Of a stretch of DNA of 64,000 bases, positions 1 through 64,000 are shown one piece after another. The stretch lies in the IMG/VR virus record IMGVR_UViG_3300025387_000009. The stretch is one strand, 5' to 3'. Position numbers and translations under genes: made by a program. This DNA comes from a virus (taxonomy: Duplodnaviria; Caudoviricetes). Within the stretch, counting starts at the first letter, position 1; each line of letters begins with the position of its first letter. A model generated the notes under the pieces. That model was not told the DNA's origin. It did no database searches and worked only from the letters and a program-made list of their open reading frames with translations.

Positions 1-1954
1 CCAGAACTTTATCGATAGACTTTTATTTGGTGATGATAGTGCTTATATAAATGATTTTCATTCTGCTTTTAAAGAAAATTATTTTCTTCCTGTTACCGGA
101 AAAATAAAAGATTTTTATTCTTTAATAAAAAAGAAATTAGATACTGTAAACAATACCACTATTGACAAGTTGACCGATCCCTTTGGGCTTTCAAGTATTA
201 ATAAAGAATACGAAGATGCAATTAAACAATATAAAGCAAACATGGAAAAATTTCTTAATAAGAAATTTGAATCAACTGAAGAAAAAAATCCAAATGCTTT
301 AAACTTAAAACAAAATCGAGCAGGTCAATATGTAGATCAGAATAATAGATTTGTATCTAATGAGGTAAGAGATCAATTTCTTGCACAACAAGCAGCAGCA
401 AAACCAGCAGAAAATTTAAATAGAGTAAGTCAACCTATTCAAAATATAATTCCTGATTCGGTAAAAAATACAAACCCAAGCCAAGCTCTCGATCAAGAAC
501 AAAAGAATTTCGGTCCTCAAGAAATATTAATTAACTTTTCAAAAAACGGTAAACAATTTTTAACAGAACTTCTAGATAATGAATTTAAAAAATTACCTAA
601 ACCATCTGTTAACGTTAATAATGTTAAAGCAGAAGATAAAAATTCTCCAACTTGGTTATTAGCAAGTTTAATACTAGGGTTAATATCAGATGCGATATTA
701 TTGACTAAGAAATTAGGTGGTGCTTTTGAAGCATTAATTAAAAATCCAATAACTAGATTAATGGGTATTTTAGAAGATGAAGGACTTTATAAATTTGCTG
801 ACTATAAAGCATGGTTTGAATTACGTTGGGAAAAATATATCTGGGAACCGCTGAAATCGAAATTTCCAAGTTTAGAAGAGTTAGGAACTAAATTTGAAAT
901 TTTTGGCAGTAGAATTGTTAAATTTAAAGATTCTATTGTACAAGGATTAAAATTAGATGACCTAGGTGCATGGATTTCTCTTCGTTGGGAGCAATATATA
1001 AAAAATCCAATAACAAAAGTATTTGGTGAAATACCAAAAAGTTTTGAAGGCGTAACTCAGTTGGGTGAACGCTTATTAGGATGGGTTACTAAATTCAGAG
1101 GACCACTTAGTTATATAATGGAAGGACTTGAGGCAATCGCTAGAATTTTTACTATTCCTGTAATGGCAGCTATAAGTGGTATTATAGATGGATTTAGAAC
1201 TCTTTTTAGTGTTTTTGGAGATGATAAACTTTCGTTTATACAAAAAACAACTGCTGTTGTTACTGGGTTTTTTGGTGGTGTAGGTAGTTTGGCAGGTGAT
1301 TTTGTAAAATTAATTGGAGATATAATATCCCTTATTCCTGGTTTACATGGTGTTGGCTCGGCAATAGAAAAAATCGCTAGTGTTATGGATACTCATAATT
1401 TGGGTAAACAGGCTGCTGATACCATGAAAGAAGTAAAGGAGTCTGGTGGCATTGTAAACGCTGGAAAAGATGTATTAAAAGGTATTTTTTCTTTTAAGGA
1501 AGGAGTTCAACCAGAAGATAGGGAAGCGTATAAACAACTTGAAAGTTATAAAAATGCAACCCCCGAAAGAAAAAAACAAATTGATGAAATGCAAGCTAAT
1601 TATTATAAAGGATTAGATGAAAAAAGTAAAACTGTAGCAACGCAAGACGCAGAGATTAGCGCAACTGAAATTAGAGGTGCGGATGGTAAAACTTATATTC
1701 CAAATAAAACAGAAGATACAATAATAGCTACTAAATCTGGTGGTTCAATAGATAAGTCTATTAGTAACTTAAATAAAACTGTAGCAAGTTTAGCTTTAGC
1801 AATTGGTAAAATGCAAACCGATAACAATCAATCACAAAATAATGTTTCTGCTGTTAACATAACAGCAAATAATAATTCTAAATCCTCTTCACGAGATCCA
1901 ATACACGATATGAGAATTGGACATTATATATTATCAGGGAGGGGAATGGCTTAA
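1..1954 (+). CDS. Tail tape-measure/baseplate-hub-like protein (5'-truncated by window)
   Basis: Frame is open from position 2 (CAG AAC TTT ATC GAT...) into the track ORF at 170, so the TTG at 170 is not the true start. Long amphipathic Gly/Ile/Ala-rich helices; directly upstream of gp48/54- and gp53-like genes. Confidence 0.6.
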   Translation, partial: QNFIDRLLFGDDSAYINDFHSAFKENYFLPVTGKIKDFYSLIKKKLDTVNNTTIDKLTDPFGLSSINKEYEDAIKQYKANMEKFLNKKFESTEEKNPNALNLKQNRAGQYVDQNNRFVSNEVRDQFLAQQAAAKPAENLNRVSQPIQNIIPDSVKNTNPSQALDQEQKNFGPQEILINFSKNGKQFLTELLDNEFKKLPKPSVNVNNVKAEDKNSPTWLLASLILGLISDAILLTKKLGGAFEALIKNPITRLMGILEDEGLYKFADYKAWFELRWEKYIWEPLKSKFPSLEELGTKFEIFGSRIVKFKDSIVQGLKLDDLGAWISLRWEQYIKNPITKVFGEIPKSFEGVTQLGERLLGWVTKFRGPLSYIMEGLEAIARIFTIPVMAAISGIIDGFRTLFSVFGDDKLSFIQKTTAVVTGFFGGVGSLAGDFVKLIGDIISLIPGLHGVGSAIEKIASVMDTHNLGKQAADTMKEVKESGGIVNAGKDVLKGIFSFKEGVQPEDREAYKQLESYKNATPERKKQIDEMQANYYKGLDEKSKTVATQDAEISATEIRGADGKTYIPNKTEDTIIATKSGGSIDKSISNLNKTVASLALAIGKMQTDNNQSQNNVSAVNITANNNSKSSSRDPIHDMRIGHYILSGRGMA

Positions 1955-1956
1955 TT

Positions 1957-3009
1957 ATGGGAATACAAGGTACTAGATTTTATGGCGTTGGTAACGCTCC
2001 GCAAAATATACCAGATTTAAATCTTGCGTCTAATAATGTTCCATATTTGACACCAAATGGAACAGGTTGTATAGATGTATTAAATGATTTATATTGGTCT
2101 AATTCAGGTGATGTTTCGGAAGTTCCGTTCATCATGGCAACAGAATACGAATTACAATTTGGTACATGGGTTCAAAATTTAGCTAATGCTTATTTTTTAA
2201 CAGCAAATGCGACAAATTTAAAAGATACCGATCCTTATTTAACATTATATTCCGCAAAGCCTACGGGATTTAGTTATGCTTTTCCTTGGTTAGTGGGTTC
2301 TGAAAATCCAAAAATAAGATCCGTTGGTAATCAATGGAGTGATGCTTCGGCTGCGAGTAGTGGTTCAAGTTCATCCACTGGTGGCACTAAACCAAATGGT
2401 AAAATGGCAGCAGTATCAAATTTTGTAGGCGCAGCATTAGGTGTAGCTGGTGCTGCCATATCACCAGGCATTGGATTGGAAGCAACATATCAATATAACG
2501 ATACTAATATCCAAGAATTAACAATTAAATTTCCTTTATATAATACAATTGACACAAAAAGTGCATTGGACAATTATAATTTTGTTTCTTTGTTTACGTT
2601 TCAAAATTTAAAAAATAGAACATCTTTTATCACGTTTATACCGCCAAAAATTTATAGTTTAGATGGTCTTGCTTTTGGTGGAATATATTGGCCCGCCGCT
2701 TATGTGAGTAACTTAGACATAGAAAGTATTGGCACAGCGAGATATCTTTATGAAAGTGGATATAATGCACAAACTGGTGGTAAGGGATTATTAGTCCCTG
2801 AAGCATATAAAATTAGTATAACATTTAAACAATTAGTTGCAGATAGTTCTAATATATTTTCTGGAACAATGGGTGGTACAAAAGTTCAAGTCTTAAAGCC
2901 AATTGGTGAACAATTAAAGGCTAATGGTGCAGCGTTGGGTAACGAAATAAAAGGACTGCAAACTGCTGTTGGTCAAGGGGTACAGAATTTAGGCAATAAA
3001 TTAAAATAA
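1957..3009 (+). CDS. Baseplate tail-tube cap/initiator, T4 gp48/gp54-like
   Basis: Tube-fold C-terminal pattern (YQYNDTNIQELTIKFPL...PPKIYSL...WPAAYVSNLDIES...PEAYKISITFKQL); lies between tape measure and gp53. Confidence 0.65.
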   Translation: MGIQGTRFYGVGNAPQNIPDLNLASNNVPYLTPNGTGCIDVLNDLYWSNSGDVSEVPFIMATEYELQFGTWVQNLANAYFLTANATNLKDTDPYLTLYSAKPTGFSYAFPWLVGSENPKIRSVGNQWSDASAASSGSSSSTGGTKPNGKMAAVSNFVGAALGVAGAAISPGIGLEATYQYNDTNIQELTIKFPLYNTIDTKSALDNYNFVSLFTFQNLKNRTSFITFIPPKIYSLDGLAFGGIYWPAAYVSNLDIESIGTARYLYESGYNAQTGGKGLLVPEAYKISITFKQLVADSSNIFSGTMGGTKVQVLKPIGEQLKANGAALGNEIKGLQTAVGQGVQNLGNKLK

Positions 3010-3010
3010 A

Positions 3011-3370
3011 ATGAATCAAAATAATTTTTCAAATTTACCAAAGCTAAATTCTCCTTATAGATATGAGAATTTTTTAAACGTATATCAGGATAAAGATAGC
3101 AATTATTTTTATAATTTATTAAGAAACATAACAATAATACCAGCAAATAATAATTCAATTGAAGATAGCTATACGATAAAATCAAATGATACATGGTATT
3201 TAATTTCATATAATCATTATGGAACTATGGATTTATGGTGGTTAGTTTGTGAATATAATAATATTACTAATCCCACTTTAATGCCACCAGCTGGGACAAC
3301 TTTGAAATTATTGAAATCTGAATACGTTTCTGCTATTTTACAACAATTAAATTTACAAAATAATAGTTAA
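3011..3370 (+). CDS. Baseplate wedge protein gp53-like (LysM-like fold)
   Basis: YTIKSNDTWYLISYNHYGTMDLWWLVCEYNNITNP is the gp53/LysM signature. Confidence 0.8.
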   Translation: MNQNNFSNLPKLNSPYRYENFLNVYQDKDSNYFYNLLRNITIIPANNNSIEDSYTIKSNDTWYLISYNHYGTMDLWWLVCEYNNITNPTLMPPAGTTLKLLKSEYVSAILQQLNLQNNS

Positions 3371-3753
3371 ATTATATCTTCAAGATCAAAGTAAAATCTA
3401 ACATAGATTCTACTTTTGTCTTTTCCTTTTTTACCAGAAGTATAACAATATACTTGGTCTTTATATTTGAATAAATGAAAATCTGGCATATCTTCATCAT
3501 AAACATTTAATTCAAAATCTATATCTGGATTTTTATATAGAAATTCTTCAACTTCATCAACTGGTAAATCTTGTAAACCGTTTTGATATTCTAAAATATT
3601 AAGTTTATTTTGTAATCGTGTCCATATTCCAGTTTCGTCAGTTAAGTGTAAAACAAAAATGGGCCAACGACTATCGTATTGAAAAACACCATCCTTTTTA
3701 CCCAAATCAACAATTTTTTCTTCTTTTAGTGGTTCAGAATCAGGCTGGTTCAC
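3367..3753 (-). CDS. Hypothetical protein (128 aa, acidic)
   Basis: GTG start preceded by TAAATA motif 5 nt upstream; fills the gap between gp53 and terminase. Confidence 0.6.
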   Translation of the reverse strand: MNQPDSEPLKEEKIVDLGKKDGVFQYDSRWPIFVLHLTDETGIWTRLQNKLNILEYQNGLQDLPVDEVEEFLYKNPDIDFELNVYDEDMPDFHLFKYKDQVYCYTSGKKGKDKSRIYVRFYFDLEDII

Positions 3754-3754
3754 A

Positions 3755-3764
3755 TAAGTATTTA
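3755..3764. promoter_or_regulatory. Overlapping divergent late-promoter motifs: TAAGTA (+, 3755-3760) and TAAATA (-, 3764-3759)
   Basis: Sequence cataagtatttactatacaATG; matches the TAARTA motif found before many late genes in this window. Confidence 0.55.
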
Positions 3765-3771
3765 CTATACA

Positions 3772-5652
3772 ATGGGAAGAAAGCCTAAAATAGTAAATGA
3801 TGCACCGTCTTTATCTGATCTTAATGCAGAAGATATTTTAGTAGATGGTAGCTTTTATAAAGGAAATGAAAACCTTTTAAGAGGAAACGCTCAAATTAAA
3901 TGGACTCCAGAAATGATGGAGGAAATGAGATTATGTGCAAAAAAGATTTTACATTTTGCTGAAGAGTACTTTTATATTATTACCGAAGAAGGTAAACAAA
4001 AAATTAGCTTATATAAATATCAAAAACAATTATTAAAAGCTTTCGTAAATAATAGATTCAATGTAGTTTTATCAAGCCGCCAGAGCGGAAAAACAACTAC
4101 GATAACGATATATGCACTTTGGATGGTATGCTTCCAAAGTGACAAAAGAGTAACAATTGTTGCTAATAAAGAGAGTACAGCAAAAGAAATTTATGCTCGT
4201 ATTAAAATGTCATTTGAAGAGCTTCCGATTTGGATGAAACCATCGGTAAAATCATTTAGAAATGATGGGTTTGATTTGCAAAATGGATCAAAAATAACAG
4301 TTGCTTCAACATCAACATCTTCTGCTCGTGGTACTACAAGTAATCTTTTGATTATAGATGAGATGGCTCACTGTTCAAATGACCTCATGAAAGAGCTATG
4401 GAAATCTGCTATTCCTATTATTTCTTCTATGAAGAAATCACAGCTTGTTGTTATCAGTACGCCTAATGGTGTAGATAATAAGTTTTATGAGCTTGTAGAA
4501 CAAGCTAAAAAACCAGATAGCGATTGGCATTTAGAAACGGTTAATTGGTGGGATGTGCCAGGTCGTGACGAGGCTTGGAAAAAAGAGGCAATGGACGCAA
4601 TCGGGTCTAAAGACGATTTCGATCAAGAGTATGGAAATGTTTTCCATGAGAAAGGAAAAACCGCAATTGATCCCGAAGAATTAGAAAGATTAAAAGCTCA
4701 ATGTAAAGATCCTATTCTTGTAATGGATAACGGTGATTATAAGATATTCACCCAACCGAAAGATGGTTCTTTTTATGTAATCGGAGTAGACGTTGGTGAA
4801 GGTATTGGTAGATCTAACAGCGTATGTCAAATATTGGACGTATCTGATTTGGGTAACATAGATCAAGTTGCTGTTTATGCTAGCAATAATATAAGCCCTT
4901 ATAATTTTGGCACACGAATAATGGGTATCTTAGAAGATTGGGGAAGACCACCTGTTTTAATTGAAAATAACAACAACGGTGTAGAAGTATTGAATGTTTT
5001 ATCAAAAACTCATAACTATGAAAATATAGTTACATATACTTTTGAGGGTATGAGTAAACATTATAATAATGATAATCGTTTAGGTATTCATAATCATACT
5101 AATACTCGTTATAAAGGTATTACAAATTTCAGATATTGGGCTAATAGTTTAAAAGCATTAAAATTAAATGATCTAGATACAGCAGTAGAACTTTCAAATT
5201 TTGTTCGTTTACCCAATTTTACCTTTAGCAAAAGAACAGATAAAGATTTAGATGATAGAGTAATGGCTCTGGTTTGGGCATTATTTTTACTCGATCCAAA
5301 TTTAGCTACAAAATATTTTAGTGTTATTGATTTAGATGACCAAGGAAGACCATTAAAAATAAAACCTCTTATAGATAATTCTGATTTAATTGGAAAAAGT
5401 CCTATTTTTCAAGGGCAAGTTTCAATTTATAAGAAAACTGCTGTTAGCACAACACCTTTATCGTGGATTGGTAGATTCGATGAAAACCATAATCCACAAA
5501 TGGACGAAGATGTTGCAAATTTTGCTGCATGGTTACAAGGTTGGGATGGTAAAAGCGTTCCACCTATATACAGACCAATTTCTAGACCTATTAAACCATC
5601 TGAACCTGATAAATATGAAGGGGATGGTTATATGCCATCTATATTATTTTAA
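3772..5652 (+). CDS. terL: Terminase large subunit (T4 gp17-like)
   Basis: Walker A SRQSGKTT, Walker B LLIIDE, ISTPNG motif, FDQEY, nuclease IGVDVGEG and DDRVMAL. Confidence 0.97.
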   Translation: MGRKPKIVNDAPSLSDLNAEDILVDGSFYKGNENLLRGNAQIKWTPEMMEEMRLCAKKILHFAEEYFYIITEEGKQKISLYKYQKQLLKAFVNNRFNVVLSSRQSGKTTTITIYALWMVCFQSDKRVTIVANKESTAKEIYARIKMSFEELPIWMKPSVKSFRNDGFDLQNGSKITVASTSTSSARGTTSNLLIIDEMAHCSNDLMKELWKSAIPIISSMKKSQLVVISTPNGVDNKFYELVEQAKKPDSDWHLETVNWWDVPGRDEAWKKEAMDAIGSKDDFDQEYGNVFHEKGKTAIDPEELERLKAQCKDPILVMDNGDYKIFTQPKDGSFYVIGVDVGEGIGRSNSVCQILDVSDLGNIDQVAVYASNNISPYNFGTRIMGILEDWGRPPVLIENNNNGVEVLNVLSKTHNYENIVTYTFEGMSKHYNNDNRLGIHNHTNTRYKGITNFRYWANSLKALKLNDLDTAVELSNFVRLPNFTFSKRTDKDLDDRVMALVWALFLLDPNLATKYFSVIDLDDQGRPLKIKPLIDNSDLIGKSPIFQGQVSIYKKTAVSTTPLSWIGRFDENHNPQMDEDVANFAAWLQGWDGKSVPPIYRPISRPIKPSEPDKYEGDGYMPSILF

Positions 5653-5655
5653 TTT

Positions 5656-6246
5656 ATGTATCAAACACCATTAAACAGATCTAGGAATGATAAATTCACG
5701 ATGATTTTGGACTTGCCTCTTGCAATGAAGGCAATAAGCGATCCTGTTCTTGGTACGAATTACTCTGCTGATCCTATTCAATTTACCATTTATGGATCTC
5801 CTGTGCCAGCAATAACAGTTCCTGATATCAATTTGCCTTTTGGTGGACAGGTTGCTAGAATTTCTTCTAATTCCAGACCTGCTTATAATCCATTAACAAT
5901 AAAATTTTTAGTTGATAATGGCTATAAAAATTATTGGATACTTTGGAACTGGTTAAATCTTTTTAACAATTCGCAAACTTCTAGTTCTGATATTGCATCT
6001 TTTCCTAACAATAATAATATTTTAAAAAATCCAGTTTCTCAATATGTTTCAACCTTTAATATCTTTTCATTGGATGAATATAATAATAAAGTAGTGAATT
6101 TTTCATATACTAATGCATTTCCAACTGGATTAAGTGAAATAAACTTTTCAAATCAAGACCCAAGCGAGGTTAATTGTACTGTTACCTTTGCTTTTAATCA
6201 ATTAAATGTATCTTTGGTTGCTAATGTTGATCAAGTTAATTGTTAA
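5656..6246 (+). CDS. Tail completion/tail-tube family protein (T4 gp3/gp19-like)
   Basis: YNPLTIKFLVDNGYKNYWILWNWL and FPTGLSEINFS...CTVTFAF are typical gp3/gp19-fold motifs. Confidence 0.75.
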   Translation: MYQTPLNRSRNDKFTMILDLPLAMKAISDPVLGTNYSADPIQFTIYGSPVPAITVPDINLPFGGQVARISSNSRPAYNPLTIKFLVDNGYKNYWILWNWLNLFNNSQTSSSDIASFPNNNNILKNPVSQYVSTFNIFSLDEYNNKVVNFSYTNAFPTGLSEINFSNQDPSEVNCTVTFAFNQLNVSLVANVDQVNC

Positions 6247-6248
6247 TT

Positions 6249-7955
6249 ATGGACTCGGCTAATAATACTCAGTCTAATGGATTACCACCAATAAATTCTA
6301 CTACTGGTGCAGCAACGCAAAATAATATAAATCAGGCGTTTATTTCGACGATACAGAATGTACCGTATTATTTTGAAATATTTCTCTTTAATGCATTAGA
6401 AAGTGATGGTTATGCACCCGTTCCTATAACTTGGAAAATTATTGATGAAATATCAATAGAAGAGTCGTTTATGACTTGGGTTGTAAAAGGTTATATTACA
6501 TTAAATTCGGACTTTGAAGTTTTGGAAAGAGGTGCATTAGCAGCTGCCTCAAGTCCTGCGATAAAAGCACCGTATGTTTTTAGAACCGATGGTAGAAATA
6601 AAATTAGTTTACGAATAAGACCTTTGCTTTCTGATCCAAATTATTTGGATAAAGATTGGGAAATGTCTTTTGATTGTGTAATTTATGATATAGAAGATTT
6701 AGATTCCGATAGCAACGGAAGAAAATTAAGAAGATATTATTTTTGGGATGAAAGATATCAAATATTAACGGAAAGAAATATAGATTATTCATCAGTTTAT
6801 AGCAATCCTAATTTTACTTCCGCAAATGGGTTAACAATGCAACAGAAAGCATATAATCCAAATTTAATGTTAAAGGATATAATAACAACCGCAGCATCAA
6901 ATCCACCCATAATGGTTAAGGGTATTAGTAATAATGTTAATAACACTATTAAAGTTGGATTTGATTATCGATTAAAGGGAGAGAGTATCGCAAATCCAAC
7001 TCAATCAATGGCTGTTTTTGATGATGGTGGAACCGATAAAATAAACCAATTATTAGAATCGAATTGGGATAATGGTAACCAAAGTAATTTATACTTTTAT
7101 ACATCACCTGCAAACTCAAGGGCAATTGATGATATAACACATGTTTTAAATTATTGTGTTTCTAATGTGCAAAATGGTCCGGTTTTTCTTCGTTTTGGTA
7201 GAGCAAATAGTGATAAAAAATGGAAGCTTGTATCTTTAGCTTCTATATTTTCACAATCACAACAAAATCAAATTGAAAGATTTTTTATAGAAGATGGTAT
7301 TCCTGCTCAGACTCCTTATGTTGCTAGATCGTGGGCTGATCCAAATGGTAATAATGTAAACTTTGTATCGCCAATGGGATCAAGAATTCAAAATTACAAA
7401 TATTCTCCAATGGTTGCAACAGATGACGCAAGAATAACAAATGCTCCTGTTCACAATTATAACTTTAATACTAATTCATGGACTGTAAATTTCGCTCAAA
7501 ATACTGCAAAAGCTGTTAGAGATGGATTACAATCTTTTGGAAAATTGGGTCTTTTTAATTTGAGTAGTGCTAATTCAAATTCAGCTAATGCTCATGTATT
7601 ATTAAATTTAAATCAATCAAAACAAAATGGATCAATATTAAAAAATGTTTTAGTAACATCAGAATTTTTCCCACCTAATTATGCTGCAAATAAAATGTTA
7701 AAAGATGCATTATTTTTAAATGAAGCAATATCTTTTGATACATTTGGATTAACATTAAGAACAGCAGGTAAATTTATTTTTATTGATAAACCAAATAGTT
7801 CAACATCGAATCCATTCGATGATAAATTTTTAGGTCAATGGTTAACCGTAAAGGTGAATCATATCTTTAGAACGGATGGATATGTAAATAATATTTGTGC
7901 AATAAAGGTTGACTCGCATTCAAAACTTTGGACGCAAACCGATAAAACAATTTAA
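6249..7955 (+). CDS. Baseplate hub protein (gp27-like)
   Basis: IDEISIEESF at N-terminus; C-terminal TFGLTLRTAGKFIFI...FLGQWLTVKVNHIF hub motif. Start moved to ATG at 6249. Confidence 0.65.
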   Translation: MDSANNTQSNGLPPINSTTGAATQNNINQAFISTIQNVPYYFEIFLFNALESDGYAPVPITWKIIDEISIEESFMTWVVKGYITLNSDFEVLERGALAAASSPAIKAPYVFRTDGRNKISLRIRPLLSDPNYLDKDWEMSFDCVIYDIEDLDSDSNGRKLRRYYFWDERYQILTERNIDYSSVYSNPNFTSANGLTMQQKAYNPNLMLKDIITTAASNPPIMVKGISNNVNNTIKVGFDYRLKGESIANPTQSMAVFDDGGTDKINQLLESNWDNGNQSNLYFYTSPANSRAIDDITHVLNYCVSNVQNGPVFLRFGRANSDKKWKLVSLASIFSQSQQNQIERFFIEDGIPAQTPYVARSWADPNGNNVNFVSPMGSRIQNYKYSPMVATDDARITNAPVHNYNFNTNSWTVNFAQNTAKAVRDGLQSFGKLGLFNLSSANSNSANAHVLLNLNQSKQNGSILKNVLVTSEFFPPNYAANKMLKDALFLNEAISFDTFGLTLRTAGKFIFIDKPNSSTSNPFDDKFLGQWLTVKVNHIFRTDGYVNNICAIKVDSHSKLWTQTDKTI

Positions 7956-7956
7956 T

Positions 7957-8259
7957 ATGGATAAAGAAAAATTAAAAAAAATATTATTAGAAAATGTTAA
8001 AAAGAACGCTAATCGTCAAGCAATGCCATCCCCCGTTCAAATGGCTAAAAATTTAGCGCATACAGCAGTGGCAACAGTTAAATCCGTTGCGGCTGGTAAT
8101 CCAATTAATGCGCCACAGGATCTTATTGATAAGAGAAAAAATATATGTAACGCTTGCCCTGCCTTTAGCAAGGATCAAAATAGATGTACAAAATGTGGGT
8201 GTAATATGGGAATGAAAACCTATATCAAAGCTGCTTCTTGTCCCCTTGGTAAATGGTAG
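7957..8259 (+). CDS. Small Cys-rich metal-binding protein (DUF6171-like)
   Basis: RKNICNACP...RCTKCGCNMGMKTYIKAASCPLGKW; ATG at 7957 is a better start than TTG at 7909. Confidence 0.7.
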   Translation: MDKEKLKKILLENVKKNANRQAMPSPVQMAKNLAHTAVATVKSVAAGNPINAPQDLIDKRKNICNACPAFSKDQNRCTKCGCNMGMKTYIKAASCPLGKW

Positions 8260-8830
8260 ACATTTTTTCTATTGCTTCTTTAGCATAAGAATCAATATTT
8301 GCTCTATCATTTTGTTCGCTTAAAGAATCCCAAGAAACGATATAATCAGCCATTTGTTTAATAATAAAATTATTAACTCTTTCTGTATCATTAGCATCAT
8401 AAATTCCTTTTCTTTCTACAAAAATTAAGAATCCATTCATCTCATTTTTAAGCCAGAAAACTTCATCTTTAGGATATTCTACATATCTAATGTCAGGTAA
8501 AATATTTATTGCATCCTGTTCGGGTTGAAATTGCTCAATAAAATATCTACCTTGCGTTTTTGCTCTCTGCATTTTGCCATATTCCACAAGAAGAGGTCTC
8601 ATAAATTCCTTTTCTTCAGTTATTTCGGTGAAAGAATCTAATTTAAACTTTCTTTCTATCAATTCTTGTAAATCTCCCTTTACTGTATCACCTGCAATTG
8701 ATTTTCTAACTGCTAAAACTCCTAATTTTAGGAATTCTCTGGTTAATGCTCTACAGAGAGTATCTTTACCAGCACGAGCAGCACCGGATATACCAATGAC
8801 ATTAGGGTATGAAAATAGAGTTTCAGGCAT
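8225..8830 (-). CDS. Deoxynucleoside monophosphate kinase (T4 gp1-like)
   Basis: P-loop IGISGAARAGKDT, RPLLVEYG, PDIRYVE. Confidence 0.85.
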   Translation of the reverse strand: MPETLFSYPNVIGISGAARAGKDTLCRALTREFLKLGVLAVRKSIAGDTVKGDLQELIERKFKLDSFTEITEEKEFMRPLLVEYGKMQRAKTQGRYFIEQFQPEQDAINILPDIRYVEYPKDEVFWLKNEMNGFLIFVERKGIYDANDTERVNNFIIKQMADYIVSWDSLSEQNDRANIDSYAKEAIEKMSTIYQGDKKQL

Positions 8831-8836
8831 AAATAT

Positions 8837-8864
8837 ATTATAAGGGTAAATTTATAAAAATCAA
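8837..8864 (-). promoter_or_regulatory. sigma70-like promoter TTGATT-N16-TATAAT, 6 nt before dNMP kinase ATG
   Basis: Read directly on the minus strand. Confidence 0.7.
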
Positions 8865-8873
8865 ATAAAATTT

Positions 8874-10559
8874 ATGGCAGACAATACATCATTTGGAAAT
8901 GTAACAGTTCCACAAGTGCAAATTACCTATGCTGGAGAACAGAATAATTCCGTCCCTACTGGTAATTTAATCGGTGGTGGTAGTAATATATTTAACAATA
9001 TAGCTAATTCGCCAGAAGTTCAAGCTGCCACTACGCCCTTAACAGTCCCTCCTTCTAACGTTAGTGAAAATAATGTAATTGGTAATATTGGCGTAACAAC
9101 AAACCCGAATCAAACTATATCATCAAGTCCGCCTCCACCCGCTAAACCATCGCCAAATGTAAACGCATCTCATAAACAGAGTATAAAAAAAGCTCAGGCT
9201 AATCAAAAGCCTGATTCATTAATTGATTTAGAAAAAAAATCCGGTTTAAATACAGAAGATTTAGTTTATCTTAAAGGTAAATTTTGCAGAATAAATGATA
9301 ACTATTGGTATCTGTTATTGTGCTTTTTAGTTTATGGATTTGATTATCAGGTAATGACAGCAAATGCAAATCCTGATCATGCACAGGCACATGTTGATCA
9401 AAATTTTATCAGAGATTTCAAAGCTCTTGCTAATACAAATGATCCAATTTTATTAAAAATAATTCAAAAAACACCAGCATTTAGTAAACATTGTTTTGAT
9501 GATATTGGAATGTTTGGTGTTACTCATGGTGTAAATTCAAATAAACAACCAGCAAACCCAATGTCAGGACCTACCAAGCAAGCTGGTACAAGTTTAGTGG
9601 AAAGATTATTAAACACTATTAATAATAAAATTAATGGTTTGTTAGAAAATAATTTAAATAAAACAAGAACCCAAGCTTATTTAGCTTTACCAGCAACTGC
9701 CTTTGCATCATTTCAAAAAGCAGTTGCTGCTATAAATGGAATTATAAATGCATATGAAGCATTATTGCGTGATATATATCAAGGCATAGTTCAATTAGTT
9801 CAGCAGATTTATGCAGTCATAAATGGAATCATTGCTGCAATTCAATATTATCTTTTAAGTTTAATTAACAAATATATTATCCCAATAGATTTATTATGTT
9901 TGATATTAGAATTATTAGAATCTTTTTTTGGCGATAGTAAATTTTTCTCTTCGTTATTTAATCAATCTGCATTTTTAAACAAATATTTAGGACAATTTGA
10001 ATCCGCAATAAACAAAGAAGTTAGCATGGTTGGTAATGTATTGGGATCTTTGCAACCACATTTTCCACCGCAAGTAAATCAAGTTATTCAAATTGTAAAC
10101 AGCTTGGCATTAAATCCCGCATTAGGAACAGGTGTATTGCATTATGGTTATCATCAGTCTTTACTCGGCTTACAAGCTAGCTTGATAAGTCAAATTGTTA
10201 CAAAGTACGGTCCTAACTTTGCAGCTTTATCACCTTTAGGGCAAAACCAAAATGGAAATACTTCACCGTTTCCACCTGCCCCTTCCACCTTTAATAACAG
10301 TTCATATAAAAATTATAATGGAATTCCTACATATATTAATAATATGCCACAGATTCCACAAACTATAAGCTTACCTGGCGTTAGTAATGTACCTAATCCA
10401 TTTTCTGTATTTAATAATCCAAATGCAGGATTTGGTAATATTGGAAATGATTTAGCTGCTATTGGTCAAGGGTTTAATGATATCGGAACCGCTGGTAATA
10501 ATTTAGGAACCGCTATTAACAATGCGGTAAATCCAAATACCGCTGCACCTGCGCAATAA
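8874..10559 (+). CDS. Hypothetical virion/baseplate-associated protein
   Basis: Between hub and gp5 genes; Pro/Asn/Ser-rich termini and a central amphipathic/hydrophobic helical region. Confidence 0.45.
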   Translation: MADNTSFGNVTVPQVQITYAGEQNNSVPTGNLIGGGSNIFNNIANSPEVQAATTPLTVPPSNVSENNVIGNIGVTTNPNQTISSSPPPPAKPSPNVNASHKQSIKKAQANQKPDSLIDLEKKSGLNTEDLVYLKGKFCRINDNYWYLLLCFLVYGFDYQVMTANANPDHAQAHVDQNFIRDFKALANTNDPILLKIIQKTPAFSKHCFDDIGMFGVTHGVNSNKQPANPMSGPTKQAGTSLVERLLNTINNKINGLLENNLNKTRTQAYLALPATAFASFQKAVAAINGIINAYEALLRDIYQGIVQLVQQIYAVINGIIAAIQYYLLSLINKYIIPIDLLCLILELLESFFGDSKFFSSLFNQSAFLNKYLGQFESAINKEVSMVGNVLGSLQPHFPPQVNQVIQIVNSLALNPALGTGVLHYGYHQSLLGLQASLISQIVTKYGPNFAALSPLGQNQNGNTSPFPPAPSTFNNSSYKNYNGIPTYINNMPQIPQTISLPGVSNVPNPFSVFNNPNAGFGNIGNDLAAIGQGFNDIGTAGNNLGTAINNAVNPNTAAPAQ

Positions 10560-10560
10560 T

Positions 10561-11757
10561 ATGAATGAACCGATTTTAGGAAATCATATTGGAATTGTAA
10601 TTGATAGTGATAACACAGATGGGTTACAAATTTTTGTTCCAAATGTTACTAATACTCTTATTGATGGTTGGAATGGAGATTTAAAAGATCTATCATTTAA
10701 GACTGTTGAAACGCAACAAACTAGCGGAGGAATTACCCCTGCCATTTTCCAAAGATTAAAGGAAGTTTTACCTTGGGCGAAACCAGCGGCTCCGTTTTTT
10801 GGTGGCGGTACATCAGCACCCGTTAATACATCTTTAGGGGCGGCAACAGTAAGTCCGCAATCAAATGCAGTTCAAGCACAAAACAATCCACCAACACCGA
10901 TTAGTAATACTAGTCAAAATCAACCAGTTGCACCTAATGCAAATTTAAATCAAACTAGTTCTGCTGATAGTGCTGGATTGCAAAAGTTAGCATCAGATAG
11001 ACAGGCAAGATTTGCTCAAGAATTACAAGATCCAGTTGTTCAAAATCGTTTGGCTGCATCGGCTATACATGAAGTTGGAAGCAACCCTTATGCACAACAG
11101 GCAATGATGGAAACCGTTTTCAATCGTGCACAGTTTACAGGTCAATCAATTATCTCAATTCTGAATGCCGATTACGGTCCGGGTTGGGGTGGAAGGGATA
11201 AAGTTAATGTTCCAGCATCTTCTAATTCTATCCAAGCCATGAATAACGTTTTAAATGGTAGTAACATTACTGGAATGGCTGTTGACAATTCTTCAAATGA
11301 AGCTGGTAATACACTTGCGGCAAGAAACGTAGCGTATGGTACATCTGGTTATGTTTGGTTAGATAGCAGTCATGGTCAAATTGTTACTGATCAAGCTACA
11401 ATTGATGCATTAAATTCTGGCAGTACACAAGGAAATTACGAATTATTATATCGTGGATCAAACGGCAGTAGAAATCAAACGGGTGCAAGTATAAATGCGA
11501 ATTCTTACGCTGATGCAAATGGATTACAATCTTCTGCTTTAGTATCAAGTGGAACTTCAATTATAGGTTATAGTCCTAATAGGAGTATGGTTGCTAATAT
11601 GGTTAGTGCTCATCTACCAAGTGGAGGTGCAAATGGATTTTATTCAAAACCAGCTATCGGTGCAAAGGTTTGGGTATTTTTTTATGGTGGAGATATTCAA
11701 AGACCAATATATTTTGCATCTGTTCTTGATGGTTCAGGCGTTGCATATCAATCTTAA
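10561..11757 (+). CDS. gp5/VgrG N-terminal OB-fold protein with inserted cell-wall-hydrolase-like domain
   Basis: OB-fold halves IGIVIDS...LQIFVP...LPWAKPAAP and GFYSKPAIGAKVWVFFYGGDIQRPIYFAS flank a HEVG...QQAMMETVFNRA segment resembling SleB/Hydrolase_2. Confidence 0.75.
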   Translation: MNEPILGNHIGIVIDSDNTDGLQIFVPNVTNTLIDGWNGDLKDLSFKTVETQQTSGGITPAIFQRLKEVLPWAKPAAPFFGGGTSAPVNTSLGAATVSPQSNAVQAQNNPPTPISNTSQNQPVAPNANLNQTSSADSAGLQKLASDRQARFAQELQDPVVQNRLAASAIHEVGSNPYAQQAMMETVFNRAQFTGQSIISILNADYGPGWGGRDKVNVPASSNSIQAMNNVLNGSNITGMAVDNSSNEAGNTLAARNVAYGTSGYVWLDSSHGQIVTDQATIDALNSGSTQGNYELLYRGSNGSRNQTGASINANSYADANGLQSSALVSSGTSIIGYSPNRSMVANMVSAHLPSGGANGFYSKPAIGAKVWVFFYGGDIQRPIYFASVLDGSGVAYQS

Positions 11758-11759
11758 TT

Positions 11760-11767
11760 TATAAATA
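11760..11767 (+). promoter_or_regulatory. T4-type late promoter TATAAATA
   Basis: Exact T4 gp55 consensus, 6 nt before the ATG at 11774. Confidence 0.75.
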
Positions 11768-11773
11768 TATAAT

Positions 11774-13807
11774 ATGTCAGCAGATAAATCAGATAATCAA
11801 GCATTTAGCCAGACTAATAATCTAGCATCCGATGCTGGCAGTTTGCAATTAAACTCTTATATTTCCACGAGTCCTAATTCTAGTATTGTTAATGACCAAT
11901 CTATAGCAGGATTGTTTCATAAAAATGGATCTTATTTACAATTTATAGGTGGTGATGGTCTTTTTAATACTAAAGCTGATTTTCATTATAATATAGGTGG
12001 AAATATGACATATTCTGTCATAGGCGATACTCAATTTACAACTCTCGGTCAAAGTCATACTATGGCATCAACTGGCGGTGCTCATATACAAACTGATTTA
12101 AGTCCATCTGCCATAGCTGCTCATGCTGCACACCAACAATCTTTAGATAAAATCCAACAAGCTAAAGCTGATGCTTTTAATGGTGCAACAAAAAAAGTTC
12201 CATGTCCAGTATGTAATCAAAGTATTACTAATGATAGAGCTAGTGCAATTTTAGATAAAATTTTGGGTGGATTGAGCAATATATGGCCCCCTTATATACC
12301 GTTTTCTTATACAACTTTTAGAAAAGTAATTGGTGGATTGGTAATCCCAATGTTGAGTATTTTTACTAATAAGAGTGCAACTAAAAAAGGAACTTGCAAT
12401 CATCCCAACTGTGATGGTAATAATGTAACCGTACCTGATTTTGATTCTGCTACAAAGGCAGCAACTTCTGCTATCCAAGGTGACACGACGATACAAGATA
12501 ACGAGCAAAAAATGGCAAAACAGGATGTTATCGGTGCTCAGCATCATGCCAACTTTGCACTTAAAGCAGGTGTTGTACCTAGTTCAGTTTCGCCTTATGT
12601 AGAAAACGTAAATAACTCAAATTTTCCAACAGCACATGAATGTAATGGTCAGGCTTTAGCAAACGTATCGAATGGAGCACCTAGCAAAATAAATTATTAT
12701 TTAACTCCTGATCATTCACCAGTTGGAAATATTCATTTAGACGCATCTCATAGTGTTGATGTAACATCTGGTGGTAATGGTACGCATTTAATTTCGCAAG
12801 GACCTGTTGAGATAAAGGCAGGTCACGTAGAGGTTACATCAACTCAAGCAAATGTAGATATTTTTGCTAAAGGATTAGCTCAATTAAGAGGTAAACAAGT
12901 TATCATTGATGCAAAGGATAATAGTGGTGATGGTGGCGTTCATATAAACTCTAATCACGTTTTAACAACTGGTCAGCTTAGTGTCAATGGCGATTTATCT
13001 GTTAAAGGTTCCATCATGATGGATGGAACTGTTTATGCTCCAAATTTAGTTACAAAAAGTATGTCAATGCAGAGTGAACCATCTGCTTCAATTCAATCCG
13101 TTGGACATGCGCCATCATGGAATAGTCCACCACCATTTAATGCTAATCAACAAGCAACTACTAGAAATATTTTTTCAGAAGCACTTCATGCAATTAAAGC
13201 AGGATTTGATTTTATAACAGGTGAATTATTAACGGTTACTGGATTATACAATGTTGTAGTCAGAGCAATAAACACCACAAAATTAGCAGTGCCAATAGAC
13301 AATCAAGGTATACCAACTGGATTAGCTTTTACTTATGGTGCTGATATGACACCAGTTCAAGTTGTTGGTGTTGCTATGACAGCATGGGGACCCGCACCAC
13401 TTGAAGCATTTGTTGTACCTACTTTTATTCCTGTTTATAACGGTCCTCACAATCACGATAATATATCTGGTATGCATAGTCACCAATATAGCGGACCGGA
13501 AATAACTCACTGTGACACCACTGCTGGATTCCAAGCACAGAGACCTTCTCCAGCACCGCAGCCGACTCCACCGAGAGGAAACGGCGCAGGTACAAGTCCT
13601 GCTGATTCTGGTTCGCTTCCTATATCACTTTGCTTTGGATTAGGTTTAGGTGGCGGTAGCGGTACTGGCGCAAGAAATGCGGCTTATGGTGTTCAAGGTG
13701 ATGGAGATGGATTCAATGGTAATAACTACGTTGAAGCATATCCTAATTATAACCCAGATGGTTCGCTTAACCCACCGCCAAAATTAAGCCCATTCAGAAA
13801 TTGCTAA
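11774..13807 (+). CDS. gp5 C-terminal beta-helix/tail spike protein
   Basis: HKNGSYLQFIGGDG...IGGNMTYSVIGD beta-helix repeats; GQLSVNGDLSVKGSI spike strands; HNH...HSH tip motif. Confidence 0.7.
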   Translation: MSADKSDNQAFSQTNNLASDAGSLQLNSYISTSPNSSIVNDQSIAGLFHKNGSYLQFIGGDGLFNTKADFHYNIGGNMTYSVIGDTQFTTLGQSHTMASTGGAHIQTDLSPSAIAAHAAHQQSLDKIQQAKADAFNGATKKVPCPVCNQSITNDRASAILDKILGGLSNIWPPYIPFSYTTFRKVIGGLVIPMLSIFTNKSATKKGTCNHPNCDGNNVTVPDFDSATKAATSAIQGDTTIQDNEQKMAKQDVIGAQHHANFALKAGVVPSSVSPYVENVNNSNFPTAHECNGQALANVSNGAPSKINYYLTPDHSPVGNIHLDASHSVDVTSGGNGTHLISQGPVEIKAGHVEVTSTQANVDIFAKGLAQLRGKQVIIDAKDNSGDGGVHINSNHVLTTGQLSVNGDLSVKGSIMMDGTVYAPNLVTKSMSMQSEPSASIQSVGHAPSWNSPPPFNANQQATTRNIFSEALHAIKAGFDFITGELLTVTGLYNVVVRAINTTKLAVPIDNQGIPTGLAFTYGADMTPVQVVGVAMTAWGPAPLEAFVVPTFIPVYNGPHNHDNISGMHSHQYSGPEITHCDTTAGFQAQRPSPAPQPTPPRGNGAGTSPADSGSLPISLCFGLGLGGGSGTGARNAAYGVQGDGDGFNGNNYVEAYPNYNPDGSLNPPPKLSPFRNC

Positions 13808-14847
13808 CCATTTATAGCAGTCTTAATTTGAGACAATTTAGTAGCTGAAGTAGCTTTATTAAGTGTATCGTAGCTTGTTAAAGCATTAGCCCCAAAATTA
13901 TCAATCTGTTCACTAATAATAGTTTGAGCAAGATTTGGATCTTGAACATGCGAAAGAAGTAAAGTGTAATCGGGAATGGGGGACATAACCATTCTTGCCA
14001 TTGCATTATTTGTAGGTTTAATCATCGGTATAACTTGAATAGTTGAACCAGAAGTTATATAGCCTATTCCATTTGGATTTACATTACCAGCAGGTAAAAG
14101 TGCATTTAAAACCGACTGTGCTGAATCTAAATGATATTTTAAATAAACAGTAGATTGCGAAACATTAGATGCCATATGATCTAATTGAACATAGAATAAA
14201 GGTGGCATATTTGTTTGAACTAAAGTCGCTCTCCAGCCATTACCGGATTTAACATCATTTGAAACTTCAGTGGGATATACAAGTTTTATATATTCGATAA
14301 ATGCATTTGCATAAATATCTTGTTGATTTTGTAAATAATTTGCATAAAAAGCTGCAATTGATTCTTCAGTTATTGGCTCCATTAATCCCGTAGGATTAGG
14401 TGGAACATAATAACCATAAAGATTTATATCTCCATTGCCAACTGTCGTTTGCACTGGCTGATTTTGACGAGATAAAATTGGTACATCATCAGGACCACAA
14501 ACATAGGAGTCAATAACTTTTACACCACCTGCTTTTTTAACCTCAAGCTGAGTTATAATTTTCGGTAAAAATTCCGTAAAACAAGCAGATAAAATCGCAC
14601 CATCAGAAAACCTAGGATCACCACAAGCAGTTAATACGGAGAAATTAACATGAGGTGTCCAATCGTAAGAAGGTGGTGTTACTAATACTGGATCTACATT
14701 TGGATTGGTTGCAAAATTAACAAGATCGCACAAAAACGGCAATATATTATATGCAGAACCCATTGCAGCCAACGTAGAACCCGTTGGATATAACGAGGAA
14801 TCAAATAAAGGTGCGCATGTCGTATCTATATTATTCATCGTCTGCAT
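13804..14847 (-). CDS. Hypothetical protein (347 aa)
   Basis: Long ORF with overlapping neighbours; no recognisable motif. Confidence 0.6.
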   Translation of the reverse strand: MQTMNNIDTTCAPLFDSSLYPTGSTLAAMGSAYNILPFLCDLVNFATNPNVDPVLVTPPSYDWTPHVNFSVLTACGDPRFSDGAILSACFTEFLPKIITQLEVKKAGGVKVIDSYVCGPDDVPILSRQNQPVQTTVGNGDINLYGYYVPPNPTGLMEPITEESIAAFYANYLQNQQDIYANAFIEYIKLVYPTEVSNDVKSGNGWRATLVQTNMPPLFYVQLDHMASNVSQSTVYLKYHLDSAQSVLNALLPAGNVNPNGIGYITSGSTIQVIPMIKPTNNAMARMVMSPIPDYTLLLSHVQDPNLAQTIISEQIDNFGANALTSYDTLNKATSATKLSQIKTAING

Positions 14848-15226
14848 CTAAAAAATTTTCGTGTTGCTGTTTAAGGAAAATTGTTTTTAAAAATTCCATA
14901 ATCGCATCACGATCTCTTGCGTTTTTAAAATTTTGTAAAATGATTCTATCACCATTTACATTGTATCCAAACATTAAAAAAGTATCCAAATATTCGGATA
15001 CTATACCTTTAAGAATACCTAAATCCCTCATTGAGATTTGGTTTTCTTTTCGGTTTTCCTTCATCCATTTATCAATACTTTTCTGAAGTTCTACGTTAGA
15101 AATAGCATCAAATACCTTTCGGGTTAACTCTTCTTGTGAATCGTTTCTTTCGATTTTTATATTATTAGTTAGGCTTTCCACCGAAGAAAGCGAAGGTGTA
15201 TTTGTTTTCTTTTTTCGGGGAGCCAT
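14831..15226 (-). CDS. Hypothetical protein (131 aa)
   Basis: In operon with the sliding clamp gene. Confidence 0.6.
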   Translation of the reverse strand: MAPRKKKTNTPSLSSVESLTNNIKIERNDSQEELTRKVFDAISNVELQKSIDKWMKENRKENQISMRDLGILKGIVSEYLDTFLMFGYNVNGDRIILQNFKNARDRDAIMEFLKTIFLKQQHENFLDADDE

Positions 15227-15231
15227 AATAT

Positions 15232-15552
15232 TTACTTTCGATAAGATTCTGCTTTATTATTGATATTAAACTTAACAAGATATTCAATCAAAACCTCAAT
15301 TGAACTGGTTTTAATTTTAAAATGTTCTGGAATATACTGACCTCCATCATGCATTTCAAAATATTCTTCTCCTAAATAATTATGATTATTAAAACAAGTA
15401 ATCATTACCGATGATACTTTGGGGTCAACAACTACAGTCCACGATCTTGGATCGCTGTCTGAATAATCAGTGAATACTTTATCAGTTACATAACCGCTAT
15501 CACGAAGACGCTTAATGAAGTAACTACATGTTGTTAGTTTATTTTTAGCCAT
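15232..15552 (-). CDS. Hypothetical protein (106 aa)
   Basis: Compact ORF; TAAATA 5 nt upstream (15558-15563). Confidence 0.65.
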   Translation of the reverse strand: MAKNKLTTCSYFIKRLRDSGYVTDKVFTDYSDSDPRSWTVVVDPKVSSVMITCFNNHNYLGEEYFEMHDGGQYIPEHFKIKTSSIEVLIEYLVKFNINNKAESYRK

Positions 15553-15573
15553 AATATTATTTATTTGTTTATT

Positions 15574-16338
15574 CTATTTAACAAGAGCAGAAACGATATA
15601 TTTAAGTTGAACGTTATCGTCTTCCTTAGTATTAAAGACAAAAACTTTCATTTTATCGTTGTTTTTAACCTTAACTTTTACAGGATATTTGCTACTAACC
15701 AAGCTCTTAAATACTTCAATCTTTATTGATATGTGATCCATCTCATTGCCTTCATATTCATTGGCAATTAACAATGAAACGTTATCAACATTCTGCATGG
15801 TTTTATCATCAATCTCAGCATAAACTTTGCCGTTGTTGGTGTAAAAATAAATCTTTGTAACGTCAGATACAAAAGAATATGCTGACATGATTTGTCTAAT
15901 CTTAGCTAATGATATTTCAAACTCTGTATCAAATTGAAGCGCAGCTATATTTTCAATTTTAACAGGTGCTTCCTTAATGATACCATCGTCTACCAAATGA
16001 TATTTGAAATGAGTATTTTCGCCAGTTTCTTCGTTTTTTGACTGACACTTAATATTATTTGGGAGAATTTTTAATGAAAATTCTCCATCATCACCTAAAC
16101 ACTCTAAACCAGTAAGAAGTTTTTTAATATTAATTATATTCAATTTGCTATCATCAATTTCCATTGGGAGCTTGCAATTAGCATAAAGAATAACACTGTT
16201 ATCCTGTGATGTACAAATTGAATCTAAAACATCACCTCTAGTTTTTAGCACACAGCTTTCGGTAAGCCTATTGATAGGCTTTAAAAGCTTTTCTAAAGAT
16301 GTTTTAGGTAGAGGTAAAAATTTTCCGTTATCACTCAT
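15574..16338 (-). CDS. DNA polymerase sliding clamp (T4 gp45/PCNA-like)
   Basis: 254 aa; LNIINIKKLLTGL and FKYHLVDDGII patterns of gp45; in the replication operon. Confidence 0.75.
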   Translation of the reverse strand: MSDNGKFLPLPKTSLEKLLKPINRLTESCVLKTRGDVLDSICTSQDNSVILYANCKLPMEIDDSKLNIINIKKLLTGLECLGDDGEFSLKILPNNIKCQSKNEETGENTHFKYHLVDDGIIKEAPVKIENIAALQFDTEFEISLAKIRQIMSAYSFVSDVTKIYFYTNNGKVYAEIDDKTMQNVDNVSLLIANEYEGNEMDHISIKIEVFKSLVSSKYPVKVKVKNNDKMKVFVFNTKEDDNVQLKYIVSALVK

Positions 16339-16759
16339 GTTGATTCAATGTTGTTTGAATCAATTCTAACAGAGTTTGAAGCGTATTACCAATCTTTTCT
16401 ACCTTATCTTCAATATTTTTTAAAGACTCAGATGCTACGGCAGGTGATACCTGTGCAGGAGGCGTTGGCATTGGGATTAACTCTGGTGCAGGTGCGACGA
16501 AAGACCTAGGCTCTGGTACAGCCATTGCCTCACGCATTGCATCTTCCATCGCCTTCTGTTGAAGGCGATCTACTGGTGCAGGTTGATTAAACCTTACGTT
16601 TTGACCTTTTGCCTTGGCGACAAAGGCGTTGATATCAATTCGATTTGCTGGCATTCCGCCATTATCAGATCTTAAAGAATCAACAACCCTTAGTTGCCCA
16701 CCAACCATCGCCGCAAGTTTAGCAGCTTCTAATGCTTCTTCCTGTTGCTGGCGATTCAT
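16331..16759 (-). CDS. Hypothetical protein (142 aa, Pro-rich linker, C-terminal coiled coil)
   Basis: Between gp32 and gp45, coupled to both. Confidence 0.6.
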   Translation of the reverse strand: MNRQQQEEALEAAKLAAMVGGQLRVVDSLRSDNGGMPANRIDINAFVAKAKGQNVRFNQPAPVDRLQQKAMEDAMREAMAVPEPRSFVAPAPELIPMPTPPAQVSPAVASESLKNIEDKVEKIGNTLQTLLELIQTTLNQHE

Positions 16760-16764
16760 CTATT

Positions 16765-17613
16765 TTAGAGATCCTTGAGAATATCTTGCATCTTCTTGTC
16801 GTGATCGGACAAGGTGGACGGTTCAACCGACTTAACAGGAGTTACAACCTCGTCTGAATTGTCGTCATCATCGATATCATCGACAGTTGTTGCTGATTCA
16901 TCCTTACCAAAGAAATGAACATCAAGAAGTTTCTTAATATCATCATATGACTTGGCTTGGAAGATTGTATCAAGAGCCTTGAACTTACCATAAACTTCAT
17001 CGAGATCATCAAGACCTTCAATCTCGCTAGGAGAAACAAACTTAGAAGCAACATAGGTTGGATAGCCACCATCATTCTTCTCAACCTTAATCCTTAGATT
17101 GCAACCAGAAGGAGAAAGATTAAAGATCTTGTGAGCACCAAACTCCTCTGCATCATCACCATCAATTGCATTCTGGATAATCTTGTGCAGTTGAGTACCT
17201 GCATTGATAATCTTAACCTGCCCCTGATTATCAGGATTGGTAGGATCTTTGATAACGTAGGCGCAATAGAGCCACTTTTCGGTTCTCTTGAGGGGGCGAG
17301 ACTGTTCAATAAGAACTTCATTCTTTGCGTTATAAGCCTTGCTACGATATTCATCAATTGGGCATTTCTCACCATATGTATGAGGGCAAAGAACACTAAT
17401 GAACTTGCCGTTGACGTTTGACTTAAAAACGTGCTGGTAATAGTGGAAACGAGTCAGCTTCGTATTCTCAAGATTTGGGATGAGACGAACAAGATAAGTC
17501 TTGTCTGGCTCCATCTTCAAGAAATCCTTGAAGCTGTTTTCTGATGCAGTGTCCTTCGTGGAAAGGGCATCCTTGAGTGAATCGAATAGGTTTGAGTTGT
17601 ATTTAGTTGTCAT
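16765..17613 (-). CDS. Single-stranded DNA-binding protein (T4 gp32-like)
   Basis: LVRLIP, CPHTYGEKCPIDE, YVIKDP.NPDNQGQV, GCNLRIK, acidic C-terminal tail. Confidence 0.92.
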   Translation of the reverse strand: MTTKYNSNLFDSLKDALSTKDTASENSFKDFLKMEPDKTYLVRLIPNLENTKLTRFHYYQHVFKSNVNGKFISVLCPHTYGEKCPIDEYRSKAYNAKNEVLIEQSRPLKRTEKWLYCAYVIKDPTNPDNQGQVKIINAGTQLHKIIQNAIDGDDAEEFGAHKIFNLSPSGCNLRIKVEKNDGGYPTYVASKFVSPSEIEGLDDLDEVYGKFKALDTIFQAKSYDDIKKLLDVHFFGKDESATTVDDIDDDDNSDEVVTPVKSVEPSTLSDHDKKMQDILKDL

Positions 17614-17623
17614 AATGTTCTCT

Positions 17624-18292
17624 TTATACTAACAGGATTTTGCTGGATTGCAAGTTGTTTTTTATAAAAATCTTAATTTTGTTTGTCGCTTCCTTTACAA
17701 GAGTCTTCGTTTCATTTGAAGAATTGTATCTGTTTTTATATGCTACAAAATTCTCATTAAGATTTTTTGCAAAAAGTTCTACTTCGTCCTTGGGTAAATT
17801 TGAAAGACATTCGTGAAGGTTGCCCAATTCCATCAAGCTATATGGACTAATACGATGCTCTCTATAATGGTTTAACCATGAAAGCATGTATCCAGTTTTA
17901 TGCGTTAAGTATTTTTCCAATAGAATATTGTTTTCAAGACAAAACATTCCAATAAACCTAAAACTTTCTTTAATGTGATCGAATTGCTTTTCTGGATTTT
18001 CTTCTTCTTGTTTCTTTTTAAAAAGCGTATAATTTTTAGTAGCAGCAAGAGTTGTAAAAAAAGAAAGAGATGGATATTTTTCTTCGGGATGCATCTCATT
18101 AGGAGCCTTAAAATAATCTTCCATTTTTATATGGGGATAACGAGAGAGGAAAATAAAAATCTTTTTGATGGAAACGATAGTGTTTTCATCTAAATCAGAA
18201 AAATCTTTTCTAGGTGTATAGGGTTGTCCTTTCCTAGAATTTTTTAAATAACAATTGTATATGGATTTTTCTTTATCTGATAAATTAGGCAT
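17624..18292 (-). CDS. Helicase loader gp59-like protein
   Basis: 222 aa (T4 gp59 is about 217 aa), immediately upstream of gp32 as in T4; WLNHYREHRISPYSL resembles the gp59 C-terminal motif. Confidence 0.5.
   Translation of the reverse strand: MPNLSDKEKSIYNCYLKNSRKGQPYTPRKDFSDLDENTIVSIKKIFIFLSRYPHIKMEDYFKAPNEMHPEEKYPSLSFFTTLAATKNYTLFKKKQEEENPEKQFDHIKESFRFIGMFCLENNILLEKYLTHKTGYMLSWLNHYREHRISPYSLMELGNLHECLSNLPKDEVELFAKNLNENFVAYKNRYNSSNETKTLVKEATNKIKIFIKNNLQSSKILLV
17626..17653 (-). promoter_or_regulatory. sigma70-like promoter TTGCAA-N16-TAGTAT with extended -10 TG, upstream of gp32
   Basis: Read on the minus strand; 12 nt to ATG. Confidence 0.55.
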
Positions 18293-18587
18293 TTTTCTTA
18301 CGGTTTAATTTGGATCTGAATATCTTTTTATAGACATTGGGTGTAGATCCAAGATACGTCTTTATTATATTTTGTAAAGAATATTCTCCGAGTAATGCAA
18401 AATAAATTTTTTGTGTTTTCTTATCGTCCACCAAAAATTTTAAAAAATTGAGATAGTTCATTTTTTTACCTTTGGCAATACAAACAAAAGAACCAAATTT
18501 TAAAGTGATATCTTCAAATTCTTCAACGTTTAATGCATCGTATGGATTGCTTAAATTATCAAATTGTTGTGATGATGTTATAATCAT
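18285..18587 (-). CDS. Hypothetical protein (100 aa)
   Basis: TAAGTA motif 6 nt upstream (18594-18599). Confidence 0.6.
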   Translation of the reverse strand: MIITSSQQFDNLSNPYDALNVEEFEDITLKFGSFVCIAKGKKMNYLNFLKFLVDDKKTQKIYFALLGEYSLQNIIKTYLGSTPNVYKKIFRSKLNRKKNA

Positions 18588-18610
18588 TAAGTTTACTTAC
18601 ATGTAAACCT

Positions 18611-20008
18611 TTAATTGTCACTATCATCTGAGTAATTTTCTGCACTATTTAAAATATCAGTTATACTTGGGTTAGAATCATTAGATAAATTCTTCGGAGC
18701 AGATCCTTTAAGCGTATAATTAAATACAACATCATCAAGCTCAGAAATTGATAGCGTTGGATAATCAATTTTTAGCTGGGTATGGATTCCTCTGCTACCA
18801 AAACGATTTTTAGCAATACCCAAATGAATAATACCAAGTTCAAAATCCTGTTCATCAACCCAAATTGGAAACTGTGCATCGGCGGTATGAGCAAGACCCA
18901 TAGATTCACTAGTTGTTTCTAGGTCTGGCATTTCATTTTTATACCCAGAACGATTGGTTTGAGTTGCTGTTATGATTGGGCATTCAAATTTATACGTCAA
19001 AGCTCTAACGTATTCTGTAATTTCCTTGATTGATTCGTATGAATTTTTATTAGCATGGGGCGGAGCAATAAGATTCAAATAATCCAAAATGATTACGTCA
19101 GGTTTAACACCTTTTCTGATAAGTTTTTCAATATAAGTCTTAATACCAAGAACAGTAACACCCTTTGTTGGGAATTCTTTAATGATAAGTTTACTTTCGC
19201 TGTTTTTAACCTTATATTGATGAAGTTTTGACTTAAGAGGATCAATTTGCAATTTAAGATCATTAGATGGAATCTTAGATAGACATGCACTAATTCTTTT
19301 TGCGTAAACGTGTTCAGGCATTTCCAAAGAAATCAAAACAACTGTTTTATTCTGATTAAGAATATTGGTTGCCATATTACCCAAAAATATAGATTTACCC
19401 ACGTTTGTTGATCCGTAGAATACATATAATGCTCTACCATCTTTGAGAAAGCCACCACCAAGGTTTTTATCAAGCCACTTCCAACCCGTAGAAATTTTCT
19501 CTTCGGTTTTTAAAAGTTCATCAGCATGTTCATCAATACTTTCCAAATAATCTAATCCAAGATTATCAACCAAGGAAAGATTACACGCTTCTTCAAATTT
19601 TTTAAGCAGAATTGAACTATCAATCTCACCACTCTGAACGTCTACGGACGTATTAAAATAAGTGTTTAATATAGCTTTTTGCTTTAACCATCTTTCGGTA
19701 TTTTTAAGCAAAACTTCTTTATCATATTGCTTATCAAGATTGTTGAAAGAAAGTATAACTCTCTTAAGAGCCTGTTTATCATCTTCAGATGGTAAATGTG
19801 CTTTAATTTCTGTTACATTTGGAATCTTTTGAAACTCTTGATAATAAGAATTTACAGTATTAAAGATAGTTTTAATATCCTTATCTTTAAAGTAAGCAGG
19901 TTTTACATGCTCAATTATAGTCTCAAGATATGACTCATCAAAGATCGAGTTATACATAACGATCTTTTCATATTCATCAAGATCTAAAGGGATTGATTTA
20001 TCTGACAT
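18611..20008 (-). CDS. Replicative DNA helicase (T4 gp41/DnaB family)
   Basis: Walker A GSTNVGKS, SLEM, IILDYLNL, TATQTNR, KNRFG. ATG at 20008 is 6 nt from the -10 box and is a better start than TTG at 20011. Confidence 0.95.
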   Translation of the reverse strand: MSDKSIPLDLDEYEKIVMYNSIFDESYLETIIEHVKPAYFKDKDIKTIFNTVNSYYQEFQKIPNVTEIKAHLPSEDDKQALKRVILSFNNLDKQYDKEVLLKNTERWLKQKAILNTYFNTSVDVQSGEIDSSILLKKFEEACNLSLVDNLGLDYLESIDEHADELLKTEEKISTGWKWLDKNLGGGFLKDGRALYVFYGSTNVGKSIFLGNMATNILNQNKTVVLISLEMPEHVYAKRISACLSKIPSNDLKLQIDPLKSKLHQYKVKNSESKLIIKEFPTKGVTVLGIKTYIEKLIRKGVKPDVIILDYLNLIAPPHANKNSYESIKEITEYVRALTYKFECPIITATQTNRSGYKNEMPDLETTSESMGLAHTADAQFPIWVDEQDFELGIIHLGIAKNRFGSRGIHTQLKIDYPTLSISELDDVVFNYTLKGSAPKNLSNDSNPSITDILNSAENYSDDSDN

Positions 20009-20014
20009 CAAACC

Positions 20015-20045
20015 ATTATAGGTTGCTTCTTATATAAAAGCAACC
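20015..20045 (-). promoter_or_regulatory. sigma70 promoter TTGCTT-N17-TATAAT overlapped by a 25-bp imperfect palindrome (20021-20045)
   Basis: GGTTGCTT-C-TTATATAA-AAGCAACC. Confidence 0.7.
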
Positions 20046-20051
20046 CATAAA

Positions 20052-20351
20052 TTACTTATTTCCCCAAATAGTACCACCAAAAAGATTTCCAATGCCCTTA
20101 GTAACTTTATTAGTTTCGGTTGAGGGTCTTTTTGTAAAAGCATTTGGTATATTATGTGGATCTTGTGTCCGATCAAATGCAACAGGTGCTGGCTGCGGAG
20201 CAGGTTCAGGAATCGAAGGGGGCGTAGCTACGGAAGTTTCTATTGCTTGCTCAACTTCTTTTGCTTCATTCTCAACCAAATTATACTTTTCCTTAAAAAA
20301 AGATAAAAGTTCTTCTTCCTTACCACTCAAAAGTTCAAATAACGTTGTCAT
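20052..20351 (-). CDS. Hypothetical protein (99 aa)
   Basis: TAAATA motif 6 nt upstream (20358-20363). Confidence 0.6.
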   Translation of the reverse strand: MTTLFELLSGKEEELLSFFKEKYNLVENEAKEVEQAIETSVATPPSIPEPAPQPAPVAFDRTQDPHNIPNAFTKRPSTETNKVTKGIGNLFGGTIWGNK

Positions 20352-20360
20352 ATTGATTAT

Positions 20361-21464
20361 TTAGACACCTTCATTCTTAAAAGCAAGAGCACTCTGGAGC
20401 TTTTTCTCCAACTCTGGAAGGATCTTAAGCCAAACATCCTCATTATCTTTCCAATCCTTGAAGAAACCAAGCGTTTCACCGTTAAAAACGTATCTATGAC
20501 CTGCTTTTTCAAGCACACCATAGCCTTCTGCCATTTCAAGAAGACCAGAATACTTGTTCAAACCAGTTCTAAAGTTCAAATACATTTCAATTTCAAGAAA
20601 TGGCGTAACAAAACGATTTTTTGTTGTCAATGCTCTTAATGTTAAGCCGTTAATACCCTTTGAAAGAAGAGTAGTTTCGGTATTTGAATCTTTATTCTTA
20701 CTATCTTCTGCTCTTTCTGCCTTCTTTGCCATCTGAACGATTACAGAAGCCATGTAAAGAGGTCCTGAGCCACCAGCTTGCTTCTTAATTGCTGTTGGAT
20801 GAAGCTGAGATGGGTCATCATAGATATGATTAGTAAAAACAACAGGGCAATTTGCCTTTGCTGCTGAATGTGTAATTGCTCTCATCATTGATTTAAGAGC
20901 CTTTGCACGATTACCCATATCAGGCGTATCAGAACCTTCTTGAATCTTCTTTTTTTCCTGTGCAGTGATCAAATTACCCAGTGAATCAATTGCGAGAAGA
21001 ACCTTTCCTTGCAATCCCTTCTCAATAACAATATCAAGAAACTTTACAATTTGATTTCTACAATCTTCGGTAACTTCACTAGGAACATGTTTGATCTTTG
21101 ATGTATCGCAACCAAGTCTCTTGGCGGTGTTTTCATCCAATGCACCTTCGGTATCAAAATATGCAATGTGCATACCCTTTTTATTTTGTGCATTAGCCAT
21201 AATCTTGTTAACCATTAAGGTTTTGCCGCATGATTCAGGTCCTACAAATCCAGTAAGTCTACCCATTGGGATTCCCCCATAAAGAGAACCCGATATAATC
21301 GCATTTAGTGCATACGATCCAGTATCAATCCAATCATTTACACTAGATAGACTGTTATCATCAAGAAAAGCAGCTTCTGGATTTAGATCTGATAATACAT
21401 TAAATGCATCTTCGATGCTTCCAACATTAACTTCTTCTGTTTCTTCGTTTTTCTTTTTAGCCAT
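20361..21464 (-). CDS. uvsX: RecA/UvsX recombinase
   Basis: DTGSYALNA, GPESCGKT Walker A, DTEGA, IDSLGNL, FTNH, GGSG. Confidence 0.95.
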   Translation of the reverse strand: MAKKKNEETEEVNVGSIEDAFNVLSDLNPEAAFLDDNSLSSVNDWIDTGSYALNAIISGSLYGGIPMGRLTGFVGPESCGKTLMVNKIMANAQNKKGMHIAYFDTEGALDENTAKRLGCDTSKIKHVPSEVTEDCRNQIVKFLDIVIEKGLQGKVLLAIDSLGNLITAQEKKKIQEGSDTPDMGNRAKALKSMMRAITHSAAKANCPVVFTNHIYDDPSQLHPTAIKKQAGGSGPLYMASVIVQMAKKAERAEDSKNKDSNTETTLLSKGINGLTLRALTTKNRFVTPFLEIEMYLNFRTGLNKYSGLLEMAEGYGVLEKAGHRYVFNGETLGFFKDWKDNEDVWLKILPELEKKLQSALAFKNEGV

Positions 21465-21471
21465 ATGATAT

Positions 21472-21499
21472 ATAATAACAAAAAATCCCAGAAAGTCAA
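21472..21499 (-). promoter_or_regulatory. sigma70-like promoter TTGACT-N16-TATTAT (TG extended), 7 nt before uvsX ATG
   Basis: Read on the minus strand. Confidence 0.65.
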
Positions 21500-21517
21500 A
21501 GACAATCTGGGATTTTT
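21481..21517. terminator. Intrinsic-terminator-like hairpin (12-bp arms, A/T tracts on both sides)
   Basis: AAAAATCCCAGA-N13-TCTGGGATTTTT, just downstream of the 21921-21541 gene. Confidence 0.7.
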
Positions 21518-21540
21518 AGCGAGTTATTTTTTATCGCAGT

Positions 21541-21921
21541 TTACTCGTCAAATAAATTGATTACGCTTTGATTTGTTCCACCAGTTGGAGCCTGTGCTGG
21601 GGCAGCAAACGTATTGGTCTTATTAAACATCTGGGCATATTGAGCCTGAAGTCTAAAGTCGAGAGCATCGATATCGGTTGTGCTAACACGATTGACATCG
21701 TAGTTTACCGTTACGTCACCCGTCTTGTCTCCGAGGAATTCTCTGAAGAAAAGCGGAAGAAGCTGAACTGACATCTTACCCTGATTATCAGCAGGAATGA
21801 CATGGAGAACAACTGGATTCTTAATTGAGATCTTAGTTGTGTCGGTTGATGTTACAGTCTCACCAAGAATGGTGCGACCTACGGAATCTAATATTACGGT
21901 TAGTGATGTTGTATTTGACAT
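21541..21921 (-). CDS. Hypothetical beta-rich protein (possibly Sm/SH3-like)
   Basis: Own promoter TTGCAA-N16-TAAATT (21955-21928) 6 nt from ATG; GC-richer codon usage. Confidence 0.6.
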   Translation of the reverse strand: MSNTTSLTVILDSVGRTILGETVTSTDTTKISIKNPVVLHVIPADNQGKMSVQLLPLFFREFLGDKTGDVTVNYDVNRVSTTDIDALDFRLQAQYAQMFNKTNTFAAPAQAPTGGTNQSVINLFDE

Positions 21922-21973
21922 ATAATAAATTTAACACATTTTTTAAGTATTGCAAGTAGATAAATATAAGATA

Positions 21974-22384
21974 ATGAAAAAATATGAAAAAATTTATAGA
22001 GATTTGATTTCTTATAATCCGCCATCGTTTGATAATAAAGAAATAAAAAGTTTTGATGGTGAAAACTACGAATCAAAAAATTTTATTGCTTATAAAGTTG
22101 AATATAAAATAAAATATACTGATAAAGATAAAATTCACGTATCAGGATATGATTTTTTAACTGAAAAAGACGCTGAAACTGAAATGTTTAATTTTTTTAA
22201 TAAGATTATAAATGATTTACCTGCAAATATAGCAAATAAACATTTACAAGATATCGCTGATCAAGAAAAAAATAAACCGGAAGAATATCTATCTTATGAA
22301 GATGGGTTGAAAGCCTTTGAAAACATTAAAAGAAAATTAAGAGGCGAAAGTTTTAAAGATTTCTTTAATTCAAGACCATCCTAA
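21974..22384 (+). CDS. Hypothetical protein, antisense insertion in the replication cluster
   Basis: TAAATA at 21961-21966, 7 nt before ATG 21974, a better start than TTG 21950. Confidence 0.6.
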   Translation: MKKYEKIYRDLISYNPPSFDNKEIKSFDGENYESKNFIAYKVEYKIKYTDKDKIHVSGYDFLTEKDAETEMFNFFNKIINDLPANIANKHLQDIADQEKNKPEEYLSYEDGLKAFENIKRKLRGESFKDFFNSRPS

Positions 22385-23011
22385 TGCTTCTGAAACATTA
22401 GGAAATTGATCTTTAAAAATATCTTTAATTGCATATGCAATTTCACGATGTTCTTTTTGAGTATCTTCTTTTGCTCTAATATCAATATAGTGAATCCAGC
22501 TACGAATAGTACCACTCATATAAATCGTAGTAGAAGTATTAAGAGGTAAAACCATACGAGCACATTCTTTTGCAACGCCTTGATCAATTAATTCATGATA
22601 AAGCTCTTCGCATTTATTTTGCACTAAACATAATTCGTCTCGTAGATTAACTGGAAGTTCTACTATTTCATCACCAACTTGACGATTTGTTTTACCTTGT
22701 AATCTCCACTCAATATCTTCAAGTTCAGTTGCTGTCGAATATCTTTGGGAAAATTCTTGAAAAGAAAAACTACGATGACGTAAAATCTGTGCAGCAATTG
22801 CACGAGATGTTTTAATTTCTATTGTCATACTTGCCATCTCCATAGGCGACCAGTGTTTGTGCTTGATTAAATAAGCAAGCAGCTTTGGTGCGGTTTCGGT
22901 ATTCATCTGATTAGATGGATTAGAAACTCTTGCGCAGTAAGAAATTAAATCTTCTGCTGTCGTTAAGCCTTCTATTTCGGGTTTAGTTATTGATACTAGT
23001 TTTGTTTTCAT
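22370..23011 (-). CDS. thyX: Flavin-dependent thymidylate synthase
   Basis: RHRSFSFQEFSQRY ThyX signature; HWSPMEM; TQKEHR. Confidence 0.96.
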   Translation of the reverse strand: MKTKLVSITKPEIEGLTTAEDLISYCARVSNPSNQMNTETAPKLLAYLIKHKHWSPMEMASMTIEIKTSRAIAAQILRHRSFSFQEFSQRYSTATELEDIEWRLQGKTNRQVGDEIVELPVNLRDELCLVQNKCEELYHELIDQGVAKECARMVLPLNTSTTIYMSGTIRSWIHYIDIRAKEDTQKEHREIAYAIKDIFKDQFPNVSEALGWS

Positions 23012-25581
23012 GAAAATAAAGAAATTAAATCGTTATACTCCTCGCAACCAATTTCCGGTGTGGGCCAACCAATAATGTTAAAGATTCTGGTTACAACAGG
23101 CATGACTGTTTTCTCAAACATCATCTTGTAATCGGGTTTAATATAAGCTTGAATTTCTGTCGGCAATTCATCGGCAAATGCAAATGCATCATAACCAAAT
23201 TTATTTTTCTTACAATAAAAAACCTTTATTTTAGACCCAGTTTGGATTGGATGATATTTATTTTCAAGGTTTAACTTCTTGAGTAGAGTATTAAAATATA
23301 TAGCAGCCTTAGTATGACCTTGAGTACCCTTGGCAATTTGATCATCTTTAACTTTATCTTGATATTCCTTTAACTTGTTTACCTTTTTTCTAATTGCAAT
23401 TGCGTCAACAGGAAGACTACAGAATTGTTCGTATCCATTTTGAAAAAGCTGATTAGCTTTCTTTCTATCTTTAGAGAGAATCGCAGATTCAACAATAGAT
23501 TTGATCAATTCTTTAATTTCTTTTGAAATTTTTGAAGTGGCAACCTCAATTCCTTTATACAAAAATTCATTAGTTGGTACACCTTCGCTATCCAAGATAT
23601 GAAGAATGTAATATTTTTTTGCCTGAAGCAAAGCGGCATCGCATATTTTTTCTCTCTTGAAAAAATATCTTGGATCAATTGTCTTTAATTCGATTTTAGC
23701 CCACTCATTAATTTTTTCATTAAGGTATTTTCCAATATCTTTAATAGTTTCGGATGCTTCAGGTGTGATTTCGTTATTTTTCCCCAAAATGATACCCATC
23801 TTGTCAAATAATTTTCTAAAACTGAAGTATACGCTATCTGTATCGGAATAAACACAAATATCATGAAGATCTCCATCAAATCCCTTACTAACTGCATACT
23901 CATGAACTATTCTTGCTCCGTTTTTAACGACTGCTTGTCCTGTTAACGTAACACTTTCTGCATGTTCGATATCAAAAAGTGGAGAATAGATGTTAGAAAA
24001 GACCCCATAAATAGAATTAAGAAGAGTTTTATACACGTTTTGAAGTGTATAATTGTCATTAGCTTCTTCCTCAAGAATTCTCTTTTCGTTTTCATCCTTT
24101 GTCTTAGCTAATTTCTTTTCTGCTTCCAACATTTTATTCTTTGCTGCAATTCTTTCGTTGTAAAGTTTATCAATCAACTTTGGAACAACGCCTTTTACTT
24201 TTTGTGTGTATAAAATATTTGCCTTTGTAATTGAAAGTTGTTGTTCGGTGATAAATTTTTTAAAATTATCAGCTGTAAATGACATTTTTTTGTCGTTTGA
24301 AAACATTACTTCGAACTTTCCATCTTCAAACTTTGAAATTTTACCAATCTTTGTCTCTGGTGAGATATTTAAAGTAATAATTGTATTTGGATAAAGACTA
24401 TTTGCATCATATGTGACTAGATCGTCGTATAAGCCAGGCACTGGTTCGTAAACATAGCCACCAGCGAAGGATTTTTTCTCTCTTTCGTCTTTAAATGTTG
24501 GAATTATATAGCCATCTCTCATTGCTTGGTGCGCAACTGCACCAGTAATGACGGAAACCTTTGCCAGTGCCTTTGTAAACGGTACAAATCCCCTATAAGA
24601 AAGGTTGCGAATGAGTCTAAGATACTTTAATTTTTCCTCCAGCTTGATTAAAATACGAACGTCCTGAATGTTATAGTCAACAAACTTCATCCAATCCTCA
24701 TCAGCAAGGCGAGAAAGCGAATAACTACCAACTGCAATTTTCCCTTCACCTAATTCATATTCGCCAATGTAATTTAAACCATAGCTTTCACGATCACCCA
24801 TTGAGAATGTCTTATAAACTTCCATGTAGTCCAAAATACTAATACCGTGAATATACCAACGATCAATTGCTTGACCTAATTTGTTAACGGAAACCTTTTC
24901 CCTGAATTGAATTCTATTAACAGGTGATAATTCCTTTGGTTTACTCTCGTCTTCCCAAATTTTCGCAATTCTATTAATAATATATGGAATATCATAGTTA
25001 TCAATGTTCCAACCAGTGACAATATCAGGATAATCCTTTTTCCAAAACTTAAGAAATTGAGTCAGAAGATCTTTTTCCGAATAACACTTGATATATTTTA
25101 CATTTTCATCAGTTGTTGCGTATTTATTACAACCAAATGTGTAATATATTTCACTTAAAGAATCATAAATTGTAATAAGATTGATTGGATCATTTGCATC
25201 GGATGCTTTCGAGAAACCTGTACCATCCGAATAAGTCTCAATATCAATATAAAAGATTTTTAATGGTTGTTTTCCATAATCTTCTTTGTCTACATCGTTC
25301 TTAAAGTTATCAAGAAGAAATTGTTGGTCAGTTCCGAGATTGTAAAACAATCTATCAATAGGGGTTTCTTCTATAAACTTATTTCTAGCTCTTTGATTGT
25401 TAAATTTAACCTTTTTAAGGGAAGAATTAAAGATAGATTTGCCATCGCAACCATTTTGCGATTCGATATATAAATATGGAGAATATGAGCATAGAACCTT
25501 TGTTCTATTGCCGTCTTTATCCCAAGTAAAGAGGTGAATTACCTCATTATTATTGTCATAGTATATTCCTCTATAGCTCAT
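23008..25581 (-). CDS. Family B DNA polymerase (T4 gp43-like)
   Basis: Exo DIETY, GWNIDNYDIPY, YNIQD; pol DANSLYP, KTLLNSIYG, YSDTDS, KKYY. Confidence 0.97.
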   Translation of the reverse strand: MSYRGIYYDNNNEVIHLFTWDKDGNRTKVLCSYSPYLYIESQNGCDGKSIFNSSLKKVKFNNQRARNKFIEETPIDRLFYNLGTDQQFLLDNFKNDVDKEDYGKQPLKIFYIDIETYSDGTGFSKASDANDPINLITIYDSLSEIYYTFGCNKYATTDENVKYIKCYSEKDLLTQFLKFWKKDYPDIVTGWNIDNYDIPYIINRIAKIWEDESKPKELSPVNRIQFREKVSVNKLGQAIDRWYIHGISILDYMEVYKTFSMGDRESYGLNYIGEYELGEGKIAVGSYSLSRLADEDWMKFVDYNIQDVRILIKLEEKLKYLRLIRNLSYRGFVPFTKALAKVSVITGAVAHQAMRDGYIIPTFKDEREKKSFAGGYVYEPVPGLYDDLVTYDANSLYPNTIITLNISPETKIGKISKFEDGKFEVMFSNDKKMSFTADNFKKFITEQQLSITKANILYTQKVKGVVPKLIDKLYNERIAAKNKMLEAEKKLAKTKDENEKRILEEEANDNYTLQNVYKTLLNSIYGVFSNIYSPLFDIEHAESVTLTGQAVVKNGARIVHEYAVSKGFDGDLHDICVYSDTDSVYFSFRKLFDKMGIILGKNNEITPEASETIKDIGKYLNEKINEWAKIELKTIDPRYFFKREKICDAALLQAKKYYILHILDSEGVPTNEFLYKGIEVATSKISKEIKELIKSIVESAILSKDRKKANQLFQNGYEQFCSLPVDAIAIRKKVNKLKEYQDKVKDDQIAKGTQGHTKAAIYFNTLLKKLNLENKYHPIQTGSKIKVFYCKKNKFGYDAFAFADELPTEIQAYIKPDYKMMFEKTVMPVVTRIFNIIGWPTPEIGCEEYNDLISLFS

Positions 25582-25589
25582 TTACTGTG

Positions 25590-25618
25590 ATAATATCATT
25601 TGTAACTTTTTTTGTCAA
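25590..25618 (-). promoter_or_regulatory. sigma70 promoter TTGACA-N17-TATTAT (TG extended), 8 nt before pol ATG
   Basis: Near-consensus, read on the minus strand. Confidence 0.75.
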
Positions 25619-25668
25619 ATTCTAATTTTTTTTTTATTAAAAAGCTATATATTCAAATAAGTAGTTTT

Positions 25669-26472
25669 ATGAAAAAATTTAACAATTCAAAATATACTAA
25701 ATGGTATTTTTCTATTGTCAATCATAGAAAAATAAATCCCGTATTAAATTCTAAATATAAAGAAATACATCATATTGTACCTAGAAAAATGGGCGGAAAC
25801 AACAATAAAGAAAATCTAGTTGCTTTAACCGCAAAGGAACATTTTATTGTACATTTACTTTTAACGAAAATGACAAGCGGATTAGATAAAAAATATATGT
25901 TTCACGCATTAAATTTAATGGCATACACTAGAAAAATTAAATTAACGTCAAAAACATATTCTTATATTAAAGAAAATTATTCTAAAGAAAATTTAGGATA
26001 TAAAAATATAATGTTTGGTAAAGTTGGAGAAAATCATCCAGCATTTGGATATAAACATACTGAAGAACATAAAAAATATATTTCAAATAAGCTTAAAGGA
26101 AGAAAACATAAAGAAGAATCTATAAAAAAAATGTCAGAAAAGGCTAAAGGTAGAAAAATCTCAGAAGAGACAAAAAATAAAATTTCAAAAGCTAATAAAG
26201 GATTTAATAATTTTATGTTTGGCAAAAACCATTCCTTGGAAACTAAACAAAAAATGAAAAAAAATCATTGGTGTTTAAAAAAACCATATAAACTGTGGCA
26301 TATATTAGATAATAGTACTAAAGAAAATATTTTTTACTATGGAAGTATTTATACATTATGTAAAACTTTAAATACTAGAGCATCAATTTTATTAAAAACT
26401 ATTAAAACAAATAAACCTGTTAATAAAGGAGTATTAAAAAATCTTATTATTATAAATTCTTATAATTTTTGA
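25669..26472 (+). mobile_element. Free-standing HNH homing endonuclease with NUMOD3 repeats
   Basis: EIHHIVPRKMGG...ENLVALTAKEHFIVH; repeats HTEEHKKYIS/HKEESIKKMS/ISEETKNKIS/HSLETKQKM. TAAGTA (25658-25663) 5 nt before ATG 25669. Confidence 0.9.
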
Positions 26473-27773
26473 TCTGGGTTTAAATCTATTAACCCCGAAT
26501 TACTTTCGTTTCTTTCTTTAGAACCCCAACTAGTAAAATACAAGTCGTGATATTTTTGAATGTGATCTTCAAGCCACAATCCTTCTGTAAACTTTCTAGC
26601 TTTACCAGAAAGATCCATATAACGATCAAAATCAGATGTCAAATAATCTAATTGGTCAATTAATTCATCACCAGATTTGAATTTATGCTCTGCTTCAGCA
26701 TAGGTGCAAAGATCTTGATACGTGCCAGGTAATCCTAGACCACCTGCTTCAACCATTTTGATGTTGCTCTTTGATTTATTAAAGATGTTATCGATCAATG
26801 GAGCAAAAACTGCATTACAATTAGCATCAACAAGTCCCTGCGGATAATCTGGTAAAGGAGACCAATCAATAAACTCCATTTCGCCATTATCAATATATGG
26901 TTTGACTGCTAATGGGAAACACCCCTTCCAAACAAACTTAAATTTCTTACGAGCCTTGATAATCGAATCAACCACATGGTAGAAATCATCTTTAAGACCT
27001 GTTCTGTTGAGAACATCAATGTGCGTACCTGATCCCGAATAAAGAATACGAGGTCTTTTCTTATTTTGATCGTATAATCTTTCAAGTTTCTGCTTATCGT
27101 AGAATCTATCAAGCCAAAACTTGGGTGCATAATTGGGAATAACTGTAATATTTTTATTACCTGTTTTTTCCTGATAATATTCCTTCATGAATGGGCAAGT
27201 AACGGTAATTTCATCCATCATTCCCATAATTTCCAAGATACTATCAATAATTGATTGATCACAGAAAGCATCTTTGCAACGATTATAGTCTGGAATGTCA
27301 TTTTTGAAAACAATATCATCGACTTCGTAAATTAAACGGAAATCCATTTGCTTACTGGCTTTCTTAAGCTCTTTAATGAAGTCTCTTTGTACAGGAGTTG
27401 CTTGTCTTTGCATTCTAATCGCTTTTACGCTTTGGTAAAAACGAACATCCATTACCATACAGGTTAAACCAGATATACAAGCCTTCTGATATTGATTTAG
27501 CATGAACTCGGGCCAAATCATTCTCCAGAAACCACACCCACCATAGTCCGCATAGTAATTTAACGCTCTAGGAAGAGAACTTTCTGGCATTTCTAATGGT
27601 GGTGGTGCTGGAACATTAACTGGTTTTAATGAAACATGAGAATATACTGGCATTCCTGCTGGTAAACCATGAGGAGGATTTGGAATTCCCGAATATGTCG
27701 GTGCATATTCAAATGTAATACCGTTATTTAACGCAGGTGCTGCTTTTGGTTGTTCTTTGAGTTTAAGTGCCAT
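26460..27773 (-). CDS. Glycosyltransferase (GT-B/GT4-like) with Pro-rich N-terminal extension
   Basis: DYGGCGFWR, YEVDD, YSGSGTH, FNKSKSNIKMVEAG; own promoter TTGATA-N16-TAAATT (27806-27779). Confidence 0.8.
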   Translation of the reverse strand: MALKLKEQPKAAPALNNGITFEYAPTYSGIPNPPHGLPAGMPVYSHVSLKPVNVPAPPPLEMPESSLPRALNYYADYGGCGFWRMIWPEFMLNQYQKACISGLTCMVMDVRFYQSVKAIRMQRQATPVQRDFIKELKKASKQMDFRLIYEVDDIVFKNDIPDYNRCKDAFCDQSIIDSILEIMGMMDEITVTCPFMKEYYQEKTGNKNITVIPNYAPKFWLDRFYDKQKLERLYDQNKKRPRILYSGSGTHIDVLNRTGLKDDFYHVVDSIIKARKKFKFVWKGCFPLAVKPYIDNGEMEFIDWSPLPDYPQGLVDANCNAVFAPLIDNIFNKSKSNIKMVEAGGLGLPGTYQDLCTYAEAEHKFKSGDELIDQLDYLTSDFDRYMDLSGKARKFTEGLWLEDHIQKYHDLYFTSWGSKERNESNSGLIDLNPDQKL

Positions 27774-27802
27774 ATGTAAATTTATAAAATTATGTTAATA
27801 TA

Positions 27803-29611
27803 TCAACTGACTATTTTAGTGACACCGTTTTCTTTTTCTAGGAGAAGAACATTATCAATTCTTGCCATATCTGATGATTTATGACTTACAATATATACTG
27901 ATTCATCATACTTTACAACTCTTTCTTTTAGCAAACCAATAATTTTGTCGGTTCCTTGTTGGTCGAGTGCAGAATCAATCATTTCATCGTAGATATTCAA
28001 GGAATATGAGGTTCCATTATGTGTTCTCAATAAGTCTTGAAACATAAATAAGATTGCAGTGTCAATTCTTTTTCTTTCTCCACCACTAAAATTAAAATAT
28101 GAACACTCTTTACCTGTTTCATTGGTAATAGTCTCTTCAAATAGCTCGTTAAACTCGCATTTGCATGGAGTATCAAGCTCCTTCAAATAATAATTTAACT
28201 TATTATTAAGAAGTTTAAGCATTTTCTTAACGATATATGTCTTAACGCCTTCTTCTGAAACAATAAACTTAACTGAATCAAGAATTGCCATTTGTGTTTT
28301 TACATCAATTAATTCTTTTTCAGTTTTTTCAATTTCTTTCTTTGTGTTTTCAATGTTTGAATCAATTGATGGATCATCCTTCTTGGTATCCTCAATCCAT
28401 TTCAAACAATCTTTAATGTTTCCTTCGCAATTTAAAATTTTCTGATTATTAATTTTAATGTCATTTTTCTTTTGATCTAATTCTCTAATCTTTTTATTGA
28501 TTTTATCAATTCCTTCTTCGACTTCTTCGATTTTATCATCCCAAGTAATTTTTTCAGCATTAACATTAAATGCTTCTTTCATAAGAGTTGATGTTTTGTC
28601 ATCAATATCTTTTAATAATTGCTTAACGGCTTCAAGATCTTCCTCGCAATAGTCTCTATTACAAGTTGGACACGTATTACCTTTGTCTATAATTTTTTGT
28701 TTCTCCTTTGCTAACTGTTTTATCTCTGCTGATATGTCAGAACTTTTTGTTATTAGATCAGATCTCGTATTAATAAATGATTTAACGCCAGTTTTTAAAA
28801 TGTTAACCTTGTTTTCTTGCTCCTGAATTTGTTTAATAATATCTTCTAATGAAGGAAGATCATTATTCTGTAAATCTTCTATAAGTTTTTCATTATCTCT
28901 AATACGAGAATTAAAAGCATCAATCTTTTCTTGCTTTTTTGTTTCTGCATTAGTCTTTTGATCTTCAAATGTGGTTAAGTTTCTTTGAAGATTAATAAAA
29001 TTGTTACTCAATAAATCATTTTCTTTCTTATAATCATTATAATCACCCCTAGCCTTGAGTAACATTTCACTAAAAATGTTAAGATTAAGAATTCCTTCGA
29101 TGAACTTTCTTTTATCGGTCTTCTTTTGCGCCATAAAAGGCACTGTATTGTTTGCAGACATAATAACTGCATTCTGGAAGACTTCTTCTGTTGCGCCAAG
29201 TATCTCTTTAATATATGCATTAGTCTCTGGCATCGTAGAAAGAGTCATATCAACATCTCTTTGTTGATTGTGAGCAGTGATAGTAACCTTACTTGGTTCT
29301 AAAGATCTTTCTATTGTGTATGGTGTTACATGATTCTCGGTAATTTCTTCAAAATTCAATGAAACCTTACAATCTTTCTTGCTAAGATTATGAATTATCT
29401 TGTCATTTTTAATATCACGAATGGTATTACCAAATAAACACCAGTAAATTGCTTCAAGAATTGAACTTTTACCTATTCCATTCTTACCTCCCTTATCTTT
29501 GTTCTCCCCTGTAATAAGATTTATCCCTTTTTGAAAAGGAATAATCAAAGGTTCTTTACCAACAGATAAAAAATTTTGTATTTCTACGTAGTTGAATTTA
29601 ATTCTTTTCAT
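27803..29611 (-). CDS. Recombination endonuclease subunit gp46 (SbcC/Rad50)
   Basis: QNFLSVG, NGIGKSS, CPTC hook, FSGGERKRID, IYDE, IVSH. Confidence 0.96.
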   Translation of the reverse strand: MKRIKFNYVEIQNFLSVGKEPLIIPFQKGINLITGENKDKGGKNGIGKSSILEAIYWCLFGNTIRDIKNDKIIHNLSKKDCKVSLNFEEITENHVTPYTIERSLEPSKVTITAHNQQRDVDMTLSTMPETNAYIKEILGATEEVFQNAVIMSANNTVPFMAQKKTDKRKFIEGILNLNIFSEMLLKARGDYNDYKKENDLLSNNFINLQRNLTTFEDQKTNAETKKQEKIDAFNSRIRDNEKLIEDLQNNDLPSLEDIIKQIQEQENKVNILKTGVKSFINTRSDLITKSSDISAEIKQLAKEKQKIIDKGNTCPTCNRDYCEEDLEAVKQLLKDIDDKTSTLMKEAFNVNAEKITWDDKIEEVEEGIDKINKKIRELDQKKNDIKINNQKILNCEGNIKDCLKWIEDTKKDDPSIDSNIENTKKEIEKTEKELIDVKTQMAILDSVKFIVSEEGVKTYIVKKMLKLLNNKLNYYLKELDTPCKCEFNELFEETITNETGKECSYFNFSGGERKRIDTAILFMFQDLLRTHNGTSYSLNIYDEMIDSALDQQGTDKIIGLLKERVVKYDESVYIVSHKSSDMARIDNVLLLEKENGVTKIVS

Positions 29612-29616
29612 TTATA

Positions 29617-29651
29617 CCCTATTAGTATAGGGCGTTTTAAAATTAAATCAA
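29617..29651 (-). promoter_or_regulatory. sigma70-like promoter TTGATT-N16-TATACT for gp46; -10 box inside hairpin CCCTAT-N4-ATAGGG (29617-29632)
   Basis: Read directly from the sequence. Confidence 0.55.
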
Positions 29652-30554
29652 CTTTAAAATCCAATCTCTAACATTTATGGTTGGATTATAATTTAAATGT
29701 TTTTTTGCCTCTGAAATATCTGCTAATGTATGCTCGGCTTCACCTTCTCTTGCTGGTATGTGAGTTATATCATCACTTATTAGCTTTGCTATATCATTTA
29801 TAGAAATATTTTCACCTGTTCCGATATTATATAAATTTCTACCATCGTGCGTTGGTGTTTCGGCTGCTAAAATATTAACATTTGCTATATCATGAACATG
29901 GACAAAATCTCTGCGTTGTTCACCTGTTCCAACAATGGTTAACGATTCATTATTATTTTTTTGGCGTTTAAAAATACCTATAACTGGAGCATATTGACCA
30001 GTTGTTGGGCTTCTTTCCCCAAAAACATTAAAATATCTAAATACAACAGTTTTTAAACCATACATCTTTGTATACATTTCAACCATTTGTTCTCCTGAAT
30101 ATTTTGTAGCAGAATATGGGTTCAAACAATCAATTGGTTCATTTTCATCAGTGGGAAGTTTACATAAATTACCATAAACAGAAGAAGTGGAAGAATATAT
30201 AAACTTTTCAACATTATAAAGCCTACTATATTGCAACATTTTGGTTGTACCGACTGCATTTATTTGTGTCGCTCTTACTGGGTTAAGAATTGCAGGACCT
30301 ATTCTAGATTCTGCTGCTAAATGAAAAACATATTTTGCATTTTCAAAAATTTCTTTATGCGGAATGGAATCATCGTTAATATCAAACTTAAAATATTTTG
30401 CAGAATCATTAAAATAAAATTCTTCATTTGATTCGGCTGATAAATCATCGATTACGTATACATCATAATTTTTTTCTATAAGTTTATCAACTAAATGACT
30501 ACCAATAAACCCACAACCACCTGTTACTACTGCTTTATTTTTTAAATTGCTCAT
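29643..30554 (-). CDS. NAD-dependent epimerase/dehydratase (SDR, GalE/WcaG-like)
   Basis: TGGCGFIG, HLAA, SSSVYG-like STSSVYG, YSATK (YxxxK), RYFNVFG, RDFVHV. Confidence 0.93.
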   Translation of the reverse strand: MSNLKNKAVVTGGCGFIGSHLVDKLIEKNYDVYVIDDLSAESNEEFYFNDSAKYFKFDINDDSIPHKEIFENAKYVFHLAAESRIGPAILNPVRATQINAVGTTKMLQYSRLYNVEKFIYSSTSSVYGNLCKLPTDENEPIDCLNPYSATKYSGEQMVEMYTKMYGLKTVVFRYFNVFGERSPTTGQYAPVIGIFKRQKNNNESLTIVGTGEQRRDFVHVHDIANVNILAAETPTHDGRNLYNIGTGENISINDIAKLISDDITHIPAREGEAEHTLADISEAKKHLNYNPTINVRDWILKLI

Positions 30555-31266
30555 GTATTAATGTTTTAAATTTTGTTGTGCTCCATCCGTGATCCCTATT
30601 TATGAAATATTCAGTAATATTCAAATCTTTACCTGTATAATCTTTGTCCTTGTAATCATCTCCCATGATTCTAACATGAAATATGAAATTGGATAAAATC
30701 TCATAGAGATCTTTTTCGGTTTCATATGTAATAATTTCATCAATGTATTTGATAGATGATAAAATCTCCTTTCTTTCGTCTACTGTATGAATTGGTTTTA
30801 ATTTTTCTGGTCTTTCTTTCGACGCATCAACATGAAGTAATACCGTAAGATGATCACATTGTTGTTTTGCTTCTTTGAAAGCACAAATATAACCAAAGTG
30901 AACAACATCAAAAGAACCAATTATTACTCCTTTTTTTTGATTTATCGGTTTAAAAAATGATTCACTGTAAATTGCTTTATCATCAACAAATAAATCATAC
31001 GGAGGCTTACCTAAAATTAATTCGTGATATTTTAATCCCCAATTATTAATTTGATTCTTTGTCAGGCTATAATATTTGTCTAAAACCAATGCTAAATTTC
31101 CTTTAAATTCCGTTGTACCCCTAGCAGTATATATTTTAATATAATATCCTTTGTCATAAAGATCATTTACTATGTTAATTCGATCTGTAATAGGAATTGC
31201 ATTGTGATAACCTTTTTTTTCAGTTATACATAAAGTATTATCTAAATCAAAACAATAAATTTGCAT
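30535..31266 (-). CDS. Fusion: HAD phosphatase plus cytidylyltransferase-family nucleotidyltransferase
   Basis: N-terminal DLDNTL, YTARG, KP..DLFVDDK; C-terminal GSFDVVHFGY, MGDDY, RDHGWSTT (TagD/HldE-CT-like). Confidence 0.85.
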   Translation of the reverse strand: MQIYCFDLDNTLCITEKKGYHNAIPITDRINIVNDLYDKGYYIKIYTARGTTEFKGNLALVLDKYYSLTKNQINNWGLKYHELILGKPPYDLFVDDKAIYSESFFKPINQKKGVIIGSFDVVHFGYICAFKEAKQQCDHLTVLLHVDASKERPEKLKPIHTVDERKEILSSIKYIDEIITYETEKDLYEILSNFIFHVRIMGDDYKDKDYTGKDLNITEYFINRDHGWSTTKFKTLIHEQFKK

Positions 31267-32249
31267 TAGTTTGTAAAATTACCTAAAATCATTGACCCAT
31301 GATTATCCATTCCAAAATGTAATCTTGGGAAATTGTTATTTAACATAAATTCATCCAGTTTATCTTGGTTATTTGGACAATATAATAGTAGAAATCCGCC
31401 TCCACCTGCCCCAATTATCTTGCCACCTAACACACCAAAATATTTTTTAGTGTGTTCATAAATCTCATCAACGATAGGGACAGAAATTTTATTAGACAAT
31501 TGTTTTTTAAGTTGCCAATATTCGTCCATTAAAATACCATAACTTTCAAAATCGCCATCAAGTAAATAAGTTATTGTTTTTAAGCCATGCTCTTTAACAA
31601 TTTTTAATATGTCTTCGGAATTACCCTTCAGTTTCTGTTGATCAGAAAGAACTTCGGAAGCATCACGTTTAATGTTTAGATAATAAACACATAAATTAGA
31701 TATAAATTTATTTTTTAAACTTTCGTTTATCTTTAAATCGCTTACGTTTACATTACCATTCATTCCAATATTAAGAATTTTAATTCCACCGTATGCTGCA
31801 ATATACTGATCTTGTTTTCCTACTGGTTCTTTCAATCTGTTAATTTCTATGTCACATGCCTCTTCTGCGAGTATATGAGGCTCTCTATTAAGCTTTTTAT
31901 ATTCTCTTATGCAATTCAACGTTCCAACTAAAAAACTACCAGACGAACCTAGTCCAGTATTAGAAGGAAGATCCGCACAGGAATTTATTTCGCAACTATT
32001 ATCGATCCCATGAATCAAAAGTGCTTCTTTTGCTCTATGATTTTTTAATTCCGAAGCATGGTTAACAATTTCAATTTGGGAATAACGAAGTTTTAATTGC
32101 TTTTCAAAAAAATCTGGTTTGTAAGTCAAGTAAATATACTTGTTAATAGCCATAGAAACGACTAGTCCGCCATGTTTTGAGTAAAAACTGGGTAGGTCTG
32201 TTCCACCGCCACCTAAAGTAATTCTTAAAGGAGTTCTGCTAATGATCAT
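31266..32249 (-). CDS. hddA: D-glycero-D-manno-heptose-7-phosphate kinase (GHMP family)
   Basis: SRTPLRITLGGGGTD, TGLGSSG, PVGKQDQY, KIIGAGGGGF. Confidence 0.85.
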   Translation of the reverse strand: MIISRTPLRITLGGGGTDLPSFYSKHGGLVVSMAINKYIYLTYKPDFFEKQLKLRYSQIEIVNHASELKNHRAKEALLIHGIDNSCEINSCADLPSNTGLGSSGSFLVGTLNCIREYKKLNREPHILAEEACDIEINRLKEPVGKQDQYIAAYGGIKILNIGMNGNVNVSDLKINESLKNKFISNLCVYYLNIKRDASEVLSDQQKLKGNSEDILKIVKEHGLKTITYLLDGDFESYGILMDEYWQLKKQLSNKISVPIVDEIYEHTKKYFGVLGGKIIGAGGGGFLLLYCPNNQDKLDEFMLNNNFPRLHFGMDNHGSMILGNFTN

Positions 32250-32977
32250 ATGTTCAAATTTGATAATTTTGCATCATCAAAGAACATTTTAACAGTTTCT
32301 AAAGAAAAGTCACTTAAATTTTTATCTTTAAGCTTTAATTTTGGTAAAATATCAGGAGTTACTGTAATAATATCGCAACCAGAACGTTCTGCTTCGTATA
32401 CATTATACACTGAACGTGTACTCGCCCACAATGTTTCTATTTTTGACTTCCTATCTTTTAAAAATTGCGTGGTTGCAGATGTTAATTCGATTGGATTTCT
32501 ACCAGTATCAGAAATTCTACCAGCAAATATTGAAATTATAAGAGGATGAAAAGTTCCTATAAGGTTTTTGATGATGCTTCCAACCTGTACACCATCAAAA
32601 ACAGCCGTAACGTTAATTTTTATACCTTTATCATTCATTTTGGTAATCAAATCGACAGTAGAAACACCTTTAGTGTTGGTTATGGGAACTTTCACGTAAA
32701 TATTATCACCATATTCTGCAATTTTTTGGATTTGATATTCCATTTCATCCAATTCATCGGCAAAAATCTCAAAGGAAAAAGGTAAATCTGAAATCTTACT
32801 AGTTATTTCTTTTATAAATGGAACATATTCGGTAATACCAGCCTTTTTCATGAGGCTAGGATTAGTTGTAAAACCTGTTACTGTTTTATTATTTTCATAT
32901 ATGTCAAATATCTCTTTGACATTTGATGTATCAGCGAATATTTTAATGCTCATATTATTTTGTAAAGTAATTAACAA
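32246..32977 (-). CDS. tal: Transaldolase (short TalC/Fsa type)
   Basis: FADT, GFTTNPSL, YVKVP (Schiff-base Lys), NVTAVF, FAGRISD, LWAS. Confidence 0.9.
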   Translation of the reverse strand: MLITLQNNMSIKIFADTSNVKEIFDIYENNKTVTGFTTNPSLMKKAGITEYVPFIKEITSKISDLPFSFEIFADELDEMEYQIQKIAEYGDNIYVKVPITNTKGVSTVDLITKMNDKGIKINVTAVFDGVQVGSIIKNLIGTFHPLIISIFAGRISDTGRNPIELTSATTQFLKDRKSKIETLWASTRSVYNVYEAERSGCDIITVTPDILPKLKLKDKNLSDFSLETVKMFFDDAKLSNLNI

Positions 32978-33521
32978 CCAAATGTAAAATTATACCTTGC
33001 CATTCTTCTGCATGGGCAGTGACTCTTTCGGGTTTTATAGGCGGAATTAGGATACAAGCATTTGAAAGCTGTTTAGCAACACCACCATCTTTACTCACAA
33101 CAGAAAGTATATAGCTTTTTGTTTTCTTTGCTAATTTCATTGCGTTAACAAGATTTTTAGATGTTGTTTCAGAACCACCGCCAACGGAAAAAATAATAAT
33201 TGCATCCTTTGATGAAAGTTTACTACCCTTTAACCAATTTGCATAAGAATCTTCCCAAGATTCATCGTTTATTCTTGCGGTAAGTTCAGAAACATTATCA
33301 GTAACTGCGTAAGTTTCTATTCCAAGAATCTTTCTAAAATCATTTACGGCATGGCTGGCATTTGCAGCACTTCCACCAACACCTAAAACAAAAAGTCTAC
33401 CTTTTGTAGATTTAATTTTTTTAATTATTTCAATAAATTTAACAATTGAATCCGTTTCAATGTTATCTATAATTGATATTATCTCACCAAAATATGTTGT
33501 AATGTAATTTTTAATTTTCAT
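32955..33521 (-). CDS. gmhA: Phosphoheptose (sedoheptulose-7-P) isomerase, SIS domain
   Basis: LGVGGSAANASHAVND, LTARIND, FSVGG, HAEEWQGIILH. Confidence 0.88.
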   Translation of the reverse strand: MKIKNYITTYFGEIISIIDNIETDSIVKFIEIIKKIKSTKGRLFVLGVGGSAANASHAVNDFRKILGIETYAVTDNVSELTARINDESWEDSYANWLKGSKLSSKDAIIIFSVGGGSETTSKNLVNAMKLAKKTKSYILSVVSKDGGVAKQLSNACILIPPIKPERVTAHAEEWQGIILHLVVNYFTK

Positions 33522-34150
33522 ATGTAAAAAGTGTATCTACGTCTGATATATTTTCCAAAATTTTGTAATTCTTAGAAGTCATATAAGAAGATATCATATT
33601 ATACCTATATTCGTTACCAGTTTCAATTAAAAAATATTTAGGTTTATATTCATTTATGTCAAATCCATTTAAAACTTCTATTTCATATCCTTCGACATCT
33701 AAACTAAAAAAATCTATATTAGATATGTTATGTTTCTTTAAAATAGAATTTAAAGTTGTACAAGGTACATTTATAATCGAACTGTTTTCGTTTTTAAAAT
33801 CCAAACTGTTTTTTAAATCATCATCAAAATAATTTTCTTTACGAGTAATCTGTCCACATAAAGATGAGGAAATATCACTATAAGAAAAATCACCACTTAT
33901 AGTTTTATCTTCGTAATTATCGCTAACTAATGCATAATTTTCCACTATACAATTTGGTCTATTTTTTTTTACATTCTTCATATTTTATAAAAGAAGGTTC
34001 AATTAGTAATCCAGACCAACCATATTTTTGTTCGTACATTAATGTGTTAGATTGATTAACTCCATCATTAGCACCAGCTTCTATAAAGAATCCATTATTA
34101 AAATTTAAATATTTTAATAATTTTTCGTCTAAATTATTTAAAGAATACAT
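33511..34150 (-). pseudogene. FkbM-family methyltransferase split by a +1 A in an A9 tract
   Basis: FIEAGANDG...LIEP in 34150-33959 continues as NRPNC...SLDVEGYE in 33981-33511; removing one A from T33962-T33970 fuses them. Confidence 0.85.
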
Positions 34151-34151
34151 T

Positions 34152-34871
34152 TTACCCCTTTAAAAAAAGCTCATCGATATCATCATATTCCATTAAATCT
34201 ACTAATTTAGATTTTTTTTCTGGGTGTGTAAAATTATCATTGTATTGATAAGGAGGAGTAAAATCCATTTCAAAATTTTCTTCCCATAAAAAGGCAATTT
34301 CCGTTTGTAAATCTCCGAATTTATTATGATACGCCTGACTAGAAGCAAAATTAAAATTTACATGCTCCATTAATCCCATTTTAGGGTATCCACAAAATAC
34401 TTTATTTTTAATAGTGTAAATCCACCTATGGTGATGATACCCCAAATAATTTCCTTCCCATCTCTTCGTATCCATGTATTTAGTTGGAACTGCAATCAGT
34501 CCTGCGTCCGCTATTTTGAATAAATTTAAAATAACCTGAATAGGTGCATTAAGATCTTCTAATGTATGAGTGCATACCACGAAATCAAACTTACCATTTT
34601 TCTCGACGTATTTAAAAATAGGAGTCCACGTATCATTTAATTCCATATCTCCACCAAATTTAATAACATTGTCATTTTTTAATTTTTCTGGTTGAAAATC
34701 TAAAATATGAGTTGTGTATTCTGGTATTCTTAATTTGGCAGCACCACCAATATCTATTAATGTAATATCTCTCCCCTTTTTTTGTTTTAATTCATTTAAA
34801 TAGTCATAAACTTCTTTATCCTTGGTGTGTTCATGTTCACCATTCCAACTGGATTTTATATATTTTATCAT
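34152..34871 (-). CDS. Class I SAM-methyltransferase-like protein
   Basis: LIDIGG, FDFVVCTHTLED. Confidence 0.65.
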   Translation of the reverse strand: MIKYIKSSWNGEHEHTKDKEVYDYLNELKQKKGRDITLIDIGGAAKLRIPEYTTHILDFQPEKLKNDNVIKFGGDMELNDTWTPIFKYVEKNGKFDFVVCTHTLEDLNAPIQVILNLFKIADAGLIAVPTKYMDTKRWEGNYLGYHHHRWIYTIKNKVFCGYPKMGLMEHVNFNFASSQAYHNKFGDLQTEIAFLWEENFEMDFTPPYQYNDNFTHPEKKSKLVDLMEYDDIDELFLKG

Positions 34872-34874
34872 ATT

Positions 34875-35549
34875 TTATATTAATTTAAATAAACCTTGAC
34901 TGTAGCTTTCTTTTTGATGTAGCAATGGCTGATAATCAAAACCAGTATCCAATAAAAATTCAGCAAAAGCTTTAATCTCATGATTTCGGTAATCATCATA
35001 ATCATTGATTTCATCAAACAATAATACCGAGCCTTTTTTGAATCTAGGAGTCAATTCTGTTAAAACTGTTTTAGCGGATGAATATAAGTCACCATCAATA
35101 TGAACGAAAGCAACATCACCTTCAAACTTTTTTAAGAAAAGTGGTAAAGAATCCTCGAAAAGACCCTTTATAAGTTTTACGTTTTCGGGCCATGGCTTCC
35201 AATTTTGTGGAAGGCTACTATCAAACATAGAATGATTTTCGCCAACAATATAACCTGGTGGTACATTACCACCTAAACTATAACAATTTTTTGGATTATT
35301 TGAATCCCAATACTCAGGTAATCCTTCAAAGCAATCAAAGCCATATATTTCCTTTGGTGCTTTTCTGGAAAATTGTTCAATACTTCTTCCAGTAAATACA
35401 CCAAATTCTAACCATAATCCATCAAGTTCAACGTATTCGGTGCATTTTAAATGAAACGTTTCATGATAATCATGAATGCAATCCGTTACAATTGCTTCGG
35501 TTCTGAGTCTATGTTCTATTTCGTCTATTTTTTCTTCTACTGTTTTCAT
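34875..35549 (-). CDS. TylF/MycF-family sugar O-methyltransferase
   Basis: LEFGVFTG, GFDCFEGLP, KGLFEDSL, VHIDGDLYSS, FDE. Confidence 0.88.
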   Translation of the reverse strand: MKTVEEKIDEIEHRLRTEAIVTDCIHDYHETFHLKCTEYVELDGLWLEFGVFTGRSIEQFSRKAPKEIYGFDCFEGLPEYWDSNNPKNCYSLGGNVPPGYIVGENHSMFDSSLPQNWKPWPENVKLIKGLFEDSLPLFLKKFEGDVAFVHIDGDLYSSAKTVLTELTPRFKKGSVLLFDEINDYDDYRNHEIKAFAEFLLDTGFDYQPLLHQKESYSQGLFKLI

Positions 35550-35553
35550 ATTT

Positions 35554-36645
35554 TTATTTAGAGAGGTTATCGTATAAGTCTATAATAGATTGTTCAACTT
35601 TTCTATAATCATATTTTTGATAATATCTAGTTAGAGTGTTTTCGCTTTTTTCGACATAGTAATCTTTATTATCTCTTAACAATGATAATTCTGATGCATA
35701 TTCTTCAACTGAATATGCCACCTTTCCACATCCTTCTATTTGCTCTAAATGTCCCATATTTAACGCAGGATGACTTACAACAGGTTTACCGTGATACATT
35801 GCTTCTATTATTGAAGCAGAACAAACCTCGCCGTCTGATCTTGCATGAGCAAAAACATCAATTCCTTCTAAATAATTGTGAATGTTTTCAACAGAACTTG
35901 TAAATTTTACAAAATAAACATTTTTAAGCTGTAATTCTCTAGCTAAATTTATATGTTGTTCACTTCCACCCAGAATAATAAAACAAGTATTGTCATTCTG
36001 CACTAATGAATATGCTTGCAAAGAAACAGGTGAAAATATATCACCTCTGGTTGCTTGGTGAAAGCCGTATACAAATTTATCCTCACTTATACCTAATAAT
36101 TCTCTAATATTTGATTTCTTTTTTTCTGGTACTTTTACAATAGATGGGATTATTTCGGCTTTTGATATATTACCACCATTAGCTCCCCATTTATCAGCTT
36201 GCCATTTGCACAATAAAATAGCTTTCTTAATGTTTGGTTTATCTTCTCCTGTAAAACTATGAATGCTATCAATGATTGAACATTGGTTAATTAAATTAAA
36301 TGGATATTCGGGATAACCACATCTACCAGTTTGCACAAAATCATAATTGGATTCTTTAAAAATATCCCAAAAATTAGTACCAACCCATTCATACGGTTCA
36401 ACGTTACCGATTTTATGATCAACATGAACTTGGATTGTTTTTATACCATTGTTTTCTACGAATTCTTTTCTTTTGAGGTCGTTATCAGGATGTTCAAAAC
36501 TAGAATACCAAAATGGTGCGGCATTAGTGTAAAAATAATCAACTTGATAACGATCTTTAGGTAATAAACAAGCTATAGTCTGGAGATATTTTTCAATTCC
36601 ACCGGAAGCTAATCCTGCAAATTTAATAAATGCTATTTTTTTCAT
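35554..36645 (-). CDS. Glycosyltransferase family 4 (GT-B)
   Basis: GGIEK; DVFAHARSDGEVCSASIIEAMYHGKPVV (Ex7E). Confidence 0.88.
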   Translation of the reverse strand: MKKIAFIKFAGLASGGIEKYLQTIACLLPKDRYQVDYFYTNAAPFWYSSFEHPDNDLKRKEFVENNGIKTIQVHVDHKIGNVEPYEWVGTNFWDIFKESNYDFVQTGRCGYPEYPFNLINQCSIIDSIHSFTGEDKPNIKKAILLCKWQADKWGANGGNISKAEIIPSIVKVPEKKKSNIRELLGISEDKFVYGFHQATRGDIFSPVSLQAYSLVQNDNTCFIILGGSEQHINLARELQLKNVYFVKFTSSVENIHNYLEGIDVFAHARSDGEVCSASIIEAMYHGKPVVSHPALNMGHLEQIEGCGKVAYSVEEYASELSLLRDNKDYYVEKSENTLTRYYQKYDYRKVEQSIIDLYDNLSK

Positions 36646-37358
36646 TATCTTTGTCTTTGTCCCGAATCTAATGTTGATGTATATAATCCGGTTCTAGAAC
36701 CTTGTGTCGCTATAGATGGATACCACCAATAGGTTTTAGCATCAAATTTATATAACTGATAAGCAATCTCCCAATCGGAAACTAATTGGAATGGAACAGC
36801 CGATTCATATATTTTAGATGCTATTTGCGGTTTTAAAAGATAAGCTTCTGCACAATTTGTTGCAGGATGATTCATTAAAAATGAATTCTCGCTTACCTTT
36901 TTACTTTCCATAAGTTTATGACTTTGAAAATTGACACCACATCCTTCGCCTAAGAATATCGCATCCCAATCATTTGGTGTTTCTTGAAAATATTTCTTAT
37001 AAAAACTGTTAAAATTACTATTAAACAGTACATCATCTTCTAAAATAAGACCAAAATTTTCACATTCAATTGAAAGTTTTTTAATTGCAATCAAGTGTTT
37101 GATTGTACATGATATTTCAGGCATATTTAATACTCTGAATTTATGAATATTAGAATCCCATAATGGTTTAATTTTATTTGCAAATTTTTCTTCATCCGCA
37201 AGATAAAATTGATTTAAAACATCTACATTTAAATCTTCTTTATCGTATTCTGTTATAAATTCATAAGGAATTTTACAATTTTCTAAAAAAGGAATTAGAT
37301 TGGAGTATCTATCATTTAATTTAGTGTAATGAACTATGTAAATTTTATCAGGTTTCAT
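36645..37358 (-). CDS. Glycosyltransferase family 25
   Basis: KIYIVH...R, EISCTIKH, LILEDD, AEAYLL. Confidence 0.8.
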   Translation of the reverse strand: MKPDKIYIVHYTKLNDRYSNLIPFLENCKIPYEFITEYDKEDLNVDVLNQFYLADEEKFANKIKPLWDSNIHKFRVLNMPEISCTIKHLIAIKKLSIECENFGLILEDDVLFNSNFNSFYKKYFQETPNDWDAIFLGEGCGVNFQSHKLMESKKVSENSFLMNHPATNCAEAYLLKPQIASKIYESAVPFQLVSDWEIAYQLYKFDAKTYWWYPSIATQGSRTGLYTSTLDSGQRQR

Positions 37359-38257
37359 TTAATTTGATTAGAAATCAAGGTTATAACGGATTCAGGTTGA
37401 ACGAAATCGGGTATCTTATTATCAATAAACCAAGGTTGGCGCAATATATTTTTATATTTTTCAATATCTGAATCTATCTCTTTTATTTTTTCTATGACTT
37501 CTTCATCTGAAGAATAATCATGGCAATTTATAAATGATTCGGGATTAAAATCCTTATTAACAGATTTAGACCCCCAATAAATTGGAACGCACATTGCAAA
37601 CATAGAATGTATTATCTTTTCGGTGCAATATCCAAGAGATTCGCAATTTTCCATTGCAATATTAAATTTACATTGTTTTAACCAATCAATTTTATATTTT
37701 TGATCTCCTCTTGCCCAATTGCCTTTAGAATCAAGCACTAAATGCCCCGTATTATTATATAAAGGTCCGACACAATCTACTTTCTTATAGTTGTTTAGCT
37801 TTGGAACGAACTCAACTCTTTTACCTTTAGGTTGTGTTGCCATAAATCCACAAAATTTAGTCTTATTAATTTGCTTTGGCTTATTTAAAAAATCTTCTAA
37901 TGAAACCAAATTTGCTTGATCTCTATCATCATTATATGGGCGATTAAACCAATTTAAATATAATGCCCATAAAGGTAAACGATACTCTCTAGGATCATCG
38001 GAATGACGAAAAGTATAAGCTAAATGGCATTCATTCCAATTTGGTGCTACGTCCTCACCCGTGTAAAAAACCTTTAGACAATTATTATAGCGATCTCTTT
38101 CCCTTGCATTACCATAATCAACAGAAAAAAATAAAATATCTGGATTTACTTCATCAATTTCTACATCATATTTTGTTTTTAATAGATTGTAAAAATAATT
38201 GTCATCTTTAATAAGATTGGGCCAAAAGTCTACAAAGTTTAATTTTAATTTTCTCAT
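37355..38257 (-). CDS. Alpha-1,3/4-fucosyltransferase-like (GT10)
   Basis: KFNIAMEN...GYCTEKI...CVPIYWG alpha-3-FucT motif. Confidence 0.88.
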   Translation of the reverse strand: MRKLKLNFVDFWPNLIKDDNYFYNLLKTKYDVEIDEVNPDILFFSVDYGNARERDRYNNCLKVFYTGEDVAPNWNECHLAYTFRHSDDPREYRLPLWALYLNWFNRPYNDDRDQANLVSLEDFLNKPKQINKTKFCGFMATQPKGKRVEFVPKLNNYKKVDCVGPLYNNTGHLVLDSKGNWARGDQKYKIDWLKQCKFNIAMENCESLGYCTEKIIHSMFAMCVPIYWGSKSVNKDFNPESFINCHDYSSDEEVIEKIKEIDSDIEKYKNILRQPWFIDNKIPDFVQPESVITLISNQIK

Positions 38258-39288
38258 TTTAAAAAGGTTTCGATGATTTTCTCCATGTTATATTCTTGTT
38301 TCCAGTTTGGAAAATGTCTTTTAAATTTTCTAGTATCAGAAATCCACCATATATGATCTCCTATTCTATTTTCGTCTTTAATAGTATAGTTTAATTTCTT
38401 ATTTATCATATTTTCTATTAAATTGATAGCTTCTATGACAGAACAATTTGAATATGTTCCTCCTCCAATGTTATAAACTTCACCATTTGCTCTAGGTGAT
38501 TCAAAATATGCATCAAAGGCAGATATTAAATCCGAAGAATGGATATTATCTCTTACTTGCTTACCTTTGTACCCAAAAATTGTATATGGAATATCATTTA
38601 CGCAACATTTTACCAAATATGAAAGAAATCCATGAAGTTCAACACCGGAATGTTTTTGTCCAGTTAAGCAACCACCTCTAAATACAACGGTTTTTAAATT
38701 AAAATATTTTCCATATTCTTGAACCATTATATCAGCAGCCACTTTACTAGCACCAAATACACTATGTAAACAATGATCTATTGATACCCATTCATCAAAT
38801 CCATTTTCATGATCGGGTAAAAGAGGAGTGAATCTAGTTTCATCTTCGTGTAATGCAATTCTATTTGGTGTATCGCCATAAACCTTGTTAGTTGATGTGA
38901 AAATAAATACTGCATCAGGTGAATACAATCTATAAGACTCTAAAAGGTTAATAGTACCGACTGCATTTACATTAAAATCGGTTAATGGTTCTTTACATGC
39001 CCAATCATGAGAAGGTTGAGCCGCCGTATGAATGATAAGGTCAAAATTACCCTGCTGTATAAAAATATTTTCAACTTCTTCTCGGTTAACGATATTAGAA
39101 TTATAGTGAGTATAGTTTTTATGTTTTTTTAATTCGTTAAGTCTCCATTCAACTGATCCACCTTTACCAAAAAAATACTCTCTAAAATTATTATCGGTTC
39201 CCACAACCTGATAACCTTTATTGCAATAATATTCAACGGCTTCGGAGCCAATTAATCCACCAGAACCAGTAATTAAAACTTTTTTCAT
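38254..39288 (-). CDS. CDP-paratose 2-epimerase (CDP-tyvelose epimerase)-like SDR
   Basis: GSGGLIG, AAQPSHDW, STNKVYG, FGASK, FRGGCLTG, GKQVRD, RIGDH. Confidence 0.8.
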   Translation of the reverse strand: MKKVLITGSGGLIGSEAVEYYCNKGYQVVGTDNNFREYFFGKGGSVEWRLNELKKHKNYTHYNSNIVNREEVENIFIQQGNFDLIIHTAAQPSHDWACKEPLTDFNVNAVGTINLLESYRLYSPDAVFIFTSTNKVYGDTPNRIALHEDETRFTPLLPDHENGFDEWVSIDHCLHSVFGASKVAADIMVQEYGKYFNLKTVVFRGGCLTGQKHSGVELHGFLSYLVKCCVNDIPYTIFGYKGKQVRDNIHSSDLISAFDAYFESPRANGEVYNIGGGTYSNCSVIEAINLIENMINKKLNYTIKDENRIGDHIWWISDTRKFKRHFPNWKQEYNMEKIIETFLK

Positions 39289-39291
39289 GCT

Positions 39292-40056
39292 TTAATTTAT
39301 CCAGTTCCTTACTTTATTCCAATCCTGACCACCAGCAAAATGTCTTATCATAACATTATCAATTGATACTCTGTTTATATTAAAACTACCACCTGTTTCA
39401 CCAATCCATTCGGTTACATTAAACCCAGTATCAAATATATGAACATTTTCATTTAATTCATCAATTGAATACACCACATCTTCGTTTATTTCACTATGAA
39501 ACCCATTATTTGGATATTCCCAAAAAGATTTATCAGAGTGTCTTTTAATACCTGCTAAACTATACCAACTCGCTTGCTCTCTAAACTCATGCCAAAAGCT
39601 AGATTGAATTTGAAATCTTTCGTGTATTGAGATTTTATTATTTAATTTATTAAATCTATCATCTGATAAAATATTATTAATAAGCTTTTTTGACCATTCA
39701 TTAACTTTTATACTATACCAGCCCATACAATGGGTGTTACCGGAATCTATGGCGTATGAAAATGATTTTGGTGTTTCAATTGAGACCGAATCATTAACAA
39801 AATACATATCTGCATCAATGTGTGCAAGCATATCGTCATCTACCAGAGTTCCCTTATCAATTAAATTCTTTACAATTGAAAATTTCCACCATGTTGGATT
39901 ACCCCTATACAATTCAAGGGGTGCATCATTACCTATTACAACATATTTAAACCCATGTTTATCACAATATGCTTTATTTCTTGGTGAAATTATCTCATCA
40001 AAAATTTGTTGTCGGTAATCGTTATAACGTGCTATTACAAATAATATTTTTTTCAT
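39292..40056 (-). CDS. Glycosyltransferase, GT34 (MNN10/GMA12)-like
   Basis: RNKAYCDKHGFKY, TWWKF, HIDADMY (DxD). Confidence 0.65.
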   Translation of the reverse strand: MKKILFVIARYNDYRQQIFDEIISPRNKAYCDKHGFKYVVIGNDAPLELYRGNPTWWKFSIVKNLIDKGTLVDDDMLAHIDADMYFVNDSVSIETPKSFSYAIDSGNTHCMGWYSIKVNEWSKKLINNILSDDRFNKLNNKISIHERFQIQSSFWHEFREQASWYSLAGIKRHSDKSFWEYPNNGFHSEINEDVVYSIDELNENVHIFDTGFNVTEWIGETGGSFNINRVSIDNVMIRHFAGGQDWNKVRNWIN

Positions 40057-40934
40057 TTCTGCAATGTTTTTAAGATATTAACACAAGTTCCTTCTAAAGT
40101 AAAATACTTTGGGTAAATTTCTTTTATTTTTTCAAGCATGAAATTATATCTTTCATCGGATATTGATTTTAATATACCATCTAAATTTTCAATATCATCA
40201 AAATCAACTAATACACATATATCATGCCAGTTTATATCATCGATAAAAGGTAAAAATGGTTTTTGGTAATAAATATAAACCGGAACTGAACCCAATTGCA
40301 TTGATTCATATAGTCTAAAACTGGTTGCACCATAACCCCTTGGACATAAGGTAAATCTACTACGAGCAGTAGTAGTTAAAAATAAATCTATCTTTTCTTT
40401 TTCTACATTAGAAGACCAACTTTTAGTGTTTAATACATATTCACACTTTCCATTTAAAACTTCTAACATTTTATTTCTAATATCGTGTGATATTTTCCCC
40501 CAAAATGTATCCCCATATGTTACGCTACCTACAAAACTACAGAATATATCTTTATCAAGAATTGGTTTGTTTGGTATTTCGCTGCAAATTAAGGGAATTG
40601 GTATTGTATTTGGTACATTCCCACCAGCGGAAAAATTTATTGTATTTATAGGTAGCTTTAAAGATGGCGCATCATCATGTTGTGATACTGTAAAATATTT
40701 TTTTGATCCATCTAATTCCTTTAGATCTTTTTGTAAATCAGGAATCATAGTTAATGCTTTTATGTAGATATCAGTCCACATGATAGGTATATACTTTCTA
40801 TCTAACTTTTCAAATTCATCATAATTTTTTAAATAAAAATCTAAAAAGTATTGCTCCAAATATTTTCCTTGATGATAAGGCGGATATTGTGGATATTCTG
40901 CCTTTATACAGTATTTTTTAAATTGATCTAGCAT
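40053..40934 (-). CDS. Exostosin-family glycosyltransferase (GT47)
   Basis: CSFVG, FTLCPRGYGATSFRLYESMQLGSVPVYI. Confidence 0.85.
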   Translation of the reverse strand: MLDQFKKYCIKAEYPQYPPYHQGKYLEQYFLDFYLKNYDEFEKLDRKYIPIMWTDIYIKALTMIPDLQKDLKELDGSKKYFTVSQHDDAPSLKLPINTINFSAGGNVPNTIPIPLICSEIPNKPILDKDIFCSFVGSVTYGDTFWGKISHDIRNKMLEVLNGKCEYVLNTKSWSSNVEKEKIDLFLTTTARSRFTLCPRGYGATSFRLYESMQLGSVPVYIYYQKPFLPFIDDINWHDICVLVDFDDIENLDGILKSISDERYNFMLEKIKEIYPKYFTLEGTCVNILKTLQK

Positions 40935-41592
40935 CGTATTTCTCCTTTACTAAATTTAACATTTTTATTTTATTTTTAAAAGGCGTTGCCCAATTAGCAT
41001 GATGAATTACAATATCGCTAGGTATATCAAAAGGCTCTTCGCCTGTCCAAGTTTTACCTGTTCTAGCTGCTATTTCACCATAAGTCCAGTATTTTACTGG
41101 TAGCATTTTCCAATTAAATGCAATCTTTTGATAAATTGGAAAATTTCCCAATAAATGATTAAAACATACTTGTTCTTCTGGAAAATGATGAAGATTACCT
41201 TTAACAGTCTGAAGAAATGCACGGGTTTTGGGCGTAGATCTCATCATAAAAAAACCAGTGTTGACACCTCCACCAAAATCATTTTGAAAAATTGCATCAG
41301 CATCACCAAGATAATTTAATATTTCATCATGAAAAGGTTTAAAAAACTGAATATCTGGATCAGAAAACATAAAACATTTTCCATTTTCCGTTTCATAAGC
41401 GGCATCAATAAAACATTGAACCTTATACATCATTGTATCTCTCCAACCCTCACTATGAAATTCTGAACTAGGACAAACTTGTGGTTTAAATTTAACAACA
41501 AGTTCTAAATTTGGATCAAAAGGAAAACTTTTTATAAAATAATCCTTGAACATCCCATAATGAGATTCTGTAAAAACTGTATATAGTTTCAT
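40918..41592 (-). CDS. Nucleotide-diphospho-sugar transferase (GT77-like)
   Basis: FSDPDIQF, FQND, VNTGFFMMRS, EQVCFN, HHAN. Confidence 0.75.
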   Translation of the reverse strand: MKLYTVFTESHYGMFKDYFIKSFPFDPNLELVVKFKPQVCPSSEFHSEGWRDTMMYKVQCFIDAAYETENGKCFMFSDPDIQFFKPFHDEILNYLGDADAIFQNDFGGGVNTGFFMMRSTPKTRAFLQTVKGNLHHFPEEQVCFNHLLGNFPIYQKIAFNWKMLPVKYWTYGEIAARTGKTWTGEEPFDIPSDIVIHHANWATPFKNKIKMLNLVKEKYDARSI

Positions 41593-42251
41593 GTTCTGTA
41601 ATTACCCTTTGAATCTCTTATATCAACAAAAGCACTTTTATATTTTCCTGTTTCGGAACCTTGTTTTAAAACTAAACCCGACCAAAGAACTCTTATTTTC
41701 ATACGTGGAATAAAATAATTTAAAATTCTATCTATTGCATGACAATTTATTTTAGCAGCTATCAATAAACTTTCAACACACCGAAGACTAACAATATAAG
41801 CTCCTGTGCATCTGGTAATATATGAGGGATCATAATATAAAAGTGTGGGAGGTTTTTTATTTTGAACTTCCATACCACAACATGAACTCAAAAATGCAAC
41901 ATCACCATCTAATTTTTCAAATTCAAAAGCAGCTTGTTCCAAATATAAATTAAGATTGATATTTTGAAAATCAATGTCATCTTCTAATATAAGAACGTGT
42001 TCATATTTTCTTTTTAATTGTTGCTCATAGCAATATATGTGCGATTGATTTACGCAGAGTAAACGTGGATTAATATGGAAAGCATTTTTAATTTTTTTAA
42101 TGCTTTCGGGTTTATCATATTGATCAACCCATTCAACTAAATCAGTTAATCCGAATTCTTCTAATTTCTTTTCCATATATTCCCTTCTATCTGTTAAGGG
42201 TTTCCAATGTATAATATAGATTTTACTATAAAATTCTCTTATACTTTTCAT
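41589..42251 (-). CDS. Glycosyltransferase family 25
   Basis: KIYIIH...DRREYM, VNQSH, VLILEDD, GAYIVS, AID. Confidence 0.8.
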   Translation of the reverse strand: MKSIREFYSKIYIIHWKPLTDRREYMEKKLEEFGLTDLVEWVDQYDKPESIKKIKNAFHINPRLLCVNQSHIYCYEQQLKRKYEHVLILEDDIDFQNINLNLYLEQAAFEFEKLDGDVAFLSSCCGMEVQNKKPPTLLYYDPSYITRCTGAYIVSLRCVESLLIAAKINCHAIDRILNYFIPRMKIRVLWSGLVLKQGSETGKYKSAFVDIRDSKGNYRT

Positions 42252-43018
42252 ATTTTTAAAAATTCCATTTCTTTTTCATTCTCATCAGATAAAGGATATA
42301 AAAATTGACCGTATGGTAATCGTTTTACAAGATATGAATATATAAATTCATGCCATTTTTTATGGTAAGGCGTACTTTCCCATAATTTGGAATTATGAAC
42401 TGCTTCAGGAGAAAATTCATTCCATTTTAACTCGTGTTTTTCATGACAAATATAAACTTCTTTATTTCCTAAAAATGAATTGCTTCTATTGTATAACTCT
42501 ATTGCAAACGCAACATCCCATAAATGTTCAGCATAGATATAGTCTTGAAAATAATTTCTATTTTGTATCCACCAATCCTTTTTAACCGCCCATGCATCAA
42601 ATCCAGCAATCTCTATTCTAAATGGTATAATATTATTTAAAGAATCAATTTTATAACAATCATGTCGAGAAAAAGAATAAGATTCATATTCACCCTTTGA
42701 TATTAATTTTAATAATCTATCGGTTAATAAAATGTCACTATTTAAAAATAAAAAGTAATCGCAATCAACAGTAGATAAAGCATCAAAAAAATCTTTAGCT
42801 ATTGGTTTATCAGAATTTGACCCTTTAATTATATCTTTTGCTTTTCTTTTTAGTACTGGCAAATGATTAAATCCTAAAGTGTAATTTTTTTCATTTTCAA
42901 ATGTTATATTATAAAGAGAAACATTTGAATGTTTTGCCACAAGCCGATTTAATACTTCTATACATTGATCTTGTCTAGTGTAATATCCAAAAATATTAAT
43001 TCCTATCGCTATTTTCAT
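42248..43018 (-). CDS. GT-A-fold glycosyltransferase-like protein
   Basis: YFLFLNSDIL, AGFDAW, HLWD, CHEKH; lies within the GT operon. Confidence 0.5.
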   Translation of the reverse strand: MKIAIGINIFGYYTRQDQCIEVLNRLVAKHSNVSLYNITFENEKNYTLGFNHLPVLKRKAKDIIKGSNSDKPIAKDFFDALSTVDCDYFLFLNSDILLTDRLLKLISKGEYESYSFSRHDCYKIDSLNNIIPFRIEIAGFDAWAVKKDWWIQNRNYFQDYIYAEHLWDVAFAIELYNRSNSFLGNKEVYICHEKHELKWNEFSPEAVHNSKLWESTPYHKKWHEFIYSYLVKRLPYGQFLYPLSDENEKEMEFLKI

Positions 43019-43925
43019 ATATTTTACTGATTTCTTTTATAAACCCCAGTGGCGATATGCTATTTTCATATATCTCTCTTATTTTAATCTGTAAATCAAT
43101 ATATTGATTATCCGATATGGAATTCCAAAAATTATTAACCGCTTCGTTTATTTCATCTATTGAATTAACAAATATCGATATATTTTTCCAATCTATTTTA
43201 TCTTCGAATGGGAAGATCATATCAGAATTAACTATCAATGGTATTTTACCTAAACTCATTGTCTCGTATAATCGATATGAAAAATTACCAACGCCTTTAC
43301 AGCATAATATTATATCACTATCATACATGTTATCTATATATTGTTTTCTTAAAGTTGGATTATGAACGGAACCACCCCAAAATCCTTCCTTTCTAACTAA
43401 AAAATTAGTAATAACGTTTTCATTTATATTTAAAATATCCATTGCTTGTTGTCTATATTCATTAGATAAAGCACCACAAAAACCAATTGTTGGTTTTTTG
43501 GTTTTTATTTTTGGTTGAAAATATTTTGTATTATTAAAATCATCCGACCATGCTGGCAAAGCATATTCATTTTGTTTTCTTTTTGATCTATAGAAAGAAG
43601 TTCTGTAGACATCAATGCAATTTGGTAAGTTTGTCGGTGTTGCATTATCATCGTTATATAATGCAATAACTTTTTTATTATATTTTTCTGCTAAATTTAT
43701 ATATTCACCTATATTTTGATTTAATTTAGCGTGATATACTATAACATCGCAGTCATCTATTGATGTATATTGAATATATTTTCTGGCTTCTTTAATCCAT
43801 TTTCTTACATCAACAAAATCTAAATTTTTTTCTATTAATTCAAGACTAAGAAAAGGAAATAGCAAAATATGCTCTTGAACTACTTCATTTGTTGGAAACA
43901 TGTGTGGGTTTGACCAAATTTTCAT
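42996..43925 (-). CDS. Exostosin-family glycosyltransferase (GT47)
   Basis: IGFCGA, LCCKGVGNFSYRLYETMSLGKIPLI. Confidence 0.82.
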   Translation of the reverse strand: MKIWSNPHMFPTNEVVQEHILLFPFLSLELIEKNLDFVDVRKWIKEARKYIQYTSIDDCDVIVYHAKLNQNIGEYINLAEKYNKKVIALYNDDNATPTNLPNCIDVYRTSFYRSKRKQNEYALPAWSDDFNNTKYFQPKIKTKKPTIGFCGALSNEYRQQAMDILNINENVITNFLVRKEGFWGGSVHNPTLRKQYIDNMYDSDIILCCKGVGNFSYRLYETMSLGKIPLIVNSDMIFPFEDKIDWKNISIFVNSIDEINEAVNNFWNSISDNQYIDLQIKIREIYENSISPLGFIKEISKIYENSDRN

Positions 43926-44701
43926 GATTTAATATTTTTTAATTTTTTAATAACATCTTCTTGTGGGATATCTGGTATTTGATTGACCATTATACCATGT
44001 TTTTTGATAAAAAGCTGCCATTGTTCTTGTATTCTTTGTTCTCTTGATCCATCTGGACGATCTGCTTGTAAACGACTTACCGCAACAGGATTATTTTCAA
44101 TATATAAGTCCGAATCGGCTATATCAGCAAAATACCAAAAGGGTGCTGCATAATCTTGTTGGGATTCTCTATATGCCATGTCAATATCAAAAGGATCTCT
44201 AAATTGAGTATCATATAAACCAACTTTTTCATAGCATGATTTATGATGATATGTAAATTCGTTGCACATATTTTTATAAAAGGATATTTTAACATTGTTT
44301 TTATAATTAACTGTTAAACGAGGTGTTCTATTACCGATTGGACCAGATTCCCATGCCATGCTTGTATAGCAGAGATATTTTAAACCAGTTTCTTTAGATG
44401 CTTTAATATATTCATCAAATATATCAGGTCTTTTTATTATCATATCGTCTTCAATTATGAAGATGTGTTCGCAATTCCTGTTTAAAAGAAAATTTATAGC
44501 ATCATTTCGACAAATTGCTGGATAGCAGTTAGTGTTATGTTGCACCCAATGGCATGCATAGTTCTCCTTGTAATGATTACCTCCATTGATGACAACTAAT
44601 TCATCAATTTTGGCAAGAGGAAGTGATTCATAAAGAGTTTTAAAGTAATCTTCTGAATTATATGTAACTATTCCTACTCCGATTTTTTCTTTTTTTTCCA
44701 T
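43922..44701 (-). CDS. Glycosyltransferase family 2 (paralog 1)
   Basis: IGVGIVTYN, CRNDAINFL..RNCEHIFIIEDD, VGLYD. Confidence 0.82.
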   Translation of the reverse strand: MEKKEKIGVGIVTYNSEDYFKTLYESLPLAKIDELVVINGGNHYKENYACHWVQHNTNCYPAICRNDAINFLLNRNCEHIFIIEDDMIIKRPDIFDEYIKASKETGLKYLCYTSMAWESGPIGNRTPRLTVNYKNNVKISFYKNMCNEFTYHHKSCYEKVGLYDTQFRDPFDIDMAYRESQQDYAAPFWYFADIADSDLYIENNPVAVSRLQADRPDGSREQRIQEQWQLFIKKHGIMVNQIPDIPQEDVIKKLKNIKS

Positions 44702-45498
44702 ATTTCTTGTAATGATTTAACACAATCTTGTTCAGTGTAAGGTTTTTCAGCGGGTCCGTAACCACCAATAACACTAAATCCTTGTTTTTTAATAAATAAA
44801 TCTAAACCATTTTTAAATGTTTGTTGAAAATCGGATTCAGTTCTAATTTTACTCTGCTGATGATCTGGGACAATATCCTTTAACATCTTATCCGAACCAT
44901 GAACATCAGCAAACCAACGAAATGGAGGATGATAACCTGCTTTAATGGCTCTGTAGGTGTGATCTACATGCTCCATAGCATTATAATAGTCTTCATCAAT
45001 TAAACCAATCTCATCTAAAACGGATATATGAAAATAACTAAATGCACCAAGAAGATTTGGGTATAAATCTATCTTTGTGTCATCTGGATAATTTACGGTT
45101 TTTCTTATTATTGGATTTCCGTAACCATCTCGGTTATGATTACCATGTAATCCATAATTTAAATGTTTAACACCAGTAACATTTGCGGTTTTAATATATT
45201 CTCTGAATACAAATACGTCTTCGATCTCAATATCATCTTCCATTAAGAAGATATGCTCACAATTTCTTTCCATTAAGAATTTTAAAGCTGCGTTTTTAGC
45301 TTTACCAACACCTTGTCTACCAATTGTATCTATTAAATTTATTGGTTGGTACTTTAATTTATTAGTACCATCATTTACCGTTACCGTCTCAAAATCTGTA
45401 TATATTTGAAGTGCTTTACTAAGACTTTCACTAGCCTTAATATAAAAATCTTCCCTGTCGCATGTAATTATACCGACACCAATTTTATTTTTTTGCAT
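44674..45498 (-). CDS. Glycosyltransferase family 2 (paralog 2)
   Basis: IGVGIITCDR, AKNAALKFL..RNCEHIFLMEDD, IGLIDEDY, EHVDH. Confidence 0.85.
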   Translation of the reverse strand: MQKNKIGVGIITCDREDFYIKASESLSKALQIYTDFETVTVNDGTNKLKYQPINLIDTIGRQGVGKAKNAALKFLMERNCEHIFLMEDDIEIEDVFVFREYIKTANVTGVKHLNYGLHGNHNRDGYGNPIIRKTVNYPDDTKIDLYPNLLGAFSYFHISVLDEIGLIDEDYYNAMEHVDHTYRAIKAGYHPPFRWFADVHGSDKMLKDIVPDHQQSKIRTESDFQQTFKNGLDLFIKKQGFSVIGGYGPAEKPYTEQDCVKSLQEIWKKKKKSE

Positions 45499-46279
45499 AA
45501 TTGGTTTGAATTACTTCCATTGATTTGAGTAATTCCTCTTGAGATACATGTGGTGGATCATTTTGCGTAGGCAGATACTTGTGTTCATTCAAGAAATGTG
45601 CATAACTTAATTGAACGTCTCTTGATTGATCTGGCATATCCTTAAATCCAAGTTTATTGATATTACCGATACCGCTTTCTAACCAATCACTAGGTATTGT
45701 TGGATGATAGTTGTTTGGTGGGTAAGCATTTTTGTTTCTGACCTTTGTGACATAATCTAAAACATCTAATTGTAAACTATTGAAGTATCTTTCATCGAAA
45801 TAGCCAAATGTTTTTACTATTCCTGAAAACAAAAATAAAAACTCTGTATTTAAATGTTTGGAAAGGTTAAGTGTTACACCCTTTTCATCATCTTCAAGAG
45901 GAATATTATCGGTTGATGCTCCTGTAATAATCCACGTACCAAAGGTGTCAGCAAGCTTAAGAGTCTTTTCAAAAATTTCTGGATTTTTGATAACTTGATT
46001 GGAATGAATAAGAAAATAATACTTTAATCCCTTTAATCTCATTTGAGAAATTAACCAATTTCTCATTGTTGCTAACTGTACAGACGTTGTATATTTTTTA
46101 TATTCTTGTACAACACCATATGGATCTTTATTATTGTTATTTGAAACAACAAATACTTGATTTGGTCTAGGATCACCATCTCCACGGTATATAAAATCTT
46201 GAGGTACAGATTTTAAACAATTATTTAAATCTTCTTGAGTATAAAGGTCAAGAATGCCTATTCCTATTTCGTTGTTCAT
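45485..46279 (-). CDS. Degenerate GT2-like protein (paralog 3, lacks DxD)
   Basis: IGIGIL, MRNWLI, FLIHSN in place of FxxEDD, FGYFDERY. Confidence 0.6.
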   Translation of the reverse strand: MNNEIGIGILDLYTQEDLNNCLKSVPQDFIYRGDGDPRPNQVFVVSNNNNKDPYGVVQEYKKYTTSVQLATMRNWLISQMRLKGLKYYFLIHSNQVIKNPEIFEKTLKLADTFGTWIITGASTDNIPLEDDEKGVTLNLSKHLNTEFLFLFSGIVKTFGYFDERYFNSLQLDVLDYVTKVRNKNAYPPNNYHPTIPSDWLESGIGNINKLGFKDMPDQSRDVQLSYAHFLNEHKYLPTQNDPPHVSQEELLKSMEVIQTNYAKK

Positions 46280-47334
46280 TTTGATAATAAATTATAACTT
46301 TCTGTAAGATATTCAATGACTTCTTTTTTGTTTTCGATGTCTAGAGTGTTAACAAATTCCTCAATATCCTTGAGTAAGTTACCAGAGTCAATTTCCTTTG
46401 CCTCATTTAAGATGGCTGAATCGGTATTATCCGCTAAATAATCGGTTCTAATTGATAACGGCAATGTTTTATGGAGTTTTGTGGTTAAAAGTGCAAGCTC
46501 CTCTTGCCCAATTTCAGTATCAACTACCAAACTAACAATATTATTCTCTAAAATTGCCTTTAACTGTTCTATATTTTCAGAATTAGAATTATCTATGAAA
46601 TTTTTTACTGATACTTTATGATGTTTAGGTGAAATATTATTTTCGATGAACTCAAATTCATTATTTTGTAGATCTAGTATATAGATACCCCTTGCATCAC
46701 CTGCATCTCCGAAATTATGTTGATAAGGACTTCCAAGATAAACAATCCTACCATTATCATATTTTCTGTCATCTTTTTTATGGAAATGACCTGAAACTAT
46801 CAACGGTGCTTTCTTAAAAAGCTGTTTTGATTCCATCCCGTGTTCACAAACTTTATAAGAGTTCATGTAAAAAGAACTAATCTCAAAATGACCAAAGATA
46901 ATACCATCAGTTTTGGGAATTTGATCATATTCAACACCCCAAGGAACCATAACAATATCCTTATATGGTGTTTTTATGGTTTCACATTCTTTATCAACTA
47001 TATTGATATTACCCCATCCATCAAGAATTGATATAGAATTTACCGTACTATTGTTTTTATAAAAACAATCATGATTTCCGCTGGAAATATAAATTGTAAA
47101 ATCTTTAAAATAATCAAAAAACTCTTTTGCGGTTGCTAGAGTAGCAACATTGATCTCACTTCTGTTGTGAAATATGTCACCAGGTATTATAATCTCATCA
47201 ATTCCTAATTTTAGGTATTCTTCGGATGCCCATTTAGCAAAATTCAAAGCAATATCATGCCATTGCTTGCTATCTTGTCCAAGCCCAATGTGGATATCAG
47301 AAAAACATCCTATTTTTCTACTAGAAATCTTCAT
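46276..47334 (-). CDS. Recombination endonuclease subunit gp47 (SbcD/Mre11)
   Basis: SDIH, PGDIFH, GNHD, GHFE, SGHFH, YLGSP. Confidence 0.95.
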   Translation of the reverse strand: MKISSRKIGCFSDIHIGLGQDSKQWHDIALNFAKWASEEYLKLGIDEIIIPGDIFHNRSEINVATLATAKEFFDYFKDFTIYISSGNHDCFYKNNSTVNSISILDGWGNINIVDKECETIKTPYKDIVMVPWGVEYDQIPKTDGIIFGHFEISSFYMNSYKVCEHGMESKQLFKKAPLIVSGHFHKKDDRKYDNGRIVYLGSPYQHNFGDAGDARGIYILDLQNNEFEFIENNISPKHHKVSVKNFIDNSNSENIEQLKAILENNIVSLVVDTEIGQEELALLTTKLHKTLPLSIRTDYLADNTDSAILNEAKEIDSGNLLKDIEEFVNTLDIENKKEVIEYLTESYNLLSK

Positions 47335-47341
47335 TAAGAAG

Positions 47342-47369
47342 ATAATAACAGGTAATTTAAATTTTTCAA
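47342..47369 (-). promoter_or_regulatory. sigma70-like promoter TTGAAA-N16-TATTAT (TG extended), 7 nt before gp47; probably drives the glycan island
   Basis: Read on the minus strand; downstream genes are coupled by overlapping stop/start codons. Confidence 0.6.
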
Positions 47370-48031
47370 TGCCTTTCTCTTTCTTTGTTTATTCTAATGT
47401 TGTTATTTTTCATCAAAACGTTGTAATTTTGAGACATCATTAAAATTTCATTTGAATATTTGTCATGGGTTTCAGCCATATGCTTCTCTTTTTTGATTCG
47501 ATTACGGAAAGCATTAAATGCAATGCGTGTGAAATAAGAAAAAGGATTTGTTCCCTTATCACGATTGTACTTTTTAGCCATAAGTGCTTTCATCATTCTA
47601 ATAACGCCATCTCCAACCATTTCTTCTCGATATGTGTAGTTAATAAAATTTGGTGCATAACTTAATTTATGTGAAATTTTACTAACCATATTGGCTAAAT
47701 TATCAGACATTTTACCAGTGTCATAATAATTCATGATTTCGGCATCGAATTCCTTTGGATCTACATAAAACTTTGCCTTGTCAGCAGTAGCCTTTCCTCT
47801 TTTTTTAGGTGCTTCAACTTCTTCTAAAATGGGTTCATCCTCTAGGGGTTGTTCGTCCTCTAAAGCATTTTCGACTAAATCGGTGTCATCTTCTTCATTT
47901 ATTAATAGTTCTTCTTCGTGATCATCTCTTAAGTCATACCCATCATCGATGACATCATGATAGATTAGATCATCAAATGTATCTTCTTTTTTTATTCGTT
48001 TTTTTCTTTTAATGTATGTCGGTTTTTTCAT
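47366..48031 (-). CDS. Late-transcription sigma factor (T4 gp55-like) with acidic N-terminal extension
   Basis: YV.PKEF, NFINYTYREEMVGDG, NPFSYFTRIAFNAF.RIKKEK. Confidence 0.92.
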   Translation of the reverse strand: MKKPTYIKRKKRIKKEDTFDDLIYHDVIDDGYDLRDDHEEELLINEEDDTDLVENALEDEQPLEDEPILEEVEAPKKRGKATADKAKFYVDPKEFDAEIMNYYDTGKMSDNLANMVSKISHKLSYAPNFINYTYREEMVGDGVIRMMKALMAKKYNRDKGTNPFSYFTRIAFNAFRNRIKKEKHMAETHDKYSNEILMMSQNYNVLMKNNNIRINKERERH

Positions 48032-49436
48032 AAATGTAATTTTCGGAAATATATAAAGTTTCTCTTTCTGTTAAATGTCTTTTGCCATACTTTGTATTAT
48101 CGGAAATATCAAAAATATTAGCCATTGTTTTTGTTGGATGTAATCTCAATGCACGACCTATGGACTGCATGATTTTAATCTTTGCTTTTCCAGCAGATGC
48201 AAAAATAATATTATGTAGATTGGGTATATTTATACCTGTGCTGAATATCTTTGATATTGCAACAACAATTACATCACTTCTACCATCCATTAATTTTCTT
48301 ATGGCTTCACGATCTTCCATTTCGGTTGATCCTCTTATGAAATAAACAATTTTATTAAACTCTTTGCATTTTTCTTTCAAAAGTTGCTCTAGCGTTTCTC
48401 CGTGTTGGATTCTATCAGCCATTATGATAGTGTTATTTTTGAGTTTTAACGCAAGATTTGTGATAATTTCGTTCCTTCTTGAGTTATTTGTCAAAAATTC
48501 AAGTTCTTTTTCGAAAGCTTCACTCGGTCTATTAGGGTTATGTTCTATTTTTGGTATATTTTTATGAACTACATTTAATATAAAGATTTTAAAATCTGAA
48601 ACGTAATTTTTATCTTTAAGATCTTGAGTTTTTTCTTGGAATATGATGGGTCCTATCTTTCCAATGATATTCCATTGATCAATCAAAGAGGTTGGCATCG
48701 TTCCAGTAAAACCAAACCTATAGTTAGTGTTTACAAGTTGCAAAACTTTGTTGATTTCGTTACCTTTTCTTAAACCATGCGTTTCATCAACTAATAATAG
48801 ATCTATATCACCCAAAAGCGATAAATCTGATTTTTCACTCAATAGAATTTGGGTTCCTGCAACAATTGTTGTCGCCTGTGGATCAGGGATATTGTCACCT
48901 GACCATTTAGTAACGCTTTCCATGCCATATTCTTCAAAATCTTTTGATGTTTGCTCGACAAGTTGTATATTTGGAACTAAAACCAATGCTTTTGCGTTTG
49001 GTTTATACATTGAAAGTCTCATACTCTCAATGATACCAGCCATGATAAGAGTTTTACCACCAGCAGTAGGAATGCAAATTACGCCTCTTCCTTTTTTTAC
49101 TGCTTCTCTTATCGACTTGTCTTGGTGATCTCTATAGGTTAAACAATATTTTTTAATAATAGGATCTTCGTATCCAACAAAAAATTTATTTTTTAAATCT
49201 TCGGTTATTTGATATTTTTTCTGGGTGCTATCAAGATAAGATGTGATATCTTTAAGCATACCTATTTCAAATTTTCCAGCTGGGGTTATACAATAAAGTC
49301 TTGCTGGTACAAATCTAGTATTTCTTCGATGTGCAGGATTAGAAATGGAAAACTTCTCACGTATTAATGCAAGTGTAGTCGCATCAGAATCAATCTGACC
49401 TTGCTTACCATTTGAAGTTATCCCTAAATTGATCAT
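48009..49436 (-). CDS. uvsW: UvsW-like SF2 DNA helicase
   Basis: PTAGGKT, VDETH, GFTGT, STGINI, QSIGRALR. Confidence 0.93.
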   Translation of the reverse strand: MINLGITSNGKQGQIDSDATTLALIREKFSISNPAHRRNTRFVPARLYCITPAGKFEIGMLKDITSYLDSTQKKYQITEDLKNKFFVGYEDPIIKKYCLTYRDHQDKSIREAVKKGRGVICIPTAGGKTLIMAGIIESMRLSMYKPNAKALVLVPNIQLVEQTSKDFEEYGMESVTKWSGDNIPDPQATTIVAGTQILLSEKSDLSLLGDIDLLLVDETHGLRKGNEINKVLQLVNTNYRFGFTGTMPTSLIDQWNIIGKIGPIIFQEKTQDLKDKNYVSDFKIFILNVVHKNIPKIEHNPNRPSEAFEKELEFLTNNSRRNEIITNLALKLKNNTIIMADRIQHGETLEQLLKEKCKEFNKIVYFIRGSTEMEDREAIRKLMDGRSDVIVVAISKIFSTGINIPNLHNIIFASAGKAKIKIMQSIGRALRLHPTKTMANIFDISDNTKYGKRHLTERETLYISENYIYEKTDIH

Positions 49437-49831
49437 GTTGTTTCAAGTTTGGTAATTTCAGTAATATTACGAATATCATACGTAATACTTGAAAATACCT
49501 TTTCTACCTTTTCTAGATATTCAATTAATAAATCAACATCTTCTATTTCTTCATTTATTTTTTTAATAGTATCAGATGCTTCAACCTTTTCCTTTATTGA
49601 TGCCTTCGGAACGCCTGTTGGTATACCTCCGCTTTCCAGTTGCTTTAAAACGCTTTCTTTTAATTCCTTCTTTCTTTTTTCTAATCTGTTTTTATTTCTT
49701 TTTTGCTCCATTAAACGAGCGATCCACTTATGTTTAAGTGCAGGAGCACGTAACTGCCTATCCATCAGATTAATCTGGTCAATTTGCAAATCTTCTTTAA
49801 TTTCTTCCTGAAATTTATCAAATAGCTCCAT
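49433..49831 (-). CDS. uvsY: UvsY recombination mediator
   Basis: EDLQIDQINL, LKHKW, YLEKV...ITYDIRNI; adjacent to uvsW. Confidence 0.8.
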   Translation of the reverse strand: MELFDKFQEEIKEDLQIDQINLMDRQLRAPALKHKWIARLMEQKRNKNRLEKRKKELKESVLKQLESGGIPTGVPKASIKEKVEASDTIKKINEEIEDVDLLIEYLEKVEKVFSSITYDIRNITEITKLETT

Positions 49832-49842
49832 AAGTATTAATT

Positions 49843-49870
49843 AATATAACATATTATGAATGGATTGCAA
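49843..49870 (-). promoter_or_regulatory. sigma70-like promoter TTGCAA-N16-TATATT (TG extended) for uvsY-uvsW-gp55
   Basis: Read on the minus strand; 11 nt to ATG; overlaps the divergent gene start. Confidence 0.5.
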
Positions 49871-50092
49871 ATAATAATTAAAAATGTTTTAGAAGAAATG
49901 GCAACTAATTGTGCTGGTCAAGGTGGAGCACTCGGTTCTTCTTCTGGAACACCCTCTCAATTTAGTGGAGATGGAGTGTGGAATCCTAAAGAAACAAGAT
50001 TGGCTCAACCATTAGGTGGTGTTATCAGAAGAAATTTCCCACCGTTAATGAATTCTAAACGCAAAAGAAAAAAGAAGAGTAAAAAGAAATAA
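49856..50092 (+). CDS. Small hypothetical protein with basic C-terminal tail
   Basis: TAAGTA at 49831; ends KRKRKKKSKKK. Confidence 0.55.
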   Translation: MNGLQIIIKNVLEEMATNCAGQGGALGSSSGTPSQFSGDGVWNPKETRLAQPLGGVIRRNFPPLMNSKRKRKKKSKKK

Positions 50093-50523
50093 TGGATACA
50101 GGGCACTGGATCTTAAATGAATCTGTTGAAATAACAGAAGAAACTTTCGGCTTTATATACGAAATAACAAATACAGTTACCAATAAAAAATATATTGGTA
50201 AAAAACAATGTCATTCTCGTATTAAAAGAAAACCATTAAAGGGTAAAAAACGAAATAGAATAGATTCAAAGGAATCGGATTGGAAAACGTATACTAGTTC
50301 ATCTAATGAACTGATTGAAGATATTAAAAAACATGGAAAGGATAAGTTTATTTTTAAAATATTAAGAACTTGTGATTCGAAATGGGCATTGGCTTATTTT
50401 GAAGCAAAAGAACAGATGGAAAAGGATGTTTTATTCAGAAAAGATTACTATAATGGCATTTTAAACTTGAGAATTGGTAAAGCACCCAAGCAAGAGCTAG
50501 AAAAATACGGTATTTTAGACTAA
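50092..50523 (+). CDS. Stand-alone GIY-YIG endonuclease
   Basis: GFIYEITN...KKYIGKK, ESDWKTY, EAKEQ, YYNG. Confidence 0.8.
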   Translation: MDTGHWILNESVEITEETFGFIYEITNTVTNKKYIGKKQCHSRIKRKPLKGKKRNRIDSKESDWKTYTSSSNELIEDIKKHGKDKFIFKILRTCDSKWALAYFEAKEQMEKDVLFRKDYYNGILNLRIGKAPKQELEKYGILD

Positions 50524-50533
50524 ATATTAAGAC

Positions 50534-51079
50534 ATGGACTCTAGATGTATATATTGCGCTTCAAAGTATTATGGTAGACCTTGCCTTTATAGTCCAACCA
50601 AAACCCATGTTCACTTTGATGCGCCAAATAAATGTATTTTTTGTGGTTCAAAGGTAACAGGAACGGGTTGCCCCTTTAATCCATATGGAAAAGTTCATAT
50701 TAAAGGTCCTGAATTCCTTGCAAACGTCAAAGAACAGGTAGAAAAATCTACGATTTTGAGTTATCTTTATGAGAATATCTCAAAATTGAACCTAACGCCT
50801 ATAATATCACCTCTAAATCGTTTTTATAAAAGATTGGCTGGAATCCTTGCGAATGCTGGTCAACCATTACTGGAGGCATTGGAGCTTCAGCATACCCCTA
50901 CATACGAAAAGCTCTCAAGAGAACAGAATGTTTTAGCATTTGAACTTAAAGAAAGACTCAAAAAGCAGTATAAAGACATAAATGAGAGTGTGAAATATGC
51001 AAATACTGCTCTGCCACAAGAAATTGTTGAAAATATACTGTTAGATGTTATAATATCTAATAGGGATGAGAACATCTAA
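50534..51079 (+). CDS. Protein with tandem Cys/His zinc-binding repeats
   Basis: CIYC-x7-C-x7-HVH and CIFC-x7-C-x7-H. Confidence 0.65.
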   Translation: MDSRCIYCASKYYGRPCLYSPTKTHVHFDAPNKCIFCGSKVTGTGCPFNPYGKVHIKGPEFLANVKEQVEKSTILSYLYENISKLNLTPIISPLNRFYKRLAGILANAGQPLLEALELQHTPTYEKLSREQNVLAFELKERLKKQYKDINESVKYANTALPQEIVENILLDVIISNRDENI

Positions 51080-51575
51080 AGAGTATTTTTGTTACTACAT
51101 CAAAGATAATGTCCTTATCTTTGATGTTTTTGATTATATTGAAGAGTTAGCAGCTGATTATGTTGATTATGCCCATGAATGGGGGTTTGTCAAAGAAGAC
51201 AAGGTTTCTGATAAGAAATTAAGAATCAAAGAGTTTATTCAGCTATGGATTTCAGATGCTGTAATTAGCATAAATGATAAAGCCAGCAAATCAAAATGTA
51301 AAATTCTGTGTTTTTATAGAGAAAAACAAGATTTAAATATATGGTCTACCTTTTTTGAAGAACCTTTTAAGTTTATTTCTATAGCAAAAAAGAATTTAAA
51401 GCAAAGATTGCCTAATTTTATTGAACATCAGAGTGAAAAACCTATGTTTCAGACTATTAAAGGTACTTTTAACCATATTCCTTGCATTATTCCTACAGGA
51501 GAAGATGAAGAATTTTTAACAAAAGTTAAAAAAAGGTTAAAACACCCTATTGACAAATATAAACCAATTGGGTAA
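51066..51575 (+). CDS. Hypothetical protein (169 aa)
   Basis: ORF overlaps the preceding stop; no motif recognised. Confidence 0.55.
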   Translation: MRTSKEYFCYYIKDNVLIFDVFDYIEELAADYVDYAHEWGFVKEDKVSDKKLRIKEFIQLWISDAVISINDKASKSKCKILCFYREKQDLNIWSTFFEEPFKFISIAKKNLKQRLPNFIEHQSEKPMFQTIKGTFNHIPCIIPTGEDEEFLTKVKKRLKHPIDKYKPIG

Positions 51576-51578
51576 AAT
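51550..51578 (+). promoter_or_regulatory. sigma70 promoter TTGACA-N17-TAAAAT firing into an AT-rich non-coding region
   Basis: Near-consensus; no convincing gene downstream until 51727. Confidence 0.65.
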
Positions 51579-51593
51579 AGGATGTCGTCCGTT

Positions 51594-51680
51594 TTAATAC
51601 CTTTAAGTTCTTTTAATTTAACTATATTATTAATTATAATACTTAAAGTACTTTAATATACTATAATACTTTTAATATTT
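51594..51680. other. Very AT-rich spacer with 14-bp palindrome TTAAAGTACTTTAA (51643-51656) and TAATACYTT-like direct repeats; candidate origin
   Basis: Repeats and palindrome seen directly; origin role is inferred. Confidence 0.4.
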
Positions 51681-51726
51681 CTTGGCAAAATTTGACTTTT
51701 GCACTTTTTGCGTTAAATTTTTCTAT

Positions 51727-52035
51727 ATGACTAGAATTGAAATGAGAATGGATGAATTAGTAAATGCTTTAGAGCGTATAGCAAATGCATTAGAAGAACA
51801 AAACAAGCCAAAGGGGTTGGGTAGTTCTTTTAAGAGTAAATGGTCTGGTAACGGTGTTGCACCATTAAATTGCTATAGTGGAGATGAAGTACATTTACCT
51901 ACAGCAACGAGTGATTTAGTTACTGCATCACATGATGGTGATATTTTATATAAAGCACCAGAAAAGCCAACTTGGTATAATATTAAAGATCCCAACTTTA
52001 CCAATCAAGACTTGAATAATGAACTTTACGGTTAA
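51727..52035 (+). CDS. Hypothetical protein
   Basis: Promoter TTGACT-N16-TAAATT (51692-51719) 7 nt before ATG 51727, a better start than TTG 51682. Confidence 0.6.
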   Translation: MTRIEMRMDELVNALERIANALEEQNKPKGLGSSFKSKWSGNGVAPLNCYSGDEVHLPTATSDLVTASHDGDILYKAPEKPTWYNIKDPNFTNQDLNNELYG

Positions 52036-52043
52036 ATAAAATT

Positions 52044-52625
52044 ATGAAAAAATTATTTATTTTAGCAACTTTACTACTTGTTTCCTGTACGGTTTATACC
52101 GAAAAACAATCAGAAGCACTCAGTCAAAATGTATATGCAACAAATGATTCTGTAAACAAGGGTCGAGTTGATCTTGCATACTATTATTCAGATCAAACTA
52201 CACGTTTAGTTAAAATCCCAAAACATAGAATCAATATTCAATCGGTTTACGAAGCAGGTGATGTTGTTAAAGATTCAAAACAAGGAGAAAAAACTCAAGT
52301 TGTTTTAGTTCCAAAACAGTATCAAAATAGTAAAGTTATAGTTGTTGAATCATCTGAATATGACAACCTCTTAAAAGATAGAGAAACCAAAGATCAGTTG
52401 GCAAAAGATAATATTAATATGAAGAATGACAAAATTAATACCGATAAAGAAATTGCAAGACAAAAGGATATGAATGACAAGATGGTAAATGACTTAAACA
52501 ATTATAAAACACTTGTAGTCAAGAAAGATCTGGCTATTCTTTGGCGAAATTGCGTAATCGTAGGATTAATGGCACTTATTGCTCTTTATTTCTATCTTAA
52601 AGCTAATGGATTATTCTTTTTATGA
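52044..52625 (+). CDS. Unimolecular-spanin-like lipoprotein
   Basis: Signal peptide with lipobox LVSC (Cys15, +2 Thr), coiled-coil region, C-terminal hydrophobic segment (CVIVGLMALIALYFYL); in lysis cassette; TAAATA 5 nt upstream. Confidence 0.7.
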   Translation: MKKLFILATLLLVSCTVYTEKQSEALSQNVYATNDSVNKGRVDLAYYYSDQTTRLVKIPKHRINIQSVYEAGDVVKDSKQGEKTQVVLVPKQYQNSKVIVVESSEYDNLLKDRETKDQLAKDNINMKNDKINTDKEIARQKDMNDKMVNDLNNYKTLVVKKDLAILWRNCVIVGLMALIALYFYLKANGLFFL

Positions 52626-52792
52626 CAACATTAACACAAATAACATCCGCAGTTGAAACTGACATTCCTATAGTAAAAAAAGAAGTCGTAAAGGATGCAA
52701 ATATACTTGTTTTATGGATTAAAACCAATCCATACAAAGCAGTATTTTTGCTAGGATTCATTGTTGGATTTATTTTAGGCACATTGATTTAA
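52622..52792 (+). CDS. 56-aa tail-anchored membrane protein (ElaB/YqjD/DUF883-like C-terminus); not in ORF track
   Basis: MTTLTQITSAVETDIPIVKKEVVKDANILVLWIKTNPYKAVFLLGFIVGFILGTLI; ATGA overlap with the spanin stop. Confidence 0.65.
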   Translation: MTTLTQITSAVETDIPIVKKEVVKDANILVLWIKTNPYKAVFLLGFIVGFILGTLI

Positions 52793-52813
52793 ATTGCCTG
52801 AATAAGTAACTAT

Positions 52814-53284
52814 ATGTGGAATCATATAGTTCTTATAGCTCAAACAGCTAGTGCTTTTTTAACAAATGGAAAAGCACCGCCGAATACTCCACCTGAATTG
52901 GAAAAACAGATGGAGGATGTAAATCATTTAGCATCAAAAAAGTTTTTTGTTATCATGACTTCTTTGTTGATAATTGTATCGATGTTTTTTATCGCCGTAG
53001 GAATTTTATTTTGGATTCCTAAAGATCACGATATTGTTATTACAACTTATGCAACAATTTTTACAAAAATAATGGAGCAAATTGCTCTTGTTATTTCTGT
53101 TTATTTAGGTGCTCAAGGTTTAGTTGATTTAAAATATAATAGTTCTTCAAGTGTTGGTGTTTTTGGTAACGCTCAATCAATAACACAAAATTCAAATGTA
53201 CCAATGGCTCTTCCTGTCAGCGTAGTTGAACAAGTTTTAACAAATAATGCAAAAGAGCAAGATTATAATATAACCGAATTATGA
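52814..53284 (+). CDS. Holin-like membrane protein
   Basis: SKKFF followed by a TM helix and a second hydrophobic helix ending YLGAQGLVD; overlaps endolysin start; TAAGTA 5 nt upstream. Confidence 0.65.
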   Translation: MWNHIVLIAQTASAFLTNGKAPPNTPPELEKQMEDVNHLASKKFFVIMTSLLIIVSMFFIAVGILFWIPKDHDIVITTYATIFTKIMEQIALVISVYLGAQGLVDLKYNSSSSVGVFGNAQSITQNSNVPMALPVSVVEQVLTNNAKEQDYNITEL

Positions 53285-53892
53285 AACAACCTAGTCCAAA
53301 AGCATTAAGTCTAATTTTAGAATACGAGATTGGTGGAGGCAAATCTTACTATGATCAGCATCTTTCCCATCCTACATGGCCCGGAGGTCACAGCGGTCTA
53401 ACATTGGGAATTGGTGTAGATTGCGGATATTATACACCAGATGAATTGCAAAAAATATTTTATTTCTTACCAGAAAAACAACTTAATGCAGTCAAAGAGG
53501 CATCAGGTAAAACTGGTCAAGAAGGAAAGGAATATGTTCAAAAAGTTAAACCGTTAGGAATTACCGTAAGTTATGATCAAGCGATTGATATTTTTGATAA
53601 ACTTACGTGGCCCAAATTCGCACGATTAACCGAAAACACATTCCCCCAAGTTGAAAATCTCTGTGATAATGCCTATGGTGCATTAGTATCATTGGTTTTC
53701 AATCGTGGTGGATCATTACAGGGAGATAGTAGAATAGAAATGAGAAATATAAGAGACTTAGTACCTAAAAAGGATTATAAAGGTATAGCTGAGCAAATAA
53801 GAAATATGAAAAGAATTTGGAAAGGTCAAGGTTTAGATGGTCTTTTGGAAAGAAGAGATGCAGAGGCAAATTTAATTGAAACCTGTGCATAA
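53281..53892 (+). CDS. Endolysin, lysozyme-like muramidase (GH24/pesticin-like)
   Basis: ILEYE, WPGGHSGLTLGIGVDCG, ALVSLVFNRG, GLLERRDAEA. Confidence 0.88.
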   Translation: MKQPSPKALSLILEYEIGGGKSYYDQHLSHPTWPGGHSGLTLGIGVDCGYYTPDELQKIFYFLPEKQLNAVKEASGKTGQEGKEYVQKVKPLGITVSYDQAIDIFDKLTWPKFARLTENTFPQVENLCDNAYGALVSLVFNRGGSLQGDSRIEMRNIRDLVPKKDYKGIAEQIRNMKRIWKGQGLDGLLERRDAEANLIETCA

Positions 53893-53909
53893 AAGATAAA
53901 TATTGAAAT

Positions 53910-54371
53910 ATGAGTAAATTTTTAAAACTAGTTAGTAGATACAATAATCTATTAAGCGAAGCTGATCAGATTTCGCAAGAAGATGATGAAAACACTAGTC
54001 CTGATGTAGCGGAAAATCCGCAAGCAGCAACAGAAGGCGAAGAGTCCGCAGAGTTACAACAAGTTTCACCTACGATTCCGAGTGAATTACCAACCCAAGA
54101 AGCAAATCCACCAATGAATGATGATGGAACGGATGTTGAAACTTTCTTAGGAGCATTAAATGATTTCTTTGAGCAGACATATGAAGGTGATGAAAATTTT
54201 AAAAATCAAGTTATTAATGCATTAAGCGGTAGAACAAATGCAACCAATTTACCATCTATTTTAAAAAAACTTACAGATTTGTTAAGTCCATCAACAACAA
54301 CAAATCCACAGCAACAAATTAAAAACACAAGACAAGATTTAAATAATATTAATTCAGACGAAACTGTATAA
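53910..54371 (+). CDS. Acidic hypothetical protein, putative internal head protein
   Basis: TAAATA 7 nt upstream; N-terminus MSKFLKLVSRYNNLLSE|A. Confidence 0.55.
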   Translation: MSKFLKLVSRYNNLLSEADQISQEDDENTSPDVAENPQAATEGEESAELQQVSPTIPSELPTQEANPPMNDDGTDVETFLGALNDFFEQTYEGDENFKNQVINALSGRTNATNLPSILKKLTDLLSPSTTTNPQQQIKNTRQDLNNINSDETV

Positions 54372-54410
54372 TAGTTTGACTTTTAGTAAAAAACTATTAA
54401 GATAGTATTA

Positions 54411-54713
54411 ATGAATAATATTAATGAAACGTTTAGCATTAATTCTCTAACAAGAGAAGAAGTCAGAACAATCTTAGAAAGCCTTTTATTTGCATCATCG
54501 TGTGATGTATCGGGTTCATTCTACAAAGATGAATCGCTTAACATGTTTGAAATTGCTAAAAAGATTCGTACAATGTTTCCTTCTATCTTATTAGAAGATA
54601 TTAATATAACACCTGTAGTTGATGAAAACGATAAGGAAGTATTTCATGATGATCATACTTCCGAAATTGTAAAGTTTTTCCCTGAAATCTTAGAACACAC
54701 ATTAGTTAAATAA
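54411..54713 (+). CDS. Hypothetical protein
   Basis: Promoter TTGACT-N16-TAAGAT (54376-54403) 7 nt before ATG. Confidence 0.6.
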   Translation: MNNINETFSINSLTREEVRTILESLLFASSCDVSGSFYKDESLNMFEIAKKIRTMFPSILLEDINITPVVDENDKEVFHDDHTSEIVKFFPEILEHTLVK

Positions 54714-54714
54714 T

Positions 54715-55404
54715 ATGAGAATTGCAATATCAGGTTCAACCAATATGGGTAAGTCCACCTTTATCACGGACTTTATTAAAAAGTGGGATATGTACGAAAC
54801 CCCGCAGAAATCTTATCGTGATATCTTAAAGGATAAGAATCTTCCTCATAGCAAAGAGTCAACGGAAGAGACTCAAAAAGTTATCATGGACTTCTTGACT
54901 GATCAAGCTCTTGAAAACTCTACAAAAGAAAATGTTATTACTGATCGTTGCGTATTAGATTGTTTAGCATATTCGGCTTGGTTAAACCTCAACGGAGTTG
55001 TATCAGATAAGTTTTTAGATGAGCAAAGGATTTTGGTTAGAGAGACAATTAAACTTTATGATATTATTTTCTTCACGCCTTTAACAAAGGCAGCAACTGT
55101 ACCAATTGAAAACGATGGCTTCAGGGAAATTGATGAAACTTTCCGTGAAGAAATTGATAATATTTTTAAAGCATTTGGTCAATCTTATAATCAAGGTGAT
55201 GGTAGAATTTTTCCAAAGGAAGATTCTCCTGCTTGGATTGAAATCTTTGGTAGTAGAGAAGAGAGAATTAAGATTTGTGAACTTTACATAGGCGAAGATG
55301 GTAATATGTACGGAGGCGATGAAAGTCTACTCAGCGATATTATTGGCGCATCAGAAAGCGATCTTAAGAGGATAGAAAAAGATATGGGCATTACTACGAG
55401 ATAA
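54715..55404 (+). CDS. P-loop nucleotide kinase (AAA_28/NadR-type, dNMP-kinase-like)
   Basis: IAISGSTNMGKST, ITDRCVLDCLAYS, YDIIFF. Confidence 0.8.
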   Translation: MRIAISGSTNMGKSTFITDFIKKWDMYETPQKSYRDILKDKNLPHSKESTEETQKVIMDFLTDQALENSTKENVITDRCVLDCLAYSAWLNLNGVVSDKFLDEQRILVRETIKLYDIIFFTPLTKAATVPIENDGFREIDETFREEIDNIFKAFGQSYNQGDGRIFPKEDSPAWIEIFGSREERIKICELYIGEDGNMYGGDESLLSDIIGASESDLKRIEKDMGITTR

Positions 55405-55412
55405 GTAGTAAT

Positions 55413-55922
55413 ATGTTAAAAAATTACGATATTCTGGTTGAAAGTCTTTTAAACGAAGGTAGAAAAAGAGACGAGGTTAAAAAATTCAAATTTAATCTCG
55501 ATTCCGTTAAAAAATTAGTCGATGACTTAGATGCCGAAGATGAGCATAAGGGTCATTTTAAATCCATCGTTTTAAAATTAAAAGATAAAGATTTTTATAC
55601 ACCAAAAACATTCAAACAAGCAATTGCTTTAATTTTTAGACAATTAAAGAAGGGTGAAATTGCAGAAGGTTATGCTACACTTTTTTATGATTGGTTAAAA
55701 AATCACGATGAATGTCCATTCGAACCCTACACCAGTGAAGAGCCAGAAGATGACGAAGGCGAAGAACACAAATCAGTAGAAAATAGAGAACCAACCTCAA
55801 AAGAGACTGCTGAGTGGTTTGATAAAGAACCTTTACCAAAAGAGGATTCTACTGAGCTACCAGATGGTAAAGTAGATCAAGATGAAAAAGAAGAAGAAGC
55901 CGAGGTATTCTTCAAAAAGTAA
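55413..55922 (+). CDS. Acidic hypothetical protein, putative internal head protein
   Basis: TAAGTA 5 nt upstream; N-terminus MLKNYDILVESLLNE|G. Confidence 0.55.
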   Translation: MLKNYDILVESLLNEGRKRDEVKKFKFNLDSVKKLVDDLDAEDEHKGHFKSIVLKLKDKDFYTPKTFKQAIALIFRQLKKGEIAEGYATLFYDWLKNHDECPFEPYTSEEPEDDEGEEHKSVENREPTSKETAEWFDKEPLPKEDSTELPDGKVDQDEKEEEAEVFFKK

Positions 55923-55956
55923 TTGACATAAATCTACCATATGTTAAAGTTAGGCG

Positions 55957-56922
55957 ATGAAGTATCGCTTACCTGAAACATATGTCATGAACAAGTTCAT
56001 GCATTATGCAATTGAACCTGAGTTCAAAAAGCATAATGGATTATACAATGCAGCTTGTCCGATTTGCAAAGAGGGTAAGAGTTTAGGTAAAAAGAAAAGA
56101 CTTTGGTATTATCCCCAATCTAATACTTTTCATTGTTTCAATTGTAATCAAACATGGAGTGCTCTTAATTGGATTAAGAAAGCTTCTGGTATGTCTTATG
56201 AGGATATTCAGGTTGAAATATCAACAAATGATTTTTCCGTAGATGTTTTTAAAAAGGAAATCAATACACCAACATTTAAAAGAAAAGATATTCCTGATTT
56301 ACCATATGATTCAATTAATATTTTTGATCAGGTTCAACAGCAATATTACCAAAAAAGTAAAGAATTCCAGAGAGCATTAGAATATGTAACGGGAAGAAGA
56401 TTGCATACTGCTGTTAATAAATCACCAAATCTTTTTATTAGTTTAACCGATAGCATTCATGCAAATAGATTTTGTATTCCTTTTTATGATAGAAATAAAA
56501 AGGTAGTGTTTTATCAAACCAGAGCACTTGATAAAACCGAGCCAAGATATTTAGGTAAATCTGGCTACGAGAAAACCGTTTTTGGTATCGATAGAGTTAA
56601 CGTAGATATTCCTTACATTTTTTTGTTTGAAGGACCTATCGATTCAATGTTTGTTAAAAACGGAGTTGGTGTTGCTGGTATATCCTTGACTAAAACACAA
56701 TCAATTCAGTTAGCCGAATTTCCATTCCACCAAAGGATTTGGGTTTTAGACAACCCTCAACATGACGATACAACAAAGGATAAAATAAAGGAGCTTCTAG
56801 AGAGAGGCGAAAAGGTTTTTAATTGGGGAATCGGTAAAGGCTATAAAGACTTTAATGAATGGGCTATGTTTGAAGATCTCGATGAAATCAATTATCAAGG
56901 AATACTTGACAATTGTTTTTAA
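55957..56922 (+). CDS. DNA primase (T4 gp61-like)
   Basis: Zn ribbon CPIC...CFNC, IPFYD, YQTR, TOPRIM EGPIDS, KDFNE; promoter TTGACA-N16-TAAAGT (55923-55950). Confidence 0.93.
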   Translation: MKYRLPETYVMNKFMHYAIEPEFKKHNGLYNAACPICKEGKSLGKKKRLWYYPQSNTFHCFNCNQTWSALNWIKKASGMSYEDIQVEISTNDFSVDVFKKEINTPTFKRKDIPDLPYDSINIFDQVQQQYYQKSKEFQRALEYVTGRRLHTAVNKSPNLFISLTDSIHANRFCIPFYDRNKKVVFYQTRALDKTEPRYLGKSGYEKTVFGIDRVNVDIPYIFLFEGPIDSMFVKNGVGVAGISLTKTQSIQLAEFPFHQRIWVLDNPQHDDTTKDKIKELLERGEKVFNWGIGKGYKDFNEWAMFEDLDEINYQGILDNCF

Positions 56923-57284
56923 GCTGTCTTTGCTTTGGCGTAACCTTCTAAGTCACGAGCGGTGATTGGTCCTATTCCATTACCAGCACCGGATGCTCTG
57001 ATGTCTTTTCTAGTTGGGTAACCCAATTTAACCCAAAATCTAATTAATTCAGGGCTTGGTGTGTCGTATGGGCTAAAATCAAATTCTGCGATAGTATTGC
57101 CGTCTCTATCTTTAAAGTAGTGATCAATCTTACGATTTGAAGGTCTACCTTTTTCATCGGTTTCTATATCATCATAAGGAGCATAATGGGTTTCGATACC
57201 ATTTATCATATATTTCTCATCCTTGTGAGGATCAGAAAGTTTGCCATAAGCTTCTTGAAGTAAAATTGTATCTTTATCTCTCAT
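56919..57284 (-). CDS. Hypothetical protein, putative internal head protein
   Basis: N-terminus MRDKDTILLQE|AY; coupled to the upstream late gene. Confidence 0.55.
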   Translation of the reverse strand: MRDKDTILLQEAYGKLSDPHKDEKYMINGIETHYAPYDDIETDEKGRPSNRKIDHYFKDRDGNTIAEFDFSPYDTPSPELIRFWVKLGYPTRKDIRASGAGNGIGPITARDLEGYAKAKTA

Positions 57285-57949
57285 TATTGTACGACATTAT
57301 TTTGTTCAAGATCACGGATCTTCTTAGGAGCCGTATTAACGAATGTATTAAGAACTTCTTTAAGCTTTGCGATTTCGCCAGCGATACGTGTGATTGAGTC
57401 CGAAGCCTTACGAGTAATACCTCTTAAGAGACTTCCTGCACGATCATTATCTGAAAGGATACGATGAAGAGAATCATCGGATGGGTTATTCAAGAACTTT
57501 TCAAATTCATTGAGTTTTAATGCCCATTCTTTAACTTTCTTAATTGTTTCCATTGTTACATCTGGCGAAATACCTTCAACATCAAATTTTGAACCGTCTG
57601 TTTCTGGTTCTAAAGAATTTTGGAAATCTTCTTGATTTTTTTCTGGTGTAAAATCTTCAGGCGCAGCTTCTTCAGATGGCGCAGCTGGCAACTCCTCAAG
57701 TTCTTCCTGCTCCCTTAAAAGGGCAACTAAGAAACTTTTGGCAAAAAGATAATCAGAAGACTCTTCTTTTACTTTGTTAAATTCAGGTGAACCACTCATG
57801 CTTCTAGCATTTATAATTGCTTGAGCTTTTCTTTCGCAGCAACATCTCTCTGGTACAGTAGTTTTAACCTTAGATGTCTTAAACTTATTTTGAGTTTGGA
57901 ACTTAGGTTGGCTACTTTTTTTACTGTTGACTTTCTTAATAGGTTTCAT
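57284..57949 (-). CDS. Hypothetical protein (basic N-terminus, acidic middle, coiled-coil C-terminus)
   Basis: TAAATA 5 nt upstream (57955-57960). Confidence 0.6.
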   Translation of the reverse strand: MKPIKKVNSKKSSQPKFQTQNKFKTSKVKTTVPERCCCERKAQAIINARSMSGSPEFNKVKEESSDYLFAKSFLVALLREQEELEELPAAPSEEAAPEDFTPEKNQEDFQNSLEPETDGSKFDVEGISPDVTMETIKKVKEWALKLNEFEKFLNNPSDDSLHRILSDNDRAGSLLRGITRKASDSITRIAGEIAKLKEVLNTFVNTAPKKIRDLEQNNVVQ

Positions 57950-57979
57950 TAGTATATTTACAACTATTTACCTTAAAAA

Positions 57980-58651
57980 ATGCCAAATCTACCAAGTAAT
58001 TATCATTTTGTTATTGCGACACAATTTAACGATAAGGATTTTTGGGAAAAATCGCAAATTGCAATATTTTTAGAAAAAGCAGGTTATACAAATAACTGCA
58101 CAGTCTTCTTTGAAAATAAAGAAGGACTGCCAAAAGTATATAATCAGTTTTTTACTGAACAAAATAAACTGAAGAAGATTATTTTTGTTCATGATGATGT
58201 TTTAATTGAAGATTTATTTTGGGAAGAAAAGCTAAACATAGCATTTGAAAAATATGATATAGTTGGTTTGGCTGGGTCGAAGAAATGCGATCTTACAAGA
58301 CCACCAGCATGGCATTTAATGAGCGATAGACAAGATCAAGTTGGTGAAGTTGGTCATTCACATCAAAAAAATGTATGGACAACTGTTTTTGGTAAATCCG
58401 AATCTCGTGCATTAGTATTGGATGGACTTTTTATTGCCCTTAATATGGAAAGGGTTGTTCAAACCCTTTTAAGATTTGATGAAAACTTTGATTTTCATCA
58501 TTATGATATAACATTTTGTTTGAATGCTAATAAAAATAAGCTTAAAATGGGTGTAACTCCTATAAGAGTCGTTCATTTTGGGTTAGGTGATTCCATGAAT
58601 ACCAATGAATGGCAAGTTAGTGCTCAAAAATTTAATCAACTTTATAAATGA
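57980..58651 (+). CDS. Glycosyltransferase, GT2-like (GT-A)
   Basis: GLPKVYN, FVHDDV, DIVGLAG, LDGLFIA, FDENFDFHHYD. Confidence 0.82.
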   Translation: MPNLPSNYHFVIATQFNDKDFWEKSQIAIFLEKAGYTNNCTVFFENKEGLPKVYNQFFTEQNKLKKIIFVHDDVLIEDLFWEEKLNIAFEKYDIVGLAGSKKCDLTRPPAWHLMSDRQDQVGEVGHSHQKNVWTTVFGKSESRALVLDGLFIALNMERVVQTLLRFDENFDFHHYDITFCLNANKNKLKMGVTPIRVVHFGLGDSMNTNEWQVSAQKFNQLYK

Positions 58652-59025
58652 AAAACATTTTCTTTCCATATTTGCAATGGATTTTAAAAGTTACTACAAA
58701 TAAACCAGAAATTCCTAATCATGTTGGATTTCTTAGTAATAGATGGTTGTCGATGGCTAGTAAACCGATTGCACAGATTGTAAATGCTACCACTAACAGA
58801 TGGAACAATTGTCAAAATAGCTTTGATGATGCAAATGTAGTTAAAATTTATAGAACTTTAATCCCAAAGTATACAAAAAGAATAGAATACATAAAAAAAT
58901 CCCCTAAAGAAGACGAAGAGATTAATGAAAATATTGAAATTTATTCTAATTTAATGGAAATCTCAAAAAGAGAAATTGAATTATATCAAAACACACTTGA
59001 AGAATTAAATTTAACATCTAAATAA
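58648..59025 (+). CDS. Clamp loader small subunit (T4 gp62-like)
   Basis: FLSNRWLSM...IAQIVN...N, YIKK; typical size. Confidence 0.65.
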   Translation: MKNIFFPYLQWILKVTTNKPEIPNHVGFLSNRWLSMASKPIAQIVNATTNRWNNCQNSFDDANVVKIYRTLIPKYTKRIEYIKKSPKEDEEINENIEIYSNLMEISKREIELYQNTLEELNLTSK

Positions 59026-59031
59026 TACGAT

Positions 59032-59433
59032 ATGATACCCAGACCCAAACAAGAAGACCGCATCGGCGGTAAAGTACAACTAGATCATTATCTAGGACAT
59101 GCATTTGAACTAGACAATTGGAATTTAACAAAAGTATTGGATGATATTTTACTATGTCAATATATTGACGTAAACGAAGATGGTACTGAAATCCTCAGAG
59201 GTAGCGTTTGGGTTCCAATTAATGTAGTAAACATGACATGGAGACTTGCAAAGGTGTTATTAGCAGGACCGGACTGCAAAACCGTTAAACAGGGTGATGT
59301 AATAGTATTCCCAAACGATAAGGGTATTCAGGTGGCAAATCTTAACGATATGAAGAATATTGTTTTCTTAAATGAATCCCGAATTTTTGGTGTTTGTGAA
59401 CCAAAAGGAGAAAAGAAAAAGTCTAAAAAGTAA
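59032..59433 (+). CDS. GroES-like co-chaperonin (T4 gp31 analogue)
   Basis: DDILL, AKVLLAGPDC..VKQGDVIVF, LNESRIFG. Confidence 0.7.
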   Translation: MIPRPKQEDRIGGKVQLDHYLGHAFELDNWNLTKVLDDILLCQYIDVNEDGTEILRGSVWVPINVVNMTWRLAKVLLAGPDCKTVKQGDVIVFPNDKGIQVANLNDMKNIVFLNESRIFGVCEPKGEKKKSKK

Positions 59434-59813
59434 TGGCAATAAGTGTAGAAGGTTTATATGCTCTTTGTTCTAGCAATCTTGTTGAATTAAGATTTGTTAG
59501 GAGAAATAAGCGTGTAAACCCTAATACACGACGAATGCTTTGCACAAACGATCAAAGCTTATTTAAATCTGTCTTTGGTAAAGATGTTTTAAATTATAAA
59601 AAACCAAAACAAACGCCTCCGTATAATGCAAAATCGAAAGGTTTATGCACATTATGGGATATTTTAATGCAAGATTGGCGAAATATCCCAACCGAATCCG
59701 TAGAAGTTGTTGCTGTCATTCCAACCAAACCTTTAAAACAATTTTTAGTTTATTTCGACAAGGTTATTAGACCAATGAGTGCTGTTCAGAAAGAGCAGTT
59801 TATGAAAAAATAA
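59433..59813 (+). CDS. WYL_2/DUF2693-like SH3-fold protein
   Basis: VELRFVRR...RRMLCT...WD...QDWR. Confidence 0.55.
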   Translation: MAISVEGLYALCSSNLVELRFVRRNKRVNPNTRRMLCTNDQSLFKSVFGKDVLNYKKPKQTPPYNAKSKGLCTLWDILMQDWRNIPTESVEVVAVIPTKPLKQFLVYFDKVIRPMSAVQKEQFMKK

Positions 59814-59814
59814 A

Positions 59815-60174
59815 ATGACAATATACGGAACAAAATTAGAAGAGGTTTGTAAGTTTTTATTACAAAAAAATATCACTCTGGAGTTAGGAAAAAAACTCCA
59901 CAAGCAGGGTAAATTAATTTTGTTTTATCAAAAGAATTTTTATCTTACTTTTATAATGGATACACCAAAAAAGGCAAAGGAAAAAATAGAAATACCTATT
60001 CCCTTTGATGTAGAGCTTCATGAGGAAGACGATTTGGTGTATTTTGATTATAGAATTAAAACTTTATCAAAACATGCACCTGAAATAGAAAATAATTTAA
60101 TTTTATACCCTTCAAAGGTTGCAGGAAATAAATTTTGGGATACAATATTAACTATCAATGCAAGAATCAACTAA
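59815..60174 (+). CDS. Hypothetical protein
   Basis: In operon; no motif recognised. Confidence 0.55.
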   Translation: MTIYGTKLEEVCKFLLQKNITLELGKKLHKQGKLILFYQKNFYLTFIMDTPKKAKEKIEIPIPFDVELHEEDDLVYFDYRIKTLSKHAPEIENNLILYPSKVAGNKFWDTILTINARIN

Positions 60175-60424
60175 AAACATATATAGTGCTTTTTCAGGAA
60201 CGTTTTATACGATCCCCGAAAAAGATTTTTCACTTTTGGATATGGGGCAACTACCTTTAACCAAAAAACCATCTTCAAGCTGTAAGAAATGTCTAGGAAG
60301 AGGTCATATTGGTAGAGATAGTCAAACTTTTACATATCAAATATGTAATTGTGTTAGAAAAGTGCTAGATATAGAAGAAATTAAGAAAAGTATTACTGAT
60401 AAAATTGATTTGAATAATCTATAG
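60158..60424 (+). CDS. Small zinc-ribbon protein
   Basis: CKKCLGRGHIG...CNC (DnaJ-type CxxCxGxG). Confidence 0.6.
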   Translation: MQESTKNIYSAFSGTFYTIPEKDFSLLDMGQLPLTKKPSSSCKKCLGRGHIGRDSQTFTYQICNCVRKVLDIEEIKKSITDKIDLNNL

Positions 60425-60447
60425 TAAAAAGGGGTAAATAGTATGTA

Positions 60448-60786
60448 ATGATGACATACAATATACCTCAACATATTGCTGGTGATACTTGGGTCGGTAT
60501 CACCGATATTACCATTAATAGAAATGGTTCAGCAATAGATTTAACAGGAGCATATGCGGAATTTCAAGTTAAATTTCAAATCGATGCCCCAACGGTTATT
60601 GATTTAAATACAAAAGCTGGCACAATAACATTTATAAACCCTACATCATCAGGTCAACTTGTAATTCCGCCTCAGATAATCGACGTTCCGCCAGCTAATT
60701 ACACTTATACTTTAAGAGTTACGTTATCATCGGGTGAAGTTGATACGTTTTTAACAGGAACGTGGCCCATCGTTAGATATACCTAA
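60448..60786 (+). CDS. BppU-N-like tail-fibre attachment/upper baseplate protein
   Basis: GDTW, AIDLTGAY, G.L.I, YTLRVTLSSGEVDT...G; TAAATA 7 nt upstream. Confidence 0.65.
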   Translation: MMTYNIPQHIAGDTWVGITDITINRNGSAIDLTGAYAEFQVKFQIDAPTVIDLNTKAGTITFINPTSSGQLVIPPQIIDVPPANYTYTLRVTLSSGEVDTFLTGTWPIVRYT

Positions 60787-60787
60787 A

Positions 60788-63700
60788 ATGAGTTGTAACG
60801 ATGAAATTATTATAAATCAAAACACGACTCAAAATAGTGTTTTTGTAAATGAATTATCTGCTAATCAATCAATAGAAATTATTGCAGGTGGTGGTTCTTT
60901 AGTTTTATCTGTTAATGGGCAGATTGGTAATGTCATTATAACACCATCATCAATAGGGTTAGGTAACGTTGACAATACAAGTGATTTAAATAAACCTCTA
61001 TCATATGCTACTATCAGTGCTTTATTGTTAAAAACTGATTTATCGGCATTTAATGCACTTAATAATTTAGTAACTAGTCAATATCTTTCATGGGAAAACG
61101 TATATTTTACGGTTAATACTTTAAGTGGTAATTGGAATAATAGTTATAATTGGGTTAACAATAATAGTTCGAATGCAATATTTAATACAATTTCTGCATC
61201 ATCATTATCTGGTGTTTTTTATGGTGATGGCAGTCATTTAATTGGCGCATCTTTACCAAATCAAGTAACTATTAATAGTATAGTTTCTTCTAATTCTGCA
61301 AATTGGAATTCATCATATAATACGGTATTAAATTTAAGTGCTAATTGGAATTCTATTTCTTTTTTACAGACTCTTTCAACTAATGATCAATCTGTTTATG
61401 CTCAAGTTAATACATTAAGTTCTAATTGGAACAGCGGAAGTGGATTTCAGTCTCAATCCGCTAATAATGCTAGTGTTTATAGTAATGTAAATTCGAATTC
61501 TGCTAATTGGAATAGTATATCATTTTTACAGGCTTTATCTGCTAATGATAAGTCTGTTTATTCTACATTTAACGCACAGTCTGCAAATAATGCATCGGTA
61601 TATAACCAAGTTAACAGTTTAAGTTCTGGTTGGGGTAATGGTGGATCTAGTATTTCTGCATCGGTTAGTGGTAATTGGCAGTCAACATATGCAACTGTAT
61701 CAAGTTTAAGTTCTACTTGGAGTTCAATTTCTTTCTTACAGGTACTATCAGCTAACGATCAATCAGTATTCAGTAACGTAAATTCTAATTCTGCTAATTG
61801 GAGTTCAATTTCTTTCTTACAGGTAGCTAGTGCTAATAATGCTAGTGTTTATAGTAATGTAAATTCGAATTCTGCTAATTGGAATAGTATATCATTTTTA
61901 CAGGCTTTATCTGCTAATGATAAGTCTGTTTATTCTACATTTAACGCACAGTCTGCAAATAATGCATCGGTATACACTAATGTAAACTCAAATTCAGCAA
62001 ACTGGAGTTCGATATCTTTCTTACAATCAGCTAGTGCTAATAATGCATCGGTATACACTAATGTAAACTCAAATTCAGCAAACTGGAGTTCGATATCTTT
62101 CTTACAATCAGCTAGTGCTAATAATGCATCTGTTTATACATATGTAAATCAAAATACTTCTAATTGGAATAATGCATACAATAATGCAATTTATACAATT
62201 AACGGAACTAGTAATCAAATAACAGTAACACCTGCTGGTAATAATACTGGAAATAATTCAGCAACAATTAGTTTACCTAATACTGTTAACATAACTACTC
62301 TTAATGTCCTTAGTACACTTAATGTTACTGGATCTGCTAATTTTTATAATACAAATTATTTTGCAGTTAGCGACAATATAATTTATTTTGGTGAAGGTAA
62401 TACTGGTAACACTCTTGATTTGGGATTGGTATCGCATTTTGTAGGAAACCTTAATAACGGTCAGAATAAATATCAACATACTGGTTTAGTTAGACAAGCG
62501 GGACAAAATTCACCAGCAGTCTGGACATTATTTTCAGGATTAACATCAGAGCCTGAATCAACACCAAGCGGAATTAATTGGAGTGATCCTTATCTCCAAA
62601 TGGATAGTTTAAGTGCTAATATATACGCCGCAGGTGGTAATAGCAATCAATGGTCTTCAACATATACAGCTTTTAATACACAAAGCGCAAATAATGTTAG
62701 TGTATACAGTTCTGTTAATTCAAATTCAGCTAATTGGAATAGTATATCGTTCTTACAGTCAGCTAGTGCAAATAATTCATCTGTTTATAGTACCTTTAAC
62801 GCACAATCTGCAAATAATGCATCGGTTTATAGTTCAGTAAATTCAAATAGTGCAAATTGGAGTTCAATATCTTTCTTACAATCAGCTAGCGCAAATAACA
62901 CATCAGTATTCAGTTCATTTAATACACAGTCAGCTAACAATGCATCTGTATATTCAACTTTTAACATTCAAAGTGCAAATAATGCATCAGTTTATAGTTC
63001 GGTAAACACCAATAGTGCAAATTGGAGTTCAATATCTTTCTTACAGTCTGCATCAGCTAACAATATTAGTGTTTATAGTTCATTTAATACACAGTCAGCT
63101 AACAATGTTAGTGTTTATAGTTCATTTAATACACAGTCAGCTAACAATGCATCTGTATATTCAACTTTTAACATTCAAAGTGCAAATAATGCATCAGTTT
63201 ATAGCTCATATAATCAAAATTCATCTTATATAACTACAACAAGTAATATAACAGCAACTATAGCAGCTGGAAATATTGCTATTGGTAATGTTATTAATGC
63301 TGGTACTACTTTACAGCAATTTATAACCAATTTAATAACAACAATTTATTATCCAACATCATCGGCTCCATCTACTTCTTTATCTTTATCATCACCATTT
63401 AATACATCCACTGTTGAAGCTGGTACATCAGCAACATCTATAACATTTACCGACACCTTAAACCAAGGTAACGTAGCTGGTAAATTGGTAGGCGGATTCT
63501 GGCAAGCTGGTACATCTCAAGGTACATTAGTAGGCTCACCTTCTGCTTATTATTTTATGGGTGTTAATGTAGGGTCAACAAATCCTTATGTATCATCTGC
63601 AAATGTTATTATTGCAGACGGTGCTAACACTTTCAATACAACTGTTTATTATAATTCAGGTTCTCAATTTTATAATAGCGTAAATCAACCTTGGAATCAA

Positions 63701-64000
63701 CCATATCCAGCTGGATCAGTTAATGGATCAACAACAGTTACTGGGTATAGAAAAGCATTTTATGGTACTAATATAACAAATGTGGCTAGTCCAACCGCAT
63801 CTGATGTCAGAGCTTTAGCAGGAAGTGTTTTAAATCCAAACAACTCAACTAATTTTTCAGTAAACGTAGTTGCTGGTACGACAACAAATGTAGCATTTGC
63901 ATATCCAACGTCGTATATTTCAAACACACCACAGGCAATTAATAGCGGAACTGGATATAACGATATTAATGCATTTAACAAATCTACAATATTAGTAGGC
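60788..64000 (+). CDS. Long tail fibre/adhesin, Asn/Ser-rich repeat protein (>1071 aa, 3'-truncated; not in ORF track)
   Basis: Frame from ATG 60788 has no stop through 64000; SVNGQIGNV and GLGNVDNTSDLNKP tail-fibre motifs, GVFYGDGS.L, SANNxSVYS repeats. Confidence 0.85.
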   Translation, partial: MSCNDEIIINQNTTQNSVFVNELSANQSIEIIAGGGSLVLSVNGQIGNVIITPSSIGLGNVDNTSDLNKPLSYATISALLLKTDLSAFNALNNLVTSQYLSWENVYFTVNTLSGNWNNSYNWVNNNSSNAIFNTISASSLSGVFYGDGSHLIGASLPNQVTINSIVSSNSANWNSSYNTVLNLSANWNSISFLQTLSTNDQSVYAQVNTLSSNWNSGSGFQSQSANNASVYSNVNSNSANWNSISFLQALSANDKSVYSTFNAQSANNASVYNQVNSLSSGWGNGGSSISASVSGNWQSTYATVSSLSSTWSSISFLQVLSANDQSVFSNVNSNSANWSSISFLQVASANNASVYSNVNSNSANWNSISFLQALSANDKSVYSTFNAQSANNASVYTNVNSNSANWSSISFLQSASANNASVYTNVNSNSANWSSISFLQSASANNASVYTYVNQNTSNWNNAYNNAIYTINGTSNQITVTPAGNNTGNNSATISLPNTVNITTLNVLSTLNVTGSANFYNTNYFAVSDNIIYFGEGNTGNTLDLGLVSHFVGNLNNGQNKYQHTGLVRQAGQNSPAVWTLFSGLTSEPESTPSGINWSDPYLQMDSLSANIYAAGGNSNQWSSTYTAFNTQSANNVSVYSSVNSNSANWNSISFLQSASANNSSVYSTFNAQSANNASVYSSVNSNSANWSSISFLQSASANNTSVFSSFNTQSANNASVYSTFNIQSANNASVYSSVNTNSANWSSISFLQSASANNISVYSSFNTQSANNVSVYSSFNTQSANNASVYSTFNIQSANNASVYSSYNQNSSYITTTSNITATIAAGNIAIGNVINAGTTLQQFITNLITTIYYPTSSAPSTSLSLSSPFNTSTVEAGTSATSITFTDTLNQGNVAGKLVGGFWQAGTSQGTLVGSPSAYYFMGVNVGSTNPYVSSANVIIADGANTFNTTVYYNSGSQFYNSVNQPWNQPYPAGSVNGSTTVTGYRKAFYGTNITNVASPTASDVRALAGSVLNPNNSTNFSVNVVAGTTTNVAFAYPTSYISNTPQAINSGTGYNDINAFNKSTILVG
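61460..61974 (+). repeat. 143-bp exact direct repeat (61460-61602 = 61832-61974)
   Basis: Base-by-base comparison; offset 372 bp, in frame. Confidence 0.9.
61958..62130 (+). repeat. 81-bp exact tandem repeat (about 2.1 copies; 27-aa unit)
   Basis: Copies start at 61958, 62039, and 62120 (partial). Confidence 0.9.
62684..63220 (+). repeat. Ten SANNxSV modules (three 27-aa, seven 14-aa), including an 86-bp exact repeat (62912-62997 = 63119-63204)
   Basis: Translated directly. Confidence 0.88.

Follow-up and report, generated by a model that had tools for sequence, protein, structure and literature searches.

The 64-kb window analysed here (the whole stretch of 64,000 nucleotides) comes from an uncultured T4-like water phage that carries an authentic 16.6-kb block of genes for building sugar chains by soluble enzymes. 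The block fills the interval between gp47 and gp46 (29643-46279), within the conserved order uvsW-gp55-gp47-gp46, and its right half is an exchangeable module of 11 genes. We tentatively read it as an assembly line for a glycan, carried by the phage and made up wholly of soluble enzymes, with virion proteins as the most likely acceptor.

Results

Architecture and integrity of the island

The interval holds 22 tightly packed minus-strand ORFs, which amount to 21 genes because those at 33959-34150 and 33511-33981 are two parts of one FkbM methyltransferase (Table 1). Consecutive genes meet in eight ATGA overlaps (-4), two overlaps of 1 nt, eight longer overlaps and four gaps of 1-4 nt; gaps of 31 nt are found only before gp47 and before gp46. 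This layout confirms the one-strand, 21-gene island that a sequence-only reading had delimited, and Pfam, NCBIfam, structure and language-model feature matches uphold the content claimed there: 12 glycosyltransferase-like genes, three methyltransferases, two SDR enzymes and a heptose-activation module, which comprises five genes. The assembly is sound and the island is not chimeric. Contigs assembled separately from seven samples (ENA, JGI, Logan), seven in all, cross or reach its junction with gp46, at SDR 1, with 100% identity to the window, and gp47 is followed by GT2-like paralogue A in all 22 of the 22 IMG/VR relatives whose contig extends past gp47, so that both junctions, where chimerism had been a concern, are backed.

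The flanking gp47 shares 50-81% identity with 25 IMG/VR loci and 32% with gp47 of P-SSM2, where the gene order uvsW-gp55-gp47-gp46 is the same; gp46 is 28% identical to cyanophage gp46. The sigma70-like site before gp47, with a -35 hexamer that shares bases with the gp55-like gene's stop codon, is a plausible promoter, not a proven one, and promoter-like sites show no overall enrichment in the region. Beyond the limits drawn in the earlier reading, a 437-aa transferase-like gene follows gp46; transferases annotated in Streptomyces phages and in phAPEC8-like phages are about 24% identical to it, and its counterparts in L007, L020 and L025 (69-72% identity) each come immediately behind gp46. L004 has a 447-aa ORF directly 3' of gp46.

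Table 1. Features of the gp47-gp46 region, listed in the direction of the minus strand
Feature	Position	Strand	Basis
Plausible sigma70-like promoter, TTGAAA-16 nt-TATTAT	47342..47369	-	read from sequence; ends 7 nt before gp47 start codon
gp47 (Mre11/SbcD-type nuclease subunit), upstream flank	46276..47334	-	Metallophos_2
GT2-like paralogue A	45485..46279	-	GT-A fold; Atlas model and AF2/Foldseek
GT2-like paralogue B, EDD motif intact	44674..45498	-	~30% identity to paralogue C; alignment motif
GT2-like paralogue C, EDD motif intact	43922..44701	-	homology, alignment motif
GT47 (exostosin-like) transferase b	42996..43925	-	Exostosin_GT47 E 1e-9, RXYLT1_C
Unnamed GT-A-fold transferase	42248..43018	-	AF2 pLDDT 96; Foldseek TarP, TarS, RmlT, SpsA at E 3e-7
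GT25 transferase b	41589..42251	-	Glyco_transf_25 E 5.7e-7
GT77-type nucleotide-diphospho-sugar transferase	40918..41592	-	Nucleotid_trans PF03407 E 1.3e-12
GT47 (exostosin-like) transferase a	40053..40934	-	Exostosin_GT47 E 1.5e-15
GT34-like transferase, weakest assignment	39292..40056	-	language-model features only
Extended SDR 2, nucleotide-sugar epimerase/dehydratase	38254..39288	-	Epimerase E 1e-34
GT10 fucosyltransferase-like, opens right-hand module	37355..38257	-	FucT_N E 1.6e-20, Glyco_transf_10 E 1.3e-18
GT25 transferase a	36645..37358	-	Glyco_transf_25 E 2.8e-12
GT4-type (GT-B) transferase	35554..36645	-	Glycos_transf_1 E 1.5e-10
TylF-type sugar O-methyltransferase	34875..35549	-	TylF E 8e-11, Methyltransf_24
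Probable class-I methyltransferase, weak	34152..34871	-	Methyltransf_23 E 1e-4, 22.5 bits (below 27-bit cut-off)
FkbM-family methyltransferase, split	33511..34150	-	PF05050 positions 1-42 and 38-172 on two ORFs
GmhA-like sedoheptulose-7-phosphate isomerase	32955..33521	-	SIS_2; best NCBIfam gmhA, 43.5 bits, below cut-off
Transaldolase	32246..32977	-	TAL_FSA E 2e-35; TIGR02134 268 bits vs cut-off 282
HddA-like GHMP kinase (D-glycero-D-manno-heptose-7-phosphate kinase)	31266..32249	-	GHMP_kinases_N and _C
HAD phosphatase and cytidylyltransferase-like nucleotidyltransferase fusion	30535..31266	-	TIGR01689 over residues 4-105; GmhB-like role
Extended SDR 1, heptose-module-linked	29643..30554	-	Epimerase E 3e-55
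gp46 (Rad50/SbcC-type subunit), downstream flank	27803..29611	-	SMC_N and AAA_23
Further glycosyltransferase-like gene, 437 aa, directly after gp46	26460..27773	-	phrog_7162 'glycosyltransferase' E 3e-20

Transferases of the left half

The left half runs from the three GT2-like paralogues through SDR 2, the triplet being followed by seven genes (GT47, unnamed GT-A, GT25, GT77-type, GT47, GT34-like, SDR). Of the family labels proposed earlier for the island, seven were borne out by Pfam (GT47 twice, GT25 twice, Nucleotid_trans for the GT77-type, FucT_N plus Glyco_transf_10 for GT10 and Glycos_transf_1 for the GT4-type gene) and two, paralogue A and the 'unassigned GT-A', by structure, whereas the GT34-like label stays with its language-model features. 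None of the three paralogues matches Pfam. The Atlas model of paralogue A reaches TM 0.83-0.85 to viral GT2 clusters, and its AF2 model (pLDDT 88) matches GnT-I, TarP and ppGalNAcT2 in Foldseek at E ~1e-7; B and C were assigned as GT2-like by their homology to A. Paralogue A is the one member of the triplet without the metal-binding DxD motif, HSN standing in place of the acidic DxD/EDD in it as in all 11 aligned orthologues. Paralogue B has 34-74% identity in relatives, and in some of them paralogue C is fused to a GT7 (beta4-GalT-like) domain, L007:12565-14061 combining Glyco_tranf_2_3 with Glyco_transf_7N/7C.

GT47 b is missing at this position in the closest relatives, L002, L004 and L005 giving only paralogous matches of 30-33% to the other GT47 gene. 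Genes 46% identical to GT47 a occur in S-SKS1, a cultured Synechococcus phage, and in the 735-kb record of an uncultured phage. The unnamed GT-A, in which NSD replaces DxD and N93 and D95 are invariant, belongs to a widespread phage family, with no Pfam match of its own and no Pfam domain in any of at least 102 homologue clusters. GT25 b is 62-82% identical in relatives. The GT34-like gene, likewise without a Pfam match, has an Atlas feature score of 0.97 to viral GT34 (GMA12/MNN10) clusters, some of them of Nucleocytoviricota, and 85-87% identity in L002, L004 and L005. SDR 2 is the most conserved gene of the island (96% identity in L004); the NCBIfam families that it matches best, though neither reaches its cut-off, are dTDP-glucose dehydratase and GalE rather than GMD.

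The right-hand module and its heptose genes

The right half comprises GT10, GT25, GT4-type, three methyltransferases, GmhA, transaldolase, HddA-like kinase, the HAD-nucleotidyltransferase fusion and an SDR. It recurs as a block in the unrelated phage contig L043 (nine genes at 40-62% identity and two by family) and is also present in L068-L070, S-SKS1 and SynMITS9220M01; in the closest relative it has been replaced. The GT10 gene has 45% identity in L043, 87% in L005 and 36% in L004, against a background of ~80-96% identity, and the difference between L004 and L005 therefore indicates allele replacement. GT25 a is 40% identical in L043 and 26% in S-SKS1, and the GT4-type gene 45% in L043.

Two of the methyltransferase assignments are firm (TylF and FkbM) and that to Methyltransf_23 is weak. 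The TylF-type gene has 51% identity in L043, and L068, L069 and L070 have members of its family in their islands; the Methyltransf_23-like gene has family-level counterparts in or beside the heptose module of L043 and L070. In the FkbM gene the reading frame changes by 1 nt at an A9 run (33962-33970; the plus strand reads T9), which leaves an N-terminal ORF of 63 aa and a C-terminal ORF of 156 aa. Across the run the frames join and align with the intact 239-aa gene of L004; an independent 96-kb ENA contig has the identical split.

For the heptose enzymes the best NCBIfam families all score under their curated cut-offs. The GmhA-like gene is 62% identical in L043. The transaldolase likely starts at an ATG eight codons downstream of the listed start, the L033 product being called at 235 aa. 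For the kinase, HddA (130 bits) outscores fucokinase (95); more than 120 close environmental homologue clusters exist, the named ones being heptose-7-P kinase per JGI, and identity to the Cr30 and SynMITS9220M01 kinases is 28-32%. The fusion protein begins with MQIYCFDLDNTLC and has an N-terminal DxDxT motif, its residues 113-235 match TagD (61 bits) and rfaE domain II (53 bits), and over its full length it is 44% identical in SynMITS9220M01 and 51% in L043. SDR 1 scores 164 bits to GalE and 127 bits to heptose_epim, both below cut-off. The heptose modules of SynMITS9220M01 and S-SKS1 each end in a gene 52-55% identical to SDR 1, that of SynMITS9220M01 being annotated as heptose 6-epimerase; SDR 1 may act as an NDP-heptose epimerase or dehydratase. 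The island has no recognisable heptosyltransferase (GT9).

Variation at the gp47-gp46 gap

The suggestion that the gap is a swappable cassette holds across relatives. Its length is 16.6 kb in this phage, 10.95 kb in the closest relative and between 6.2 and 7.5 kb in other relatives. Transferases and methyltransferases occupy it in all of these, though different ones, whole genes being gained, lost or exchanged for other alleles; in P-SSM2 only a 93-aa ORF lies between gp47 and gp46. The GT2-like triplet and the 437-aa gene are present wherever relatives' contigs reach, a pattern more in keeping with a function integral to the phage than with a dispensable accessory gene.

Discussion

On what acceptor would such a glycan be built? 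No island protein reaches a Kyte-Doolittle value of 1.6 over 19 residues, and hence none has a membrane segment by this measure; all are predicted to be soluble. In the 64-kb window no ORF has more than two hydrophobic segments, and a Pfam scan found no flippase, polymerase, ABC exporter, phospho-glycosyltransferase or ligase, in agreement with what had been read from the sequence. The step taken from there to a cytoplasmic acceptor is not compelling, however, because the transferases of the LPS core are likewise soluble or peripheral, need no membrane segment and depend on host export.

Our preferred explanation, held with less than even confidence, is that the island would be transcribed early, together with gp47, from the sigma70-like promoter. 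Transaldolase would supply sedoheptulose-7-P, which GmhA, the kinase and the phosphatase and nucleotidyltransferase domains would convert to an NDP-heptose, to be tailored by SDR 1. In the cytoplasm, transferases would add sugars singly to a growing chain that the methyltransferases would O-methylate; that the glycan is branched, as had been proposed, is not inferable from sequence. The acceptor would be the phage's own virion proteins, for instance Ser/Asn-rich fibres, as in chloroviruses and mycobacteriophages, and a swap of the variable genes would give close relatives different glycans. The window encodes a candidate, a fibre at least 1070 aa long in which Ser makes up 19.6% and Asn 17.1% of the residues and N-x-S/T motifs number 44. 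Of the 162 'LPS' genes of pelagimyophages, 63 are likewise situated amid genes for tail fibres (PMC7029224). Precedents for soluble virus-encoded transferases making virion glycans also favour this explanation: PBCV-1 has eight putative transferases, mostly predicted cytoplasmic, including the exostosin-like A075L (PMC9614988), and capsid and tail proteins of mycobacteriophages are glycosylated (Freeman 2023, as cited in PMC12801897). Its weak points are the sub-cut-off heptose enzymes, the missing GT9 and the weak GT34-like and Methyltransf_23 assignments, and against virion proteins it also counts that the island lies in the early replication/recombination region rather than among the late structural genes.

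Remodelling of the host envelope is the less probable alternative, to which we give perhaps a third of our confidence. Soluble transferases at the inner membrane face would act on lipid A-core or undecaprenyl-linked intermediates, and the altered, methylated heptose glycan would be displayed through host MsbA/Lpt or O-antigen export machinery, blocking adsorption of competing phages, or of progeny onto infected cells and debris. The lack of membrane segments is no obstacle here, core-oligosaccharide transferases needing none; the locus is polymorphic in the manner of O-antigen loci, a sigma70-like early promoter suits action on a living host, and TarP, a prophage-encoded wall-teichoic-acid transferase, is the structure that the unnamed GT-A matches best. 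Bacterial loci for LPS, LOS and O-antigen typically contain GT25, GT4-type, GT10, heptose and FkbM genes, which also speaks against virion proteins. So does the literature, as published readings of the homologous clusters in cyanophages and pelagiphages all favour modification of the host surface (PMC1079782, PMC7824862 section 3.4.10, PMC7029224, PMC12801897). Yet an initiating phospho-glycosyltransferase, flippase, polymerase, ligase and exporter are all missing from the window, 12 or 13 transferases point to a new glycan rather than a modified one, host export enzymes are substrate-selective, old surface receptors persist through a single lytic cycle, and the GT2-like triplet and 437-aa transferase are lineage-core, not sporadic. 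Less probable again, and in our view doubtful, is some other cytoplasmic product: a methylated oligo- or polysaccharide, either free or attached to lipid, or glycosylated host proteins or small molecules, serving during infection as decoy, osmolyte, carbon sink or inhibitor. The genes of the island point to no acceptor, TylF- and FkbM-type methyltransferases have small-molecule sugars among their substrates, and the right-hand module occurs in unrelated genomic contexts (L043, L068-L070), but a phage precedent was not found, and the number and diversity of transferases better fit a defined heteroglycan on a macromolecule.

DNA, the other acceptor put forward earlier, appears very unlikely. Some transferases would here glycosylate a modified base for restriction evasion, as the alpha- and beta-glucosyltransferases of T4 do; alpha-gt adjoins gene 47 in that phage. 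Early expression is likely, and with the island, the 437-aa gene and a PF13712 gene at 57980-58651, transferases are encoded amid genes of the replisome and of recombination. Phage clusters have recently been described that decorate 5hmC with as many as three sugars in a chain, heptose among them (bioRxiv 10.1101/2023.12.21.572611). Known DNA glycans do not exceed three sugars, however, in contrast to the 12 transferases and three methyltransferases found here. In the window, moreover, a ThyX gene adjoins that of the DNA polymerase, and the scanned ORFs include none of ThyA type. Neither a ThyA-type hydroxymethylase nor TET/JBP was found in three relatives' contigs (53-73% completeness), although the search for TET had no match in the control genomes either.

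Large T4-like and jumbo phages from aquatic habitats already have annotated sugar-gene clusters of the class to which the island belongs, and the claim that it far exceeds described phage transferase sets does not hold. P-SSM2 has 24 sugar-cluster genes (PMC1079782), S-SCSM2R 13 glycosyltransferases among 22 genes (PMC12801897), and Iyer et al. described such clusters with at least eight transferase families (PMC7824862). The cultured cyanophages S-SKS1 and SynMITS9220M01 carry homologues of island genes at 44-55% identity, in S-SKS1 within a homologous island of ~15 kb.

An insertion into a conserved gene block

The island comprises 22 minus-strand ORFs, belonging to 21 genes. Neighbouring reading frames share an ATGA at eight junctions, overlap by 1 nt at two and by a longer stretch at eight, and are 1-4 nt apart at four; real spacing, of 31 nt in each case, is found only in front of gp47 and in front of gp46. 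Genes for a gp55-like sigma factor and a UvsW-like helicase lie upstream. As P-SSM2 has the same order uvsW-gp55-gp47-gp46 with just one 93-aa ORF between gp47 and gp46, the 16.6 kb found here represent an insertion into a conserved T4-type block. The presence in the window of uvsW, gp55, gp47 and gp46, together with DNA polymerase B, gp32, UvsX/RecA, a DnaB-like helicase and the large terminase subunit, places the island in a large T4-like or jumbo-phage genome, as is the case for the sugar clusters described in large aquatic myophages. The lineage is an uncultured one: its DNA polymerase has an identity of about 31% to that of any cultured phage, cyano- and pelagimyophages included. Megablast of a 21-kb region against 50,697 phage records returned no match.

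Both junctions were checked via independently assembled contigs. Seven contigs, each assembled from a different sample (ENA, JGI and Logan), contain the exact terminal SDR; all are 100% identical to the window, and six of them run on into gp46; at the other end, GT2-like paralogue A directly follows gp47 in all 22 IMG/VR relatives whose contig reaches beyond gp47. Chimeric assembly, on which the sequence-only reading would have foundered, is thus rejected. Recent foreign origin is likewise rejected, as GC content has no step at either junction.

Coordinates of features in the window and in related contigs
Feature	Coordinates	Strand	Assignment or remark
gp47	46276-47334		island flank; Metallophos_2
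Island	29643-46279	-	22 ORFs
Left half	46279-38254	-	gp47 side
Right half	38257-29643	-	GT10 through SDR 1
Paralogue A	45485-46279	-	GT2-like triplet
Paralogue B	44674-45498	-	GT2-like triplet
Paralogue C	43922-44701	-	GT2-like triplet
Unnamed GT-A ORF	42248-43018	-	GT-A fold
GT34-like ORF	39292-40056	-	language-model features
Second SDR	38254-39288	-	counterpart L004:17747-18778
FkbM break	33959-33981	-	A9 run; T9 on + strand, 33962-33970
gp46	27803-29611		island flank; SMC_N/AAA_23
437-aa protein	26460-27773	-	directly after gp46; phrog_7162 'glycosyltransferase', E 3e-20; no Pfam hit
NUMOD3 gene	25612-26472	+	homing-endonuclease-like; between polymerase and 437-aa transferase, on the opposite strand
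ThyX	22370-23011	-	Thy1, E 5e-49; adjoins DNA polymerase
Glycosyltransferase	57980-58651	+	PF13712 (Glyco_tranf_2_5), from the gene table of an identical contig; outside the island, among small early genes
Fibre-like ORF	60788-64000	+	at least 1070 aa; runs off the window end
Sugar nucleotidyltransferase	L061:4730-8535		cytidylyltransferase-like; another T4-like lineage
RuBisCO large-subunit-like gene	L070:20120-20981		PF00016; JGI 3300008267, 179-kb contig

Enzymes of the island

Pfam assigns the island transferases to GT47 (two), GT25 (two), Nucleotid_trans (GT77-type), GT10 (FucT_N and Glyco_transf_10) and Glycos_transf_1. Further matches are TylF and FkbM methyltransferases, a weak Methyltransf_23, a SIS domain, a transaldolase, a GHMP kinase, a CTP_transf_like protein and two extended SDRs (PF01370, E 3e-55 and 1e-34), leaving five ORFs without a Pfam match. 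Three of these five, adjoining gp47, are mutual paralogues with a GT-A fold. The Atlas model of paralogue A superimposes on viral GT2 clusters with TM-scores of 0.83-0.85, and its AF2 model (pLDDT 88) matches the fold of GnT-I, POMGnT1, TarP and ppGalNAcT2. The family of the unnamed GT-A ORF comprises at least 102 environmental clusters, none with a Pfam domain; the AF2 model of the ORF's product (pLDDT 96) has a GT-A fold matching TarP, TarS, RmlT and SpsA at E 3e-7. Sequence searches of the PDB, whether started from paralogue A or from a profile built on the unnamed GT-A, found nothing, so that fold comparison alone succeeded. By tblastn against phage records, paralogue A had no match, and paralogue C showed only weak similarity, at about 25% identity, to transferases from lambdoid and other enterobacterial phages. 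A further ORF is GT34-like from language-model features alone. The twelve transferase-like genes counted in the sequence-only reading are therefore borne out, with support graded from Pfam through fold to features, and they span GT2-like, unnamed GT-A, GT47, GT25, GT77-type, GT34-like, GT10 and GT4-type families. That these enzymes are soluble, as had also been proposed, agrees with a hydrophobicity scan, in which no island protein has a membrane segment; the whole window is devoid of polytopic ORFs.

Within the triplet, the EDD (DxD-type) motif is intact in paralogues B and C, whereas paralogue A has HSN, NSN or SSN at this metal-binding position in 12 of 12 aligned sequences (alignment A2). 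Judged from this substitution, paralogue A may assist paralogues B and C without being catalytic itself. One more transferase-like gene product, the 437-aa protein that follows gp46, lies outside the limits originally drawn for the island; it is 69-72% identical among relatives, as against 44-49% for gp46 itself.

The break in the FkbM methyltransferase gene coincides precisely with an A9 run; the 64 kb contain just two homopolymers of nine or more. A one-base shift at this run restores the alignment with the intact gene of the related contig L004, and a separately obtained 96-kb contig has the identical split. The frameshift could be fixed, or the run could be prone to slippage and lead to variable methylation. 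A sigma70-like TTGAAA-16-TATTAT is located 7 nt in front of the start codon of gp47. Sites found in a generic promoter and terminator scan are no more numerous than in shuffled controls, and the T4 late motif TATAAATA occurs less often than expected by chance, its single island copy not preceding a gene. The timing of expression thus rests on the one sigma70-like site.

A fixed core and an exchangeable module

The gp47-gp46 gap measures 10.95 kb in L004, 7.5 kb in L007, 6.7 kb in L020 and 6.2 kb in L025, all related viral contigs, as compared with 16.6 kb here. It always holds transferases and methyltransferases, in sets that differ (GT2, GT7 fusions, GT4-type, GT47, GT10, GT25, FkbM, Methyltransf_23/24 and an NTP_transferase), and what stays constant is the GT2-like triplet and the 437-aa protein. 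The left half of the island is common to the closest relatives at 59-96% identity, save for the second GT47, which is inserted only here. The counterpart of the right half in L004 consists of a GT10 (36% identity), a GT25 (47%), the unbroken FkbM gene and an uncharacterised 320-aa ORF. In searches of the relatives' contigs, which are incomplete, L004 had no heptose genes and neither GT9 nor an HddA-like kinase was found in any. The second SDR is 96% identical to its L004 counterpart, its neighbours 36-87%, which suggests that this gene alone either was exchanged recently or is very strongly constrained.

Conversely, the unrelated contig L043 carries the right half as a block, with GT10, GT25, GT4-type, GmhA, transaldolase, kinase, fusion protein, SDR and TylF 40-62% identical, FkbM and a class-I methyltransferase matching at family level, and a gp47-like gene far off. 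Comparable islands occur in contigs of 39-305 kb. As the triplet and the 437-aa gene are constant, while the right half is replaced in L004 and recurs in L043, the earlier suggestion of a swappable cassette between gp47 and gp46 is supported in a refined form, as a fixed core beside an exchangeable module. The same synteny block accommodates sugar genes at other positions too: in another T4-like lineage, represented by contig L061, a sugar nucleotidyltransferase gene lies between gp55 and gp47.

The heptose module

The best-scoring NCBIfam families across this module are gmhA (43 bits against a cut-off of 209), transaldolase (268 against 282) and, for the kinase, HddA (130 against 600; fucokinase, 95 bits), so that all scores except that of the transaldolase fall far under the curated cut-offs. 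The kinase has many close environmental homologues, which JGI names heptose-7-phosphate kinase (HddA). The fourth component is a fusion protein, which begins with MQIYCFDLDNTLC; in it an N-terminal HAD phosphatase (TIGR01689) is joined to a C-terminal part that is cytidylyltransferase-like (TagD 61 bits, rfaE domain II 53 bits). The Synechococcus phage SynMITS9220M01 encodes kinase, GmhA, fusion (44% identity) and SDR (52%) consecutively, and parts of the module are found in the Synechococcus phage S-SKS1 and the Caulobacter phage Cr30, the latter with kinase, isomerase, a transferase and an epimerase; in contrast to the island, neither SynMITS9220M01 nor Cr30 has a transaldolase within the module, and the flanking transferases differ.

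From these homologies we read the module as an NDP-heptose pathway, leaving the nucleotide unnamed. With its GmhA-type isomerase, GHMP (HddA-type) kinase and HAD phosphatase step it resembles the bacterial GDP-D-glycero-alpha-D-manno-heptose pathway (GmhA, HddA, GmhB, HddC). However, in place of an HddC-type (NTP_transferase) guanylyltransferase, the last enzyme is a CTP_transf_like protein, closest to TagD and HldE (rfaE) domain II and fused to the phosphatase. Contig L070 has a RuBisCO large-subunit-like gene within a few kb of a heptose and methyltransferase island of phage type, whose other genes include GLF (UDP-galactopyranose mutase), a formyltransferase and NTP_transferases.

Relation to known systems

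Sugar-gene clusters in big marine phages have been annotated since 2005, usually as 'LPS genes', with functions that are proposed only. The clusters of P-SSM2, S-SCSM1 and S-SCSM2R, described as 'LPS biosynthesis' or capsular-polysaccharide modification (PMC1079782, PMC7824862, PMC12801897), share with the island a large aquatic T4-like genome, many transferases of eight or more families, several paralogous NAD-dependent epimerase/dehydratases (one to four in the class, two here), a sugar kinase, a HIGH-superfamily nucleotidyltransferase, here the CTP_transf_like domain, and polymorphism among related phages. They differ in that the island forms a single uninterrupted run of 21 genes inserted between gp47 and gp46, has the lineage-fixed GT2-like triplet as its core, and encodes a kinase of the GHMP rather than the PfkB type. 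The closest cultured counterpart is S-SKS1 (NC_020851, about 33.3-48.5 kb), with homologues of GT47 (46%), GT10 (35%), GT25 (26-29%) and the heptose-linked SDR (55%) and with genes annotated as phosphoheptose isomerase, transaldolase and epimerases, all running in one direction over about 15 kb. However, this phage belongs to the genus Llyrvirus, its island occupies another genomic position, near tRNAs, hli and ferredoxin genes, it is without the GT2-like triplet, and most of its island genes are annotated as hypothetical.

The expectation that the island would be far larger than described phage sets fails against the 24 sugar-cluster genes of P-SSM2 (PMC1079782), the 13 transferases of S-SCSM2R, described as a number perhaps unsurpassed among marine phages (PMC12801897), the cluster type and polymorphism described by Iyer et al. 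(PMC7824862), and the S-SKS1 homologues. The class is already known; new are the phage lineage, the insertion site, the fixed GT2-like triplet, with its DxD-less member, and the methylated-heptose module, whose 11 genes move as a block between unrelated phages. Also of use are the finding of a lineage-conserved core, made up of the triplet and the post-gp46 transferase, beside a tail that is exchanged freely, and the direct homologues in the cultured cyanophages.

Virus-encoded soluble transferases are also the mark of virion-glycosylation systems. PBCV-1 (PMC9614988) has its own transferases, mostly predicted to be soluble and cytoplasmic, including the exostosin-like A075L. It is a eukaryotic virus whose eight putative transferases are scattered and whose glycan structure and acceptor are solved, whereas the island is known from genes alone; the resemblance is one of design rather than of demonstrated homology. 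PBCV-1 also encodes sugar methyltransferase activity and nucleotide-sugar enzymes, and its glycan is O-methylated. In mycobacteriophages (Freeman et al. 2023, Cell Host Microbe; cited in PMC12801897 and PMC12619734), phage-encoded transferases act in the cytoplasm on proteins of the capsid and tail tube. The island is likened to the mycobacteriophage system by its possible function rather than by sequence. Glycosylating mycobacteriophages infect actinobacterial hosts, have only about two or three transferases and are not known to encode a nucleotide-sugar pathway.

Product and acceptor

What might the island make, and on what? From the enzyme families one may reasonably infer that a heteroglycan is built up step by step in the cytoplasm from NDP-sugars, that it is O-methylated, and that the phage makes a heptose donor for it. 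As acceptor we favour virion proteins, a reading to which we give a little less than an even chance. It is suggested by the lineage-fixed core transferases and the solubility of all enzymes, by chloroviruses (PMC9614988) and mycobacteriophages (Freeman et al. 2023, cited in PMC12801897), which do just this, and by the pelagimyophage 'LPS' genes, which often lie among fibre genes (PMC7029224). The window itself offers a candidate acceptor in the fibre-like ORF, which had no hit in a PHROG search: it consists of tandem modules of the type SANNASVY...SANWxSISFLQ, with 19.6% Ser and 17.1% Asn (37% together), less than 4% charged residues and 44 N-x-S/T motifs. Early expression is not counted against a virion target, since chlorovirus transferase genes are early genes. 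A host-independent cytoplasmic line of the chlorovirus style could then be envisaged, in which the lineage-fixed GT-A trio, including its DxD-less, non-catalytic partner, would prime virion proteins such as Ser/Asn-rich fibres, and exchangeable modules would extend the chain with methylated, heptose-containing sugars, so that coats would vary like O-antigens. This complete scheme is tentative, and we consider it more probable that some part of it is wrong than that all of it is right.

The published view for the class is that such genes remodel the host envelope by modifying a host surface polysaccharide (PMC1079782, PMC7824862), and the absence of export genes is compatible with it; yet it is hard to reconcile with 12-13 transferases, with a fixed core and with a single lytic cycle, and we regard this explanation as rather unlikely. 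Glycosylation of the phage DNA appears very improbable. DNA hypermodification clusters have one to three transferases (T4 alpha-/beta-gt; Pyle et al.) and known DNA glycans stop at three sugars, as against 12 transferases and three methyltransferases in the island. The prerequisite source of hydroxymethyl- or hydroxy-pyrimidines, a ThyA-type hydroxymethylase or a C5-methyltransferase with a TET-type oxygenase, was also not found: the ORFs scanned in the window include only ThyX and no ThyA-type gene, and the contigs of three relatives (53-73% completeness) have neither PF00303 (ThyA family) nor PF12851 (TET/JBP), the latter in a search that matched no control genome either.

If virion proteins are indeed the target, lake and ocean phage particles would bear variable glycan coats, differing between close relatives much as O-antigen does between bacteria, with a bearing on host range, grazing, adsorption and particle stability. 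The homologues in S-SKS1 and SynMITS9220M01 make the choice between virion coat, host surface and DNA accessible to bench testing.
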